Part shown: positions 1 through 64,000 of the stretch, piece after piece | Layout of the letters: each line of letters starts with the position of its first letter | Numbering within the stretch: position 1 is the stretch's first letter | Source of the DNA: an uncultured Verrucomicrobiae bacterium | Lineage (GTDB): Bacteria; Verrucomicrobiota; Verrucomicrobiia; Chthoniobacterales; Chthoniobacteraceae | DNA: 64,000 nucleotides | Assembly (NCBI GenBank): GCA_963836755.1 | Contig: CAWIKF010000002.1 | Location: forward strand, 1,664,001-1,728,000 | Direction of reading: 5' to 3' | Program-made: the position numbers and the translations under genes | Notes under the pieces: generated by a model | The model's database searches: none | The model's input: the letters and a program-made list of their open reading frames with translations, nothing else | What the model was told of the DNA's origin: nothing

Positions 1-2085
1 CTGCCCATTAGTAAGACTGGCCTTTATAAAGTTTGGGGCGGACTTTACCGAAACGTCTGGCTCTTGGAGACGGCGCCAGTGCACATTGACCCTACTGACT
101 ATGCCTCGCCCGGTGTGTATCTCACACCCAAGGATGTCACGAAAGACTCAGCGACTCTCAACATCCGGGCGTTGTTACAAAATACTTCGGGCAACAATGT
201 TCACGCGCTGGTGCGCTTTCGCATCCTGGATCCGATGGGAAAGGAAATAAGCAGCGCCAGCAAGCTCTCCGCGCCTGCCGAGATTCCCGCCAATGGGCGT
301 AGCTCCGTCGAGTTATCGACAGTCATCGATCACCCGCAGCTCTGGCAGGCATTGCACGCCGCAGTCTATCACGTAGAGACGACCGTCTCGGTGGATGGCA
401 AAGACATGGATGAAGTCACGCAGCCCACTGGCTTTCGATGGCTGGAGTGGGATTGGACGGATGGGACCGTGAAGCTCAATGGCCAGCGCATTATTCTCTA
501 CGGCGTCGATCTTCATCAAGAGACGGAGGCGGCGGGATCAGCAGTATCGCCCAACGACTTGAAGGCAAACTTTGCCGTGATGCAGGACTTGGGAAACAAC
601 TTTGTCCGACTTCCACATTATCCTCATGCCAGTCTCGAATACGATCTTGCCGATCAGGATGGCATTCTATGCTGGGCGGAAAACGGCCATAGCAATCGCA
701 AGGACATCGTCAGCCCTACGGCCGCACAAATCACGACTGAAATGGTAAAGCAGAACTATAACCATCCTTCGATCGTCTTCTGGAGCATGGGCAATGAGTC
801 GAATGCGGCGGTCGCCGATGAGTGTGTGCCCGTGGCCAAGGCCCTTGATTCCACCCGCCCCGTGGTAGTCGCGAATATGGCATCGACGCTGGCGGACTTC
901 CACACCGCCCATTCCTACCAGGGGTGGTATGGACCCAGCATGACCGGTTTCAAGCCAAAGGGTTTCATGACCGAAGTCGGCATAGGAGGAGTCGTGACCA
1001 CACACTGCGACTATGACAAAGCTAACTGGCAGACTAATAAGTATGAACCCGAGGAATACCAGCAAATCGGCGCCGAGTATCATTTTCAACAGGCGTTTCA
1101 CGGCGATGACAGCCATCTCGGCCTATTCTGCTGGTGGATACTGCGCGACTTCAGTGATGAGAAATACAAAGCCCCCGTCGGCTGGAACACCAAGGGGCTC
1201 GAGACCTATTCGCAATCGAAAAAGGACATCTACTATTTATATCGCGATTTTCTTCGGCCCAATACTCCCAGCGTCTGGATCACATCGAAACGCTATTTCC
1301 TAAGACAAGGCTCCGTGGAAAATGGAATCAAAGTCTATTCCAACGCCCCTAGTGTCTCATTGATTCTAAACGGGCAAAAAATCTCCACGCTTCCCAATGG
1401 GAAATACGTCATCCCCGATGGCCCATGGTCGCTCAAGGTGGAAAAACCGAGGAAAGACAAGGACGGAAACCTAAGACCTGCTCCTACGCCGAAACCTTAC
1501 ACAGCGGAAAAGGTCGACAACGTTTTCTATTGGCCGGTGCCAATGCGCACGGGGAAAAATATCGTCACCGCATCGGACGAGCAGGGGCACAGCGATACTG
1601 CGACCATCTACTTTTACGGCGAGAAAGGAGCACCGGAACTGCCGGTGGCATCGCCTTTGATCAAAGACCTCACCAGCTCGAATCCGCAGAACAAGGCTTA
1701 CTACATGGATATGCCAGTCCAGGCGCAATGGCCTGTTTACTACGATCTCGATTCGACCGCCGACAACTCGCTCAACACCATTCCAGCCTCAGTGGAGGGA
1801 GCCACGTGGATTGCGCTTCGCAGAGTGACGAAGCCAGAGCAGGTCACTGACGTGAGCTTCACTCTCAACCGTCCTGCAACCGTCTCGGTCCTCTGCACGA
1901 AGGCGGATACAGCACCCGCGTGGCTTGTGAGCGCCGGCTTCACTCAAACAACTACCGACCCGATCGACTGGCGCAACAACGACCTGCAGCTGATCCCGGC
2001 AGAACTTTATTCGCGTCACTTTGCCGCGGGCGAAACGGTAAAGCTCTCGATGGGCGAGCGTGACGCGTTGATCCTGCTGAAGTAA
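1..2085 (+). CDS. Glycoside hydrolase family 2 (beta-galactosidase/glucuronidase-like), 5'-truncated by the window edge
   Basis: The frame is open from base 1 (LPISKTGLYKVWGGLYRNVWLL, matching the GH2 GGIYRxV motif). Also GFRW, VRLPHYP and NHPSIVFWSMGNES (acid/base Glu). Confidence 0.9.
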   Translation: MPISKTGLYKVWGGLYRNVWLLETAPVHIDPTDYASPGVYLTPKDVTKDSATLNIRALLQNTSGNNVHALVRFRILDPMGKEISSASKLSAPAEIPANGRSSVELSTVIDHPQLWQALHAAVYHVETTVSVDGKDMDEVTQPTGFRWLEWDWTDGTVKLNGQRIILYGVDLHQETEAAGSAVSPNDLKANFAVMQDLGNNFVRLPHYPHASLEYDLADQDGILCWAENGHSNRKDIVSPTAAQITTEMVKQNYNHPSIVFWSMGNESNAAVADECVPVAKALDSTRPVVVANMASTLADFHTAHSYQGWYGPSMTGFKPKGFMTEVGIGGVVTTHCDYDKANWQTNKYEPEEYQQIGAEYHFQQAFHGDDSHLGLFCWWILRDFSDEKYKAPVGWNTKGLETYSQSKKDIYYLYRDFLRPNTPSVWITSKRYFLRQGSVENGIKVYSNAPSVSLILNGQKISTLPNGKYVIPDGPWSLKVEKPRKDKDGNLRPAPTPKPYTAEKVDNVFYWPVPMRTGKNIVTASDEQGHSDTATIYFYGEKGAPELPVASPLIKDLTSSNPQNKAYYMDMPVQAQWPVYYDLDSTADNSLNTIPASVEGATWIALRRVTKPEQVTDVSFTLNRPATVSVLCTKADTAPAWLVSAGFTQTTTDPIDWRNNDLQLIPAELYSRHFAAGETVKLSMGERDALILLK

Positions 2086-2130
2086 GGAAGAAATTCTGCT
2101 ACAAGGCCGAGTTCGGCGCGTCTCTAACTA

Positions 2131-2382
2131 CTTTTCGACCCATCGGAGATGTTTTGAAAAGAAGCACTTACTTTTCTGAGAAAAGTAGGGAAGTTTCAGC
2201 TGAAAGTAGGCAACTTCTCTGAAAAAGTAAGGAAGTTTGCGGCAAAACGAGCGAAGTTTCCTTCGGACTTGAAGGCTTTTCTGGAAGAAACAGTGGACTT
2301 TTCTTCTTCGGCATCTCCTTTTCTGGAAAAAGGAACTACTTTCCGACGCAAGTAACCAAGTTTCCGGCTGAACAACACAGCG
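2131..2382. repeat. Degenerate 21-bp tandem array (~11-12 units), consensus about TTTCTGGAAAAAGTAGGGAAG
   Basis: TTT/TTC recurs at 2152, 2173, 2194, 2215, 2236, 2257, 2278, 2299, 2320, 2341 and 2362 (exact 21-nt spacing). Many units have an A-tract ~9-11 nt later. Confidence 0.85.
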
Positions 2383-2441
2383 CATTGTTCCCTTTAGATT
2401 GCTCTTGCGCACCGTCCGTAAAGCGCCCATTCATTTTCCAA

Positions 2442-4676
2442 ATGAGTCCTCTCTCTCCCTACGCCCGCTTCGTCGCTCTCCTTATCCTACTGCTAAACTT
2501 TCACGCGTTTGCGGCGGAGAATGCCGACAGCGCGGCCGACATTTACAAGGATGCGTCCCAGCCGGTGGAGGCGCGCATCGCGGATCTTCTGCCGCGTTTG
2601 ACGCTGGATGAAAAGATCGAACTCATCGGCGGCGCATCTTTCATGACGACTCATGCGATCCCGCGTCTTGGAATCCCGGAGTTCCGCATGTCGGACGGAC
2701 CTTTCGGTGTGCGAGACGTGAATCGGGAAGGATCGAAGCAGGTGCCGACGCGCGTTTATGCCGGAGGAATGGCGCTGGCTGCATCGTGGGATGCCGGGCT
2801 GGCGCACAAAGTCGGCGCCGCGATTGGACGCGATTGCCGCGCGCGTGGCATCAATATCTTTCTCGGGCCCGGCATGAACCTTTACCGCGCGCCTTTCAGC
2901 GGACGGAACTTCGAGTATTTCGGCGAAGACCCGCTGCTGACGGGCGTGATTGCCAGCGGCTACATCCAGGGAGTGCAATCGCAAGGTGTGGCGGCGACGA
3001 TGAAACACTTTGTCGCGAACGAACAGGAACTCAATCGGCATAATATCAGCTCTGATGTGGACGAGCGGACCTTGCGCGAGCTTTATCTAAAGCCCTTCGA
3101 AATGGCGGTAGAAGCCGGCGTCTGGTGCGCGATGGACTCCTACAATCCGATCAATGGCATCCACGCGACCGAAAATGATTGGTTGAATAATAAGGTGCTC
3201 AAAGGCGACTGGGGCTTCAAAGGTGTGTTGATGTCGGATTGGTGGTCGATGGTTAGCACGCTCGCTTCGGCGAATGGTGGACTCGATCTCGAGATGCCGG
3301 GAAAGCCGCAGTTCTTTAAGGTTGAAAAGCTGAAGCCATTGATTGACTCGGGGCAGGTGACCATGGCGACCGTTGACGACAAGGTGCGGCGGATTTTCCG
3401 CGTGGTCTTCTCAATGGGCTGGATGGATCGCCCGCAGTTCGACTCTTCCATCCCAATGGATGATCCGCAAAGCGACCAGGTGACACTCGAAGGCGCGCGC
3501 GAAGGAATTACTTTGCTAAAGAATACGGGCAACCTTCTTCCGCTGAACCTTGCGAAGGTGAAGAAGATTGTCGTCCTTGGCCGCAACGCCGATCCAGCCA
3601 TAGCTGTCGGCGGTGGCAGTGCGCATATCGATTACATGCATGGCAAGAGTCTGTTGGATGGCCTCAAGGAGCTAGCTGGTGATGGCGTGGAGATCATTCG
3701 AATCCCTTGGAGCACCATGCCCGCGGGAACTGATTTCTCCAAGCCGTCAAAAACACCGTTTGCGCTTACGGCTTATGGCGCGCCGGGAAATCCAGCGCTT
3801 CCGCAGGATTTTGTGGACGCCATTAAGTCGGCGGATGCTGCCGTGATTTGCGTAGGCTTCAACGACAATGTCAAAGACTACTGGCAGTCCGATCACGCGC
3901 GGCCCGATGCGGAAGGTGAGGATATAGATCGCACCTATCAATTGCCTCCGGGTCAGGTGGAAGTCATCAAGGCGGTGTGCAAGCTAAATCCCAAGGTAGT
4001 CGTTGTGCTTAACGCCGGGGGGAGTGTGGAAACGAAGGATTGGATCGGCGATGTGCCTGTTCTGCTTGATGCTTACTATCCCGGACAGTTTGGAGGCACC
4101 GCAATTGCAGAAGTTCTTTTTGGAAAAATTAATCCATCGGGCAAGCTGCCATTCTCTTGGGAAACGGGTTGGGAAGATTCCGCCGCCTACGGCCACTTCC
4201 CGACCGCGTCGTCAAAAGACAACACTTACAAGGAAGGAGTTTTTCTAGGATACCGCTGGTTCGACAGCAAAGGCATCGAACCACTCTTCCCCTTTGGCCT
4301 CGGTCTCAGCTATACAAAGTTCGAGTATTCAGAACTGGACCTACAAGCTTCCGGCAACGGTGATTTCAAAGCGAGGTTTACAGTCACAAATAAAGGCGAC
4401 GTAGCAGGCGCGGAAGTTGCACAGCTTTATGTGGCGCCGCCGCAAGCGTCGGTTCCACGTCCCGTCCATGAGCTGAAAGGTTTCACGCGACTCGATCTGC
4501 AGCCCGGCGAGAGCAAATCTGCAAGCATCGTGGTTGCGGCGAAAGATTTGGGCTATTGGGACTCTTCGTTGAAGAAGTGGAAAGTAACCGCCGGCAAATA
4601 CAAGATTGAGGTAGGTTCTTCATCGCGGGACTTGTCGCTGCTCGGTGAGGTTGCGGAAGCCGCAATCGATGAGTAG
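2442..4676 (+). CDS. GH3 beta-glucosidase with signal peptide and C-terminal FN3-like domain
   Basis: RLGIP, SDGPFG, GRNFEYFGEDP, KHFVAN, GVLMSDW (nucleophile Asp), PSGKLP, YKEGVFLGYRWF, FPFGLGLSYT. ATG 2442 precedes a hydrophobic signal. Confidence 0.95.
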   Translation: MSPLSPYARFVALLILLLNFHAFAAENADSAADIYKDASQPVEARIADLLPRLTLDEKIELIGGASFMTTHAIPRLGIPEFRMSDGPFGVRDVNREGSKQVPTRVYAGGMALAASWDAGLAHKVGAAIGRDCRARGINIFLGPGMNLYRAPFSGRNFEYFGEDPLLTGVIASGYIQGVQSQGVAATMKHFVANEQELNRHNISSDVDERTLRELYLKPFEMAVEAGVWCAMDSYNPINGIHATENDWLNNKVLKGDWGFKGVLMSDWWSMVSTLASANGGLDLEMPGKPQFFKVEKLKPLIDSGQVTMATVDDKVRRIFRVVFSMGWMDRPQFDSSIPMDDPQSDQVTLEGAREGITLLKNTGNLLPLNLAKVKKIVVLGRNADPAIAVGGGSAHIDYMHGKSLLDGLKELAGDGVEIIRIPWSTMPAGTDFSKPSKTPFALTAYGAPGNPALPQDFVDAIKSADAAVICVGFNDNVKDYWQSDHARPDAEGEDIDRTYQLPPGQVEVIKAVCKLNPKVVVVLNAGGSVETKDWIGDVPVLLDAYYPGQFGGTAIAEVLFGKINPSGKLPFSWETGWEDSAAYGHFPTASSKDNTYKEGVFLGYRWFDSKGIEPLFPFGLGLSYTKFEYSELDLQASGNGDFKARFTVTNKGDVAGAEVAQLYVAPPQASVPRPVHELKGFTRLDLQPGESKSASIVVAAKDLGYWDSSLKKWKVTAGKYKIEVGSSSRDLSLLGEVAEAAIDE

Positions 4677-4726
4677 TTGCATGGTCTGGAAGTCACCTGA
4701 TCAAAGCTTTTTTTTGCTAACACAGA

Positions 4727-5686
4727 ATGAAAGCCACCAATCACGCACTCGTTTTTTTAGTGCTCGCTATCCGTGCCGGAGCCGGTGAGCCGGCTGAATA
4801 CGCACCGCCTGCTCCCGCCGCGAAAGTAGCCACTCTTCGCGAAACATGGCGGGACGCGGCGCGCGAACGTGACGTGCCGGTAAAGATTTACTATCCCGAA
4901 AAAAGCGCGTCGCCTGCGCCCGTCATTATTTTTTCGCACGGCCTCGGCGGCACGCGGGACGGTTACGCTTATCTTGGCGAGCGCTGGGCGGGCTGCGGAT
5001 ACATTTCGGTGCACGTGCAGCATCTCGGAAGCGACGACGCAGTTTGGCGCAAAGGCGGCCCCGGCGCGATGCGAGACGCGGTGCTCGACGTGCGCAATGC
5101 GATCAACCGATTGAAGGACGTTACGTTCGCCATTGATCGTGTGCTGGCGCTTAATGGCGACGCGAGCTCGCCTTTGCATGCGCGCGCCGATGCCGAGCAC
5201 ATCGGCATCGCTGGTCACTCGTTCGGTGGCTGGACCACACTCGCGGCGACGGGCGAGCGATTGCCTCTCGTCGGCGACACTCTTGCCGATCCGCGGCTCA
5301 AGGCGGGAATTGCGATGAGTCCGCCGGTGCCCAAATTGCCGACGGAACGGGCGACCGCATTTGCCGACATCAAAGTTCCGATCTTCGTCATGACAGGAAC
5401 GCTCGACAACAGCCCGCTCGGCGAAACTGCCGCGGACGAAAGGCGCATCGCCTTTGACAAAATTAAAACGCCCGGCTCCTGCCTGCTCATTTTCAAAGGC
5501 GCCGACCACATGAGCTTCGCCATCCAAAGGAATAAGAATGACGCGAATTTCCATGCGCTCATCAATGACGCGTCGACGGCATTTTGGGATGCGCATCTGC
5601 GCGGGAACGCGGCCGCGGCGAAGTGGCTCGAGCAAGGCGGCTTCGCATCGGAGCTCGACGGAAACGGGACCTTCGAAAGAAAATAG
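4727..5686 (+). CDS. Secreted alpha/beta hydrolase (predicted dienelactone hydrolase/chlorophyllase-like)
   Basis: FSHGLGG oxyanion region, GHSFGG nucleophile elbow, GTLD and ADHMSF triad motifs, N-terminal signal. Confidence 0.85.
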   Translation: MKATNHALVFLVLAIRAGAGEPAEYAPPAPAAKVATLRETWRDAARERDVPVKIYYPEKSASPAPVIIFSHGLGGTRDGYAYLGERWAGCGYISVHVQHLGSDDAVWRKGGPGAMRDAVLDVRNAINRLKDVTFAIDRVLALNGDASSPLHARADAEHIGIAGHSFGGWTTLAATGERLPLVGDTLADPRLKAGIAMSPPVPKLPTERATAFADIKVPIFVMTGTLDNSPLGETAADERRIAFDKIKTPGSCLLIFKGADHMSFAIQRNKNDANFHALINDASTAFWDAHLRGNAAAAKWLEQGGFASELDGNGTFERK

Positions 5687-5746
5687 ACCGTCAACGGTTC
5701 TTGTCCGTTTGTATAACGCGATGTTCACTCGTTGCGTATAAAAATC

Positions 5747-6760
5747 ATGCAACTCGCAGTCCTCAATCCCGGCGGACGAGATCCGGAGCAGGCGTTTCGC
5801 GACTTTGCCGGCGAGCCCGATGATCGCGTGCATGCGCCGGTCAACTATCACGCCTACGCGGCATGCACCGGCGGCGCATTTTATGAAAATGCCGCGGCGA
5901 TTTCGGCGGCGCAGCGTCATGTCCTGCTGCTCATCCGACGCGATTTGCGCGAATGCCTGGACGCGCTGCGGGAATTGAAAGCAGCGGGTAAAATTGTGGC
6001 AGTTTCGCTGAAAGAATCCGGCGCCGCTCAGTTTGCGCACGCGTTTGCAGACGCACTTCGGATGGAACTTTTTCGCGAAATCTGCGCGCTTGCCGGCGCG
6101 GCTCTCAGCAGCACGCCCGACCTCGTGCCCATCTACCAGACGGCGGGCGCCCAAGTCGCGGAATTCATTCCGACGCCGTATCCGGTGGATGATGCGCGGT
6201 GGGATTTTTCCGAGCCGATTGCTCCACGGCGCGGCGTCTTCATCGGAACGCGCGAGCTCGATGTTTCATCGCGCCATCATCTTGCGGCTGTGCTTGCGGC
6301 CATGGAATTGCGTGCGCCGATCACGGTGATCAATCGCGACGGACGCGCCGGGCGACGACCGCTGGAAATGCTTGGCTGCAAAAGTTTAAACATCGTCGAA
6401 GGCCCGCTGCCTTACACGGCCTACCTGAAATTGATGGCGCGCCATCGGCTGGTTTTTCAACTCGATCGCAGCGCGGTGCCGGGTCAGGTCGCCGGCGATG
6501 CATTGCTGTGCCGCATCCCATGCGTCGGCGGGGACGGCGCGATTGAACGGATTGTTTTTCCCGACTCGCACGGTCACGGACCCAGTCGTGGTTCCGCTGC
6601 GCTCATGCCGATCACGGCAAAGTTACTCGCTGATGATGCGGCTTACGCGCAGGCTATCGAGAACTCACAGCGATTGGCGCGCGAGCAGGTTTCCTTCAGC
6701 GCGATCAGAGCGCGGCTTGAGGATTTTTTTCAGCGGCTCGAGAGAACGGAGCGCGCCTAA
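5747..6760 (+). CDS. Hypothetical protein, possibly GT-B glycosyltransferase-like
   Basis: Long ORF with gene-like codon usage. C-terminal GQVAGDALLCRIPCVG resembles the GT-B 'G...EA...G.P.V' motif. Confidence 0.6.
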   Translation: MQLAVLNPGGRDPEQAFRDFAGEPDDRVHAPVNYHAYAACTGGAFYENAAAISAAQRHVLLLIRRDLRECLDALRELKAAGKIVAVSLKESGAAQFAHAFADALRMELFREICALAGAALSSTPDLVPIYQTAGAQVAEFIPTPYPVDDARWDFSEPIAPRRGVFIGTRELDVSSRHHLAAVLAAMELRAPITVINRDGRAGRRPLEMLGCKSLNIVEGPLPYTAYLKLMARHRLVFQLDRSAVPGQVAGDALLCRIPCVGGDGAIERIVFPDSHGHGPSRGSAALMPITAKLLADDAAYAQAIENSQRLAREQVSFSAIRARLEDFFQRLERTERA

Positions 6761-7986
6761 TTGCAGAGAAGCGCCGCCCGGTCAATCCCGTGCAACTCGA
6801 ACAGGCGCAGGATCGTGTCCTCGATCAGGTTGTTCGGACAGCTCGCGCCGGCAGTGATGCCGATGGTGAGCGGCAGCGTCGGAAGCCAATTTTCGGTCTC
6901 GATTTCGCGATGCTGGTGCAAGTTGTAATGCGTGATTTTTTGACGCGATTGAAGGCGGCTCGCGTTGCGGATGAAATACGTGGGCAACTTTTCCTCGCCC
7001 ATCTCCGCGAGGTGCGACGTGTTCGAGCTGTTGTAGCCGCCGACGACGATGAGCAGGTTCAACCGGTCGTGAAACATGTCGCGCAAGGCATCCTGCCGTT
7101 CCTGTGTCGCGCCGCAAATGGTGTCAAAAAAGCGGAAGCTCTGTTTTACAGCGTGTTCGCCGTCGCGGTCCTTCACCGCAGCTTCAATGCGGCGCTGCAC
7201 CTCCTCGGTTTCGCCGCGCATCATCGTCGTCTGGTTGGCTACGCCAACGCGACGCAGATGCACGTCGGGATCAAATCCGGGGCTGTAGCCGCCGCGAAAT
7301 TTTTCCAAAAACGCATGTTTATCGCCTCCATGCCGGATGTATTCACAAACGTAATCAGTGTCCGCGAGCGTGAGCACGATCAAGTAATGACCTTTGCCGC
7401 CGACGATGGCGCGGCTCGCTGTCGCCTTGGTTTCCTCGTGTTCGGCCTTGCCGTGAATGATCGACGTGACGTCATCACTGGCATTTTGTCGCACGCGTTT
7501 CCAGACGCTCATCACATCGCCGCAGGTGGTATCGACGATCTGACAGCGACGCTCCTTGATGCGCGCGAGCGTTGTTACATCGGTGCCGAACGCGGGCACG
7601 ATCACGACATCCTCGGGCGTGAGGTCATCGACTTCGGCTTCCTTGCTTTGGCCAATCAAATTTTTGATGCCGAGCGCGCGGATTTGCTCGTTGACCTCTG
7701 GGTTGTGGATGATTTCGCCGAGGATGAAAAGGCGGCGATCGGTGAAAACTTTTGCTGCCGCGTAGGCGAGATCGATCGCGCGCTCGACGCCGTAGCAAAA
7801 GCCAAATTGCTTCGCGAGCTTCACCGTCAGCCCGCTGTGCGTGAGCGTGCCGCCGCTGGCGCGTAATTTTTCAACGACCTCGCTGCGATAATGCGATTCG
7901 ACCTGCGCCTGCACCGCCGTCATCACGTCGGGCGTGCGCAGGTTTACGCGCTTCGCGGGGGCGGTGGGGAGAGCAGGCGTGCTCAA
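6757..7986 (-). CDS. ispH: 4-hydroxy-3-methylbut-2-enyl diphosphate reductase
   Basis: FGFCYGVERA, EIIHNP, DTTC, NQTT, DTICGATQERQ, VGGYNSSNT, TAGASCP. Confidence 0.97.
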   Translation of the reverse strand: MSTPALPTAPAKRVNLRTPDVMTAVQAQVESHYRSEVVEKLRASGGTLTHSGLTVKLAKQFGFCYGVERAIDLAYAAAKVFTDRRLFILGEIIHNPEVNEQIRALGIKNLIGQSKEAEVDDLTPEDVVIVPAFGTDVTTLARIKERRCQIVDTTCGDVMSVWKRVRQNASDDVTSIIHGKAEHEETKATASRAIVGGKGHYLIVLTLADTDYVCEYIRHGGDKHAFLEKFRGGYSPGFDPDVHLRRVGVANQTTMMRGETEEVQRRIEAAVKDRDGEHAVKQSFRFFDTICGATQERQDALRDMFHDRLNLLIVVGGYNSSNTSHLAEMGEEKLPTYFIRNASRLQSRQKITHYNLHQHREIETENWLPTLPLTIGITAGASCPNNLIEDTILRLFELHGIDRAALLCN

Positions 7987-7989
7987 AAC

Positions 7990-8631
7990 TTAGTCCAGCA
8001 GCAACTGCCCCGGCGGATCCTGGAAATACGTGTCCGACATCAGGCGCGCGGCCGGCGGATCGGGAGCATTGCGCTGGTCGAGATGCTGCACAGTTTTACC
8101 GATTGTTGCATCCTCAGGCTGCGTCGGCTCGATGTTTACGGGAGTGCCGATTTTGGTCAGCGCGAACAGACGAGCCGCGGCTTCTTTGTGCAAGCGGATG
8201 CAGCCGTGCGTGCGCGGAACCGACCAGACGAAACCCTCGTGAAAACCATACGACGGCGCGAACTCCTGCCAAAAGCCCATCGGGTAGCCGACTGCTACGC
8301 TTTGCCCGTGATGAATATCGGCCGGCTCGCCGTTGCGCGTGAAGCCGAAGCTGCCGGAGCGCTTTTTGCGCTGCTTGCTGATGATCGAGTGATGGCCGAG
8401 CGGCGTCGACCCGTTTTCGCCGACGCAGCCTTGCACCGCCATGAGGCAGCGGTCGCCTTCCATGACATAGATGTGCTCGGTCGAGGTCGAAACATCGACG
8501 CGCACGGCATTCGGATTATGCGGCTTGTAAGCGGTCACGTGATACTCGCCGCCGGAGGAGGAGCCGGTCGCGCAGCCCGAGACGAAAAGAGCGCCGATCG
8601 CGGCGAAGAGAAAGGGCAGGATTTTTTTCAT
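7990..8631 (-). CDS. L,D-transpeptidase family lipoprotein
   Basis: Lipobox VSGC; catalytic H...THGCIRL motif; GTPV. Confidence 0.85.
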   Translation of the reverse strand: MKKILPFLFAAIGALFVSGCATGSSSGGEYHVTAYKPHNPNAVRVDVSTSTEHIYVMEGDRCLMAVQGCVGENGSTPLGHHSIISKQRKKRSGSFGFTRNGEPADIHHGQSVAVGYPMGFWQEFAPSYGFHEGFVWSVPRTHGCIRLHKEAAARLFALTKIGTPVNIEPTQPEDATIGKTVQHLDQRNAPDPPAARLMSDTYFQDPPGQLLLD

Positions 8632-8685
8632 GAATTGCTATGAGCAGAAAGCGCATCATCGCTGTTTTGTCAAACACGGAAGGCG

Positions 8686-9750
8686 CTATTCCCGCGTCTG
8701 CTCGCGCCAAAGTTTTTCAAATTTTGACGACGGATTTGCGTAGAACGGATACGGGCGCTGCGCATCCGCCGGCCGATAGCGCCAATGTTTATAAGCCCAC
8801 ATCCACGATTCCGGATTCTCGCGCACCCACGGCTCCAATTGGTTCCAGCAAAGTTGCGCGATCTGCGCCAGCGTCGCGTCGGCGGGCACTGCGATCGGCG
8901 GATGCAAAACCGCATGGCATCTGCCATCGGGAAAAGAGCGACTCTCCATCGGGACCAATGCCGCGCCGCCGCGTTCGGCGAGCACCGCGTGAAGCAGCGT
9001 GACGCAAGTTTTCATTCCAAATGTTTCGATGATCGCCGCGGCTTGTGTCGGCGGGAGATTCAAGTCGACCAGGATTCCGCCGAAGCCGCCGCGTTTTACA
9101 TGTTTTAACAGACGGATCATCGACCGGTCCTGCGAAATCATCTGATGCCCCGAGACCTGGCGCAGGCGGCGGAACACCGCGTCGAGGAGTGGGTTTTTGA
9201 AATCCTCCGTCACGATCATGCCGGGGAATCCGCAGAAACCGCCGGCGAGGCTCGCCCATTCGAAGTTCTCCTGATGGATGCACATCATGATCGCGCCGCG
9301 GCCCTCCGCGCGCAGTTTTTCCAAAACTTCCCCGCCATCGAGCGTCATGTATTTCTGGAAATTTTTCGCATTCACGCGCGGCGACCAGAACAAATTCAGC
9401 ATCGTTCGCGCGAAGCCGCGATACGACTTTTGCGCGATTTTTTCGCGCTCGCGCGGTGAATATTTTTCGCTGAAAGCAACTGCAAGATTTGCCAGCGCGA
9501 CTGCACGGCCGCGACTGTCGAAACGGTATGCAACGCTGCCGAGCGCGTTCGCGAGCATTGTGCAAACTCGATGCGGCAGCAGTGGCACGCCGTGCGCGAG
9601 CAGCTCGCAGCCGAGCCACTCGAGACGATGGCGAATCTTTTTCCAAACATTCTGCACGGCGCGTAGTAAAATACGCGGCGGTCGAAAAACGAAAGCTCCT
9701 TTCGCCGCGGCGGCGGAATCATCTTGGAAAGTCTTGCCGCCCGTTGACAT
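8686..9750 (-). CDS. Lipid A biosynthesis acyltransferase (LpxL/HtrB family)
   Basis: ANLAVAF, HQENFE (H-x4-E), ILVDL, PESWMWAYKHWR. The start may be downstream of 9750. Confidence 0.85.
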   Translation of the reverse strand: MSTGGKTFQDDSAAAAKGAFVFRPPRILLRAVQNVWKKIRHRLEWLGCELLAHGVPLLPHRVCTMLANALGSVAYRFDSRGRAVALANLAVAFSEKYSPREREKIAQKSYRGFARTMLNLFWSPRVNAKNFQKYMTLDGGEVLEKLRAEGRGAIMMCIHQENFEWASLAGGFCGFPGMIVTEDFKNPLLDAVFRRLRQVSGHQMISQDRSMIRLLKHVKRGGFGGILVDLNLPPTQAAAIIETFGMKTCVTLLHAVLAERGGAALVPMESRSFPDGRCHAVLHPPIAVPADATLAQIAQLCWNQLEPWVRENPESWMWAYKHWRYRPADAQRPYPFYANPSSKFEKLWREQTRE

Positions 9751-9794
9751 GGCGAAGCCGCATCAATAGTTTTTAAGAACAAACCTCCTCCCGA

Positions 9795-11498
<1,704 letters not shown>

Positions 11499-11503
11499 AG
11501 GCC

Positions 11504-12580
11504 ATGGCAACGACTCCGATGGATGATCTTCTTCGTCTGGTCATCGACGAGGAAGGCTCGGATTTGCACATCGGCGTGGGCGTGCCGCCGACGCTGCGGA
11601 TCAAAGGCGCGCTGCGGAAACTCGATTTGCCGCCGCTGACGCCGGAGGATTGCGAAACGCTGGTGCGCGAGATCGCGGACGACAATCAGTTTGAAAAATT
11701 GAACACGGAAGGGAGCGCGGATTTCGCGATTTCGTTTCGCGACGACAACCGTTTTCGCGTGAACGTTTTTCGCGAGAAACGTTATTACGCTGCGGCGATT
11801 AGACTTTTGCCGAAAAAGTTGATGACGCTTGAGCAAATCGGTCTGCCGCCGGCGGTGCGCGGTTTGCTCGATCTGCCGCGCGGCCTCGTGCTCGTCACCG
11901 GCCCGACGGGTTCGGGCAAAACTACTTCGCTCGCGAGCATGCTGACGGTGATCAATGAAACGTCGCCGCGGCACATCATCACCATCGAGGATCCGGTGGA
12001 ATATTTTCTCGATCACCGGCTCGGAATTATCCATCAGCGCGAGATCGGCGTGGACGTGCCGACCTTTGCCGATGGCCTGCGACGCGCTCTGCGACAGGAT
12101 CCGGACGTGATTCTCGTCGGCGAGATGCGCGATCTCGAGACGATTGAAACTGCGATCACTGCCGCAGAAACCGGGCATCTCGTTTTTTCCACGCTGCACA
12201 CAACCGGCGCTGCGCGCACGATCGACCGCATCATCGATGCATTTCCCGCCGATCGGCAGGAGCAAATCCGCGTGCAGATGTCGACGAATTTGAAGGCCGT
12301 GCTTTCGCAGGTCCTGCTGCCGCGCTCGGATGGGAAAGGGCGCGTCGCCGCATTCGATCTGATGATCAACACGACATCGATCGCGGCTTTGATCCGCGAC
12401 AACAAATCATTCCGAATCCCGAACGATATTTTGACGGGCTCGAAATACGGAATGGTGTCGCTGGAAAATTCGCTCGTTGAGTTATATCGGAGTAATTTGA
12501 TCAGTCGTGAAACCGTGCTGTCGATGGCGCAGGACCCGCAGGTCGCGCGTCAACTTCTCGGCGAAGTGTCGGACATTTAG
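11504..12580 (+). CDS. pilT: Twitching motility retraction ATPase
   Basis: SDLH, GPTGSGKTT, ALRQDPDVILVGEMRD, AAETGHLVFSTLHT, AIRNLIRE-like SIAALIRD. Confidence 0.95.
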   Translation: MATTPMDDLLRLVIDEEGSDLHIGVGVPPTLRIKGALRKLDLPPLTPEDCETLVREIADDNQFEKLNTEGSADFAISFRDDNRFRVNVFREKRYYAAAIRLLPKKLMTLEQIGLPPAVRGLLDLPRGLVLVTGPTGSGKTTSLASMLTVINETSPRHIITIEDPVEYFLDHRLGIIHQREIGVDVPTFADGLRRALRQDPDVILVGEMRDLETIETAITAAETGHLVFSTLHTTGAARTIDRIIDAFPADRQEQIRVQMSTNLKAVLSQVLLPRSDGKGRVAAFDLMINTTSIAALIRDNKSFRIPNDILTGSKYGMVSLENSLVELYRSNLISRETVLSMAQDPQVARQLLGEVSDI

Positions 12581-12589
12581 AATCATCCC

Positions 12590-14275
12590 ATGAATGCAAA
12601 ACAAGTGATCGATCTTTACGTGGACAACGGAATCATGGACACCGCGCAGGCGGAGGATTTGATGCTGCAAATCGCGTCGTCCGGCCTCGATGTCGTCGAC
12701 GCGCTCGTCGATTTCGGCTTCACTTCGCGTGAAGATTTTTACCACACGCTTGCCGACTCGCTCGGCACCGAAGTCGTGAATTTGACGGGCTTTGAGCCAT
12801 CGCAGGATGTCTTGCGGCTCGTGCCCGCTGGGCTTGCGCGGCTGCATGGCGCGCTCCCGATCGGCATGAATGGCGACGCGATCACCGTCTGCCTCGTCGA
12901 TCCGCTCAATTCGCAGGTTCCGGAGGATTTGCGATTCGCACTCGGGCGAAACATTCACGTCGTCGTCGCGCCGACGAACCAGATCGAGGAGCTGCTGCGG
13001 AAACTTTACGGCACCGATGCCGGCAGCATGGATGAAATCCTCGCGCAGCTCGGCGGCGAGGAAATTCAGTTCGGCGAAGAGGGGCAGATTGATCTAAAAA
13101 ATATCGAGGCCGAGGCGAACGCGACGCCGATCATTCGCTACGTTGATTTGATTTTGTATCAAGCAATCCAGGACCGCGCGAGCGACATCCATTTCGAGCC
13201 GTTCGAGACGGAATTCAAAATTCGCTACCGCGTCGATGGAGCGCTTTATGAAATGGCGCCGCCGCCGCGGCATCTCGCGCTGCCGGTGATTTCGCGCGTC
13301 AAAGTTATGGCGAATCTGAACATCGCCGAGCGCCGCCTGCCGCAGGACGGGCGCATTCAAAAATCGATCGCTGGCCGGCAGGTCGATCTGCGCGTTTCCA
13401 GCTTGCCCACGCAATTCGGCGAAAGCGTCGTCCTGCGCGTGCTTGACCGCACCACGGTCAACCTGAACATCGAGTCGCTCGGGATGCCGGATTACATTTT
13501 AAATTACATCCTGCACACGATTCAAAAGCCGAACGGGATTTTTATTGTCACTGGCCCGACCGGTTCCGGCAAGACGACCACGCTTTACGCGTGTCTAAAT
13601 AAGATTAATACAATCGATTCCAAGCTGTTGACGGCAGAGGATCCTGTCGAATACGACATCGAAGGGATCATCCAGGTGCCGGTGAACGAGTCGATCGGCC
13701 TGACTTTTGGCCGCGTGCTCCGAGCGTTCTTGCGGCAGGATCCGGACCGCATCATGGTGGGTGAAACACGCGATCTCGAGACGGCGCAGATATCGATCCA
13801 GGCCTCACTCACCGGCCACCTTGTCTTCTCTACTTTGCACACCAATGACGCCCCCGGAGCTGTCACTCGGCTTGTCGACATGGGCGTCGAGCCGTTCATG
13901 ATTTCCTCGTCGCTCGAGGGCGTCCTCGCGCAAAGGCTTATTCGCAAAATCTGCCAAAATTGCCGCACCGCCTATGAGCCGACGGAAGCCGTGCTGGCTC
14001 AACTCGGACTTTCACCGCATGAAATCGGCGACAAGAATTTCTACTACGGCAAAGGCTGCGACAATTGCAATAACACTGGCTACAAAGGTCGCAAAGGGAT
14101 CTACGAGTTGCTGGACATGACCGATCCAATCCGCGAGCTAATCAATCAGCGGGCACCAACTGTCGTGTTGCGCCAGAAGGCCATGGAGCTTGGCATGGTT
14201 ACTCTTCGCGACGATGGACTGCGGAGCATCTATGATGGTGAAACCACCATCGAAGAGGTGTTGAAATACACCTAG
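12590..14275 (+). CDS. pilB: Second GspE/PilB ATPase
   Basis: ASDIHFEP, ERRLPQDGR, GPTGSGKTTT, FLRQDPD, CQNC/CDNC, GYKGRKG. Confidence 0.92.
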   Translation: MNAKQVIDLYVDNGIMDTAQAEDLMLQIASSGLDVVDALVDFGFTSREDFYHTLADSLGTEVVNLTGFEPSQDVLRLVPAGLARLHGALPIGMNGDAITVCLVDPLNSQVPEDLRFALGRNIHVVVAPTNQIEELLRKLYGTDAGSMDEILAQLGGEEIQFGEEGQIDLKNIEAEANATPIIRYVDLILYQAIQDRASDIHFEPFETEFKIRYRVDGALYEMAPPPRHLALPVISRVKVMANLNIAERRLPQDGRIQKSIAGRQVDLRVSSLPTQFGESVVLRVLDRTTVNLNIESLGMPDYILNYILHTIQKPNGIFIVTGPTGSGKTTTLYACLNKINTIDSKLLTAEDPVEYDIEGIIQVPVNESIGLTFGRVLRAFLRQDPDRIMVGETRDLETAQISIQASLTGHLVFSTLHTNDAPGAVTRLVDMGVEPFMISSSLEGVLAQRLIRKICQNCRTAYEPTEAVLAQLGLSPHEIGDKNFYYGKGCDNCNNTGYKGRKGIYELLDMTDPIRELINQRAPTVVLRQKAMELGMVTLRDDGLRSIYDGETTIEEVLKYT

Positions 14276-14284
14276 CTCTCGGAG

Positions 14285-15205
14285 TCAAAACTTCGCATCG
14301 AGGGACACCTGGCCATAAGCCGCACCCTGCTGCGTTTCAAAACGCTTCCCAGCGCGATGGAAATCAAACTCGCGATAAGGCATGTAGCCACCATCGACTT
14401 CAACGATAACACCTGACGCGAGCTTCCAGCTCAATCCGCCACCGACTCGAATCTCGGCATACTCGACTATCGCATTGTTCAGCCGCGGTTGGTTGGTTCC
14501 AAGATCACCCGAGACGCGAAAGGTTCCGTCCTTTATATCCGCTCCGGTAAATAGAGTAAGACTTTTACTCCATTCAAATTCCAGCCGCGGCGTTGGCAGC
14601 ACAGCATCGAGCACCCATCGATCCAGGAAGCTCCAGCGCACGCCAATTGCAGGAATGACGGGATACTCGCGATTGACATCAATACTTAGACCTAGAATCC
14701 ATTGCAGATTTGCGCCGGCAATGTAGGAGCCGCCGATGATGAAAGGAACATTGAAGTCGGAGCTTCTTAGGTCGCTAGACCCGCCGTAGAAACCAGGAGC
14801 CGCCTCGACGCGCACCAGCCATGAATCAAAAAGTTGCAGATCAACTCCAACGACAGCATTAACAGCTTGGAGCGTGTTTGGAAATGGTGCGAGCCGCGGT
14901 AGGCCGAATGAGAATCGCTGAAGTTCCAGGCCGAAGCGGTAAAGAGGCCCTTCACCCCACTGAGGACTGACGACAAAATGAACAAGGCTACTTTGTTCCG
15001 AAACATTTCCTTCTTGTCGCTCATTTAACTTAGTTTTGGCATCACCTACATAGGAGTAGTTGAGATCAGCTTCGTAGGACAGCTTCGGCTTGTGAGAAAT
15101 CGAATCATCAGCATTTTGGGCGCGGGCAGAAGCGATAGCTCCGAATGCAGTTGTCGCCAACAGGAGTCTGGCTACTTTTTTCGCGAACGCGGCGCAAGCT
15201 ATCAT
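14285..15205 (-). CDS. Putative outer-membrane beta-barrel protein
   Basis: Signal peptide, alternating beta-strand pattern rich in aromatic residues and Gly, C-terminal Phe (…VSLDAKF). Confidence 0.65.
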   Translation of the reverse strand: MIACAAFAKKVARLLLATTAFGAIASARAQNADDSISHKPKLSYEADLNYSYVGDAKTKLNERQEGNVSEQSSLVHFVVSPQWGEGPLYRFGLELQRFSFGLPRLAPFPNTLQAVNAVVGVDLQLFDSWLVRVEAAPGFYGGSSDLRSSDFNVPFIIGGSYIAGANLQWILGLSIDVNREYPVIPAIGVRWSFLDRWVLDAVLPTPRLEFEWSKSLTLFTGADIKDGTFRVSGDLGTNQPRLNNAIVEYAEIRVGGGLSWKLASGVIVEVDGGYMPYREFDFHRAGKRFETQQGAAYGQVSLDAKF

Positions 15206-16221
15206 CGCCTGCTGATATCCTTTTGAAATAGAACGATAGTCCTCTGAATCTCCTTCATCATCGCCGCGCCGGAACCCATGCGTTCGATGCCGTGAAGTTC
15301 ACTGAGGGACAGGGACGAAAGACTGTCGGTGCGCCACACCAATGTCGACGCGTGACCATTCACCGTGACGGGCCACAATTGATAGAATGAGAGAAAAACG
15401 AAATAGCCGCCGCTCGAGTAGTATTGCAAGTCGAGCATCTGTGCGTTTTCACCGGCGGGCATGGAATAGGATGCGCCGAGTGCCAGCGCGCCATCGCCTT
15501 CTACATCGAACAACTCCCAGTAAGACGACGGCGCGAGTGATCCTGTGCCACCTCCCAGCGGAGTTTGCGAGATGATCGGCTGAAACTGTTCGTGAACCTT
15601 TGGCTGCTCTTTTAAAAGTCGTGCGACTTCTTCGCTGACTCGGACGGATTGGCTACCTGAATCGTATGGCGGTTGTGACGAAAGCCCTTGGCTGGCAAAT
15701 CCGATCGCCCTTTGCAGAAGCAGATGACTCCAGAAAGCGCTCACGGAGCCCATTGCCCCGGAGCCATTTCCTTGATTCGATTTTCCAAAGTTCTTTGCTT
15801 CCGCTGCACTCACTTGTAGTTGATTGCTATTCGGAAGTTTACGCGTCGCGGCAACTAATCCACGGACTGCGGCATTGTTCGGCGCGGAGCCAAGCTTCGA
15901 GAAGTCATTCGCAACAGGCGGCGCTGAAATGTCCGAATGAAGGTAGACCTTTAGTTCCGGATTTCGCGCAGGATCCCATTGCCTATGAAGTTCCATGGTC
16001 TTCGTCACTGGCGCAGAGACGAGATAAAGCGCCTGCACGGCGAGATCGCGCGGAAACGGCAAAGCAGGAGCCCGAGCTACCATCACCTTTCCAACAGCGA
16101 GCTTGTTCAAATCGACGCGTCCGAACACTGAGCATTTGGCCAGGTCATTAATCGGATCCGCTTTGGCGCCAGCCATGAGGCCGATGAGTAAAAGGGTGAA
16201 GAGCAGAGAAATCGTTTTCAT
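15202..16221 (-). CDS. Secreted hypothetical protein
   Basis: Signal peptide (MKTISLLFTLLLIGLMAGAKA); ATGA overlap with the downstream barrel gene. Confidence 0.7.
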   Translation of the reverse strand: MKTISLLFTLLLIGLMAGAKADPINDLAKCSVFGRVDLNKLAVGKVMVARAPALPFPRDLAVQALYLVSAPVTKTMELHRQWDPARNPELKVYLHSDISAPPVANDFSKLGSAPNNAAVRGLVAATRKLPNSNQLQVSAAEAKNFGKSNQGNGSGAMGSVSAFWSHLLLQRAIGFASQGLSSQPPYDSGSQSVRVSEEVARLLKEQPKVHEQFQPIISQTPLGGGTGSLAPSSYWELFDVEGDGALALGASYSMPAGENAQMLDLQYYSSGGYFVFLSFYQLWPVTVNGHASTLVWRTDSLSSLSLSELHGIERMGSGAAMMKEIQRTIVLFQKDISRR

Positions 16222-16247
16222 AGAAATTCGAAGCCGAGATGCAAAAG

Positions 16248-17711
16248 CTAAGGCGTCAAAGTTCCCAACTTTCGCGTGAGAATTTCGTTGACGATGACAG
16301 GGTTTGCTTTGCCTTTCGAGAGTTTCATTACCTGACCTTTGATGGCATTGATTGCTTGGAGTTTGCCGGCGCGATATTCGGCAACCGCTTTTGCGCCAGT
16401 GGCAATGGCGTCGTCACAAAGAGCCTCGATCGCGCTCAGATCGCTTTCCTGTTTTAGTCCTCGTTCTTCGATGATCGCTCCAGCGCTTTTTCCCGTCGCA
16501 AACATTTCCGCAAACACTTCCTTTGCCTGACTGCTGTTGATCTTCCCTTCATCGAGATGGTTCACTAGCTCGTCCAATGCGGATGCGGAAATGGGACAAT
16601 CGGCGATCGATTGTTCGGTGCTGCTCAAAGCATTCTGTAGGTCGTTGAGTATCCAATTCGCCACGCTCTTTGGGCGTCGTGCGCTACCTGCGGCTTTTTC
16701 AAAGTAGCGCGCGAGTTCCACATCGTTGGAAAGCACGCCTGCGTCGTAAGGACTGACGCCAAATTGCGAAACGAATCGCGCACGTTTTTGCGCGGGCAGT
16801 TCGGGAACGCGACTGCGCACTTCATCCATGAACGCTCCTGTCTTCACCGGCAGCAAATCGGGATCGGGAAAGTAACGGTAGTCATGCGCCATTTCCTTTG
16901 TCCGCATGAGAAAGGTCTGGCTGATTGCGTCGTTCCAGCCGCGCGTTTCCTGTTGAAGCTTTTCGCCGCGGGAGAGCGCTTCTTTTTGGCGATCGATCTC
17001 AAAAGCAAGCGCGCGGCGCACGCCGGAAATCGTGTTCATGTTTTTGATTTCGATCTTCGTGCCGAGCGCGAGCTGACCTTCGGGACGGACACTGACATTG
17101 CAGTCGCAGCGGAGCTGACCTTTTTCCATGTCGGCATCGCTGACGCCGCCATAAATGAGGATTTGTTTGAGCGAAGTCAGGTAGGCGAAAGCTTCTTCCG
17201 GCGATGCGAGATCGGGCTCCGAGACTACTTCCATGAGAGGCGTGCCGGCGCGGTTGAAATCAATGCCGGTGCTGCTTTCAAAATGAAAACTTTTCGCGAC
17301 ATCCTCCTCGAGATGAATGCGCACGAGTCGAACGGTTTTGTCCGGATGAGCGATGTTTTTCTGCGCGTCCTTGGGATAAGCCATGTCGTGGAGCGGGACG
17401 CCGCCGCCGAGGCAGATTGGCAGGTCGTATTGCGAAATCTGATAGTTCTTCGGCATGTCCGGATAGAAGTAATTCTTCCGGTCAAACTTGCACACCGAGG
17501 CGATTTCGCAGCCGAGCATCAAACCCGTGAGCGCGGTCATGCGTAGCGCTTCCTCATTCATCACCGGCAACGCGCCTGGCAATCCGAGGCAGGTCGGGCA
17601 GGTGTGCGAGTTCGGCGCCACGCCATATTCGACTGCGCAGCCGCAAAACATTTTGCTGCGCGTCTTGAGCTGGACGTGAACTTCTAGACCGATGGTGGGA
17701 ATGAAATTCAT
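16248..17711 (-). CDS. gatB: Asp/Glu-tRNA amidotransferase subunit B
   Basis: IGLEVHVQL, FDRKNYFYPD, HLEED, DFNRAGTPL, EIKN, DYRYFPDPDL; ATG at 17711. Confidence 0.98.
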   Translation of the reverse strand: MNFIPTIGLEVHVQLKTRSKMFCGCAVEYGVAPNSHTCPTCLGLPGALPVMNEEALRMTALTGLMLGCEIASVCKFDRKNYFYPDMPKNYQISQYDLPICLGGGVPLHDMAYPKDAQKNIAHPDKTVRLVRIHLEEDVAKSFHFESSTGIDFNRAGTPLMEVVSEPDLASPEEAFAYLTSLKQILIYGGVSDADMEKGQLRCDCNVSVRPEGQLALGTKIEIKNMNTISGVRRALAFEIDRQKEALSRGEKLQQETRGWNDAISQTFLMRTKEMAHDYRYFPDPDLLPVKTGAFMDEVRSRVPELPAQKRARFVSQFGVSPYDAGVLSNDVELARYFEKAAGSARRPKSVANWILNDLQNALSSTEQSIADCPISASALDELVNHLDEGKINSSQAKEVFAEMFATGKSAGAIIEERGLKQESDLSAIEALCDDAIATGAKAVAEYRAGKLQAINAIKGQVMKLSKGKANPVIVNEILTRKLGTLTP

Positions 17712-17891
17712 GCGTGCAGATTTCAGCGGGTTAAATCGAAAACCGAAAGCCTGCAATTTGCAAATTTTTCGGCGAGCGAAAGCTGCTGCAAATCGGCGCA
17801 AATGAACTTGCCGTCAACTTTCAACCATGCGAAATAACCTGCGATTCGAGAGGCCCGACGACGAAGCGGACGCTGATCGAATCAGGAGAAT

Positions 17892-17964
17892 GCCAATGTA
17901 GCTCAGCTGGTAGAGCAGCTGATTCGTAATCAGCAGGTCACGGGTTCGAATCCCGTCGTTGGCT
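17892..17964 (+). tRNA. tRNA-Thr (anticodon CGT), CCA not encoded
   Basis: Acceptor GCCAATG/CGTTGGC, D-arm TAGCTCAGCTGGTAGAGC, anticodon stem GCTGA-TTCGTAA-TCAGC, T-arm GGTTCGAATCC. Confidence 0.97.
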
Positions 17965-17978
17965 CGCCTTTTGAGTAG

Positions 17979-18137
17979 CTAAATCACGCGAAGCAAAAGC
18001 AGGACGAGGATGATCACGAGGACCAATCCAAGCCCGCCGCTCGGCCCGTAACCCCAGCTGCGTGAATGCGGCCAGGTGGGCAGGGCGCCGACGAGCATGA
18101 GAATGAGGATGATGAGCAAAAGCAGGCTGATAGACAT
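17979..18137 (-). CDS. Small membrane protein, DUF3309 family (52 aa; absent from the ORF track)
   Basis: Manual translation: MSISLLLLIILILMLVGALPTWPHSRSWGYGPSGGLGLVLVIILVLLLLRVI*, with the LPTWPHSRSWGYGPSGG signature. Confidence 0.9.
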   Translation of the reverse strand: MSISLLLLIILILMLVGALPTWPHSRSWGYGPSGGLGLVLVIILVLLLLRVI

Positions 18138-18182
18138 TTGCTAAACGATTCGGAAGCGCAGCCGCTTGGGGACGTATCGCCG

Positions 18183-21100
18183 TCACGCCGGCTCGCGCAG
18201 AATTTCGCGAATGCCGCGGAGCGGAATCGGAAGCCACGTGGGGCGGTTGTTGAGCTCGTAGGCGACTTCATAGACAGCTTTTTCCAGCAGAAAAGCCTCG
18301 AGCAGCGCCTGAAGATCGCTGGGATCCGCGGGGACGAATGACGCGCCCTGCGCGCCTGCGAGATAACTTTGCAAAAACACCGCGCTGACGAAGCGCGCCC
18401 AACTTTCCGCCCACGGCTCGAGAAATGGCAGATCCTCAGCGCGAACGTTTGGCAGTTGCTGGGCGAGCGCGCTGTTCGCCGCGTAATGGAAAGAGCGGAT
18501 CATGCCGGCCACGTCGCGCAGCGGTGAGCGTTTCAATTTTCGTTCGCTCAGCGACCGCGATGGCTCACCCTCGAAATCTATGATGACGAAATCTTTGCCC
18601 GTGTTCAGCACCTGGCCGAGATGAAAATCGCCGTGCAGCCGCGTCTTCGTGGCGTTCATTTTTTGACGAAGCAACCGCGCCTGCCGTTGCAAAATCTCCG
18701 GCTCGGCCGCGAGAAACTCCAGCGCAGACGGACGCAGCGTCTCGTCGAGTTTCGGCAAATGCCGCTGCACGATTTGCATCGTGCGCCGCGTGAGACCGCG
18801 CATCGATTGATAAACGGAGCGTTGATAAAGCGTTGTGAACGGCTCCGGCGCGAAATTGGCATCGGTGGACTCATTCGCGAGCGCGAGGTGCATCTGCGCC
18901 GTGCGCAGCCCGAGCTGGCGGACGCGCGCGGGATAAACGCCACCGATGAGCTCCGTCAAAACCGGGCTCGCCGTTTCATTCGGCGCAAAAAGCGAAAGCG
19001 CTGGAAGGCTGCTGGCATCAGCCTTCGCGGCGAGCACCCGCTCGTAAAACCGGCTCACGGAATCGAGTGTGTAAGCCCATGCATCGCCTTCGTTCGGCAC
19101 CATTCCCAGCAGCAGCCCGAGCACGCGCGGCTCGTCGCCGTGATGCTGATATTCGATCGAGCCGCCAAACGGCGGGACGAATTCGAAGCGCTGTTTTTCG
19201 CTGAGAAAACGCAAAATTTCCGCGTCGGGATTCACGCCTTCCTCGAGTTTGCGGTAAAGTTTCAGGAAAAATTTGTCGCCGTAAATAATCGAGGAATTGC
19301 TTTGCTCGACTTTCAAGACACGCGACGTGAGCGGAATGTTTTTCTCGCCGAGATTCGTCAGTGCGCCGCCCGGAAAACCGGCAACGCTGCCTGCCAGGCC
19401 GCGCTGCGCCTTGGTTTGCGCAATGCAGCGCAAAAGATCCGCGCGCAAACGTTCGTCGTGAATTCCGTCAAACAAGACCGTTTCCACCGCGCCGTTGGCG
19501 AAGCGCGCGATGATTGCGTCGGGCGGCAACTGCCGCGCATCGGCGGCGGAGAGCATCTGCAACGGCAGCAGGTAAAGATCGCGTTCGCTGTCGACGTAAA
19601 CAAGCTCGAGCAGAAGCAACCGCGCCGAATCGGCACCGGGACTGAGTGGAATTGTTTCTGTGATTTCGACCGAACGAATCGCGCGCGTTTTGTTTCCAAA
19701 CCAGCGGCAGCGGGCGATGTAGCCGCGCAAAATTGTCTGCTCGAGCAACGTCCGCTGGTCGCCCTCGAGCAACCTTTCCCAAGTTGCACCGCCATCAAAA
19801 ACGGGCACTGCGGAATCGCCGCCCTGGACGGAATTCGCTCCTTCTCCTTGCAGCGCGAACCAGAAATGATCGTGCGGCCCGAGAGTCAAAACGTAAGGCT
19901 GGGCCTTGATCCTCGGGAATTTGTTCTGGCTGAAGAGTTCCGTTGGCACGAAGTCAGTGAACGCGGCAAGGTCGAGCTCCACGACCTGCGCGAACCGCGA
20001 AAGATTTACAACCACGAGCACAATCTCGTTTTCATACCGTCGCACAAACGCCAGCACTTTGCCGTTTTCCGGCAGGAGGAATTCGACGGTGCCGCGGCCG
20101 AACGCCTTGAATTGTTTGCGCATCGAAACGACGCGGCGCATCCACCAGAGCTGCGACGATAAATTGTGCTCCTGGTTTTCCACATTGAGCGCCTCGTAGT
20201 GATATTCGGGGTCGATGATGACCGGCAAAAAAAGTTGCTGCGGATTCGATTTTGAAAATCCGGCGTTCCGATCCGGACTCCATTGCATCGGCGTGCGGAC
20301 GCCATTTCTGTCGCCCAAATAAAAGTTGTCGCCCATGCCGATTTCGTCGCCGTAATAAATAATCGGCGTGCCGGGCAGCGAAAAAAGCAGCGTCGTGATC
20401 AGCTCGATTTTTCGCCGCGAACGCAGCAGTGGAGCCAATCGCCGGCGAATGCCGAGATTGATTCGCGCGCGCGAATCCTCGGCATACATGCGCCACATGT
20501 AGTCACGCTCCTCGTCGGTCACCATCTCGAGCGTGAGCTCGTCGTGGTTGCGCAAAAAAGTTGCCCACTGGCAATTTTCCGGAATTTTCGGCGTCTGGTC
20601 GAGGATGTCGATGATGGGAAAACGGTCCTCCATTTGCAGCGACATGAAGAGCCGCGGCATCAGCGGAAAATGAAAATTCATGTGGCATTCATCGCCATTT
20701 CCAAAATAGGCCGCGGCATCTTCCGGCCATTGATTCGCCTCCGCGAGCAGCATGCGGCCCTGGTATTTTTCATCCACGTGCGCGCGAAGTTTTTTTAGAT
20801 ACGCATGCGTCTCGGCGAGGTTTTCGCAGTTCGTTCCTTCGCGCTCGTAGAGATACGGAATGGCGTCGAGCCGCAGCCCATCGACGCCCATGTCCAGCCA
20901 GTAATCGAAGACTTTCAGAACCGCTTCGTGCACTGCGGGATTGTCAAAATTCAGGTCGGGCTGGTGCGAATAAAATCGATGCCAGAAATACGCTTTCGCG
21001 ACCGGATCGTAAGTCCAGTTCGAGTGCTCGAAATCTTTAAAAATAATTCGCGCATCGAGATATTTGTCGGGCGCCTCGCTCCAGACGTAAAAGTCACGCT

Positions 21101-21482
21101 CGGGCGAACCGGACGGCGCGCGGCGCGATTTTTGAAACCATGCATGCTGGTCGCTGGTGTGATTGATGACGAGTTCGGTGATCACGCGAAGCGAGCGTTT
21201 ATGCGCCTCGGCGAGGAATTCCTGAAAATCCTCAAGCGTCCCGTAGCTCGGATTTACCGCGAAATAATCGGCGATGTCGTAGCCGTCATCGCGCAGCGGC
21301 GAGGGATAAAACGGCAGCAGCCAGATCGCGGTGACGCCGAGCTCCTCGAGATAATCGAGCTTTTCGATGAGGCCGCGGAAGTCGCCGATGCCATCGCCGT
21401 CGGTGTCGAAAAACGCTTTGACGTGGAGCTGGTAAATTACCGCGTCTTTATACCAGTCGGAATTTTCGTGGAGCTTCGTCAT
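18183..21482 (-). CDS. treS: Trehalose synthase fused to maltokinase (TreS-Pep2/Mak)
   Basis: [38 protein letters not shown]-terminal [23 protein letters not shown]. Confidence 0.96.
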
Positions 21483-21628
21483 ACGGAAAAGAGCTGACAA
21501 AAATACAATCCCATTTCAGCGCGATGGTGGATGCTTTACCAAGCACGAACATTTCCGCGCGCCAGCACGAGGGGGGTTGACCGCTGCGGCATTCGCCGAC
21601 ATTGTTAACGGCCTTAACTAATTTTTGC

Positions 21629-22735
21629 ATGAACGTTTTCCGCAATTTATTTCTCTGCTTTTCGCTGCTGCTCTGCGCCTGCGGCAAAAAAGGAGGGCCG
21701 CCGCCATTCAGCATGGTTCGGCCCGTCACGGCGTCAAAAGCGGTCACGCGCGACGTGCCGATTTATCTCGATGAAATCGGAAATTGCACGGCGTTTGAAT
21801 CGGTAAATGTGCAGCCGCTGGTGACGGGGCCGATCACGGAAATTAAATTTGCCGACGGCCAGGAAGTCAAAAAAGGCGACGCACTTTTCACCATCGATCC
21901 GCGCCCGTATCAAGCGGCGCTCGACAAGGCGCAGGCAACGCTGGAGCAGGATCGCGCGAAGTCCGAATACGATCAGGCCCAGCTCAAGCGCAATGAGGAT
22001 TTGATCAGAAATAAAGTCACTGCGGCGCAGGATCTCGACTCCGCCCGCAGCACCGCGCAGGCTTCCCAAGCCCTGCTGGACGCCGATGCGGCGGCGGTTG
22101 AGACGGCGCGGATCAATCTCGGTTATTGCCACATCACGTCGCCGATCGACGGTCGCACGAGCAAGCGGATGGTCGATCTGGGCAACGTTGTTTCGCCGCA
22201 AATCGTGCTGCTGCTCATCCAGCGACAGGATCCGATTTACGTCGATTTCACGATTCCTGAAAGCGCGCTGCCTCGCGTGCGAAGTTTCATCGCCGCGGGC
22301 ACTCTGAAAGTTGAAGCAAGCTTCGCGGACGACCCGTCGAAAAGCCGCGTGGGCGGTTTTGATTTTCTCGACAGCGGCATCCAGCAGGCCAGCGGCACCG
22401 TGCGCATGCGCGCGATTTTAAAAAACGATGACCGACTTTTCTGGCCGGGGCAGTTCGTGAATGTCCGCATCCTGCTCGACACGATTCAAAACGCGGTGCT
22501 CGTGCCAAATGAAGCGGTGCAGATTGGCACGCAAGGGCCTTTCGTTTTCGTCGTGAAAGCGGATAACACCGTGGAACTGCGCCCGATCAAAACCGGACAG
22601 CGTCAGGGCGATGACGTGGTGATCGCGTCGGGTGTAAAACCTAACGAAACGGTAGTTGTCACTGGTCAGCTCGCGCTCGCGCCGGGCGGGAAAGTTGCGA
22701 TCGTCCCGACTGCGCCGGCGGCCGCGCAGCTTTAG
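21629..22735 (+). CDS. RND efflux membrane fusion protein (MdtA-like lipoprotein)
   Basis: Lipobox LCAC, G..V.KGD.LF.IDPRPY, ITSPIDG, PGQFV. Confidence 0.92.
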   Translation: MNVFRNLFLCFSLLLCACGKKGGPPPFSMVRPVTASKAVTRDVPIYLDEIGNCTAFESVNVQPLVTGPITEIKFADGQEVKKGDALFTIDPRPYQAALDKAQATLEQDRAKSEYDQAQLKRNEDLIRNKVTAAQDLDSARSTAQASQALLDADAAAVETARINLGYCHITSPIDGRTSKRMVDLGNVVSPQIVLLLIQRQDPIYVDFTIPESALPRVRSFIAAGTLKVEASFADDPSKSRVGGFDFLDSGIQQASGTVRMRAILKNDDRLFWPGQFVNVRILLDTIQNAVLVPNEAVQIGTQGPFVFVVKADNTVELRPIKTGQRQGDDVVIASGVKPNETVVVTGQLALAPGGKVAIVPTAPAAAQL

Positions 22736-22738
22736 AAA

Positions 22739-25700
22739 ATGGCGAACAGCTTATCCGCACCATTCATCCGGCGGCCGGTGATGACGATGCTCCTCACCGT
22801 CACGGTCATTCTTTTCGGCATCATCGCGTTCCAAAAACTGCCGGTGAACGATTTGCCGGCAGTCGATTTCCCCGTCATCAACGTCAGCGTCAGCTATCCC
22901 GGCGCGACACCCGAGACGATGGCGAACAATGTCGCGACGCCGTTGGAAAAACAATTTCTGCAGATTCCCGGCCTCGACGTCATCACGTCTTCGAGCACGC
23001 AAGGCAACACGACTTTGACGCTGCAATTTGTGCTCAGCAAAAGCGTCGACGCCGCCGCGACCGACGTGCAGGCGTCGATCAATCAGGCCAGCGGCAGCCT
23101 CCCGCTCGACCTGCCATCGCCGCCGACTTTTACAAAGTTTAACCCGAACGATCAGCCGATCATTTACATCACCCTGACGAGCGACTCGTTGCCCGAAGGC
23201 CCGCTCTACGACTACGCGCAGAGCGAAATCGCGCAGCGGATCAACATCGTGCCCGGCGTGTCGCGGGTCGATATTTTCGGCTCAAAAGCGGCGATTCGAA
23301 TCAAGGCAGATCCGTCGAAACTCGCGGCGCGCGGGCTGACGGTGGACGATCTCGCAAAGGCGATTCAAGGCGGCACGAGCTATCAAGGCGCAGGCCAGTT
23401 TGACGGCAAGAACCGGACGTTTTTGCTGCAGCCGCAAGGACAGCTGACCAACGCGAAGGATTACGACAACTTGATCATCGGCGAGACGAAGGGTTCGCCG
23501 GTTTATTTGCGCGACGTCGCGAAGGCCGTTGATTCGCTTCAGGACGAACGGCAGGCGCGGCATTTTTGGTTCCGCGGCCACAACGTTCCGCCGACAAATA
23601 TCGTTCTCGCCGTTTCGCGCCAGGCCGGCGCGAACGCAGTGGCGACTGCGCGCGCGGTGCGCGACTTGTTGCCGGAGTTTCGCCGCGAATTGCCCGGCTC
23701 GATTCAGCTCATCCCGGTTTACGACCGCTCGATCACGATTCAAAACTCCGTTAACGACGTGAAAGAAACGCTCGTCATTGCGTTCGTGCTTGTTGTCTTG
23801 GTGATATTTCTCTTTCTCGGCCGCGCGAGCGATACTTTGATTCCAGTCGTCGCGCTGCCGATGTCGATGCTGCTGACTTTCATCGCGATGTATTGCCTCG
23901 GCTATTCGATCGACAATCTCTCGCTGCTCGCGCTCACGCTTTCGATAGGATTTCTCGTCGATGACGCGATTGTTTTTTTGGAAAATGCAGTGCGCCGCAT
24001 GGAAGGCGGAGAGACTGCGATGCAGGCCACGCTCAACGGCGCGAAAGAAATTTCGTTCACGATTTTGTCGATGACGCTTTCGCTCGCAGCGGTTTTCATC
24101 CCGCTCGTCTTCATGCCGGGATTGCTCGGCCGGCAGCTGCAGGAATTTGCCGTCACGATCATCATCGCGATCATCGCCTCGGGCGCAGTCTCGCTTTCGC
24201 TCACCCCGCTGATGTGTTCGCGAATGCTGGCGCGGCACGAAAATAAAACGCACAAGCCGTGGATGGAGCGGCAGGCGAATCGCGTGCTCGGCGGAGTGAT
24301 TTCGCGCTATGGCCGCACGCTCCATTTTTTCCTGGAGCACAAATGGATTTCCGCAGTCGCGTGGATCGTCTGTTTACTCGGCACCATCATTTTGTTTAAC
24401 GCCGTCCCAAAGTCGCTTTTGCCGACCGGCGACAGCAGTTTCATCCGCGGAATTTTTCAGGCGCAGGAAGGAACTTCACCGGACAAGATGCATGAGTATC
24501 AGAACAAAGTTGACGCCATTTTGCGCGACGATCCGGCCGTGGACATCGGGATCACGGTCTCTGGTTTGACCGGCCGAGTTTCTTCCTCGCAAGCGTTCAC
24601 GCTCGGGTTTTTGAAGCCGCCGGATGAGCGCGCGCCGATCGAAGCCGTGGCTGGCAGGCTGATGCAAAAAATGTCGCAGATTCCCGGGATCATGGCGTTT
24701 TTGCAGGCGAATCCTGTGCTGCAAATCAGCACCGGCGCAACCGCGACGACGCAGGGAAAATTTGCGTATTCGATCAGCGGGATCAATGCGGGCGAAGTCT
24801 ATCGAACGGCTGGCGAATTGATGGGCAAGCTGCGGGCGTATCCCGGTTTTCTCTTCGTCAATTCCGATCTCAAGCTCGACGCTCCGGATCTCGAAATCAG
24901 CGTCCTGCGCGATCAGGCGTCGAGTTACGGCGTGACCGATCAAACCGTTCTCGATGCGCTGCGAAACGCGTATTCACAGAACTACGTTTACCTCATCAAA
25001 AAAGCGACCGACGAATATCAGGTCGTTGTCGAGGTGAAGGACAGCGAACGGATGAATCCACAGGATCTCGCCAAACTTTATGTGCGCTCGAAAACTGGCG
25101 CGCTCGTGCCGCTGAACGCCGTCGCGACTTGGAAAGAAACGCTCGGGCCGCAGTCGGTCAACCACATCAATCAATTCCCGAGCGTCACCTTTTTCTTCAA
25201 CCTCGTGCCCGGCGCAGTCATTGGCGACGCGACAAAGTTCGTCGAAAAAACTGCGGCGGAAACTTTACCGCTAACCGTCAAAGGATCGCTGCAAGGTGAA
25301 GCACAAGTGTTCAAAGAAACGATCGCCGCGCTTGCTGTGCTGATGATCTTCGCTGTCTTCGCGATGTATGTGATTCTCGGCATTCTCTACGAAAGTTATG
25401 TGCACCCGATCACCGTGCTGACCGCGCTCCCGGTCGCCACCGTCGGCGGGCTTGCGACATTGCTGCTTTTCGGTCAGGAAGCTTCACTTTACGCATACGT
25501 CGGCATGTTTTTGCTAATTGGAATTGTTAAAAAGAACGGGATCATGATGATCGACTTCGCGCTGCAGCGCATGGCCGACGGTCTCAACCGCGTGGATGCG
25601 GTGCACGAGGCGTGCCTCGAGCGTTTCCGGCCGATCATGATGACGACGTTCGCTGCGTTGATGGGTGCGGTGCCGCTCGCGCTCGGCCACGGCGCGGACG

Positions 25701-25915
25701 GAAAATCGCGCATGCCGCTCGGTCTCATCATCGTCGGCGGGCTTGTCGTGTCGCAGCTTATCACGCTCTACGTCACGCCGGCGCTGTTTTTATATATGGA
25801 AGCGTTCCAGGAAAACGTGCTCGATAAATACGCATTCTTCCGCTCGCACCGCGTGCGGCATGTGGACATCGCGCACGATGCAGCGCCGCCGGAACCGCCG
25901 CCCGCGCTTGCGTAG
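22739..25915 (+). CDS. RND efflux permease (MdtB/MdtC-like)
   Basis: FIRRPV, GFLVDDAIV, GIVKKNGIMMIDFA, RFRPIMMTT. Confidence 0.96.
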   Translation: MANSLSAPFIRRPVMTMLLTVTVILFGIIAFQKLPVNDLPAVDFPVINVSVSYPGATPETMANNVATPLEKQFLQIPGLDVITSSSTQGNTTLTLQFVLSKSVDAAATDVQASINQASGSLPLDLPSPPTFTKFNPNDQPIIYITLTSDSLPEGPLYDYAQSEIAQRINIVPGVSRVDIFGSKAAIRIKADPSKLAARGLTVDDLAKAIQGGTSYQGAGQFDGKNRTFLLQPQGQLTNAKDYDNLIIGETKGSPVYLRDVAKAVDSLQDERQARHFWFRGHNVPPTNIVLAVSRQAGANAVATARAVRDLLPEFRRELPGSIQLIPVYDRSITIQNSVNDVKETLVIAFVLVVLVIFLFLGRASDTLIPVVALPMSMLLTFIAMYCLGYSIDNLSLLALTLSIGFLVDDAIVFLENAVRRMEGGETAMQATLNGAKEISFTILSMTLSLAAVFIPLVFMPGLLGRQLQEFAVTIIIAIIASGAVSLSLTPLMCSRMLARHENKTHKPWMERQANRVLGGVISRYGRTLHFFLEHKWISAVAWIVCLLGTIILFNAVPKSLLPTGDSSFIRGIFQAQEGTSPDKMHEYQNKVDAILRDDPAVDIGITVSGLTGRVSSSQAFTLGFLKPPDERAPIEAVAGRLMQKMSQIPGIMAFLQANPVLQISTGATATTQGKFAYSISGINAGEVYRTAGELMGKLRAYPGFLFVNSDLKLDAPDLEISVLRDQASSYGVTDQTVLDALRNAYSQNYVYLIKKATDEYQVVVEVKDSERMNPQDLAKLYVRSKTGALVPLNAVATWKETLGPQSVNHINQFPSVTFFFNLVPGAVIGDATKFVEKTAAETLPLTVKGSLQGEAQVFKETIAALAVLMIFAVFAMYVILGILYESYVHPITVLTALPVATVGGLATLLLFGQEASLYAYVGMFLLIGIVKKNGIMMIDFALQRMADGLNRVDAVHEACLERFRPIMMTTFAALMGAVPLALGHGADGKSRMPLGLIIVGGLVVSQLITLYVTPALFLYMEAFQENVLDKYAFFRSHRVRHVDIAHDAAPPEPPPALA

Positions 25916-25978
25916 CCGCATTTCGTCGCGACGGAATTTTGCTGCTGCAATCGCCCCGGGTTTGCGCAGAATCAGGGC

Positions 25979-26623
25979 ATGCAGAAAAGTCTCATCGGCT
26001 GTCTCCTCGCGGTATTTGCCGCGCTCATCATCGCCGTCATTCTCGCCGTCGTCAGCGGCATCGGAATTTACAATCACCTCGTGGGCCTCTCGCAAAGCGT
26101 CGATGCGCAATGGGCGCAGGTCGAAAACGTCTATCAGCGCCGCAACGACCTCATCCCGAATCTCGTCAACACCGTGTCGGGCTCGGCCAATTTTGAAAAA
26201 TCGACCCTGACCGAAATCACGAATGCGCGCGCATCGGTGGGACAGTTGAAAATCGACCCGAACAGCGCGCCGACCGATCCACAGAAGCTCGCTCAGTTTC
26301 AACAGGCGCAGGAACGTCTCGGCGGCGCGCTCTCGCGATTGCTCGTCGTCGTAGAACGCTATCCCGATTTGAAATCGACGACGAACTTTCGCGATTTACA
26401 AGCCGAGATCGCGGGGACTGAAAACCGCATCGCCGAGCAGCGGCGGCAATTCAACGAAATCACGCGGAGCTACGATACCGCGGTGAAAAGTTTTCCGACC
26501 GTCTTCTTCGCGCGAATGCTCGGCTTTCAACCAAAGCCTTATTTTCAGGCGACTGCGGGCTCCGAAGTTCCGCCAAAAGTCAGCTTCGATTTCAGCGGCG
26601 CGACGCCGGCGCCCGCGCACTGA
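25979..26623 (+). CDS. lemA: LemA family protein
   Basis: YQRRNDLIPNLV, VERYPDLKS, ENRI, FPT. Confidence 0.95.
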   Translation: MQKSLIGCLLAVFAALIIAVILAVVSGIGIYNHLVGLSQSVDAQWAQVENVYQRRNDLIPNLVNTVSGSANFEKSTLTEITNARASVGQLKIDPNSAPTDPQKLAQFQQAQERLGGALSRLLVVVERYPDLKSTTNFRDLQAEIAGTENRIAEQRRQFNEITRSYDTAVKSFPTVFFARMLGFQPKPYFQATAGSEVPPKVSFDFSGATPAPAH

Positions 26624-26683
26624 AGTTTGATTCCATCGCTCTCTCGCGGATAAAGCACCGATCAAACGTTGGTTTTCCCATCC

Positions 26684-27508
26684 ATGTTTCATCCGTCTCA
26701 ATCGCTCGCGAAAATCTTCGCCTTTATTTTTCTCACCGGCTTCGCGCGGGCTGAGACGCTCCCGGCCGCACCGCAACATTATTTTAACGACTACGCGCAC
26801 GTCGTCAGCGCGCCGGTCGCGCAGCAACTCAACTCGCAGCTCGAGCAATTTGAGCGCGACACTTCGAATCAAATTCGCGTCGTCATTTTTCCAAAAATGC
26901 AAAGCGATGATTCGGTGCAGAGCTACACGCTGCGCCTCGCGCAGGCATGGGGAATCGGGCAGAAAGAGGTTTCCAACGGCGCCGTCCTTTTCGTTTTCGT
27001 GCAAGACCATCAGATGTTTTTGCAAGTCGGCTACGGCCTCGAAGGCGCGCTCACCGACGCGCTCTGCAAAGACATCATCTCCGACCAAATCGCGCCGCGT
27101 TTCAAGGCCGGGGACTACGATGGCGGCGTGCGCGCTGGCGTGAACTCAATCCTCGCTGCGACGCGCGGCGAATACAAAGGGACCGGTCGCACGAATGCCG
27201 AGACGCGCGGTGCGGCGAATGGCGGCCCGTGGTGGCTGAACTTCATCGTCAACCACTTCTTCCTCGTTTTTATTCTCCTGGTCCTCCTCCTGCATCTGCG
27301 CCGCCGCCGCGGTTCCACTTACAATTCGCGCGGCGCTTCGCACCCGTTCCTGCGCGGGATGTTCACCGGCTGGTATCTCTCCGGCGGCGGTGGCGGAGGC
27401 GGATGGAGTTCCGGTGGGGCGGTGGATTTTCCGGCGGAGGCGGCGGCGGATTTTCGTCGGGCGGTGGAGGTGGATTCGGCGGCGGCGGCTGCGGGAGGGA
27501 GCTGGTAA
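26684..27508 (+). CDS. TPM domain protein (YgcG-like) with Gly-rich tail altered by compensating indels
   Basis: NDYAHV, WGIGQK..NG, VGYGLEGALTD, F..GDY..G, TM helix, ends GGSW. Confidence 0.9.
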   Translation: MFHPSQSLAKIFAFIFLTGFARAETLPAAPQHYFNDYAHVVSAPVAQQLNSQLEQFERDTSNQIRVVIFPKMQSDDSVQSYTLRLAQAWGIGQKEVSNGAVLFVFVQDHQMFLQVGYGLEGALTDALCKDIISDQIAPRFKAGDYDGGVRAGVNSILAATRGEYKGTGRTNAETRGAANGGPWWLNFIVNHFFLVFILLVLLLHLRRRRGSTYNSRGASHPFLRGMFTGWYLSGGGGGGGWSSGGAVDFPAEAAADFRRAVEVDSAAAAAGGSW

Positions 27509-27510
27509 AC

Positions 27511-27945
27511 ATGCATCCGCTCGATTTTTTGCGGCAGCTGGAAGATGGAAAAATTGTCGGCGCGATCGGCGACGCAGAATCACGCACGAGCGGCCAGATT
27601 AGCGTCTGGATTTCGCAAAGAAACGTCAGCGACCCAGTCGCAGCGGCGCAGCGGCGATTTAAAAAACTCGGAATGGCGAAGACGAAAAATCGCAGCGCCG
27701 TGCTGCTCTACTTCGCGCCGCGCGCGCGCAAGTTCGCGATCATCGGCGACACCGGCGTCCATGAAAAATGCGGCGCAGAATTCTGGTCAAAACTTGCGGC
27801 GCAGCTCACGCACGACATCCATGAAATGCCGATGACGGATGCGATCATAAACGCGATCCGCACAGTCGGCACGCTGCTGGCCGCGCATTTTCCGCATAGG
27901 CGCGGCGGCGCGAATGAGCTACCAGACAAAGTTGGCCGCGATTGA
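27511..27945 (+). CDS. Short TPM domain protein
   Basis: [31 protein letters not shown]; third gene of the usual lemA-TPM-TPM cluster. Confidence 0.9.
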
Positions 27946-28000
27946 TCCAGTAAAGAAAATCTTACCGCAAAGCTGCGGGCAGTTTACGATTATTCCGGTG

Positions 28001-29341
28001 ATGAAATACCCCGAGCTTCCGCCTTTCGACCACCAGCCGCAGCTTTACGATGGGCCGTCGGCGGAGGATGTGCTGGCGCGGCGCCGGCAGGTTTTGAACC
28101 CCGGAATTTTTCTCTATTATCAAAAGCCGCTCATGCTCGTGGAAGGCCGCGCGCAGTATGTTTACGATGAAAAAGGAAAGCGCTATCTCGATGCGCTCGG
28201 CGGGATCGTGACGGTGAGCGTCGGGCATTGTCATCCGCACGTTGTCGCGGCGGCGCATCGGCAAAACGAGCGCCTGCAGCATTCGACGACGATTTATCTG
28301 CACCCGAACATCGTCGAGTATGCGGAAGCGCTCGTGGCGAAAATGCCGGGCGAGCTGAAAGTGGTTTATTTCGTCAACTCCGGCTCGGAGGCGAATGACC
28401 TCGCGTTGCTGATGGCGCGGGCTTTCACGGGAAATTACGACGCGATTGCGCTGCGCAATTGCTACCACGGCGGCAACATGTCGGCGATGGGGCTGACGTC
28501 GCATCACACGTGGAAATACAACGTGCCGCACAGCTTCGGCGTGCATCACGCGCTCACGCCTGATCCGTATCGCGGCGTGTGGGGCCGCGACGATGCGGAC
28601 GCGGGGAAAAAATACGCGGCGGATGTGCAGAGTTTGATCGATTACGCGACGCCCGGAAAGCTCGCGGCGTTCATTGCGGAGTCGATCCAGGGCGTCGGCG
28701 GCTGCATCGTGTTTCCGGACGGGTATTTAAAAAATGTTTACGCGCACGTTCGCGCCGCGGGCGGCGTCTGCATCGCCGATGAAGTCCAGGCGGGCTTCGG
28801 CCGCACCGGCTCGAACTTTTGGGGTTTTGAAACGCAGGGCGTCGTGCCCGACATCGTCACGATGGCCAAAGGCATCGGCAACGGCGCGCCGCTCGCGGCA
28901 GTCGTCACCACGCCGCAGATCGCGCAGACACTCGCGCAGCGCATCCATTTCAACACCTTCGGCGGCAATCCCGTCGTCTGCGCGCAAGGCAAAGCCGTGC
29001 TCGAAGTCATCGAGCGCGAGGGTTTGCAAAACAATTCTGCGCAGATCGGCGCGCGCATTTTTGCGGGTCTCGAAAAGTTGCGCGACAAGCACAACATCAT
29101 CGGCGACGTGCGCGGCAAAGGCCTCATGCTCGGCATCGAGCTCGTGAAAGATCGCGCGACGAAAGAGCCCGCGAAACCGGAATGCGCGCAGGTCGTCGAG
29201 CGCTGCCGCGACCTCGGTCTGCTGCTTGGCAAAGGCGGACTTTGGGGCCAGACGATTCGCTTCGCGCCGCCGATGTGCATCACAGAAGCCGACGCGGACT
29301 TTCTGATCAACGCGCTCGATTGCGCCTTCGCCGGATTATGA
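28001..29341 (+). CDS. Class III PLP aminotransferase (AGXT2 / beta-alanine:pyruvate-like)
   Basis: [49 protein letters not shown]. Confidence 0.93.
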
Positions 29342-30180
29342 GCGCACGAATTCTTTCTCATCGTTACGGCAAAGGGCGCGTTCGTGTTTTGAAAATTTTG
29401 CGCACCGGCGCAGTGCACGCGATCAAGGAACTCGACGTGACCGTGAGCCTCGATGGCGATTTTGAAAGCGCCTACACCGCCGGCGACAACAGCAAAATTG
29501 TCGCGACTGACACCGTGAAAAATACGATCAACGTTCTCGCGCACCGGCATCTCGGCGAGGAAAACGAACGCTTCGTGCTGCTTCTCGCGCGGCATTTTTT
29601 GGAAAAATATCCGCAGGTTTCCGCAGTCAGCGCGATGGCTGTCGAGCGCGCATGGCAGCGGTTGCAAATCGCCGCGAAGCCGCATCCCCACAGCTTTGCG
29701 CAGACACAAGGCGCGCGTCCGTTCACGCGCGTGGATGCGACGCGCGAGGAGCACAGCATTCAATCCGGCATCGAGGATCTGCTGATTCTGAAATCGACCG
29801 AGTCGGCGTTTGAGGGATATCCGGCCTGCGAATTTACGACGCTGCCGGAGACGAAGGATCGCATCCTGGCGACGTCTCTTTCGGCGACTTGGGCATGGTC
29901 CGGCGAGCCCGCGAATTATGCCACGTCCGACGCGGCAATCCTCGACGCGATGCTCGTGCCATTCGCGGAAAAGTTTAGCCCGTCAGTGCAGGCGACGCTG
30001 TTTGAAATGGGCAGCGCGGCTCTCGAAGCGTGCGCGGAGATTTCAAAAATCCATCTTTCGATGCCGAACAAACATTGCCTGCTCATCGACCTCAAACCGT
30101 TTTCCATCGAAAATAAGAACGAACTTTTCGTGCCGGTGGAGGAACCGCAGGGGCAAATCGAGGCGACCGTTGGGCGGTGA
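29338..30180 (+). CDS. pucL: Urate oxidase (uricase)
   Basis: [40 protein letters not shown]. The ATG overlaps the upstream stop. Confidence 0.95.
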
Positions 30181-30192
30181 ACAGCGGACGAA

Positions 30193-31008
30193 ATGGAACT
30201 TCTCGATGAGTTGATCGCCGCGCGCGCTGCGCGCCGCGCATGCGCGCTCGTCACGATCGCAGAGACGCGCGGATCGGCTCCACGAGCCGCTGGCGCGAAG
30301 ATGCTCGTTTATTTCACCGGGGATATTTCGGGAACGATCGGCGGCGGAAAGTTTGAAGCGCTGGTCGTTGAGGATGCGCGCGCGGCGATGCGCGGGAAGG
30401 CCGCGCCGGTGTTGAAAAAGTATCCGCTGCGCGAAAACGAAGCGGAATCTTTTGGCGCGATCTGCGGCGGCGAGGTGACGGTGTTGATCGAGCCTCAACT
30501 TCCGGCGACGGAACTTTTTCTCATCGGCGCGGGCCATTGCTCGCGCGCGATTGCGCGGCTCGCGCAAGAGTGCGGATTTTTCGTGACGGTGGTCGATGAC
30601 CGTGCGGATTTGCTCGCCGATTTTTCCGATGCGCACGAGCGTGTTTCCGAAACGCCGGAGCATTTCATCGCCGCGCGCCAATGGCAGCCGGACGAGGTGC
30701 TCGTGATCGCGAGCCGCAATTTCGAGATTGATCAAAACGCGCTCGGGGCTGCGTTGCAGCAGCCGCCGTGCGGCTACGTCGGAATGATTGGCAGCAAAAC
30801 TAAAGTGCAACGCGTGTTCAAAGAATTGGCTAGTCGCGGCATCGCCGCGGAAAGGTTGCGCAGCGTCTTTGCGCCGCTCGGGCTCGACATCGGGGCCGAT
30901 TCACCGGCCGAAATTGCGGTGAGTGTGATGGCGGAAATTTTGCAGGTGATGCGCGGCCGACGGGGCGGACATCTGAAAATGCAAAGCGGCGCCGATTCCG
31001 CCGCGTGA
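30193..31008 (+). CDS. xdhC: XdhC/CoxI family molybdenum cofactor chaperone
   Basis: GSAPR..GAKM, GTIGGG, CGG, GAGH, YVGMIGS, PLGLDIGA.SPAEIAVS. Confidence 0.92.
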   Translation: MELLDELIAARAARRACALVTIAETRGSAPRAAGAKMLVYFTGDISGTIGGGKFEALVVEDARAAMRGKAAPVLKKYPLRENEAESFGAICGGEVTVLIEPQLPATELFLIGAGHCSRAIARLAQECGFFVTVVDDRADLLADFSDAHERVSETPEHFIAARQWQPDEVLVIASRNFEIDQNALGAALQQPPCGYVGMIGSKTKVQRVFKELASRGIAAERLRSVFAPLGLDIGADSPAEIAVSVMAEILQVMRGRRGGHLKMQSGADSAA

Positions 31009-31060
31009 AACTTTGACGCCAGTTTGAGCTGCCCGAAAAGTCGCGTATCGTGCGACTTCG

Positions 31061-31615
31061 ATGAATTTCTGGATCAAACTCGGAGCCGCCGTGCTGGCCG
31101 TCTGGCTGGTGGCGGCGGGCGTCGTGCTGATCGCGCGCGCGCAGAAGGCGACGCCGGAAAAAGTTGCCGCGTATTTTCGCGAAGACATGTCGGCCGAGAC
31201 GAGTGCGGAGCGGGCGCGGCATATCGCGCGTGCGGCGTCGATGTTGAACGAGCTGACATTCGAGGAGCGGCAGCAATTGCGCGGCGATCGCGAGCAGGAA
31301 AAGTTTTTCCGCCAGCTCACGCCGGACGAGCAGGGGAAGTTTCTCGACGCGACGCTGCCGACGGGATTCCGGCAGATGATGGAAAATTTCAACCGAATGG
31401 ATCCGGTGAAGCGGAAGCAATTCGTCGATCGCGCGCTGGCGCAAATGAAGGCGCACGAGGGCGACGCGCCGCCGCCGCGGCATCTCGATGACAAGAATGT
31501 GCAAAAGATCGTCAGCCAGGGGCTGCATTCTTTTTACAACGACTCGAGCGCTGACGTGAAACTCGACCTCGCGCCGTTGATCGAGGAGATGCAGAAAACC
31601 AATTTCGGCCGATGA
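31061..31615 (+). CDS. Membrane-anchored helical hypothetical protein
   Basis: N-terminal TM helix, LT.EE/LTPDEQ motifs; ATGA-coupled to the next gene. Confidence 0.75.
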   Translation: MNFWIKLGAAVLAVWLVAAGVVLIARAQKATPEKVAAYFREDMSAETSAERARHIARAASMLNELTFEERQQLRGDREQEKFFRQLTPDEQGKFLDATLPTGFRQMMENFNRMDPVKRKQFVDRALAQMKAHEGDAPPPRHLDDKNVQKIVSQGLHSFYNDSSADVKLDLAPLIEEMQKTNFGR

Positions 31616-32133
31616 AGGCGCGCGCTTTTACGCTCATCGAGTTGCTCGTCGTGATCGGAATTATCGCGGTGCTCGCGGCGATTTTGTTTCCGGTGACGCG
31701 CCGCATGATCGCGAACGGCCGCGCGACGGCGTGCATTTCAAATGAGCGCCAGATCGGCCTCGCGCTGAATCTTTACCTCAATGACAACGACATGAAAATG
31801 CCGACGCTCGCCGCCGGCCGGCACAACCTCAGCGAAGATCTCGCCGTCATCGACAACACGCTCAACCGCTACGTCAGCGACGCGCGCGTCTTTGCCTGCC
31901 CAGCCGACTCGGCGAACCTCGCGGCGACGACCGGCACGAGCTATTACTGGAACACTGCGGTCAACGGCCAGGCGGTCAGCGGCCTCAGTTTTCTCTTCAT
32001 CACCGACCCGACGCACATCCCGATCCTCGCCGACAAGCAGGGCTTCCACCTTTACGCCGACAACAAGGTGAACATCCTCTACGCCGACGGACACGCCACA
32101 CGCGACATCACGTTTTTCACTGGCGGCCAATGA
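31612..32133 (+). CDS. Prepilin-type N-terminal cleavage/methylation protein with H-X9-DG-like C-terminus
   Basis: AFTLIELLVVIGIIAVLAAIL, C.SN.RQIG, F.CP.D, H…N.LYADGH. Confidence 0.92.
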   Translation: MKARAFTLIELLVVIGIIAVLAAILFPVTRRMIANGRATACISNERQIGLALNLYLNDNDMKMPTLAAGRHNLSEDLAVIDNTLNRYVSDARVFACPADSANLAATTGTSYYWNTAVNGQAVSGLSFLFITDPTHIPILADKQGFHLYADNKVNILYADGHATRDITFFTGGQ

Positions 32134-33047
32134 TCCGGCTCGCCGCGCTCTCGAAAAAATTTAACGGAAAGCCGGCGCTCGCGGACCTCACGCTCGAGAT
32201 TCCGCGCGGCGAAATCTTCGGCCTGCTCGGCCACAACGGCGCGGGCAAAAGCACGACGTTCGGCTTGATCCTCGGCCAGATTTATCCCGATGCCGGCGAG
32301 GCTTTCATCCGCGATGTCTCGGTGCAAAAAAGTCGCGCGACGGCGTTGGCGCGCGTCGGCGCGATCTTCGAGGCGCCCGCGTTTTACGAATACCTCAGCG
32401 GCTGGCGCAACCTCGAGATTTTCACCAGCTACTCGGGCCGCGTCACGCGCGATGAGATGCGCGAAGTCATCCAGCTCGTCGGCCTCGAGGCGCGCATCGG
32501 CGACGCCGTGCGAGTTTACAGCCACGGGATGCGGCAGCGGCTAGCGCTCGCGCAGGCGCTTTTGCCCGCGCCGGAAGTCGTCCTGCTCGACGAGCCGACC
32601 GAGGGGCTCGATCCCGAGGGCATTCACGAAATGCGGCACTTGATTCAAAAGCTCAACCGCGACCGCGGTCTCACCGTGCTCCTCTCCTCGCATCTGCTCT
32701 CGGAAGTCGAGGTGCTTTGCGACCGCGTGGCAATCCTCAACCGCGGCCAGCTCGTTTTCAACGGCAGCTGGACGCAGCTCGAAGTAAAACAAACGCAGTT
32801 CCGCATCGCTGTGGACGATTGGGAAAAAGCCGCGCCGATCGCCATCGCATGTGGGGCAACTTTGCTCGAGCCCGGCCTCATCGCGTTGGAAACCGACATC
32901 GCCGATCTCGTCGAGAAGCTCGTCTTCAGCGGCTTTCGCGTCCGCGCGGTCGAGCCGGTGAAGCGGACGCTCGAGCAAATCTATCTCGACACCATCTCCA
33001 CCGCGTCCAGCCTTCGCGACGGCGCACCCGCCGCCAAAACCCCGTGA
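32130..33047 (+). CDS. ABC transporter ATP-binding protein
   Basis: GHNGAGKST, YSHGMRQR, LLDEP, SSH. Confidence 0.95.
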   Translation: MIRLAALSKKFNGKPALADLTLEIPRGEIFGLLGHNGAGKSTTFGLILGQIYPDAGEAFIRDVSVQKSRATALARVGAIFEAPAFYEYLSGWRNLEIFTSYSGRVTRDEMREVIQLVGLEARIGDAVRVYSHGMRQRLALAQALLPAPEVVLLDEPTEGLDPEGIHEMRHLIQKLNRDRGLTVLLSSHLLSEVEVLCDRVAILNRGQLVFNGSWTQLEVKQTQFRIAVDDWEKAAPIAIACGATLLEPGLIALETDIADLVEKLVFSGFRVRAVEPVKRTLEQIYLDTISTASSLRDGAPAAKTP

Positions 33048-33889
33048 GCCTTTTCCTCCTCCAGTTCCGCCACGAGCTGACGAAACTTTTCGCGCGCAAG
33101 CGCACCTACATCGGCTTCGGCGCGTTCGTCGGAGTCGAGGGACTTGTCCTTTTCATGCTCCAGTTGCCGCGGCCGCAGCAACATTTCCGGCGCTTGATCG
33201 AGGACAGCGGCTACGGTTTCGAGCGCTACTTTTCCGGCACCACGCTCGCGTTGCTCATCGTGATGTGGACCACGTTCCTGCTCGGCGCGCTTTACCTCGC
33301 GCTCATCGCGGGCGACGTCGTCGCGAAGGAAATCGAGGACGGCACCATGCGCATGACCCTTTGCCGCCCGATCTCCCGCACGCGCCTCATCCTCCTGAAA
33401 TACCTCGCGTGCGTCGTTTACACGTTCGTGCTCGTCGCCTTCATCGGCGCGACCGCGCTCCTCGCCGGCCTCGCGTATCGCGGCGTCGGCGGCCTCTTCG
33501 CCTATGCGCCGCAGGACAAACTTTTCGAGCTTTACGACACCGGCCCGGGCTTCGTGCGCTATGCCGGCGCGCTGCCGATGCTCGCCCTCGGGCTGCTCAG
33601 CATCACCAGCCTCGGCTTCATGTTTTCCTGTTTTAAAATGAAACCCGCGGCCGCGACGATCATCACACTCTCGCTCCTTTTTCTCGACTCGATCTTTCGG
33701 AACATCCCGTATTTTGAAAGCCTGCGCCCGTGGTTCATCACCGCGCGCATGGCCACGTGGCTGAACATTTTCCACCAGCACATCCCGTGGCCGCAAATCA
33801 TCGAGGACAGCACCGGCCTCCTCGCGCTCGACGCCACATTTCTGCTCATCGGCCTCGCGAGCTTCCACCAGCGCGACTTCAAGTCGTAG
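33044..33889 (+). CDS. ABC-2 type permease
   Basis: GTG overlapping the upstream stop; E...GT.R..L.RP.SR..L...K motif; about 6 TM helices; ends F.QRDF. Confidence 0.9.
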   Translation: MSLFLLQFRHELTKLFARKRTYIGFGAFVGVEGLVLFMLQLPRPQQHFRRLIEDSGYGFERYFSGTTLALLIVMWTTFLLGALYLALIAGDVVAKEIEDGTMRMTLCRPISRTRLILLKYLACVVYTFVLVAFIGATALLAGLAYRGVGGLFAYAPQDKLFELYDTGPGFVRYAGALPMLALGLLSITSLGFMFSCFKMKPAAATIITLSLLFLDSIFRNIPYFESLRPWFITARMATWLNIFHQHIPWPQIIEDSTGLLALDATFLLIGLASFHQRDFKS

Positions 33890-34062
33890 CTCTAGCGAGT
33901 AGCCTATGCCCGCCCTTGTAAGTCCAGTGACCCCGCGCAACCTTCCTTCCTTCCCTACTATCTTCATGACTATAACTTCCACCGCCCTCACTCCGCTTTA
34001 AACTCTCTGCCTCCTTCCTCCAGACTCCCCAAAACTGCGGACAACCTGTCGAGGATCAACAG

Positions 34063-34713
34063 CTAGGCGACGGTTGAATTCGGAAAGCCGAGATTAGTTG
34101 GAGTGCATTCATCGAGGAGAAGTTGATTGCGAGTGCGGAGAGCGATACCGGAAATAGAATCCAGCAGATAACTGCGATTGTCGAGAAGGCGTGCTAGGTC
34201 GAGGGCGCGGTAATGCAGACCTTGCTGCCACTGAAACGTCTTCGGCTGCTCTGAAAGGCTATTGAAGCTCTTGCGCGCTGCCGCAGAATCGCCGTTCAAT
34301 GCTGCAATAACAGCCGCGTAGTAATAATCCCAATGTCCTCGGCGTGCAGTCGTCTGGTAATACTGATGAGCGCTCGCGACGTTCGGAAAGCGGCTGCGGT
34401 AGTCCTCGACGGACCTACGAGCATGTTCGGTTACGCGAGATAGCACATCTGAAAACTGCGACTCATCACGCGCTGCCGAAAACGGTTGCTCTCTATGACC
34501 AACGTCGAATGTCCAATGCGCCTTTTCATAAAGATGCCAACATACGCCGACGTTGAGGTAGGTGCCGCGCGACCAAGAACTCGGCTGGAACTCGACGACA
34601 ATGCTCCACCAGCCGTGGTCGTCATACCATGTCCTTGACTTGCCTTGTTGCTTGAGGCCGAGCGGCGCGAGCGCATCCTTTGCGGCTGAGGCAATGAGCT
34701 TATTGTGATCCAT
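34063..34713 (-). CDS. Hypothetical protein (accessory; possibly DUF4304-like)
   Basis: 216-aa ORF with codon usage unlike its neighbours; ends resemble an integron cassette (see findings). Confidence 0.7.
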   Translation of the reverse strand: MDHNKLIASAAKDALAPLGLKQQGKSRTWYDDHGWWSIVVEFQPSSWSRGTYLNVGVCWHLYEKAHWTFDVGHREQPFSAARDESQFSDVLSRVTEHARRSVEDYRSRFPNVASAHQYYQTTARRGHWDYYYAAVIAALNGDSAAARKSFNSLSEQPKTFQWQQGLHYRALDLARLLDNRSYLLDSISGIALRTRNQLLLDECTPTNLGFPNSTVA

Positions 34714-34815
34714 GTGAAAGCGCGTAGTCGCCTAACGAGAATTAGGCCACAAAAATGCGTAATATGGTGCGCATTGATTGAATCTCATCCAAAATGCCCG
34801 CTTCCTTTCCCCGCC

Positions 34816-35586
34816 TTAGCTCATGCTCTTATCCGGCGGCAGGCCGAGGCGGGTGCGTAGCGAAGCATTGGCGGAGTCGGAGTAGGGGCGCTCGGCGTCC
34901 ACCGCGAGCTGGAGTTTGCGGCGGCGGCGGCTGATTTGATCGCAGGCATCCGCGAAGGTTTGGCGGTTTTGGCTCGCTTTGCTTTGCGCGCCGCTTTGCG
35001 TGGTCTGGATGCCGGCGTAGCTGCCGAGATCGGTCTCCAGTTGCTCGATTTTCGGCTGATCGAAGCCGGGGAGGGTATCCTGCGGGGTGATGACGTTCCC
35101 CGCATCGTCGCGGGTGCGCAGGAGGGTAAAGACGGCGGTGCCGGCGGCGGTGATCTGGACGCGGGAGCCGAGGGGCTGGCCGACGTAATAGGCGGCGAGC
35201 CGTGCGGAATCGGTCTCCTCGTATTTTTCCTTCGCGCGGGCCTGGACGCTGCGAATGGCGGCGATGGCGGTGGCCTGGTCGCCGCCTTCCGTGCCGGTGA
35301 CCGTGTGAAAAGTGGCGGTGGCGCTGGTGGCGTTCGCGGCGAGGTGCCCGGCGTCGGTGGCCTGCACGGAGAGTGCCTGGAGGCTGGCGAGGGTGATGGG
35401 GACGGTGTTGTCGCGGTCGATGAAATGGGTGGCGAGCTCGGCGGCGAGGGCGGTATCGGTGCCGATTTCATCGACGGCAGAGCTGATGATTTCCGTGTCG
35501 GTCTCAAGCTGCTGGAGAAGCCGGCCATCGATGGGGCCACGGGGTTTGCGAGTTTTCGGGGTGGGAGCGGGTGTTGGATCAGCCAT
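34816..35586 (-). CDS. Orphan Ala/Thr-rich helical protein A (256 aa), downstream of a 21-bp array
   Basis: ATG start, gene-like codon bias, Pro-rich N-terminus (MADPTPAPTP), amphipathic helices. Confidence 0.8.
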   Translation of the reverse strand: MADPTPAPTPKTRKPRGPIDGRLLQQLETDTEIISSAVDEIGTDTALAAELATHFIDRDNTVPITLASLQALSVQATDAGHLAANATSATATFHTVTGTEGGDQATAIAAIRSVQARAKEKYEETDSARLAAYYVGQPLGSRVQITAAGTAVFTLLRTRDDAGNVITPQDTLPGFDQPKIEQLETDLGSYAGIQTTQSGAQSKASQNRQTFADACDQISRRRRKLQLAVDAERPYSDSANASLRTRLGLPPDKSMS

Positions 35587-35653
35587 GCGGCGAGAGTAAA
35601 CAGGAAGGCGAGTGCCGGAAAGCTTTTTAAACCCGACTCATTCCAGCCCGAAT

Positions 35654-35884
35654 CCGATGTGAATATTTAGCGATCCGAGGCCGATACTTAGCGATCCGAG
35701 GTGAAGTTTTAGACTTTCGAGGTGAAGTTTTAACGATCCGAAGTGGATGTTTAAGGTTCCGAGGTGAATCGCCAGGCTCCAGAGGTGAAGTTTTAGCGAT
35801 CAAAGGTCGATCCTTAAGCCCGCGAGCTGGAGTTTTAGACTTTCGGGCTGCTGTCTTATCCTTCCGAGCTGAATCCTTAACGCC
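35654..35884. repeat. Degenerate 21-bp tandem array, 11 units, consensus CCGAGGTGAAGTTTTAGCGAT
   Basis: Units start at 35654, 35675, 35696, 35717, 35738, 35759, 35780, 35801, 35822, 35843 and 35864 with no indels. The last unit overlaps the hrpB stop. Confidence 0.93.
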
Positions 35885-38417
35885 ACTCGTGCTTCGGGTA
35901 TTTGCGCTGAAGCTCGATTTTCAACTTCGGGTAGCTCTCGCGCCAGAAGGTGCTGAGGTTTTGCGTGACTTGAATGGGGCGATGGTTCGGGGCGAGGACC
36001 TGGATGACCAATTCGACGCGGCCGGAGGCGATGGTGAGCGCGCCTTCGACGCCGTAAAGTTCCTGGATGCGCGCGGCGACGGTCGGCGCGGCTTTGGCGT
36101 CGTAGAGGATTTTCCACTTTTTGCCGTTCGGCAATGCGATGCGCTCGGGCGCGAACTTTTCCACGAGCTGCTGCTGCGCGGGCGAGAGCCAGCTTTTCAC
36201 GATCGGCAGGACGGGGCGGTCTTTGATCTCCTTGTAAATCATCGCGCCGTGGCAGATGTGCTCGATGACGGCGCGGCGCTCGTCGTCGCCGAATGCGGGG
36301 AGGGCGAGCTCGGGCATCCATTCGCGGAGGCGGTTGACGCGCGTGATCCATTGCTCGACGGCGGCGTCCCATTGCGTGAGGACGCAGGCGCCGTCGAGGA
36401 CGGCTTCGGCGAGGACGCGCGCTGCGGCGTCGGCGGGAACTTTTTCGGTGATTTGCGTGCCGAGGACGAGGTCGCGAAAGGCGGTGTGAGTGCGGGCGAT
36501 GACGCGGCGCTGGATGGGATCGTAGGCGACGTGGGTCTCGGTGCGGAAGGCGTCGGGGTAAAGTTCGCGCAGCCAGCTTTCGTCGATTGCGGTGGCCGTG
36601 TTGAGCAGCGTGGTGAGCTCGCCTTTGATCTCAATCTCGCGCACATCGCTGGCGACGAGGAGCGTGGCGTGCTGCACCACGCTTTCGCGCGCGAGCACGC
36701 CGCGCCGCGCATGGACGAGGTCGCAACGGAGCGTGCCGGCATCGATGCGCTTCGCCACTTGATCGGCGAAGCCGGCGAGGACGCAGCGCTGGATCGCCTC
36801 GTCGTTCGGTTCGCCGCGCTCGAGGTTGAGTTTTTCGGTGCGGGCGATTTTTAGAAACTGCTCGGCGATCTGCGCGGCCTCGCGCGCGGCGGGGCCGTTG
36901 ATGCCGAGCCGGCGGCAGCGTTGCGGGTTGTAATTGCTCTGCTCCGCGTAGCGAAAGGCGCGCATGAGGATGAAAAAATCCGACACTTCCTTCTCGCCGA
37001 GCACATCGGCGCGGTCCTGCGCCATTTGTTTGCCGTCGCTGCGGCGCATCAGGTTTCGCCCTTGTGAAAGCGCGGCGATGAGCGCGATGGCGCGCACGCA
37101 GCCTTGCGTGTCGGCCTCGATGAGCATGCGCGCGTAACGCGGATGCACCGGGAACGCGAGCATCCGGCGGCCGAGCGGCGTGATCGCGCGCGCTTTTTCA
37201 TCGAGCGCGCCAAGGTCTTTCAACAAAGTCTCCGCGCGTTCCAATGCGCGCGCATCGGGCGGCTCGAGCCAGCGGAAATTCGCGATGTCCTCGACGCCGC
37301 TCGCTTTCAAAGTCAGCACGACTTCCGACAAATCGAGCCGCTTCACCTCCGGCAATTCCTGCGCGAAACGCTCCAGATGTTCGCGCTCCGTCCATAGCCG
37401 CAGGCAATGTCCCGGCGCAGTCCGGCCGGCGCGGCCCGCACGCTGATCGGCACTGGCGCGCGAGATTTTTTCGACGAGCAACGTGTTGATCCCGCGATGC
37501 GGATCGAACCGCGCGATGCGCGCGAGGCCACTGTCTATCACGGTTCGCACGCCCTCGATCGTCAGCGAAGTCTCCGCAACGTTGGTCGAGACGATGACTT
37601 TTCTTTTTTCGTAAAACGCGAGCGCGGCGTCCTGCTCGGCCACCGGCAATTCGCCGTGCAGCGGCAGCACGACAAACTCATCGCCGACGCGCGACGCGCG
37701 GATCGACTGGATCGTGCGGCTGATTTCGTAAGCGCCCGGCATGAAGACCAGCACGTCGCCATCGGTCTCGCCGGCGATCCGCTCCAGCTCGTCGGCGGCG
37801 ACGTCCCAGACCGAATATTCGTCGGGGCGAAACGGCTTTGAGATGTGCTCGATCTCGACGGGAAACATCCGCCCGCTCGATTGCAGCATCGCGCACGGCG
37901 CGAGAAATTTCTCGAGCTGCCCGGCGTCGAGCGTCGCGGACATGACGATGATTTTCAGATCGGGCCGCCGCGTTTGCTGGAGATCGAGCGCGCGCGCCAG
38001 CGTGATGTCGCCATACAAATGCCGCTCGTGAAACTCGTCGAAAATGATCGCGCTCACGCCGGGCAAAAGCGGTTCCTGCACGAGTTGTCGCAGCAAAACT
38101 CCCTCCGTCACGAACCGAATCCGCGTCTCCTCCGACACGACGCGGTCGAACCGAATCTGATAGCCGACCTCACCGCCGAGCCGCACGCCGCGCTCCTCCG
38201 CGACCCGCGCCGCGAGCATCCGCGTCGCGAGACGGCGCGGCTGCAAAATCACGATCTCGCCATTGTTTAACAACCCGTGATCGAGCAGCATCTGCGGCAC
38301 CTGCGTCGATTTTCCAGAGCCGGTCGGTGCCTGCAAAATGAGCCGCGGATTTTGCGCGAGCGCATCGATGATCGCGCGCTCGAGTTCAAAGATCGGGAGG
38401 TCGCGCGGCGTAATCAT
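35877..38417 (-). CDS. hrpB: ATP-dependent RNA helicase HrpB
   Basis: APTGSGKST, QPRRLA, DEFHER, MSAT, STNVAETSLTI, QRAGRAGR, C-terminal LAPN.RP.QVT…YPKH.W. Confidence 0.96.
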   Translation of the reverse strand: MITPRDLPIFELERAIIDALAQNPRLILQAPTGSGKSTQVPQMLLDHGLLNNGEIVILQPRRLATRMLAARVAEERGVRLGGEVGYQIRFDRVVSEETRIRFVTEGVLLRQLVQEPLLPGVSAIIFDEFHERHLYGDITLARALDLQQTRRPDLKIIVMSATLDAGQLEKFLAPCAMLQSSGRMFPVEIEHISKPFRPDEYSVWDVAADELERIAGETDGDVLVFMPGAYEISRTIQSIRASRVGDEFVVLPLHGELPVAEQDAALAFYEKRKVIVSTNVAETSLTIEGVRTVIDSGLARIARFDPHRGINTLLVEKISRASADQRAGRAGRTAPGHCLRLWTEREHLERFAQELPEVKRLDLSEVVLTLKASGVEDIANFRWLEPPDARALERAETLLKDLGALDEKARAITPLGRRMLAFPVHPRYARMLIEADTQGCVRAIALIAALSQGRNLMRRSDGKQMAQDRADVLGEKEVSDFFILMRAFRYAEQSNYNPQRCRRLGINGPAAREAAQIAEQFLKIARTEKLNLERGEPNDEAIQRCVLAGFADQVAKRIDAGTLRCDLVHARRGVLARESVVQHATLLVASDVREIEIKGELTTLLNTATAIDESWLRELYPDAFRTETHVAYDPIQRRVIARTHTAFRDLVLGTQITEKVPADAAARVLAEAVLDGACVLTQWDAAVEQWITRVNRLREWMPELALPAFGDDERRAVIEHICHGAMIYKEIKDRPVLPIVKSWLSPAQQQLVEKFAPERIALPNGKKWKILYDAKAAPTVAARIQELYGVEGALTIASGRVELVIQVLAPNHRPIQVTQNLSTFWRESYPKLKIELQRKYPKHEWR

Positions 38418-38510
38418 GGGCGGTCATCTTCACGCGCCGCCGCGCATTTGTCATCCTGAGCTTCGCGCGGGTGCGCAGACTTTTTCGCGATAAGTCAGAG
38501 CGCGATGGCG

Positions 38511-39506
38511 TCAATCTTCTTCCGGCCGCGGCTCGCGCGCAAGCAGCTCGATCATCGCATCGCGTGGCGGCTTGTTTTCAAAAATAATCGCGTGCACCTG
38601 CTCGATGATCGGCGCGCTCACGCCGAGACGCCGCGCGCATTCCAGCGCACTCTTCGCCGTCGGCACGCCCTCGGCAACCATCGCCATCGTCGCGCTGATT
38701 TGCTCGGGCTTTTCGCCGCGTCCGAGCCGTTCGCCTACTCCGCGATTGCGACTGTGCCGCGAAAAGCAGGTGACCATCAAATCGCCCACGCCGCTCAGGC
38801 CTTGAAAAGTTTCACGCCGTCCGCCGAGCGCTACGCCGAGCCGCATCAGCTCTGCGAGCGAGCGCGTGACGAGCGCCGCCTTCGAATTGTCGCCAAAGCC
38901 CAGTCCGTCGCTCAAGCCGGCGGCGATCGCGAACACATTTTTCAGCGCGCCGCCGAGCTCGATGCCGGCAATGTCGTCGCTCGTGTAAGCGCGAAAAGTT
39001 CCGCTCGAAAAAACCTGCTGCAGATTCTCACAGATGAAATGATCGCGCGCGCCGAGCACGACGGCGGTCGGCATTTTGCGCGCGACTTCTTCCGCGTGGC
39101 TCGGTCCGGAGAGCGCGACGATTGGGTTGCGCGGGAAAAACTCCGCGATGATTTCGCTCATCCGCAAGCCGCTCCGCTGCTCGATCCCTTTCGTGCAGGT
39201 CATCAAAATCACATCCGGTGAAACTTTTTCGCGCGCAAAAGTTTCCACGACCGACCGCATCGCCTTTGACGGCGGCACGAACAAAATCAAATCCGCCCCC
39301 GCAATTTCCGCGAGCGAATCGGTCGGTAAAATGTTTTCCGGCAAAGTCACGCCCGGCAAATACGGCTCGTTCGCGCGCGTCGTTTTCAGCCTTTCGACAT
39401 GAGCCGGATCGTAACCCCAGAGCGAGATCTCGCCGCCGCGCCGCGCGAGCAAAATGGCCAGCGCCGTGCCCCAGCCGCCAGCGCCGATGACAGCGACTTT
39501 GTTCAT
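38511..39506 (-). CDS. gpsA: NAD(P)H-dependent glycerol-3-phosphate dehydrogenase
   Basis: GAGGWGTA, KGIE, SGPSHA.E, GALKN, GVGDL.VTC.S..SRN, AEGV. Confidence 0.97.
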   Translation of the reverse strand: MNKVAVIGAGGWGTALAILLARRGGEISLWGYDPAHVERLKTTRANEPYLPGVTLPENILPTDSLAEIAGADLILFVPPSKAMRSVVETFAREKVSPDVILMTCTKGIEQRSGLRMSEIIAEFFPRNPIVALSGPSHAEEVARKMPTAVVLGARDHFICENLQQVFSSGTFRAYTSDDIAGIELGGALKNVFAIAAGLSDGLGFGDNSKAALVTRSLAELMRLGVALGGRRETFQGLSGVGDLMVTCFSRHSRNRGVGERLGRGEKPEQISATMAMVAEGVPTAKSALECARRLGVSAPIIEQVHAIIFENKPPRDAMIELLAREPRPEED

Positions 39507-40129
39507 TTCTTCACAAAGCGCGGCTCCGTGCCCTTGAGCAGGCGTCCGATGTTTGAGCGATGCCGCCAAACCGCGAGCAGCGAGACGACGAGCGCGAAAT
39601 AAAAGAACGGCCAGCCGCCGCTTTTCCAGACGAAGATCAACTCGCCAAGCACGATCAACGGCAGCGCCAGCGCGGCGCAGATCGAGGCGAGCGAAACGTA
39701 GCGCGTGGTGAAAAAGACCGCGCTCCAGACCAGCGCGATCCCGAGAGCTGCGACTGGCAGAAATCCGATGAGCACGCCGGCGGAAGTCGCGATTCCTTTG
39801 CCGCCCTTGAAGCCGAGCCAGATCGGAAAACTATGCCCGAGCAGACAGCAAATCCCCGCCATGATTCCCGCGGCGGCGAGCGGAATCTGCTGTCCTTGCG
39901 CTGCGAGATCGATCGCTAAACGGACGGCGATGAGGCCTTTCAAAGCATCGCCGATGAAGACGGGAATCCCGAACTTTTTACCGAGCACGCGCAGCACATT
40001 TGTCGCGCCGATGTTGCCGCTTCCATGCTCGCGGATGTCGATGCCGCGGGCTTTCCCGACCAGAAAGCCGAACGGAATCGAGCCGAGGAGATAACTCAAG
40101 AAGCAGATTTTTCCGCCAGCGAAAAACAT
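39503..40129 (-). CDS. plsY: Glycerol-3-phosphate acyltransferase
   Basis: YLLGSIP, GSGNIGATN, GH.FP…FKGGKG.AT, RH.SNI.RL..G.E. Confidence 0.97.
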   Translation of the reverse strand: MFFAGGKICFLSYLLGSIPFGFLVGKARGIDIREHGSGNIGATNVLRVLGKKFGIPVFIGDALKGLIAVRLAIDLAAQGQQIPLAAAGIMAGICCLLGHSFPIWLGFKGGKGIATSAGVLIGFLPVAALGIALVWSAVFFTTRYVSLASICAALALPLIVLGELIFVWKSGGWPFFYFALVVSLLAVWRHRSNIGRLLKGTEPRFVKK

Positions 40130-40175
40130 CGCGCCGATCCTGCTGCAACTCCGCCCGACGCGCGAACGAAAAACG

Positions 40176-41921
40176 CTACCGCTTTGCGTGCAGCGCCCGC
40201 TCGACTTTCGCGAGCGGGAGGCAATTGATCACATCCTCGCGGGTGAGCCAGCCCTTGCGCGCTGCCGCGACGCCAAACCACAAATGCTGCAGCCGCGCGA
40301 TGTCGTGCGCGTCGGGATTGATCGCGCATTTCACGCCCTTCGATTTCGCCAGCGGCCACCAGCGCCAATCCATGTCGAGCCGCTTCGGATTCGCGTTGAG
40401 TTCGATGATCGTGCGCGTCGCCGCGGCGGCCTCGATCACCGCGGGAATGTCGACGGCGTAAGGCTCACGGCTCAAAAGCAACCGGCCGGTCACGTGGCCG
40501 AGCATTGTCACGTGCGGATGCGAAATCGCGCGGATGATCCGCTTCGTCATCTCCGCTTCGGGCAGATTGAAAACGGCGTGGACGGAGACGACGACGTAAT
40601 CCATCTGCGCCAGAATCTCGTCGGGAAAATCGAGCGAGCCGTCCTTCAAGATGTCGCACTCGACGCCGGCGAAGAGTCGGAAGCCGTCAAAACTTTTGTT
40701 TAACGCATCGATGTCGCGGCGTTGTTTTAACAATTGTTCCGCAGTCAACCCGTGCGCCTGGATCGAGCTTTTGGAATGATCCGCGATGCCGAGATATTCG
40801 AGCCCGAGATCCATCGCGCCGGCGGCCATCTGCTCGAGGGTGCAGCGGCCGTCGCTCGCGACCGTGTGGTTGTGAAAAGTGCCGCGCAGGTTTTCGAGCT
40901 TCACCAACTCCGGCAGCGCGTGCTTCTCCGCGGCGGCGAACTCGCCGAGATTTTCGCGCAGCTCCGGCTCGATGTATTCGAGCCCAAACGCCGCGTAGAG
41001 ATCGCGCTCCTCGCGGATCTTCGGCAGAGGTCGTGGATTTTTGACTTTCGATTTCGGGTTCTCGACCGGCTCCGCCCGGTATTCGTTGAGCGTCCAGCCA
41101 TTCTTTAATGCGCGACTGCGCATCTCGATGTTGTGCTCTTTGCTGCCGGTGAAATAGTTCAGCGCGAAGGGAAACTGCTCGTCGGTGACGACCCGCAGAT
41201 CAGCTTGCACGCCGGTTTTGAGGCGGACGCTGGTTTTTGTCGGGCCTTGCACGATCACGTTTTCGACGGCGTCGTGCGCGATGAAATACTGCGTGACGTC
41301 GGCCGGATTTTTCGTCGAGACGATGAAGTCAAGGTCGTGGACGATTTCCTTGCGGCGGCGGAAACTTCCGGCGGCGCTGACTTGAATGACGTCGGGCTGC
41401 GCGCGCAAGTCGGCGACAATTTGCTCCGCGAGCGCTGCGACATCGCCGAGGCGGAAACTGCCGGCGTGGCTCGCGCGCGCGGCGATGGCTGCGGAAATGT
41501 TGCGCGCGGTTTTCTCGCCGAAGCCCGCGAGCTTCGCGATGCGGCCGTCGTCGCACGCGGCTTGCAACTCGGCGATCGACGAGATGCCGAGCTTCTCGTG
41601 CAGCGTCTTAATTTTCTTCGCGCCGACGCCTTGCAGGTCGAACAGCTCGAACAGCGTCGCGGGAAACTCCGCTTTCAGTTCCTCATAAAACGGGAGCGAG
41701 CCGGTGTTCACGAGCGTGGAAACTTTGACGGCAATCGCTTTGCCGATGCCGGGAATTTCCTCGAGCCGCGACTCGCGTGCCATTTGCATGAGATCGCCCG
41801 GGAACGTTTCCACGGCGCGCGCGCCATTCGTGTAGGCGCGGATTTTGAAAGGATTCTCGCCCTTGAGCTCGAGCAATTGCGCGATCGATTCGAGCACGTC
41901 GGCGATGTCGTCTTTGGTCAC
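40176..41921 (-). CDS. polX: DNA polymerase X with C-terminal PHP domain
   Basis: ENPFK.RAY, AGSFRR, HDLD, DLR, FTGSK.HN, PELRE; PHP motifs H.HT..SDG, DHS, DAH. GTG start inferred. Confidence 0.95.
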   Translation of the reverse strand: MTKDDIADVLESIAQLLELKGENPFKIRAYTNGARAVETFPGDLMQMARESRLEEIPGIGKAIAVKVSTLVNTGSLPFYEELKAEFPATLFELFDLQGVGAKKIKTLHEKLGISSIAELQAACDDGRIAKLAGFGEKTARNISAAIAARASHAGSFRLGDVAALAEQIVADLRAQPDVIQVSAAGSFRRRKEIVHDLDFIVSTKNPADVTQYFIAHDAVENVIVQGPTKTSVRLKTGVQADLRVVTDEQFPFALNYFTGSKEHNIEMRSRALKNGWTLNEYRAEPVENPKSKVKNPRPLPKIREERDLYAAFGLEYIEPELRENLGEFAAAEKHALPELVKLENLRGTFHNHTVASDGRCTLEQMAAGAMDLGLEYLGIADHSKSSIQAHGLTAEQLLKQRRDIDALNKSFDGFRLFAGVECDILKDGSLDFPDEILAQMDYVVVSVHAVFNLPEAEMTKRIIRAISHPHVTMLGHVTGRLLLSREPYAVDIPAVIEAAAATRTIIELNANPKRLDMDWRWWPLAKSKGVKCAINPDAHDIARLQHLWFGVAAARKGWLTREDVINCLPLAKVERALHAKR

Positions 41922-41966
41922 GCGCACACCTTTACGGCGCGCGCTCGCGTGCTGCAACCTTTCCGG

Positions 41967-43559
41967 CTAATGCCGCTGATCGACCTTCGCCGGCGGCGGC
42001 TGTTCCGGCGGCAGCGATGCCGCAAAAGTCTTCCAAGGCTGCGACTCGACTTTGAAAGCGTAGGCCATTTTGCACGGGCGCTTGCTTTCGTCCTGCAACT
42101 CCGCGGGCATCTCGATCGAAACTTTGTCGCCATCCTGATGCCATTGCAGATCGTGGTCGTAGCCGAGCATGCGGATCGCCGAGCCGGGCGCGGGCCGCAC
42201 CAGCGCGGTCTCCAATTTCTCCCCCGGCCATTTCATGCTGAGGATGTAGACAAACTTCTTGTCCTTCGAGCGGGTGAAGCGGAGATCGTCGCCGTCGTGA
42301 TACCGCAGATAAGCGCGCGTCGCGTAGATGCTTTCGCCGTTGACCTTCAGCCAATCGCCCGCGGTCTTGAGTTGCTCGACCGCCGTCGGCGAAAACTTCC
42401 CGTTGCCGTCGGGCCCGACCGCGACCATGAACGCGCCACCCTTCGCGACTGAATCGATGAGATTGCGCACGATCCATTCGCCGCCTTTGTAGTCCTTTGG
42501 ATCCGGATCAAAAGCGAACGACGTCGCCAGCGGATAGATCACGAACCACGGCATGTCCGTATTCTGCGTATCGCCGGGAACGAAACGCTCGGGAGTAAAG
42601 TAGTCGCCATAGTTCCCGATGCCGCGCGCGCGCAGCATCACATCCGGCTGAAGCTTCCGCAGCGCGAACAGCGTCGAGCGCAGCTCCGGCCAGACCTCTT
42701 TGCCCAGCCACATATCGAGGCAGAGCATGTCGATCTTCCCATACTTCGTCAGCAGCTCGGTCAATTGCGCCCGATGCCGCGCCATCATCCGCGCCCGCTC
42801 CTCCGCGGTGGGCGCGGGGGCATTCTCCATGATGAGACCTTTCGGATCGATGGTGCTCGCGCCCTCGACCGGACTTTTCGCCACATGCGCCGGATGATCC
42901 ACATAAGGGCGGAAGTCGGCGTCATACCAATCGGGATGGGAAAAGTAGAGATCAATGGCCAGCCCATACTTGCGGCCCGCGTCGCAGAGCTCCTTCACGA
43001 TATCGCGGTGAAACGGCGTCTCCATGATGCTGTAGGCCAGGTCGCAATCCTCCAGTTGCGGCCCGCCCGGCGCCGCCCAGTTCACCCGCTTCTTCACCCG
43101 CGTCGCAGTGTCAAACATCGAGAAACCCTCATGATGCTTCGCCGTGAATGCGAACATCTTCATCCCATCCTCGCGGAACATCTTCATCCAGTCATCCGCG
43201 TTGAAGCCGACCGGATTCCACGTTTTATACAGCTCATTATAAGCCGCCTTCTTCGCATACGGCATCTTCAGGAAAGGCCACGACGTATCCGTGATCTCCC
43301 AGATCGAATAAATCCCCCAGTGAATCCGCACCCCATACTTGAGGTCGCGGAACGCCTCGTAAGCCGCCGGCGACGCGTGGTGATAACCGCCGATCGGCAC
43401 CTCCTCCACATAACTCTTTGTCGACTTATACTGCGAATCGTCCTTTGGCAGCGTGATGTTCGGCGTCGGCAGCCCCGGCTCATGCCGCGCAGGCCCGGGT
43501 GAAGTCGCGACGAGAGAGAGCGACAGAGCCACCAGGAAAAACAGGGGTATATGCTTCAT
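41967..43559 (-). CDS. Alpha-L-fucosidase (GH29), secreted
   Basis: K.G..IHWG.YS, F.AD.W, T.KHHEGF.MF, DIV.EL..A, YFS..DW, WL..NGE.IY.T; signal peptide. Confidence 0.9.
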   Translation of the reverse strand: MKHIPLFFLVALSLSLVATSPGPARHEPGLPTPNITLPKDDSQYKSTKSYVEEVPIGGYHHASPAAYEAFRDLKYGVRIHWGIYSIWEITDTSWPFLKMPYAKKAAYNELYKTWNPVGFNADDWMKMFREDGMKMFAFTAKHHEGFSMFDTATRVKKRVNWAAPGGPQLEDCDLAYSIMETPFHRDIVKELCDAGRKYGLAIDLYFSHPDWYDADFRPYVDHPAHVAKSPVEGASTIDPKGLIMENAPAPTAEERARMMARHRAQLTELLTKYGKIDMLCLDMWLGKEVWPELRSTLFALRKLQPDVMLRARGIGNYGDYFTPERFVPGDTQNTDMPWFVIYPLATSFAFDPDPKDYKGGEWIVRNLIDSVAKGGAFMVAVGPDGNGKFSPTAVEQLKTAGDWLKVNGESIYATRAYLRYHDGDDLRFTRSKDKKFVYILSMKWPGEKLETALVRPAPGSAIRMLGYDHDLQWHQDGDKVSIEMPAELQDESKRPCKMAYAFKVESQPWKTFAASLPPEQPPPAKVDQRH

Positions 43560-43722
43560 GGGGAGAGCAGGGAAACGAGCGGCGGGCATCCAAAACCATT
43601 CCGCATCCGCGCATCAAGAATTTTTTTTAACACAGCCAATCGGACCCAAGCTCGCGGATCAAAGTCCGGCCCCCACGCGCCGGCCTCCCGCGCACATGCC
43701 CGGCGAGCGCGAAAAGCCGCGC

Positions 43723-43932
43723 CGCCGCGAGATGCGTTGCGCGTCAAAGTTGAGCCGGTCTTGCCGCCGCCAGATCGCCTCCGCGCCAAATCTGAGCCGA
43801 TCTCACCGCCGCGAGATGCACTCCGCGTCAAAACTGAGCCGATCTCGCCGCCGCAAGATGCACTCCGCGCCAAAAATTAGCCGATCTCGCCGCCGCGAGA
43901 TGCATTCAACTGGCAGATTGAGCCGATTCCTC
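43723..43932. repeat. 42-bp tandem array, 5 units, consensus CGCCGCGAGATGCACTCCGCGTCAAAACTGAGCCGATCTCGC, with internal inverted arms GCGAGAT/ATCTCGC
   Basis: Units start at 43723, 43765, 43807, 43849 and 43891, with high similarity and no indels. Confidence 0.95.
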
Positions 43933-44064
43933 CCCGGTTTTTGGACATTCCGCCGGGCGCGGAGACCATAAAATGTCGCATTTTGGACAAAAGCCCGGTT
44001 TGCGCTTGTCATCGACCCGCGCTGCCCCTAGCATCGCGGCTCAATTCCAAACCCATCTAATAAC

Positions 44065-44790
44065 ATGCCCAAATACCAAGCACCCACCTCAGACGCCAGC
44101 CGCCTGAGCTTCCTCCAAACCGCCGTCAAAACCGCCACCGGCGCGGACGCGGGTAAAAATTACGTCACGGCCGCCACCATCACGGCGGTGCAGGCGTTCG
44201 TGCCGCAGTTCGCGCCCGCCGCGACGGGCATCGCGGGCCTGCTCGCCCACCGCGTGCAGGATGTGGCCCAGCGGGAAGCGGCGCGCGCAACGCTCGACAC
44301 CTGCCTCTCGGATTTCTGGGAAGTGCTCAAGCGCCGCGTCCATCGCAAGGGCGAACCCGCCGCCGTGCTCGCCTTTTATAAGCTGCCGGCCGATGGCTCG
44401 GTGCCCGCTGTGAACACCTTTGCCGACCTGACCACCATGGCCGCCGAAGTGATCGCCGGCGATGCGCAAGCCGTTGCCGCCGGTCATCCCGCGATGGCCA
44501 ATCCCGACGCCGCCGAGCTGCAAGCCGCGCTCACCGCCGCGAATGCCGTGGCCGGCAACGTGCCGACGAGCGACCGCGCCTATGACGACGCGCAAAAGGC
44601 GATCGCCGCGTTGCGCCCGCGCGCGGATGAATTGATCGGCGACGTGATGGACGATCTGCGCAATTCGCTGCGCAAGACCGATTACCCGAGCCAGCGCCGC
44701 GTGATGCGCACCTACGGCGCAACCTTTACTCCACTCCCCGGCGAACCCGCCGACCCGACGCCCGCGCCGGTGACACCGCCGTCGCCTTAA
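44065..44790 (+). CDS. Orphan Ala-rich helical protein B (241 aa), downstream of the 42-bp array
   Basis: ATG after an AT-rich leader, gene-like codon bias, Pro-rich C-terminus (PADPTPAPVTPPSP). Confidence 0.85.
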   Translation: MPKYQAPTSDASRLSFLQTAVKTATGADAGKNYVTAATITAVQAFVPQFAPAATGIAGLLAHRVQDVAQREAARATLDTCLSDFWEVLKRRVHRKGEPAAVLAFYKLPADGSVPAVNTFADLTTMAAEVIAGDAQAVAAGHPAMANPDAAELQAALTAANAVAGNVPTSDRAYDDAQKAIAALRPRADELIGDVMDDLRNSLRKTDYPSQRRVMRTYGATFTPLPGEPADPTPAPVTPPSP

Positions 44791-44822
44791 AGCCACGACG
44801 CAAGCTGTTCCCCGCTTTTTCC

Positions 44823-46610
44823 ATGCGATGTTTTCCCGGCGTGATGGTGGCGGTTCTGCTCGTGGGGTGGCGTGCGACGGTGTCTTGGGGGCAGGTGGCT
44901 GCGGAGCGGCCGGCTTTGCTGGTGTCGCCTGTCGCGCCGGTGCGTTTTGAAACGCGCGGGGGCGTTTATTTTGCGGACTTCGGCTCGGATGCTTTCGGGA
45001 ATTTGCAGGTGACTTTTCCAGGCGATGTCCGCGCGGCGAAGGTGACGATCCGGCTGGGGGAAAAGTTGGGCGCGGATGGGCGGATCGACCGGAAGCCGCC
45101 GGGGAGCGTGAATTACTGCGAGGTGGTTTTGATGGCGCAGCCGGGGCTCTGTCGGACGCGCATCCCGCTGAAGAAGGGGGCGCAGAGCGGGCCGAACGCG
45201 GTGAAGGAGGCGGCGGGGATCGGGAATGTGACGCCGTTTCGCTACGCGGAGATCGAGGGGAGTCCGGTGGCGCTGGATGCGGGCGTGGTCCGGCAGTTGT
45301 GCGTGCATACGGCGTTCGATGACGGCGCGAGTGCGTTTACCAGCTCGGATCCGACGCTGAATGCGGTGTGGCTTTTGTGCAAGCATACGATGAAGGCGAC
45401 GACGGCATTCGGTGTGTATATCGACGGGGAGCGGGAGCGGCGTCCCTACGAGGCGGATGCTTATATCAATTTCCTCTCGCACATGGCGTGCGATTTTAAT
45501 CCCGAGGTGGGGCGTTACACGATCGAGTATTTGCTGGCGCACCCGACGTGGCCGACGGAGTGGAGTTTGCACATGCCGATGCTGGTGGCGGCGGAGTATG
45601 AGGCGACGGGGGACGCGGCGCTGGCGTCGCGCAATTATGATGCGCTGAAGGGAAAGCTGATGATGGAAAAAGCGCGGGAGGATGGGCTGCTGCGGGCATC
45701 GGCGATCGTGGATTGGCCGGCTGGCGAGCGGGATGGATACAATGGCGGGGTGGCCGATCCGGAGCAGAAGCAGGAAGTCGGGCCGATGATCAACACGGTG
45801 GCGAATGCGTTTTATTTCCGTGCCTTGAAGGAGATGGCGGTGCTCGCGCGCGCTTTGCGCAAGGAGGAGGATGCGCGGACTTTTGACGCGAAGGCGGCGC
45901 AGGTTTGCGAGCGGGTCAATGCGATCCTTTTCGACACGAAGCGCGGGCTTTACATCGATGGCGAAGGCTCGGGGCACTCATCGCTGCACGCGAATATGTT
46001 TCCGCTCGCGTTCGGCATGGTGCCGGCGGCGCGGGAAAAGCGAGTCACGGATTTCGTGCAATCGCGCGGGATGGCGTGTAGCGTCTATGGCGCGCAATAT
46101 CTGCTGGAAGCTCTCTACAAGGCGGGACGGGATGATGCCGCGCTGCAGTTGCTCACGTCGCGCGGGGAGCGGAGCTGGTGGAACATGATCGCGGCCGGCT
46201 CGACGATGACGATGGAGGCGTGGGACATGAAGTTGAAGCCGAACGCGACGTGGAACCACTCGTGGGGGGCGGCACCGGCGAATATCATCGCGCGCTATCT
46301 GGTGGGCGTGCGGCCATTGACGCCGGGCTACGGGAAAATCCTCATTGCGCCGCGGCCGGGGACATTGGAGTCATTCGAGGGGAAAGTGCCGACAGCGCGC
46401 GGGCCGGTGAACGTGGATTTCCAGAAGGCGAGGGGCCGTTATGAGATCGGGGTGCCGGAGGCAATTGCGGCGCGTGTGTCACTGCCGCGGGCAACTTTCA
46501 CCGGCAGGCAGGTTTTGATGGACAAGAAGATGGCAGCGTCCAGTGAGGATGGCGATGAATTGACCTTCGAGGACGTTGGGCCGGGGCGGCACGTGTTTAG
46601 GCAGGAGTAG
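44823..46610 (+). CDS. Alpha-L-rhamnosidase (GH78-like)
   Basis: DFG, FRY.E, F.SSD..LN..W, D..RER..Y..D, DW, T..EAW, NHSW, P..PGY..I.I.P. Confidence 0.88.
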   Translation: MRCFPGVMVAVLLVGWRATVSWGQVAAERPALLVSPVAPVRFETRGGVYFADFGSDAFGNLQVTFPGDVRAAKVTIRLGEKLGADGRIDRKPPGSVNYCEVVLMAQPGLCRTRIPLKKGAQSGPNAVKEAAGIGNVTPFRYAEIEGSPVALDAGVVRQLCVHTAFDDGASAFTSSDPTLNAVWLLCKHTMKATTAFGVYIDGERERRPYEADAYINFLSHMACDFNPEVGRYTIEYLLAHPTWPTEWSLHMPMLVAAEYEATGDAALASRNYDALKGKLMMEKAREDGLLRASAIVDWPAGERDGYNGGVADPEQKQEVGPMINTVANAFYFRALKEMAVLARALRKEEDARTFDAKAAQVCERVNAILFDTKRGLYIDGEGSGHSSLHANMFPLAFGMVPAAREKRVTDFVQSRGMACSVYGAQYLLEALYKAGRDDAALQLLTSRGERSWWNMIAAGSTMTMEAWDMKLKPNATWNHSWGAAPANIIARYLVGVRPLTPGYGKILIAPRPGTLESFEGKVPTARGPVNVDFQKARGRYEIGVPEAIAARVSLPRATFTGRQVLMDKKMAASSEDGDELTFEDVGPGRHVFRQE

Positions 46611-46625
46611 CTGGCGTGTTTGCGG

Positions 46626-49271
46626 CTAAGCCGAGGGCGAGGGTTTGGGCGTTGGTATTTGCGTTGGTAGAATCGTTGGCAGCTCAATGCCGGGCGTGAT
46701 GAACTCTCTCACGCTTCTGACCGTCAACTGGCCATGGAGATCGTCGATGGAACGGTCGCGGCTGCATTCGATGTCGATCGTCACCGGCACGCCGGGCTCG
46801 AGATGCACGAAGTTGTCCGAGTAGCGCGCGTCCGGTTCTTTCGGGAGGTTGATCCAGGTCCAGAGCGCGGGCTTGGCGCTCGTTAGCGTGACGCTGAAGT
46901 TTTTTCCCTTGCCCGACGTTTTCGCCTCAATCGTCGGCTCCGGCAGCGTGAGCTGCCCGGGCAGTGCGAAGAGCGAGAGATTGGTCTCCGCCGGGCCGCC
47001 TTCGGGAGTCACCGTCATCCACAGCAGCAGGTTCGCGAGGCCCGCTGCCTTTTCCGTGTCACTCAGAACGACCGATTCCGCGAGCATCGTGCCGTTGGCG
47101 GGGAGTTGGATGGCCGTTTCCTTGTGCCGCAATACTTTCCCGCCCGTTGTGGCCAGTCGCCAGGACAGCGATGCCTTCCCACCCGTGAGCCGATCATTGA
47201 TGACGTGAATGTCGACCTTTCCCAACTCGGAGTCCACGTCACCCGAGACCAGCACCGGCGCAAACATGTGCCTCGCGTGATATTGCGACGCCTTCCACCG
47301 GTGATAGTAGTCGATCATCGACCAGGATTGCCCCGGCCAGGAATCGTTGTATTGCCAGACCAGCGCTGCGGTGGAATGCGGCCGGTCCCGCCGCCAATGC
47401 TCGACGGCGAAGCGCAGTCCGAAGGCTTGAACGATCTGGCTCAGCCAGAAAACGTCGTCGATCTTTTCCGGAACTTTGCCGAAGTAACGGAACACCTGCT
47501 TCAGGATCTCGTCTTGAGCAGAAAGTTCGTGGTGTTGGAGGATCGGCGAGCCAACCCCGGCGGCCAGGTCGGCATCGGTGGCGAACCTCCGCGTCGAGGC
47601 CGGCTCGAGATAGGATTGGACTCCGAACTCCGCGATGAAGCCATGATTTTGGGCGTAACGGGAGAAGGGATTGCTCCCGTGCCCGAGTCCCCAATCGTGG
47701 TAGTCCGGGGCGCCGCCGCCGCCGCTGGATTCCTGGTATGGCTGCCCCGGCGCCAGCTTGCGCACAGCTCCGCCGATCACCTGGTCGAAAAGCTCCGCGT
47801 AGCCCACATAACCCCTGATCTCGTTGTTGCCGCTATAAATGGCGATCGAGGGATGATGCCGGACCCGCAGGATCTGGTCCTCGAGTTCCGCCTTCACGTT
47901 GGCGATAAACTTCTCGTCGAAACTGGGGTAGGACGTGTTGGCAAACTTGAACTCGAACATCAGCGCGATGCCCAGCTCATCGCAGGCATCGAAGAGCGCG
48001 TCATCCTCGTAAAAACCGCCGCCCCAGAGCCGGATGAAGTTGAAGTTGCACGCCGCCGCGTCCTGCATATACGAGCGCAGCACCTCGGGCGTGATCCGCG
48101 CCAGCAGATTGTCGGGGGGGATCATATCCGCTCCCTTGGCGAAAAACGGCTGCCCGTTGACCTTCAGCGTATAAGCCGCCTCCCGCGTCTTCGGGACCGT
48201 CTCGAATTGCCGCAGCCCGATCCGTTTTCGCATCGTATCGAGCACCGTCCCGCCGGCGTCCAGCAACTGCACCTCCACGGTGTAGAGGTTCTGCTCGCCC
48301 AGCCCGTTTGGCCACCAGAGCTTCGGCTGCGGGACGGTCAGCGTGAGCGCCGCCGCCAGATTCGCGACCGATTGCTTAACCGGTCCGCCTTCTTCCAGCA
48401 GGCGCGCGCTCACCGCACAGCCCGCGGGAGGCAGGCCAGCCAGGTCCGCCGCCACATCGAGCCGCACGGAACCATCGGAAGCGTGGTGCTGGATGATGGC
48501 CAGCTTCGCCAGCCGAGAATCATAGGCGCGCAGTTCGATGCCCTTCCAGATGCCCATCGTCATGATCGGACGGCACCAGTCCCAACCCCATTGATACGGC
48601 GCTTTGCGGATCCAGCCCCAGCTCCGGTTGTGCATGGAAGCGCGCACGCTTGATTGTTGTTTGACGTCGTCAGGCAGAACGTTCGGGTGCTCTTTGAGGT
48701 AAGCCTCCGTCAAGGCGTTCGTTTCCGCGTGATCGGGGACCGGTTGAAATTGGATTTCGAGCTCGTTCGAGCCCGGCTTGAGGGCTTGCTTCACGTCGAA
48801 GATCCAAGTCCGAAACATGTTATTGGTGGAGCCAAGAACCACGCCATTCAGCGTCACCGTGGCCAACGTATCCAGTCCATGACAGACCAATTCCACCGTT
48901 TTCGCCGCGAATTGCTTCGTCGTGGCCTCGAACGTCCTCCGATAAATCCACCCGGTTAGCGCGGCCTCGTCCTTGATGTCGTTCCCCATCCTGTCCTTGT
49001 TATTATCCCGGTAATAGGGATCGGGTATTTTCCCAGCGCGCAGCAAGTCGCTGTAATTGTCGCCCGGCACCTGCGCAGGCAGCTTCGCGCTCTTCCCAAC
49101 CTGCTGAAGCGTCCACGCCATTCCGCCAAGATCCATCGTCAGCACCTGGGTCGGGAGAGGTATTGCGGCCGATGCTGTTGTGACTTGCGCGGCTCGCGCG
49201 AATCTCCAAGGGCTAAGAGCCAATCCAGTCACTCCCATTCCGCAGACTTTGCTAAACGTGCGTCGATTCAT
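46626..49271 (-). CDS. GH2 beta-mannosidase with Tat signal
   Basis: MNRRTF twin-arginine signal, VPG, GLDT, RK.PY..GWDW, LWWPNG.G.Q.LY, RLWGGG.YE, HPSI..Y.GNNE, EFG.Q, WQ.ND.WP..SWS.IDY. Confidence 0.93.
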   Translation of the reverse strand: MNRRTFSKVCGMGVTGLALSPWRFARAAQVTTASAAIPLPTQVLTMDLGGMAWTLQQVGKSAKLPAQVPGDNYSDLLRAGKIPDPYYRDNNKDRMGNDIKDEAALTGWIYRRTFEATTKQFAAKTVELVCHGLDTLATVTLNGVVLGSTNNMFRTWIFDVKQALKPGSNELEIQFQPVPDHAETNALTEAYLKEHPNVLPDDVKQQSSVRASMHNRSWGWIRKAPYQWGWDWCRPIMTMGIWKGIELRAYDSRLAKLAIIQHHASDGSVRLDVAADLAGLPPAGCAVSARLLEEGGPVKQSVANLAAALTLTVPQPKLWWPNGLGEQNLYTVEVQLLDAGGTVLDTMRKRIGLRQFETVPKTREAAYTLKVNGQPFFAKGADMIPPDNLLARITPEVLRSYMQDAAACNFNFIRLWGGGFYEDDALFDACDELGIALMFEFKFANTSYPSFDEKFIANVKAELEDQILRVRHHPSIAIYSGNNEIRGYVGYAELFDQVIGGAVRKLAPGQPYQESSGGGGAPDYHDWGLGHGSNPFSRYAQNHGFIAEFGVQSYLEPASTRRFATDADLAAGVGSPILQHHELSAQDEILKQVFRYFGKVPEKIDDVFWLSQIVQAFGLRFAVEHWRRDRPHSTAALVWQYNDSWPGQSWSMIDYYHRWKASQYHARHMFAPVLVSGDVDSELGKVDIHVINDRLTGGKASLSWRLATTGGKVLRHKETAIQLPANGTMLAESVVLSDTEKAAGLANLLLWMTVTPEGGPAETNLSLFALPGQLTLPEPTIEAKTSGKGKNFSVTLTSAKPALWTWINLPKEPDARYSDNFVHLEPGVPVTIDIECSRDRSIDDLHGQLTVRSVREFITPGIELPTILPTQIPTPKPSPSA

Positions 49272-49387
49272 TTTCCAATGGTGTGTCGGCGTGGCTGGAA
49301 ATGCAAAGGCGTTCTGCAATTTCGATGTCCTATTAACTCATCAAAATTCACCCGCACATCTGATCGTGTGATACATGTTCAACACCA

Positions 49388-51592
49388 ATGAAAACACTCC
49401 CCAAGTGGTTGTCAGTGCTGGTCAGCCTTTGCGCGCATTCTGTTTATGCTCAGGTTTCCCCGCCGTCCCCAAACGTAACCCAATACGTGAACCCGATGAT
49501 CGGGGTTTCGAACGGGCCCGGCGAATACCCCGGCGCTCAGGTTCCCTTCGGTTTGCTTGCATGGAATCCCGTAAACACGGTGAAGGCCTGGAGTGTTTAC
49601 ACCGGCGGCAGTATTAATTGGTTTGCACTTTCCACGGTGCAAGGAATCGGCGCCGGCGCGATGGCGGATGTTCCCCACATGGTCACCGTCAATGCTTGCA
49701 CCAGCGCGCCCGGTCGCTCGAATGTTTATGGAACGACCATTAGCGACGAGGTTACTTCCCCCGGTTACTACAAAGTTCATTTGGTAAAGCCGAACGTCGA
49801 TGTGGAAATGGCCGCTGCCGTTCATTCTGGCATCGCGAAATACACGTTCCCGGCTTCGACGGATTCATGCGTGATTTTTGATCCGCTCGCGCTCACCGGC
49901 CCATCGGGCGCCATCACGATCGATCGCGACAAACACATCGTCACGGGCAGTGCCGTGGCCACCGACTTTGGTAGAAACATCCATACGACCTACTACGCGG
50001 CGGTTTTTGATCGACCCTTTTCCGCAGTGGGAACGTGGGAAAACGGACAAGGCTTCGTGAAGTTCGACACCAGGTCTGATCCAACCGTCCGGATGAAAAT
50101 TTCCCTCTCTTACGTCAGCGCCGCGAATGCGCTGAATAATCTGAACACGGAAATTCCCGACTGGGATCTGGAGAAGGTAAAATCGGACGCGAATAACGCC
50201 TGGAATACCTTGCTGAGTTCGATCGAATACAAGTCGGGCGCGACGACCGACCGGTTGCAGATGTTTTACACCGCCGTTTATCGCGCCTGTCAGGATCCCA
50301 AAGTCTTTAGCGATACCGATGGGAGATACATTGGCTTTGATGACCAAGTCCACACCATCGTTCCGGGACATCCGTTTTACGCCGGCTTCTCGGGGTGGGA
50401 TGTCTATCGGACCCAGGCCCAACTCCTGGCGATCATTGCTCCAAAAGTCGCCTCCGACTACGTCCGCTCGCTCGTGATCTCCGGGCAGCAAAATAAAGGA
50501 AAGATGCCAAAATGGACGTGGGGAAACAAAGAAACCAACTGCATGTCGGGAGGTCCTGCGTGCGCTTACATCGGTAGCGCCTACGCCTTTGGGGCCACAG
50601 ATATCGATCTCGCCGCAACGAAGGATGCGTTGATCAAATACGGCACGACCCCGTCGCTAGGATGGAGTTCATTGGCAGACCATATGGCAGGCGGAAATAA
50701 CAAGAGCCAAGCCGAAGAGATGGAATCAGCGGCTGCGGATATGGGCGTCGCGACGATTTGCAAGGCCGCCGGCGATCAAGCCAACACCATCTATTTCAGA
50801 AACCGGGCGCAGACGATTTTCAATCTTTGGGACCCGGCGAGGGTAGATAGCGTGGGGGAAACGGGGAACTTCAAAGGCGCCGGGCGCGAAACCTTCATCG
50901 AGGAGCAAATCTGGTGCGCCCCTTTCAACTACGGAAAGCTGATCTCGCTGATGGGCGGAGCTTCCAAAGCCATTGCCCGACTGGATAAACACACTTCTCA
51001 AATGGTTCCTTACAACGACCAGCCTTACTACAATCCCGCCAACGAACCAGGAATCGCGATTCCCTATGTTTACAACTGGTTGCAGGTGCCTTGGAAAGCG
51101 CAGCACTTGATTCGCCGGATCATGACCGAATCGTTCGTCAATAGCCGCTTATGGATTGGCGGTCTCCCCAAGTTGCCGAAGCCGCCTTGCGTTTGGTGCC
51201 CGAACGATGACACGGGCACGATGTCTTCCTGGTATGCGTATATGACGCTGGGACTTTATCCCGCCATCCCCGGCATTGGCGGATTCACGATTACGTCGCC
51301 GCTTTTTTCATACACGATTCACCTCAAAAACGGGAAAGACATCAGCGTCACCGCCAAGAACGCCTCCATCACTAATGAATACATCCAAAGCATGACGATC
51401 GACGGAGTTCCCAACCAGAAGCTCTGGATTTCATGGGATCGATTGAAAAACGGCGCCAGCTTGGTCTTCGTCTTGGGCGACAAACCTAACCCCAGCTGGG
51501 GAGCAGCTCCGGACGATGCCCCGCCATCTTTCGGGCCCGTGGATGAAGACAAGAAATCGAAGACGCCGGTGCAGGCGATGCTCCATCGGTAG
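49388..51592 (+). CDS. GH92 alpha-mannosidase family protein
   Basis: VNP.IG, PGA..PFG, PGYY, FYTA.YR, FSGWD.YR, NEP, NDD.GTMSSW, GLYP..PG. Confidence 0.9.
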   Translation: MKTLPKWLSVLVSLCAHSVYAQVSPPSPNVTQYVNPMIGVSNGPGEYPGAQVPFGLLAWNPVNTVKAWSVYTGGSINWFALSTVQGIGAGAMADVPHMVTVNACTSAPGRSNVYGTTISDEVTSPGYYKVHLVKPNVDVEMAAAVHSGIAKYTFPASTDSCVIFDPLALTGPSGAITIDRDKHIVTGSAVATDFGRNIHTTYYAAVFDRPFSAVGTWENGQGFVKFDTRSDPTVRMKISLSYVSAANALNNLNTEIPDWDLEKVKSDANNAWNTLLSSIEYKSGATTDRLQMFYTAVYRACQDPKVFSDTDGRYIGFDDQVHTIVPGHPFYAGFSGWDVYRTQAQLLAIIAPKVASDYVRSLVISGQQNKGKMPKWTWGNKETNCMSGGPACAYIGSAYAFGATDIDLAATKDALIKYGTTPSLGWSSLADHMAGGNNKSQAEEMESAAADMGVATICKAAGDQANTIYFRNRAQTIFNLWDPARVDSVGETGNFKGAGRETFIEEQIWCAPFNYGKLISLMGGASKAIARLDKHTSQMVPYNDQPYYNPANEPGIAIPYVYNWLQVPWKAQHLIRRIMTESFVNSRLWIGGLPKLPKPPCVWCPNDDTGTMSSWYAYMTLGLYPAIPGIGGFTITSPLFSYTIHLKNGKDISVTAKNASITNEYIQSMTIDGVPNQKLWISWDRLKNGASLVFVLGDKPNPSWGAAPDDAPPSFGPVDEDKKSKTPVQAMLHR

Positions 51593-51635
51593 CTGACTTG
51601 CCCGCGGCTGAAAAGCGTCGCTCCGAGGAGAGACG

Positions 51636-53261
51636 CTATTCCGCGGCGATGTGCGCGCCTTTCTCGGCGACCGAGCGTTTCATGAAAAATACCAGCGGGA
51701 CCAGCGCGAGCGAGACTGCCGCGAAGACGACGAAGCTGTCAAAGTAGGCGAGCGACGACGCCTGGATCTCGCGCAGGTTTTCCAGCGCAGCGAGCCCGAG
51801 CTGTTTCGCCGCGGCGGGATCGCCGTTGTTGTGCAGGAAGCCCGATTGCGCCTGCGCGAGAAAGTCGGTGACGGCGCGGTTGAGCGTGTCGAGATTTTCG
51901 CCGAGGCGGAGCGTGTGGAATTGCTCGCGCCGCTCGTGGATGGTCTGCGCGACCGAGGTGCCGACGCTGCCGCCTTCGTTTCGTAACAGCGCGAGCAGGC
52001 CGACAGCGGCGCCGCGCATCTGCGGCGGGATTCGGAGAAATGCGGCGACATTCACCGGCGCAAAAGTCATCGACAGCCCGGCGATGATGACCACGCGCGG
52101 CCAGACGACCTGCCACGGGCTGATGTCGAGCGTGAGGCGCGACATCCAGAAAGTCCCCGCCGCCATGGTGAAAAGTCCGCACCCGATGATCCACCGCGCA
52201 TCGGTGCCGCGCCCGAGCAGCGTGCCGACGATGACGAGCATCATCACCGCGAAAATTCCCGCCGGCGAAAGGACGAGGCCGGACGTCGTCGCATCGTAGC
52301 CGAAGAGCGTTTGCAGCAGCGAGGGGAGCGCCGTGGTGTTCGCGTAAAGCGAGGCAAAAGTGCAGAAGATGATGATGCAGCACCATCGGAAATTCGTATC
52401 GGCGAGCGTGCGGAAATTGATCAGCGGATTCGCAATCCGCATTTCGCGCCAGACCAGCGCGCCGAGACTTACGACAAAGAGCGCCGACAAAACCTGCACG
52501 CGCCAGAACGGGTCACCAAACCAATCCCACTCCTGCCCTTTGCTCAGCGCGATTTCCCAGCAGACCATCGTGAGACTCAGCAGGCAGAGGCCGATGGTAT
52601 CGAATGGCGCGTGCCTTTTGCGCATCGCGGCCTGCTCGGCCTGCAAATAAGCGGGATCGCGGACGACGAGATTGCAAACCCAGAGCGCGAAAAGTCCGAC
52701 GGGGAGATTGAGGTAAAAGATCCAGCGCCAGCCGTAGTTGTCCGTGATGAAGCCGCCCAGCGTCGGCCCGACCACCGGCGCGAGCAGCGCGGCAATTCCA
52801 AAGAGCGCCTGCGCCGCGCCCTGCTTCTCCTTTGGAAAAGCATCGAGCAACACCCCCTGGCTCGACGGTTGCAAGCCGCCGCCGGCAAACCCCTGCAACA
52901 CACGCGCCCCGATCAGCATGCCGAGACTCGTCGCCATTCCGCACAGCACCGAGGCGAGCGTGAACACGCCGATCGAGAGCAAAAAGTAATTGCGCCGCCC
53001 GAGCCGCAGCGCGAGCCAGCCCGAGATCGGCAGCACGATGGCATTCGCCGCGAGGTAACTCGTGATAACCCATTCGCTATCGGTGACCGGCGCCGAAAGC
53101 CCGCCCGCCATGTAACGCAGCGCCACGTTCGCGATCGTGGTGTCGAGCACCTCCATGAACGTCGGAATCACCACCGCCAGCGCGACGATCCAGGGATTGA
53201 AGATGCGCGGCTGTGCAGCAGCGACAGGCATCGCAACTGCCGATGTGGAAATAGTCTTCAC
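51636..53261 (-). CDS. emrB: DHA2 (EmrB/QacA) MFS efflux permease
   Basis: FMEVLDTTIANVAL, WVITSYL, RVLQG..GG, GPTLGG.ITD…WRWIF..N.P, R..GGS.G. Confidence 0.93.
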   Translation of the reverse strand: MKTISTSAVAMPVAAAQPRIFNPWIVALAVVIPTFMEVLDTTIANVALRYMAGGLSAPVTDSEWVITSYLAANAIVLPISGWLALRLGRRNYFLLSIGVFTLASVLCGMATSLGMLIGARVLQGFAGGGLQPSSQGVLLDAFPKEKQGAAQALFGIAALLAPVVGPTLGGFITDNYGWRWIFYLNLPVGLFALWVCNLVVRDPAYLQAEQAAMRKRHAPFDTIGLCLLSLTMVCWEIALSKGQEWDWFGDPFWRVQVLSALFVVSLGALVWREMRIANPLINFRTLADTNFRWCCIIIFCTFASLYANTTALPSLLQTLFGYDATTSGLVLSPAGIFAVMMLVIVGTLLGRGTDARWIIGCGLFTMAAGTFWMSRLTLDISPWQVVWPRVVIIAGLSMTFAPVNVAAFLRIPPQMRGAAVGLLALLRNEGGSVGTSVAQTIHERREQFHTLRLGENLDTLNRAVTDFLAQAQSGFLHNNGDPAAAKQLGLAALENLREIQASSLAYFDSFVVFAAVSLALVPLVFFMKRSVAEKGAHIAAE

Positions 53262-53386
53262 AGCTTCATGCTCGCGCTTGATTCTTGCCGTGCCTGACGA
53301 ACACGGCTTTCCAACTCAGCAATCCTTTTGGGTAAATCCAACCGGTCAGGAATCTGTGTCATGTGCAGGACTAAACGTCGCGCAAA

Positions 53387-53528
53387 TCCGACTTGGTCTT
53401 TCAAAGGTCTCGCGCAGATGCGCGAAGGATCGGGAGCTGCCGCTCTTCATCAACCGATACCAATGCTCCAACGCACTTCGCGGATGTTCTGCGGCGAAGT
53501 CGTTCAGCCGCTTGCGCATGATGTGCAT
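53387..53528 (-). pseudogene. higB: Truncated HigB-family type II toxin relic
   Basis: MHI.RKRL.DFA..HP.SALEHWY..MK…SFA.LRETF, then DQVG in a shifted frame. This matches the HigB N-terminus (…TFPSADxVG). The C-terminus and higA are absent. Confidence 0.7.
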
Positions 53529-53561
53529 TCGATGGATTCGAAGTCACACGGCTCAGCCCGA

Positions 53562-54263
53562 CTATGGTTTTGGTGGCGTGGTCGGCGGCTCGGGCTTCTT
53601 GCGCTGCGGGGCGCGCTCGATGTGGCTGGCGCTTTGCCACGCGCGGAGTTTGTCGGCGTTGCGCGCGTATTTGTTGTGGATGATGGCGTCGAGGTAGTTG
53701 ACTTCTTTCATCCCGGCTTTGATGAGGCGGCCGATTGCGGCGGTGCTTTCGACCCCTTCGCTGTCATCGCTCTCGTTGGCGTTCTGTTCGTTGCCGATGG
53801 CCTGGCGGTCGTCGGCGAGGTGGGTGACGAAATCGGCGGGAAGTTCGTGCGCTACGAATTTGGCGACGAGCGCGACCTTGGCGGCTTTTTGCGTGGCGGT
53901 GTCATTGTCGCCGGGTTGAAACTGAAGAAGATAAGCGTCGGCGGTGGTGAGGATACTTTCATGGCTCGGGCTCTCCGGCGGGCGGAAGTTGTCTGCGAAA
54001 CCGGGCTCGTCCTGCGCGATGGCGCGGGCGGTGCGGCCGATGTTTTGCAGGTCGAGGCGGAGGGAGTCGAAGAGGACTTCGAGGGCGGTGTTGCCGCCGC
54101 CTAGCTGCTTCGCTTTTTCGATGGCGAGGTCTTTGTGGATTTGGGCGACATTGGCAAAGCGTTTTTGCGCCTCGCCGCCGGCGGCAAAGTCCCCGGTGTT
54201 GTCGGTGCCAAAGGTTTCGACGCGGCCAAACATGTCATAACGGCGGGTTTCACGATCATTCAT
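53562..54263 (-). CDS. Orphan helical protein C (233 aa from ATG 54263), downstream of a 21-bp array
   Basis: MNDRETRRYDMFGRVETF…, amphipathic helices, Pro/Lys-rich C-terminus (KKPEPPTTPPKP). Confidence 0.85.
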   Translation of the reverse strand: MNDRETRRYDMFGRVETFGTDNTGDFAAGGEAQKRFANVAQIHKDLAIEKAKQLGGGNTALEVLFDSLRLDLQNIGRTARAIAQDEPGFADNFRPPESPSHESILTTADAYLLQFQPGDNDTATQKAAKVALVAKFVAHELPADFVTHLADDRQAIGNEQNANESDDSEGVESTAAIGRLIKAGMKEVNYLDAIIHNKYARNADKLRAWQSASHIERAPQRKKPEPPTTPPKP

Positions 54264-54422
54264 AAAGGCGATAGCTCGGTTGTTTTGTAAGGGTGAGACT
54301 GCCCGCAGAGCCTGTGAGCCCATGAAACAAACGTCGAGCGAAAAACAACACCTTTTTTACAGAACGTTGAGTTTTTCTTTGAGTGCGACGTGGCCAGGCG
54401 TGAATCGACACGCAAGTGCATC

Positions 54423-54653
54423 ATTTACACGCCCGAAGGCTGGATTTACACGCTCCAAGGCTCAGCTCGCACGCTCCAAGGCTCGATTTACACGCGCGAA
54501 GATCTCAGCTCGCACGGGCTGCGACGAGGCTGACACAGCCCTGGCCCGGCATGCAAAGGTCTGAACTAAGCGCGCACACGCTTGGGATGATCTCGCACAC
54601 GAATACGGGGCGCTCGCAAGCGGCTGGAGGCATCGCGCAGGAGGCGGGAGTTC
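54423..54653. repeat. Degenerate 21-bp tandem array (~11 units); best units about ATTTACACGCTCCAAGGCTCA / GCTCGCACGCTCCAAGGCTCG
   Basis: Clear units at 54423, 54444, 54465 and 54486. Degenerate units with a (C)TCGCAC/CGCGCA-like core at about 54508, 54529, 54549, 54570, 54591, 54612 and 54633. Confidence 0.82.
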
Positions 54654-54655
54654 GG

Positions 54656-56140
54656 TTACGGCTTCGGCGTGGCCGCCGCTGCGGGCTGGATGGTTTCCTG
54701 CAAAAATCTTCCGGCATTCGGGCCGGTCGGCTCGCTTTTGATATCGACGACCGGCTCGACGGAGAGGCCGACGAAAAGCGGACGCCGAATCGGATCGTAA
54801 TTCACCAGATCGATCCGCACCGGCAGGCGCTGCACGACTTTGACGAAGTTGCCGGTCGCGTTCTGCGCCGGGAGCAGCGCGAGCGTGGAGCCGGTGCCAA
54901 AGGTGAAGCCGGAGATGCGGCCCTCGAACTTTTGCCGGCTGCCATACATGTCGGTTTTTAACTCCACGCGCTGGCCGATGCGCAGGTCGCGGAGTTGCGT
55001 TTCCTTGAAATTCGCGTCAACCCAGATGTCGCGCAGTGAGCGGATCGCCATGAGGCTCTGGCCGATCTGGACGTTGTCGCCGGGGTTGACGTTGCGCCGC
55101 GTGATGACGCCATCGATCTCGGCGACGATTTTGCAATAGCGCAGGTCGAGTTGCGCCTGGTCGAGCGCGCGCTGCGCTTTCTCCACGCCGGCTTCGGCTT
55201 GTTTGAGCGCGGGCGCTTTTTTGATGATGCCGGCGTAAATTTTGTCGATGTCGCCGCCGGGATCGCGTTTGTAAAATTCCTGCACGACGGCTTTCGGCGT
55301 CAAATTGTAAGAGGAGGAAACGACGCCGAGCTGCGCCGCACTTTGCATCAACTCGCCGAGCGCCTCGCGAACTGCGGAAAAGTTCTGGTCGAGATCGGCG
55401 GGCACGTCGGTGAGGCTCTGGCCGGGCGCCGGCTCGGCTGGCAGGCCGAGTGAGACGCGCGCCTGGGCGACGCTTTCCAGCGCCTGGTTGACCTGCGCTT
55501 TCGCGACGTTGAGCGCCTCACTTTTTTGATCGAATTCCTCGGCGCTCGTCACTTTCGTCGCGAGCAACTTTTTCGCGCGATCAAACTCCGATTGCGCGAG
55601 CGCGAGCGTCGCCTTCGCCTGTTCCAAAGTAGCCGCACGCGCCCGCAGTAGCGCGACCTGGTTGTCCACATCCTCGATCGCGTGCTCGAGTTTAAAGCGC
55701 AGGCCGCGCGTCTGCCCGATCTGCGCGTGGACGTTGGCCTCGGCGACAACGAGGTCGGCATTCGCGGCATCGACCGCCGATTGCTGAATCGCGACCTGCA
55801 CGCGATACGGCTCGGGATCAAGCTCCACGAGCACATCGCCTTTTTTGACGCGATTGTTATCCTCGACCAAAACGCGCGCGACCTGCCCCGCGACGCGCGG
55901 CGCGACGAAGGTGACGTAGCTGTTTACATAAGCGTCGTCGGTCGAAACCGTGTGCAGCGAATGAATGACGCGCGGGACGGCGACGATCAGAATCAATATC
56001 GCCGCGACGATGAAAATGACGCGACGCCACGGATGCGTGGCTTTCGGTTGTTTTAGATCCGCTTGCGGCGTCGCGGCAGCGGGCGCGGGCGCATCCGGCG
56101 CGGTTTTACCGGTTTCGTCCGCTGGTTTCTCGGAGGCCAT
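54656..56140 (-). CDS. emrA: EmrA/HlyD family membrane fusion protein
   Basis: STDDAYV, V.V.DN..VKKGD.L, WVDANFKETQL, LLPAQNATGNFVKVVQR.PVRI. Confidence 0.93.
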   Translation of the reverse strand: MASEKPADETGKTAPDAPAPAAATPQADLKQPKATHPWRRVIFIVAAILILIVAVPRVIHSLHTVSTDDAYVNSYVTFVAPRVAGQVARVLVEDNNRVKKGDVLVELDPEPYRVQVAIQQSAVDAANADLVVAEANVHAQIGQTRGLRFKLEHAIEDVDNQVALLRARAATLEQAKATLALAQSEFDRAKKLLATKVTSAEEFDQKSEALNVAKAQVNQALESVAQARVSLGLPAEPAPGQSLTDVPADLDQNFSAVREALGELMQSAAQLGVVSSSYNLTPKAVVQEFYKRDPGGDIDKIYAGIIKKAPALKQAEAGVEKAQRALDQAQLDLRYCKIVAEIDGVITRRNVNPGDNVQIGQSLMAIRSLRDIWVDANFKETQLRDLRIGQRVELKTDMYGSRQKFEGRISGFTFGTGSTLALLPAQNATGNFVKVVQRLPVRIDLVNYDPIRRPLFVGLSVEPVVDIKSEPTGPNAGRFLQETIQPAAAATPKP

Positions 56141-56155
56141 GCTTGTGATCTTTCG

Positions 56156-58381
56156 TTAACCGGCCATGCAGCGTGCGATGGATTGATGCCACGCGCGATG
56201 CAATTCCTCCACCGACCAGCTCAGTTGAGTGCTGCCGGCGTAGATCTGCAAATTTTTGCCGCCAACCGAACCGAGACGTCGCGCGGGAACGCCGCGCCAT
56301 TCGCAAAGTGCGGCCAATGCGCTGGCGTTTGTTTTCGCCGCGGAAACGATGATGCGCGATTGCGATTCGTTGAATAAAAGTTGCTCGATGCGCAAATCCG
56401 TTTCGCCCAAATCGATCTCCGCGCCGAAGAGTTTTCCGCCGGAAATGCAGCACTCCGCGAGCGCGACGGCGATGCCGCCTTCGCTGCAATCATGCGCGCT
56501 TGCGATGAGTCCGCACTTGATCATCGCCCGCAAAGCCTGATGCAGAGCCAGCTCGCGGTCAAAGTCGAGCCGCGGTGGCCGGCCATTCTTGCGACCGTGG
56601 ATCACTTTTAAGTAATGGCTCGCGCCCATTTCATCGCCGATGCCGCCGAGCAGGATGATCGCGTCACCCTCGTTTTTAAACGACTGCGTGGTGATCTGTT
56701 TCTCGTTCTCGATGAGCCCGACCATGCCGACCGTCGGCGTCGGATCGATCGCACCGCCGGGATTTTCATTGTAAAGGCTGACATTTCCCCCCGTGACCGG
56801 AGTGTTAAACACCCGACACGCCTCCGCGAGTCCCTCCACGCACTCGCGCAACTGCCAGAAATTCTCCGGCTTGTGCGGATTGCCGAAGTTCAAGTTATCC
56901 GTGACCGCGAGCGGCGTCGCGCCGCTGCAAGCAAGATTCCGTGCGGCTTCCGCAACCGCGATCTTCGCGCCCTCGCGCGGATCGAGCGCGCAGTAGAGCG
57001 CGTTGCAATCGCTCGTCGCGGCTAGAATTTTACCCGCTTCGCGCACGAGAAAAACAGCGGCGTCCGACCCGGGCAGCACGCACGTCCCAGCGCGCACCAT
57101 GTGATCGTATTGGCGATAAACCCAGTTTTTCGACGCGATGCTCGGGTGCGCAAGAAGCGCAAGCAGCGCCGCGTGCGGATCCGTCTCCGGCCAATCGCGA
57201 AGCGGCTCCGAGGGCGGACGCACTTTTGCCTCGCGCTCATAAATCGGTGCATCGTCGGCAAGTTTGCGCGCAGGGATTTCCGCAACTGTTGCGCCATTGT
57301 TCAACACGCGCATCATGCCGTCGTCCTTCACCACGCCAACTTCGGCGAATGGCAAATCCCACTTTTCAAAAATGTCGCGCACCGTTTGCTCGTGGCCCTT
57401 TTTCACGATGATCAGCATTCGCTCCTGCGATTCGCTGAGCATGATTTCATACGGCGTCATCCCGCTCTCGCGCTTCGGCACTTTTGCGAGATCGATCTCC
57501 ACGCCAGTGCCGCCGCGGCTCGCTGTTTCACATGTTGAACAAGTGAGGCCAGCGGCGCCCATGTCTTGAATGCCGGCGACGGCGTCGGTCGCGAGTAATT
57601 CCAGACACGCTTCGAGTAAAAGTTTCTCCTTGAAAGGATCGCCGACCTGCACGGCGGGACGGTCCTGTTTCGATTCCTCGGTCAGTTCGCGCGATGCGAA
57701 AGCCGCGCCCGCGAGTCCGTCGCGACCGGTTTCCGCGCCGACGTAAAAAACGGGATTGCCGATGCCGACGGCGCCGCCGCGCGCGATCTGCTCGTGCCGC
57801 AAGATGCCAAGGCAAAAGACATTGACGAGCGGATTGCCGTCATAACTTTCGTCGAAATAAATCTCACCGCCGATGGTTGGAATGCCGATGCAATTTCCGT
57901 AGTGCGAGATGCCGGAGACGACGCCGCTGAAGAGGCGCCGGTTCGTTTTGACGTTTTCGCCTTCGCCGGAAATCGGGCCGAAGCGCAGCGAATTCAGCGA
58001 AAAAACGGGCCGCGCGCCCATCGTGAAAATGTCGCGGATGATGCCGCCGACGCCGGTCGCCGCGCCCTGGAATGGCTCAATCGCACTCGGATGATTGTGC
58101 GATTCCATCTTGAATGCGATCGCCCAGCCGTCGCCGATATCGATGACGCCCGCGTTTTCCTCGCCCGCTTTCACGAGCACATTTGGGCCGGTCGTCGGGA
58201 ATTTTCGCAGCTCCGGCTTCGAGTTTTTATACGAGCAATGCTCGCTCCACATCACGGAGAAAATGCCCAGCTCCGTAAAGTTTGGATCGCGGCCGAGGAT
58301 GCTCTGGATGCGTTGAAATTCGTCGGCGGTGATGCCGTGCTTGGCGACGAGTTCGGGCGTGACGGCTGGGTCGTTCGGCAT
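56156..58381 (-). CDS. purL: Phosphoribosylformylglycinamidine synthase subunit PurL
   Basis: [54 protein letters not shown]. Confidence 0.98.
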
Positions 58382-58511
58382 GGAAAACGAGGAGCGAGCA
58401 TGAGCGATTCATCGCGGCTGACAAGGGCAAATCGCGCGCGCAATCACGCAGCCGTGCCGAGCCGCCACGCGGTTTTGCTTTTCGCGCGGGAATCTGGTTT
58501 GCTGCGGGCGC

Positions 58512-61160
58512 ATGTTACCGCGACCGGCCGGGACGATCACATTTTTGTTCACCGATATCGAAGGCAGCTCGCAGCTTTGGGAGCAGCAAATGGAAGCGAT
58601 GCGCCTCGCGCTGGCGAAGCACGATACGATTTTGCGCGAGGCTTTTGAATCGCAGCACGGCTTTGTTTTCAAAACCGTCGGCGATGCTTTTTGCGTGGCG
58701 TTCGACACGGCGCACGATGCCTGCGCGGCGGCGCTCGCCGCGCAACGGATGTTATACGGAGAAACGTGGGATGTTGTCGGTGCGATCAAAGTCCGTATGG
58801 CGCTGCACACCGGCCCGGCCGAGCAGCGCGACGGCGATTATTTTGGACCTGCGCTCAATCGCGTGAGCCGGCTGCTCGCGGCCGCGCACGGCGGGCAGAC
58901 ACTGCTTTCGCTGCCGACCGCGGAGCTTGTGCGCGACCATCTCGCGGGCGGCACGCGGCTGCGCGATCTTGGCGAGCGGCGGCTGCGCGACCTGACGCGG
59001 CCCGAGCATGTTTTTCAACTCGTGACGAACGATCTGCCGTCGGAATTTCCGCCGCTGCGTTCGCTGGAAAGTGTGCCGAATAACTTGCCGACGCAGCTGA
59101 CCAGTTTCGTCGGGCGCGAGCGCGAAATGGCGGAGGTCAAGCGCCTGCTCGACAGCACGCATCTGCTCACGCTCACCGGCACGGGCGGCACCGGAAAGAC
59201 GCGACTTTCGCTGCAAGTCGCGGCGGACAGTTTGGAGAAATTTCAGGACGGCGTCTGGCTCGTGGAGTTCGCAACGATCGACGACTCTGGGCTCGTGCCG
59301 GAGACCGTCGCTGCGGCGCTGAACGTTCGCCAGGAAACGGATCGGCCGCTCGTTGCGACGCTCACCAATTATCTCCGCGCCAAAAATCTGCTGCTCATTT
59401 TTGACAACTGCGAGCACGTGGTCGCGGCATGCGCGCGTCTCGCGGAGGCGCTGCTGCGCGCCTGCCCGCAGCTCCGCATCCTCGCGAGCAGCCGGGAGCC
59501 GCTCGGCATCGCGGGCGAAACGGCGTGGCCGCTGCCGCCGATGTCGCTGCCGGAACATTGGCGTGAGCTGAGCGGCGGGGCGAATGCGGCGGAGCGATTG
59601 CTCGAATACGAAGCCGTGCGGCTCTTCGCGGAGCGCGCGGCGCAGGCGCGGGCGACTTTTCAGTTGACTGACGAAAATGCTACAACCGTTGCGCAGATTT
59701 GCTGGCGGCTTGACGGCATTCCGCTGGCGATTGAACTCGCAGCGGCGCGGATCAAAGTTCTCACGCTCGCGCAGATCGCCGAGCGGCTCGATGACCGGTT
59801 TCATCTGCTCACCGGCGGCAGCCGCACGGCGCTTCCGCGACAGCAAACGCTGCGCGCGCTGGTCGATTGGAGCTACGATTTGCTGACTGAGCCCGAGCGG
59901 ATGCTGCTGCGGCGGCTCTCGGTTTTTGCCCGAGGCCGCACGCTCGAAGCAGTCGAGGCCGTCTGCGCCGGCGATGGGCTCGACGCGTATGAAATCATCG
60001 ACCTGCTCACGCAGCTCGTGGACAAATCGCTCGTGACCGTGGAGAAGAAAACCGAGCTCGGCGGGCGCTATTTCATGATCGAATCGATCTGGGATTACAG
60101 CCACGAAAAGCTCGCCGAGGCCGGCGAGACCGATGTCGTGCAAGGCCGTCATCTCGATTATTTTTTAAAATTTGCCGAGGAGCTCGAGCCGGTGATTCTC
60201 GGCCACGGACAGCGGCAGGGACTCGCGCGCATTGAGGAGGAATCGATGAACATTCGCTTCGCAGTCGAGGCGAGTCTGCGGCTGCCAGGGCAGGTGCAGA
60301 AAGGGTTGCGGCTCGCGTCGGCCGTGCAGCGCTCCATCGAAGTGCGCGGATTATTTAAAGAAACGCGCGATGATATTGCGCAGTTGATCGCGCATCCGGA
60401 CGGCGCGGTGCGCAATGCCGTGCGCGCAAAAGCTCTCGCGGCTGCGGCACGTCTCGCGTGGGTTTCCGATGACGTCGCGGTCGGGTTAAAACTCGAGACG
60501 GAAGCGCTCGAACTTTTTCGCGAGCTCGGCGATCCGCGCGGCATCGCAAGGTCGCTCGTGAACCTCGCGTTTTACGCGTTGGATGAGCGCGACCTCCGGC
60601 GCGCGCACGCGCTGCTCGCCGAGTCGCGGGCGAATGCGCCGGCGCCCGATGACGCGCGAGTTTGCGCCGACATTTTGCGCATGGAAGCAATCCTCGCATC
60701 GGTGGAAGGCGATTACCCGAAAGCCTTCGCCGCCCTGCACGAAACTTTCGCGCGCTACGAAGAAATTGGCGACGAATGGATGGCGAATATCGTGCGATGG
60801 GGACTCGGCGCGAGCGCGCTGATGCTCAGCCGCTTCGACGAAGCGCGCGCGCATTTCAGGGCGAATCTCCAGAACATGTGGGATATCGGAAATCGCTGGG
60901 GCGTGCCGTATCCGCTGGAAGCATTCGCGGCGCTGGCGATTGCTGAGAAAAAGTTTGAGCGCGCGGCGCGGCTGCTCGGCGCGGCGGAAGCGTTGCGGAC
61001 AAAGGCCGGGCTCGCGCCTGACCCGGTCGATCATCCGGGCGTGCGCGAAATCCTCGCATCGGCCGCGCAATTTTTTGACAAAAAAGAAGTTTCCGATGCG
61101 CGGCGCGAGGGAAGGGGAATGGCGGTGGATGAAGCGGTGAAGCTCGCGCTCAGCGAGTAG
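58512..61160 (+). CDS. Class III adenylate/guanylate cyclase + STAND/NB-ARC-like ATPase + TPR-like helical domain
   Basis: FLFTDIEGS, FKTVGDAF, LHTG…DYFG..LNR.SRL; FVGRE.E, GTGGTGKT (Walker A), DNCEH (Walker B), LDGIPLAIELAAAR; TPR-like C-terminus. Confidence 0.92.
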   Translation: MLPRPAGTITFLFTDIEGSSQLWEQQMEAMRLALAKHDTILREAFESQHGFVFKTVGDAFCVAFDTAHDACAAALAAQRMLYGETWDVVGAIKVRMALHTGPAEQRDGDYFGPALNRVSRLLAAAHGGQTLLSLPTAELVRDHLAGGTRLRDLGERRLRDLTRPEHVFQLVTNDLPSEFPPLRSLESVPNNLPTQLTSFVGREREMAEVKRLLDSTHLLTLTGTGGTGKTRLSLQVAADSLEKFQDGVWLVEFATIDDSGLVPETVAAALNVRQETDRPLVATLTNYLRAKNLLLIFDNCEHVVAACARLAEALLRACPQLRILASSREPLGIAGETAWPLPPMSLPEHWRELSGGANAAERLLEYEAVRLFAERAAQARATFQLTDENATTVAQICWRLDGIPLAIELAAARIKVLTLAQIAERLDDRFHLLTGGSRTALPRQQTLRALVDWSYDLLTEPERMLLRRLSVFARGRTLEAVEAVCAGDGLDAYEIIDLLTQLVDKSLVTVEKKTELGGRYFMIESIWDYSHEKLAEAGETDVVQGRHLDYFLKFAEELEPVILGHGQRQGLARIEEESMNIRFAVEASLRLPGQVQKGLRLASAVQRSIEVRGLFKETRDDIAQLIAHPDGAVRNAVRAKALAAAARLAWVSDDVAVGLKLETEALELFRELGDPRGIARSLVNLAFYALDERDLRRAHALLAESRANAPAPDDARVCADILRMEAILASVEGDYPKAFAALHETFARYEEIGDEWMANIVRWGLGASALMLSRFDEARAHFRANLQNMWDIGNRWGVPYPLEAFAALAIAEKKFERAARLLGAAEALRTKAGLAPDPVDHPGVREILASAAQFFDKKEVSDARREGRGMAVDEAVKLALSE

Positions 61161-61182
61161 CCGTGGGGGCTTCGCGGCAAAG

Positions 61183-61884
61183 TTACGCCGCTTTCTGCGC
61201 GGCGACTGCGGCGAGGATCGATTCGAAAATAATCCCGCCGTCCGTGCTGCCGAGCCGTGCATCGCAGGCGCGCTCCGGATGCGGCATCATGCCGAAAACA
61301 TTGCGCCCGCGATTGCAGATGCCGGCAATGTTTTCCACCGACCCATTCGGACATGCCGCGGGAGTGGCCGCGCCGTGGTCATCGACGTAGCGGAGCAAAA
61401 TCTGCCGGTGCAAAGTCAGGTCGCGCAAAGTCTCGTCGCTCGCGACGTAACACCCTTCGCCATGTGCGACCGGAATGTTTAACGTTGTTCCTGTCCATGT
61501 CGCGTTCGTGAATGGCGTGTCGATATTCTCCACGCGCACGCGGCGATGTTCGCAGATGAAGTGGAGTGATTGGTTTCGAATGAGCGCGCCAGGCAGCAGC
61601 CGCGCCTCGCACAAAATCTGGAATCCGTTGCAAATCCCGAGCACGAGTGCGCCCGCGTCCGCCGCTTCGCAAACACTTTTCATCACCGGCGAAAAGCGGG
61701 CGATTGCTCCGCAGCGCAGATAATCGCCATACGAAAATCCGCCCGGCAGCACGATCAGATCATAGCCCGCGACGGACGTCTCCTTGTGCCAGACATATTC
61801 CGTTTCGATGCCGTAAAAGTTCAGCGCCGCGAAGCAATCTTGATCGCAGTTCGAGCCGGGGAATCGGACGACGGCCGCTTTCAT
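61183..61884 (-). CDS. purQ: FGAM synthase glutaminase subunit PurQ
   Basis: FPGSNCD, PGGFSYGDYLR, GICNGFQ, AHGEG, MMPHPER. Confidence 0.98.
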   Translation of the reverse strand: MKAAVVRFPGSNCDQDCFAALNFYGIETEYVWHKETSVAGYDLIVLPGGFSYGDYLRCGAIARFSPVMKSVCEAADAGALVLGICNGFQILCEARLLPGALIRNQSLHFICEHRRVRVENIDTPFTNATWTGTTLNIPVAHGEGCYVASDETLRDLTLHRQILLRYVDDHGAATPAACPNGSVENIAGICNRGRNVFGMMPHPERACDARLGSTDGGIIFESILAAVAAQKAA

Positions 61885-62066
61885 CGCAGGTCGCGCATCC
61901 GCTGGTCCGCGTGATAATCATTCACGACGCAGATCGCGTGGACGACGCCCGGCACCCAGCCGAGCGCAGTCAGGAACAAGCTCAGGATGAAACTCGACAT
62001 CCGGCCGGTGAGCAGCACCGCGAGCGGCGGCATGACGATGCAGAAAAAGTAGCGAAGCGCTTTCAC
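61881..62066 (-). CDS. YqaE/Pmp3 (UPF0057) small membrane protein
   Basis: PPLAV…LTALGWVPGVVHA signature; its stop overlaps the purQ start. Confidence 0.88.
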   Translation of the reverse strand: MKALRYFFCIVMPPLAVLLTGRMSSFILSLFLTALGWVPGVVHAICVVNDYHADQRMRDLR

Positions 62067-62073
62067 GGAACTT

Positions 62074-62304
62074 TTACTTTTGAATCTCCAGCCGGTAGTC
62101 CTCGATCACCGGGTTTGAAAGCAGGTCGCGGCAAACCTCGTGCAGCTTTTCCTCGTCCGCGCCTTCCATTTCGATGTCGATGAATTTGCCGACGCGGACG
62201 CTTTTCACTCCCGGCAATCCGTGGTGATGGATCGCGTCGCGCACCGCGATTCCCTGCGGGTCGAGCACAGTTTTTTTCGGCATCACGATCACGTTTGCTT
62301 TCAT
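62074..62304 (-). CDS. purS: FGAM synthase subunit PurS
   Basis: MKANVIVMPK..VLDPQG, VRVGK, LL.NPVIEDY; ATG at 62304. Confidence 0.96.
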   Translation of the reverse strand: MKANVIVMPKKTVLDPQGIAVRDAIHHHGLPGVKSVRVGKFIDIEMEGADEEKLHEVCRDLLSNPVIEDYRLEIQK

Positions 62305-62392
62305 GCTGGATAAACTGGAAGGCGTGGCGGCAAACTGCAACCGCATTCGCATTTGTGCTGCGCGCCGCGTCCGCGGGACATAAACTCCAGGC

Positions 62393-63679
62393 ATGAACCA
62401 CACCCGTTCCCACGCCGCATTCGAGCGGGCGAGCAGGCGCATCCCCGGCGGCGTGAATTCCCCCGTGCGCGCCTTTCGCGGCGTCGGCGGCGAACCGTTC
62501 TTCATCGAGCGCGCGAGCGGCGCCCACATCTGGGACATCGACGGCAACGAATACATCGACTACGTCGGCACATGGGGCCCGGCCATTCTCGGCCACGCGC
62601 CCGCCGTCGTGCTCGATGCCATCAAGCAAACCGCCGACCGCGGCACCAGCTTCGGCATTCCGAACCCACTCGAGCTCGAAATGGCCGAGCTCATCTGCGA
62701 TTGGATGCCGTCCGTGGAAAAAGTTCGCATGGTCAATAGCGGCACCGAGGCCACCATGTCGTGCATCCGCCTCGCGCGCGGCTTCACCGGGCGCGACAAG
62801 ATCATCAAATTCGAAGGCTGCTACCACGGCCACGTCGACTCGCTTTTGGTCAAAGCCGGCAGCGGCGCGCTCACACACGGCGAGCCCGACAGCGCCGGAG
62901 TCCCCGCCGCGCTCGCTGATCTCACCATCACCCTCCCATTCAATGACGCGCAGGCGCTGCGCTCCGTCTTTCGGCACGAGGGGAGCAAAATCGCCGCCGT
63001 CATCCTCGAGCCGATCCCTGCCAATGCCGGGCTTTACTTCCCGCGCGACGGCTTCCTCGAGCTCCTCTGCCAGCTCTGCGCCGAGCACGACGCGCTGCTG
63101 ATTTTCGACGAAGTCATGACCGGCTTTCGCGTCGCACGCGGCGGCGCGCAATCGCTCTACGGCATCGTCCCCGACCTCACCGCGCTCGGGAAAATCATCG
63201 GCGGCGGCCTTCCCGTCGGCGCATTCGGCGGCCGCGCCGACATCATGGACCAGCTCTCGCCCGACGGCCCCGTCTATCAAGCGGGCACCCTCTCCGGCAA
63301 CCCGCTCGCCCTGGCCGCCGGCCTCGCGCAGCTCCGCGAGCTCGACCGCCTCGATGGCTGGAAAAAACTCGACGCCCTCGGCGAGACGCTCGAGTCCGCG
63401 ACGCGCGACGCTTTGAAAAAAGCGAGCCGCGACTACGTCTTCCACCGCATCGGCTCCATGTTTTGCCTCTTCTTCACCGACGGCCCCGTGCGCAACCTCC
63501 TCGACGCGCAGCGGAGCGACCGCGCAGCCTTTGCGATCTTTTTCCACGCCTGCCTCGAGCGCGGCATCTACTTTGCCCCGTCGCAATTCGAGACCGGCTT
63601 CCTCTCCCTCGCGCACAGCGGCGAAGACATCGCCCGCACCGCCAGGATCGTCGCCGAATCGCTCATCGCCCGCAGTTAA
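62393..63679 (+). CDS. hemL: Glutamate-1-semialdehyde 2,1-aminomutase
   Basis: PGGVNSPVRAF, NSGTEATM, GCYHGH, FDEVMTGFR, GKIIGGG.PVG, AGTLSGNP, PSQFE. Confidence 0.98.
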   Translation: MNHTRSHAAFERASRRIPGGVNSPVRAFRGVGGEPFFIERASGAHIWDIDGNEYIDYVGTWGPAILGHAPAVVLDAIKQTADRGTSFGIPNPLELEMAELICDWMPSVEKVRMVNSGTEATMSCIRLARGFTGRDKIIKFEGCYHGHVDSLLVKAGSGALTHGEPDSAGVPAALADLTITLPFNDAQALRSVFRHEGSKIAAVILEPIPANAGLYFPRDGFLELLCQLCAEHDALLIFDEVMTGFRVARGGAQSLYGIVPDLTALGKIIGGGLPVGAFGGRADIMDQLSPDGPVYQAGTLSGNPLALAAGLAQLRELDRLDGWKKLDALGETLESATRDALKKASRDYVFHRIGSMFCLFFTDGPVRNLLDAQRSDRAAFAIFFHACLERGIYFAPSQFETGFLSLAHSGEDIARTARIVAESLIARS

Positions 63680-64000
63680 AAGTCGCGCGAAGCAAGCTCG
63701 ATCATCCTTGACGATGGCTTGCTGGAGGAATCACGAATAGCACAGCCTCACCTTCCGGATAACGCCTCTGGTAGCGTTCGGCGATGCCATCAAATCGGAT
63801 GGTGGTGTAGCCATTGGTGCCCGCGGTGGAGTCAACTTCGAAGCCGGTCGCGTGTGCAATCGCCCGAAGTAAATACCGAAAAGTGCATTGCCTTGGTCGC
63901 GGGCGATAACTGGCGATCCCGACCTTCCGTTAAGTTTTATGCAGGATTAATGGGAATTGGACGGTGGTGATTTCGGCAAGGTATTTTTTGTTGATGTCGC

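What the first reader, a model, noticed from the sequence alone, without database searches (positions are those of the whole stretch)
34816..54653. Recurring module: a ~230-bp array with a 21-bp period upstream of an orphan ~240-aa helical protein (candidate undescribed system)
Seen in sequence: three times within 20 kb, an intergenic degenerate tandem array lies on the 5' side of an unannotated 233-256 aa Ala-rich gene. The pairs are 35654-35884 (11x21 bp) with 34816-35586(-), 43723-43932 (5x42 bp) with 44065-44790(+), and 54423-54653 (~11x21 bp) with 53562-54263(-). Repeat sequences differ completely between loci. What is conserved is the period (21 or 2x21 bp), the total length (210-231 bp), the position (~70-160 bp before the ATG), the protein size and a Pro-rich tail. 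Established: 21 bp is two B-DNA turns and also 7 codons. Inference: architecture conserved without sequence conservation suggests cognate array/protein pairs. Possible roles are (i) a helically phased DNA binding or loading site on which the protein oligomerises, like parC or iterons; (ii) a repeat RNA leader acting on the protein, the layout of type III toxin-antitoxin loci although these proteins do not look like ToxN; or (iii) a heptad-repeat peptide partner. No recombinase is encoded in the window, yet one copy interrupts a normally contiguous gene pair.
Basis: partly seen in the sequence, partly recalled or inferred. Interest (0 to 1): 0.88.

Follow-up and report, generated by a model that had tools for sequence, protein, structure and literature searches.

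The report
Mobile DNA arrays with cognate proteins
Three stretches of DNA repeats spaced two helical turns apart, each in front of an unknown helical protein, belong to a large undescribed family of repeat-plus-protein elements that move around bacterial chromosomes, and the symmetry of the repeats matches the build of the protein, which suggests the protein coats its own repeats.

Summary
The three arrays and genes are real, and they are 3 of 64 strong 20.5-21-bp-period arrays in this 3.2-Mb genome (control periods: 0, 4, 5). About 24 lie upstream of helical-bundle genes, with or without an Ig/FN3 domain. The rest are solo copies, and four are in-frame insertions in alaS, ispG, nrdJ and an RND permease that relatives lack. 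Module C interrupts an emrA-emrB pair that is contiguous in six relatives. Homologues carry their own arrays (C 43/75, A 16/19; 17/600 random genes). The arrays are not coding: periods run 20.5-22 and there is no codon-position signal. New result: unit symmetry follows protein build. One-module families have palindromic units (39/44, 7/12), two-module families do not (0/41, 0/24, 2/15), and the one-module domain is predicted to homodimerise (0.85, best control 0.00). Best reading: each protein polymerises on its own array, one module per helical turn, and the arrays spread without an encoded recombinase. DNA binding and the mobility mechanism are inferred, not shown. A, B and C are only weakly linked by sequence. 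The scan noted similar array-gene pairs before on other DNA; ten literature searches found no description.

The parts
34816..35586 (-). Gene A, 256 aa two-module helical protein
   Evidence: ORF; 39 homologue clusters; AF2 pLDDT 89.5 with two long helices 66-122 and 177-232; conserved basic clusters K119/K121 and R220-K224
35652..35886 (-). Array A, 11 x 21 bp, asymmetric unit, ends 66 bp before the ATG; distal end overlaps the hrpB-like stop by about 10 bp
43721..43937 (+). Array B, 5 x 42 bp (two 21-bp sub-units, dyad symmetry at the 42-bp level)
   Evidence: symmetry z 3.1, p 0.01 at period 42, z 1.5 at period 21
44006..44034 (+). sigma70-like promoter (TTGTCA-17-TAGCAT) between array B and gene B
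   Evidence: 1 found, 0.2 expected; consensus match only
44065..44790 (+). Gene B, 241 aa two-module helical protein with Pro-rich tail
   Evidence: AF2 pLDDT 90.5; halves homologous, hhalign prob 55.6, E 1.2e-4; 1279 clusters at 50% identity
53562..54263 (-). Gene C, 233 aa helical protein with Pro-rich tail (two modules inferred, not folded)
   Evidence: 408 homologue clusters; 80 genome loci; homologous to the L011 family, hhalign 97%, E 1e-10
54408..54650 (-). Array C, 11 x 21 bp, asymmetric unit, distal half degenerate, ends 144 bp before the ATG
51636..53261 (-). emrB-like MFS gene, downstream flank of the module C insertion
   Evidence: PF07690; adjacent to the emrA-like gene in 6 relatives
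54656..56140 (-). emrA-like membrane-fusion gene, upstream flank of the module C insertion
   Evidence: HlyD-type domains; match to relative G002 stops at 54681 and resumes at 53224

Best explanation
Each locus is one copy of a two-part chromosomal element: a non-coding DNA array of about 250 bp (10-17 units, two helical turns each) and a cognate helical-bundle protein encoded just downstream. The binding unit is a pair of helical modules covering 21 bp, one module per turn. One-module proteins pair as homodimers and have palindromic units; proteins with two modules in one chain (A, B, probably C) act as pseudo-dimers and have asymmetric units. The protein most likely polymerises along its array into a phased nucleoprotein rod next to its own promoter (autoregulation likely). 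The element behaves as selfish DNA: whole modules land between genes, and array-only or 3'-truncated copies land elsewhere, including in-frame in housekeeping genes. No catalytic domain is encoded, so host machinery must do the joining; my best guess is capture of a protein-protected DNA fragment by end-joining or illegitimate recombination during repair or transformation. SHOWN: arrays, linkage to the genes, no coding signature, insertions relative to kin, symmetry rule. PREDICTED: folds of A and B, homodimer of a one-module domain. INFERRED: DNA binding and specificity (about 0.7), autoregulation (about 0.5), the insertion route (about 0.3).
For: Arrays upstream of homologues: C 43 of 75 (3 of 73 downstream), A 16 of 19, random genes 17 of 600; one-module family 58 of 60; L011 family 24 of 28 and L013 family 12 of 15. 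Mean periods 20.5-22; no codon signal. Symmetry: palindromic units in 39 of 44 and 7 of 12 one-module arrays, against 0 of 41, 0 of 24 and 2 of 15 two-module arrays; within this genome 7 of 10 vs 3 of 13 or 9 of 10 vs 2 of 13. Homodimer of the one-module domain: score 0.85, best of 3 controls 0.00, runs agree in at least 94% of contacts, pLDDT at least 89; the mark was reached by 20 of 30 solved homodimers and 1 of 23 single chains. B is internally duplicated. Array similarity falls with protein divergence on the sense strand only: 71%, 48%, about 10% and 3% of pairs, other families 1-3%. Conserved Arg/Lys columns near the helix ends. Mobility: emrA-emrB contiguous in 6 relatives; in-frame inserts absent from relatives, and a different 21-bp-period array at the same AlaRS loop in G002; 11 of 14 multi-copy array families include a gene-linked member; several solo copies share only the repeat tract; no neighbour shared by more than 3 of 80 C loci.
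Against: No binding experiment, and no known DNA-binding fold was matched; the proteins are net slightly acidic (median -2 to -5). The one-module domains are not detectably homologous to the halves of A, B or C, and A, B and C link only at E about 1e-3, so a shared module is an inference. C and L011 were not folded and their halves show no similarity. The symmetry rule rests on two against three families, not on independent loci; arrays B and L009 are symmetric at the 41/42-bp level despite two-module genes. Two paralogues 74% identical have unrelated palindromes, and two 28% identical ones share an array type. Co-variation could be plain linkage; the unbiased motif test was modest (best words 11:3 to 13:5, two words null) and no protein segment stood out clearly. 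32 of 75 C homologues have no array. A stop-free sense frame is more common than in shuffles (46 of 64 vs 33.6). A strict promoter consensus was found in only 11 of 40 gaps (3.7 expected) and not for A or C.
Confidence: 0.6

Rival explanations
1. Host-useful binding platform rather than selfish DNA: the same protein-array complex serves the cell (chromosome organisation or anchoring, titration of the protein, or a stress or phage sensor), and solo arrays are kept as extra sites.
For: About 40 strong arrays without a gene keep full length; the Ig/FN3 domain could recruit a partner; families are large and widespread.
Against: Patchy distribution (A in 15 of 151 family genomes; B in 1 of 301 phylum genomes), no conserved neighbours, insertions into essential genes, pseudogenes and 5' fragments, no PADLOC hit.
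Confidence: 0.17
2. The arrays are minisatellite-bearing MITE/REPIN-like elements moved in trans by a host transposase, and the genes are passengers that do not bind them.
For: Solo and in-frame copies resemble RPEs (PMC10969869, passages) and BrickBuilt (PMC4596501); the genome has two Y1_Tnp matches.
Against: No shared leader, tail or terminal inverted repeat and no convincing target duplication; dozens of unrelated unit sequences with one period; passengers would not produce the symmetry rule.
Confidence: 0.12
3. The array is a repeat RNA acting on the protein, as in type III toxin-antitoxin loci.
For: Array sits 5' of the gene in a fixed orientation; dyad symmetry could form RNA stems.
Against: Promoter-like site lies between array and gene, with no sense-strand terminator there for B; no Rfam match; no ToxN-like hit; genes without arrays occur with the upstream region intact, which a toxin should not tolerate; the period is locked to two helical turns.
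Confidence: 0.06
4. The array encodes a heptad-repeat peptide that partners the protein.
For: 21 bp is 7 codons; a stop-free sense frame occurs in 46 of 64 arrays vs 33.6 in shuffles; stop triplets are rarer on the sense strand.
Against: 18 of 40 C-family best periods are not multiples of 3; differences are flat over codon positions and the synonymous share is the same in open and closed frames; array C has stops in all three sense frames.
Confidence: 0.04

Closest known systems
KfrA of IncU plasmid RA3 and its repeated operator (PMC7783346; abstract and section 10 read)
   Same: Mostly alpha-helical, oligomerising protein encoded next to a repeated DNA site at its own promoter; autoregulation.
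   Different: KfrA has an HTH and five 9-bp repeats overlapping the promoter, found once on a plasmid. Here no HTH was found, there are 10-17 units of 20.5-22 bp mostly upstream of the promoter, the loci are chromosomal and multi-copy, no plasmid match was found, and the arrays move alone.
Centromere/adaptor pairs such as parC-ParR and tubC-TubR, and replication iterons (features recalled, not from a call)
   Same: Helically phased repeats beside the gene of a protein expected to bind them cooperatively.
   Different: No motor NTPase or Rep gene is a conserved neighbour; no RHH or wHTH match; dozens of chromosomal copies.
BrickBuilt minisatellite MITE of Porphyromonas gingivalis (PMC4596501; abstract and part 1 of section 7 read)
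   Same: Dispersed tandem arrays of a 20-25-bp unit, about 20 copies per genome, near promoters.
   Different: BrickBuilt has one 23-bp unit, leader and tail with IS5-like terminal inverted repeats, is always intergenic, and no cognate gene is described in the parts read. Here there are many unit sequences, no terminal repeats, in-frame copies and a linked gene.
Rickettsia palindromic elements (review PMC10969869; four passages read)
   Same: Short mobile DNA inserted in-frame into unrelated housekeeping genes.
   Different: RPEs are about 150-bp elements with a conserved peptide; they are not described as phased tandem arrays with a cognate protein.
DUF6261 (PF19775)
   Same: Nearest named Atlas cluster for both B and a C homologue (score 0.87, 32% of members).
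   Different: Lead only: no Pfam hit and no match over cut-off in this genome.

Membership tests
Type III toxin-antitoxin | ToxN/TenpN/CptN-like endoribonuclease toxin | tested here: not met
   No Pfam, NCBIfam or PADLOC hit; models of A and B are all-helical bundles
Type III toxin-antitoxin | Order promoter - repeats - terminator - toxin, co-transcribed | tested here: inconclusive
   Promoter-like site lies after the array in B and in 11 of 40 C-family loci vs 3.7 expected; no transcript data
Type III toxin-antitoxin | Pseudoknot repeat RNA processed by the toxin | not testable with these tools
   No Rfam match; no RNA run listed
Partition centromere/adaptor (ParMRC, TubZRC, ParABS) | Adjacent motor NTPase gene | tested here: not met
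   No neighbour shared by more than 3 of 80 C loci; window flanks are unrelated genes
Partition centromere/adaptor (ParMRC, TubZRC, ParABS) | RHH, HTH or wHTH DNA-binding domain | tested here: inconclusive
   No Pfam hit over cut-off; fold searches list only generic helical bundles, best Z 9.1 (rmsd 3.2, 117 aligned) and 9.4 (rmsd 4.7, 118 aligned)
Partition centromere/adaptor (ParMRC, TubZRC, ParABS) | Phased repeats beside the adaptor gene | tested here: met
KfrA-type proteins | N-terminal HTH head plus long coiled-coil tail, on broad-host-range plasmids | tested here: not met
   Models fold back as helical bundles; no plasmid match for C or the one-module protein
MITE (BrickBuilt, RPE) | Terminal inverted repeats and target-site duplication | tested here: inconclusive
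   Only 6-9-bp chance-level repeats near the ends of 7 inserts, but exact ends are unknown because relatives are about 80% identical; no shared ends between copies
MITE (BrickBuilt, RPE) | Short non-coding multi-copy element found at new sites | tested here: met
REP/REPIN with RAYT | REP hairpin pairs flanking a Y1 transposase | tested here: inconclusive
   Y1_Tnp present in the genome but no conserved neighbour in C loci; REP tetranucleotide tags (recalled feature) not tested
DUF6261 | Match to PF19775 over its cut-off | tested here: not met
Coding heptad VNTR | Period a multiple of 3 with codon-position selection | tested here: not met

The most novel reading that the evidence does not exclude
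A new class of recombinase-free selfish element in which a novel helical DNA-recognition module coats its own phased array, one module per helical turn, and thereby promotes copying or capture of that array into new chromosomal sites. The many sequence flavours in one genome would be orthogonal protein-array pairs, a natural library of modular 21-bp DNA binders.
Probability: 0.3. Interest if true: 0.93.

Novelty: categorically new. Interest (0 to 1): 0.8.

Why it matters
It accounts for a conspicuous, undescribed class of bacterial repeats (64 arrays, 17.5 kb, about 0.5% of this genome) and for large families of hypothetical proteins (1279 clusters at 50% identity for B alone). If binding is confirmed, it is a DNA-recognition fold outside the known HTH/RHH classes with dozens of natural specificities and a simple symmetry rule. 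The arrays also add new repeat peptides to essential enzymes, a route of protein evolution so far known mainly from Rickettsia elements. Every step is directly testable with purified protein and synthetic arrays.

Tried and rejected
Pairwise and profile comparison of A, B and C: no significant match. Fold searches in PDB and BFVD: no clear match, only generic bundles; the PDB sequence search gave two weak hits to an engineered protein. No relatives found in viral contigs for C, the one-module family, B or A or in plasmids for two queries; these searches are word-based and miss distant kin. No RNA holder listed. Contigs of three soil runs showed no empty-site joint for any module; one low-depth contig of a close strain has a 1-bp deletion and several substitutions in array C, too weak to use. 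Empty site for B: flanks not found in the 5 relatives searched; for A the flanks are not adjacent in the relatives, so no empty site was defined. Terminal repeat and duplication search: nothing above chance. A hand-picked core motif was post hoc and replaced by an unbiased test. Sliding-window search for specificity residues: no clear peak; the helical domain tracks the array better than the Ig domain (partial 0.38 vs 0.22), but it also lies closer to the array. Polarity of repeat conservation is slight (26:15 and 16:7). Two in-gene hits are natural coiled-coil heptads and were dropped. Literature: ten searches found no description; the library lacks most subscription papers, and no supplements were read.

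Full report
OBSERVATION. Refined limits are 35652-35886, 43721-43937 and 54408-54650, 66, 127 and 144 bp before the start codons. The proteins have no family hit over cut-off in Pfam and none in NCBIfam, PADLOC or PHROGs. Named homologues are mostly Verrucomicrobiota, with some Acidobacteriota and Accumulibacter.

GENOME-WIDE PICTURE. The host genome (G000, 3.18 Mb) is dominated by one repeat period. With score >=40 there are 64 arrays at lags 21/41/42/62/63 (median 266 bp, 17.5 kb in all) against 0, 4 and 5 for three control lag sets. At a looser threshold, 94 segments split into 24 gene-linked, 53 solo intergenic and 17 inside genes; the weak ones include false positives, since the multiple-of-3 control gives 27 there. 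The linked genes are 200-350-aa orphans; three have FN3 hits. Of 14 multi-copy array families (one false-positive pair dropped), 11 contain a member linked to an intact or frameshifted gene (classification by me). Several solo copies share only the repeat tract with their gene-linked sibling; others carry the upstream region and the first codons of the gene.

LINKAGE IN OTHER GENOMES. With one criterion (segment score >=22 within 700 bp): C homologues 43 of 75 upstream and 3 of 73 downstream (75 and 73 of 80 loci had enough flank), A homologues 16 of 19 (21 loci given, own-genome and some partial rows left out), random genes 17 of 600. For other families of this genome: one-module L005 family 58 of 60 (60 of 80 metagenome loci had enough flank), L013 family 12 of 15 (15 of 19 rows used) and L011 family 24 of 28 (29 of 31 rows given). 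B homologue loci could not be obtained. No neighbour is shared by more than 3 of 80 C loci.

THE ARRAYS ARE DNA SITES, NOT PEPTIDES. Mean periods run from 20.5 to 22, and 18 of 40 C-family arrays have a best lag that is not a multiple of 3. Differences between units are spread evenly over codon positions, and the synonymous share is 0.27-0.29 in open frames against 0.29-0.32 in closed frames. Against this, a stop-free sense frame is found in 46 of 64 arrays versus 33.6 in shuffles; I read that as strand composition, but did not prove it. A sigma70-like site lies between array and gene for B and in 11 of 40 C-family gaps (3.7 expected), though not by strict consensus for A or C. There is no Rfam match. 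No RNA data were available.

THE PROTEINS. AlphaFold2 gives confident models for B (pLDDT 90.5; helices 10-26, 36-95, 119-138, 149-201, 207-216) and A (89.5; 21-43, 66-122, 142-156, 177-232, 238-246). Both read as a duplicated short-helix/long-helix module. B's halves are homologous (prob 55.6, E 1.2e-4); A's and C's halves are not detectably so. Some B homologues carry an FN3-like C-terminal extension by sequence pattern (no Pfam hit). Fold searches return only generic bundles. C is homologous to the L011 family (97%, E 1e-10), while A and B link to these only at E about 1e-3, and the one-module domains do not link at all. One superfamily is therefore likely but unproven. Conserved Arg/Lys columns cluster near the ends of the long helices, although net charge is slightly negative.

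SYMMETRY RULE. I tested each aligned repeat unit for dyad symmetry against 200 column permutations. Arrays of proteins with one helical module plus an Ig-like domain are palindromic: 39 of 44 non-redundant arrays (14 near-duplicates removed) and 7 of 12 in a second family. Arrays of proteins with about 230 helical residues are not: C 0 of 41, L011 0 of 24, A 2 of 15. Inside this genome the split is 7 of 10 vs 3 of 13 or 9 of 10 vs 2 of 13 with a simpler method. The prediction that the single module self-pairs was tested: score 0.85, best of 3 controls 0.00, at least 94% contact agreement, pLDDT at least 89, with the long helices antiparallel about residue 63; the mark was reached by 20 of 30 solved homodimers and 1 of 23 single chains. 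This supports dimerisation; it does not show it. Limits: the unit of comparison is five families; module number is shown for B, suggested for A and inferred for C and L011; the Ig-like domain of the L005 family has no Pfam hit; arrays B and L009 are symmetric at the 41/42-bp level, which fits two inverted 21-bp sites but is a post hoc reading.

COGNATE PAIRING. In the C family, pairs of arrays share repeated 6-mers on the sense strand in 71% of pairs above 70% protein identity, 48% at 60-70%, about 10% at 40-60% and 3% at 30-40%; arrays of other families give 1-3%. An unbiased test of words from close arrays on 30 distant arrays gave a modest strand bias. This is compatible with co-evolution but also with linkage. 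Counter-examples exist: 74%-identical paralogues with unrelated palindromes, and 28%-identical ones with the same array type.

MOBILITY. The emrA-like and emrB-like genes that flank module C are adjacent in six relatives, so about 1.45 kb was inserted. Four arrays sit in-frame in alaS, ispG, nrdJ and an RND permease (names). The insert is absent from 5 of 5 ispG, 3 of 3 nrdJ (one locus dropped) and 2 of 2 RND orthologues aligned; of 4 alaS orthologues two have a short loop, one a non-periodic insert and one (G002) a different 21-bp-period array at the same loop. No terminal repeats or duplications above chance were found. No recombinase was found among the window's ORFs. The genome encodes ComEC, Ku and Y1-transposase domains, which are candidates only. 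No relatives were found in viral contigs or plasmids.

MECHANISM. Most likely the protein binds and polymerises on its own array, a module pair per 21 bp, beside its own promoter, and the element spreads as selfish DNA through host joining reactions, with arrays persisting after loss of the gene or being copied alone. Steps shown, predicted and inferred are separated under Best explanation.

KNOWN SYSTEMS AND NOVELTY. It works like a centromere/adaptor or KfrA/operator pair in layout (PMC7783346, abstract and section 10) and like BrickBuilt or RPEs in dispersal (PMC4596501, abstract and part of section 7; PMC10969869, passages), but fails or cannot be shown to meet the defining features of each. 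REPIN papers were seen only as search listings; type III TA, parC/ParR and iteron features are recalled. Ten searches found no description. Earlier notes of this scan report similar 21-bp array/helical gene pairs in other genomes; the multi-family symmetry rule, the homodimer prediction and the in-frame insertions against empty orthologues were obtained here.

Noticed in passing
G000:C1:60318-60581 (inside the alaS reading frame C1:58953-62516): A Y1_Tnp-like stretch lies in-frame within alaS, besides the 21-bp array: this AlaRS appears to carry two different inserts.
   Followed up: no
L139 (G002 alaS) and L141 (G001 alaS): The same AlaRS loop holds a different 21-bp-period array in G002 and a non-periodic insert of about 70 aa in G001: an insertion hotspot.
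   Followed up: partly
G000:C2:2206408-2206746: Full Y1_Tnp (RAYT/IS200-like) domain about 3 kb from an array-gene module.
   Followed up: no
window 34063-34713 (-): DUF4304 ORF (216 aa) directly downstream of gene A; short repeats nearby (about 33970-34070, 34730-34790) recur elsewhere in the genome and in relatives. Possibly a second small insert.
   Followed up: no
window about 53270-53550: About 290 bp between gene C and the emrB-like start belongs to the insertion; part of it matches G021 elsewhere. Unexplained.
   Followed up: no
G000:C1:742589-743448 and C2:1027869-1028484: Frameshifted family genes that keep full arrays.
   Followed up: partly
G000:C1:601820-601959 and C2:2026802-2026978: Weak 21-bp periodic segments inside two further long housekeeping-like genes; possibly decayed in-frame inserts.
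   Followed up: no
L032, L041 (Accumulibacter C homologues): Strong 42/63-bp arrays lie downstream of the gene rather than upstream.
   Followed up: no
window 58512-61160 (+): Adenylate/guanylate cyclase plus NB-ARC (STAND-like) protein, 882 aa.
   Followed up: no
window 41967-51592: Cluster of glycoside hydrolases (fucosidase, rhamnosidase-like, GH2, GH92) not found in the five relatives searched for its first part; module B sits inside it.
   Followed up: partly
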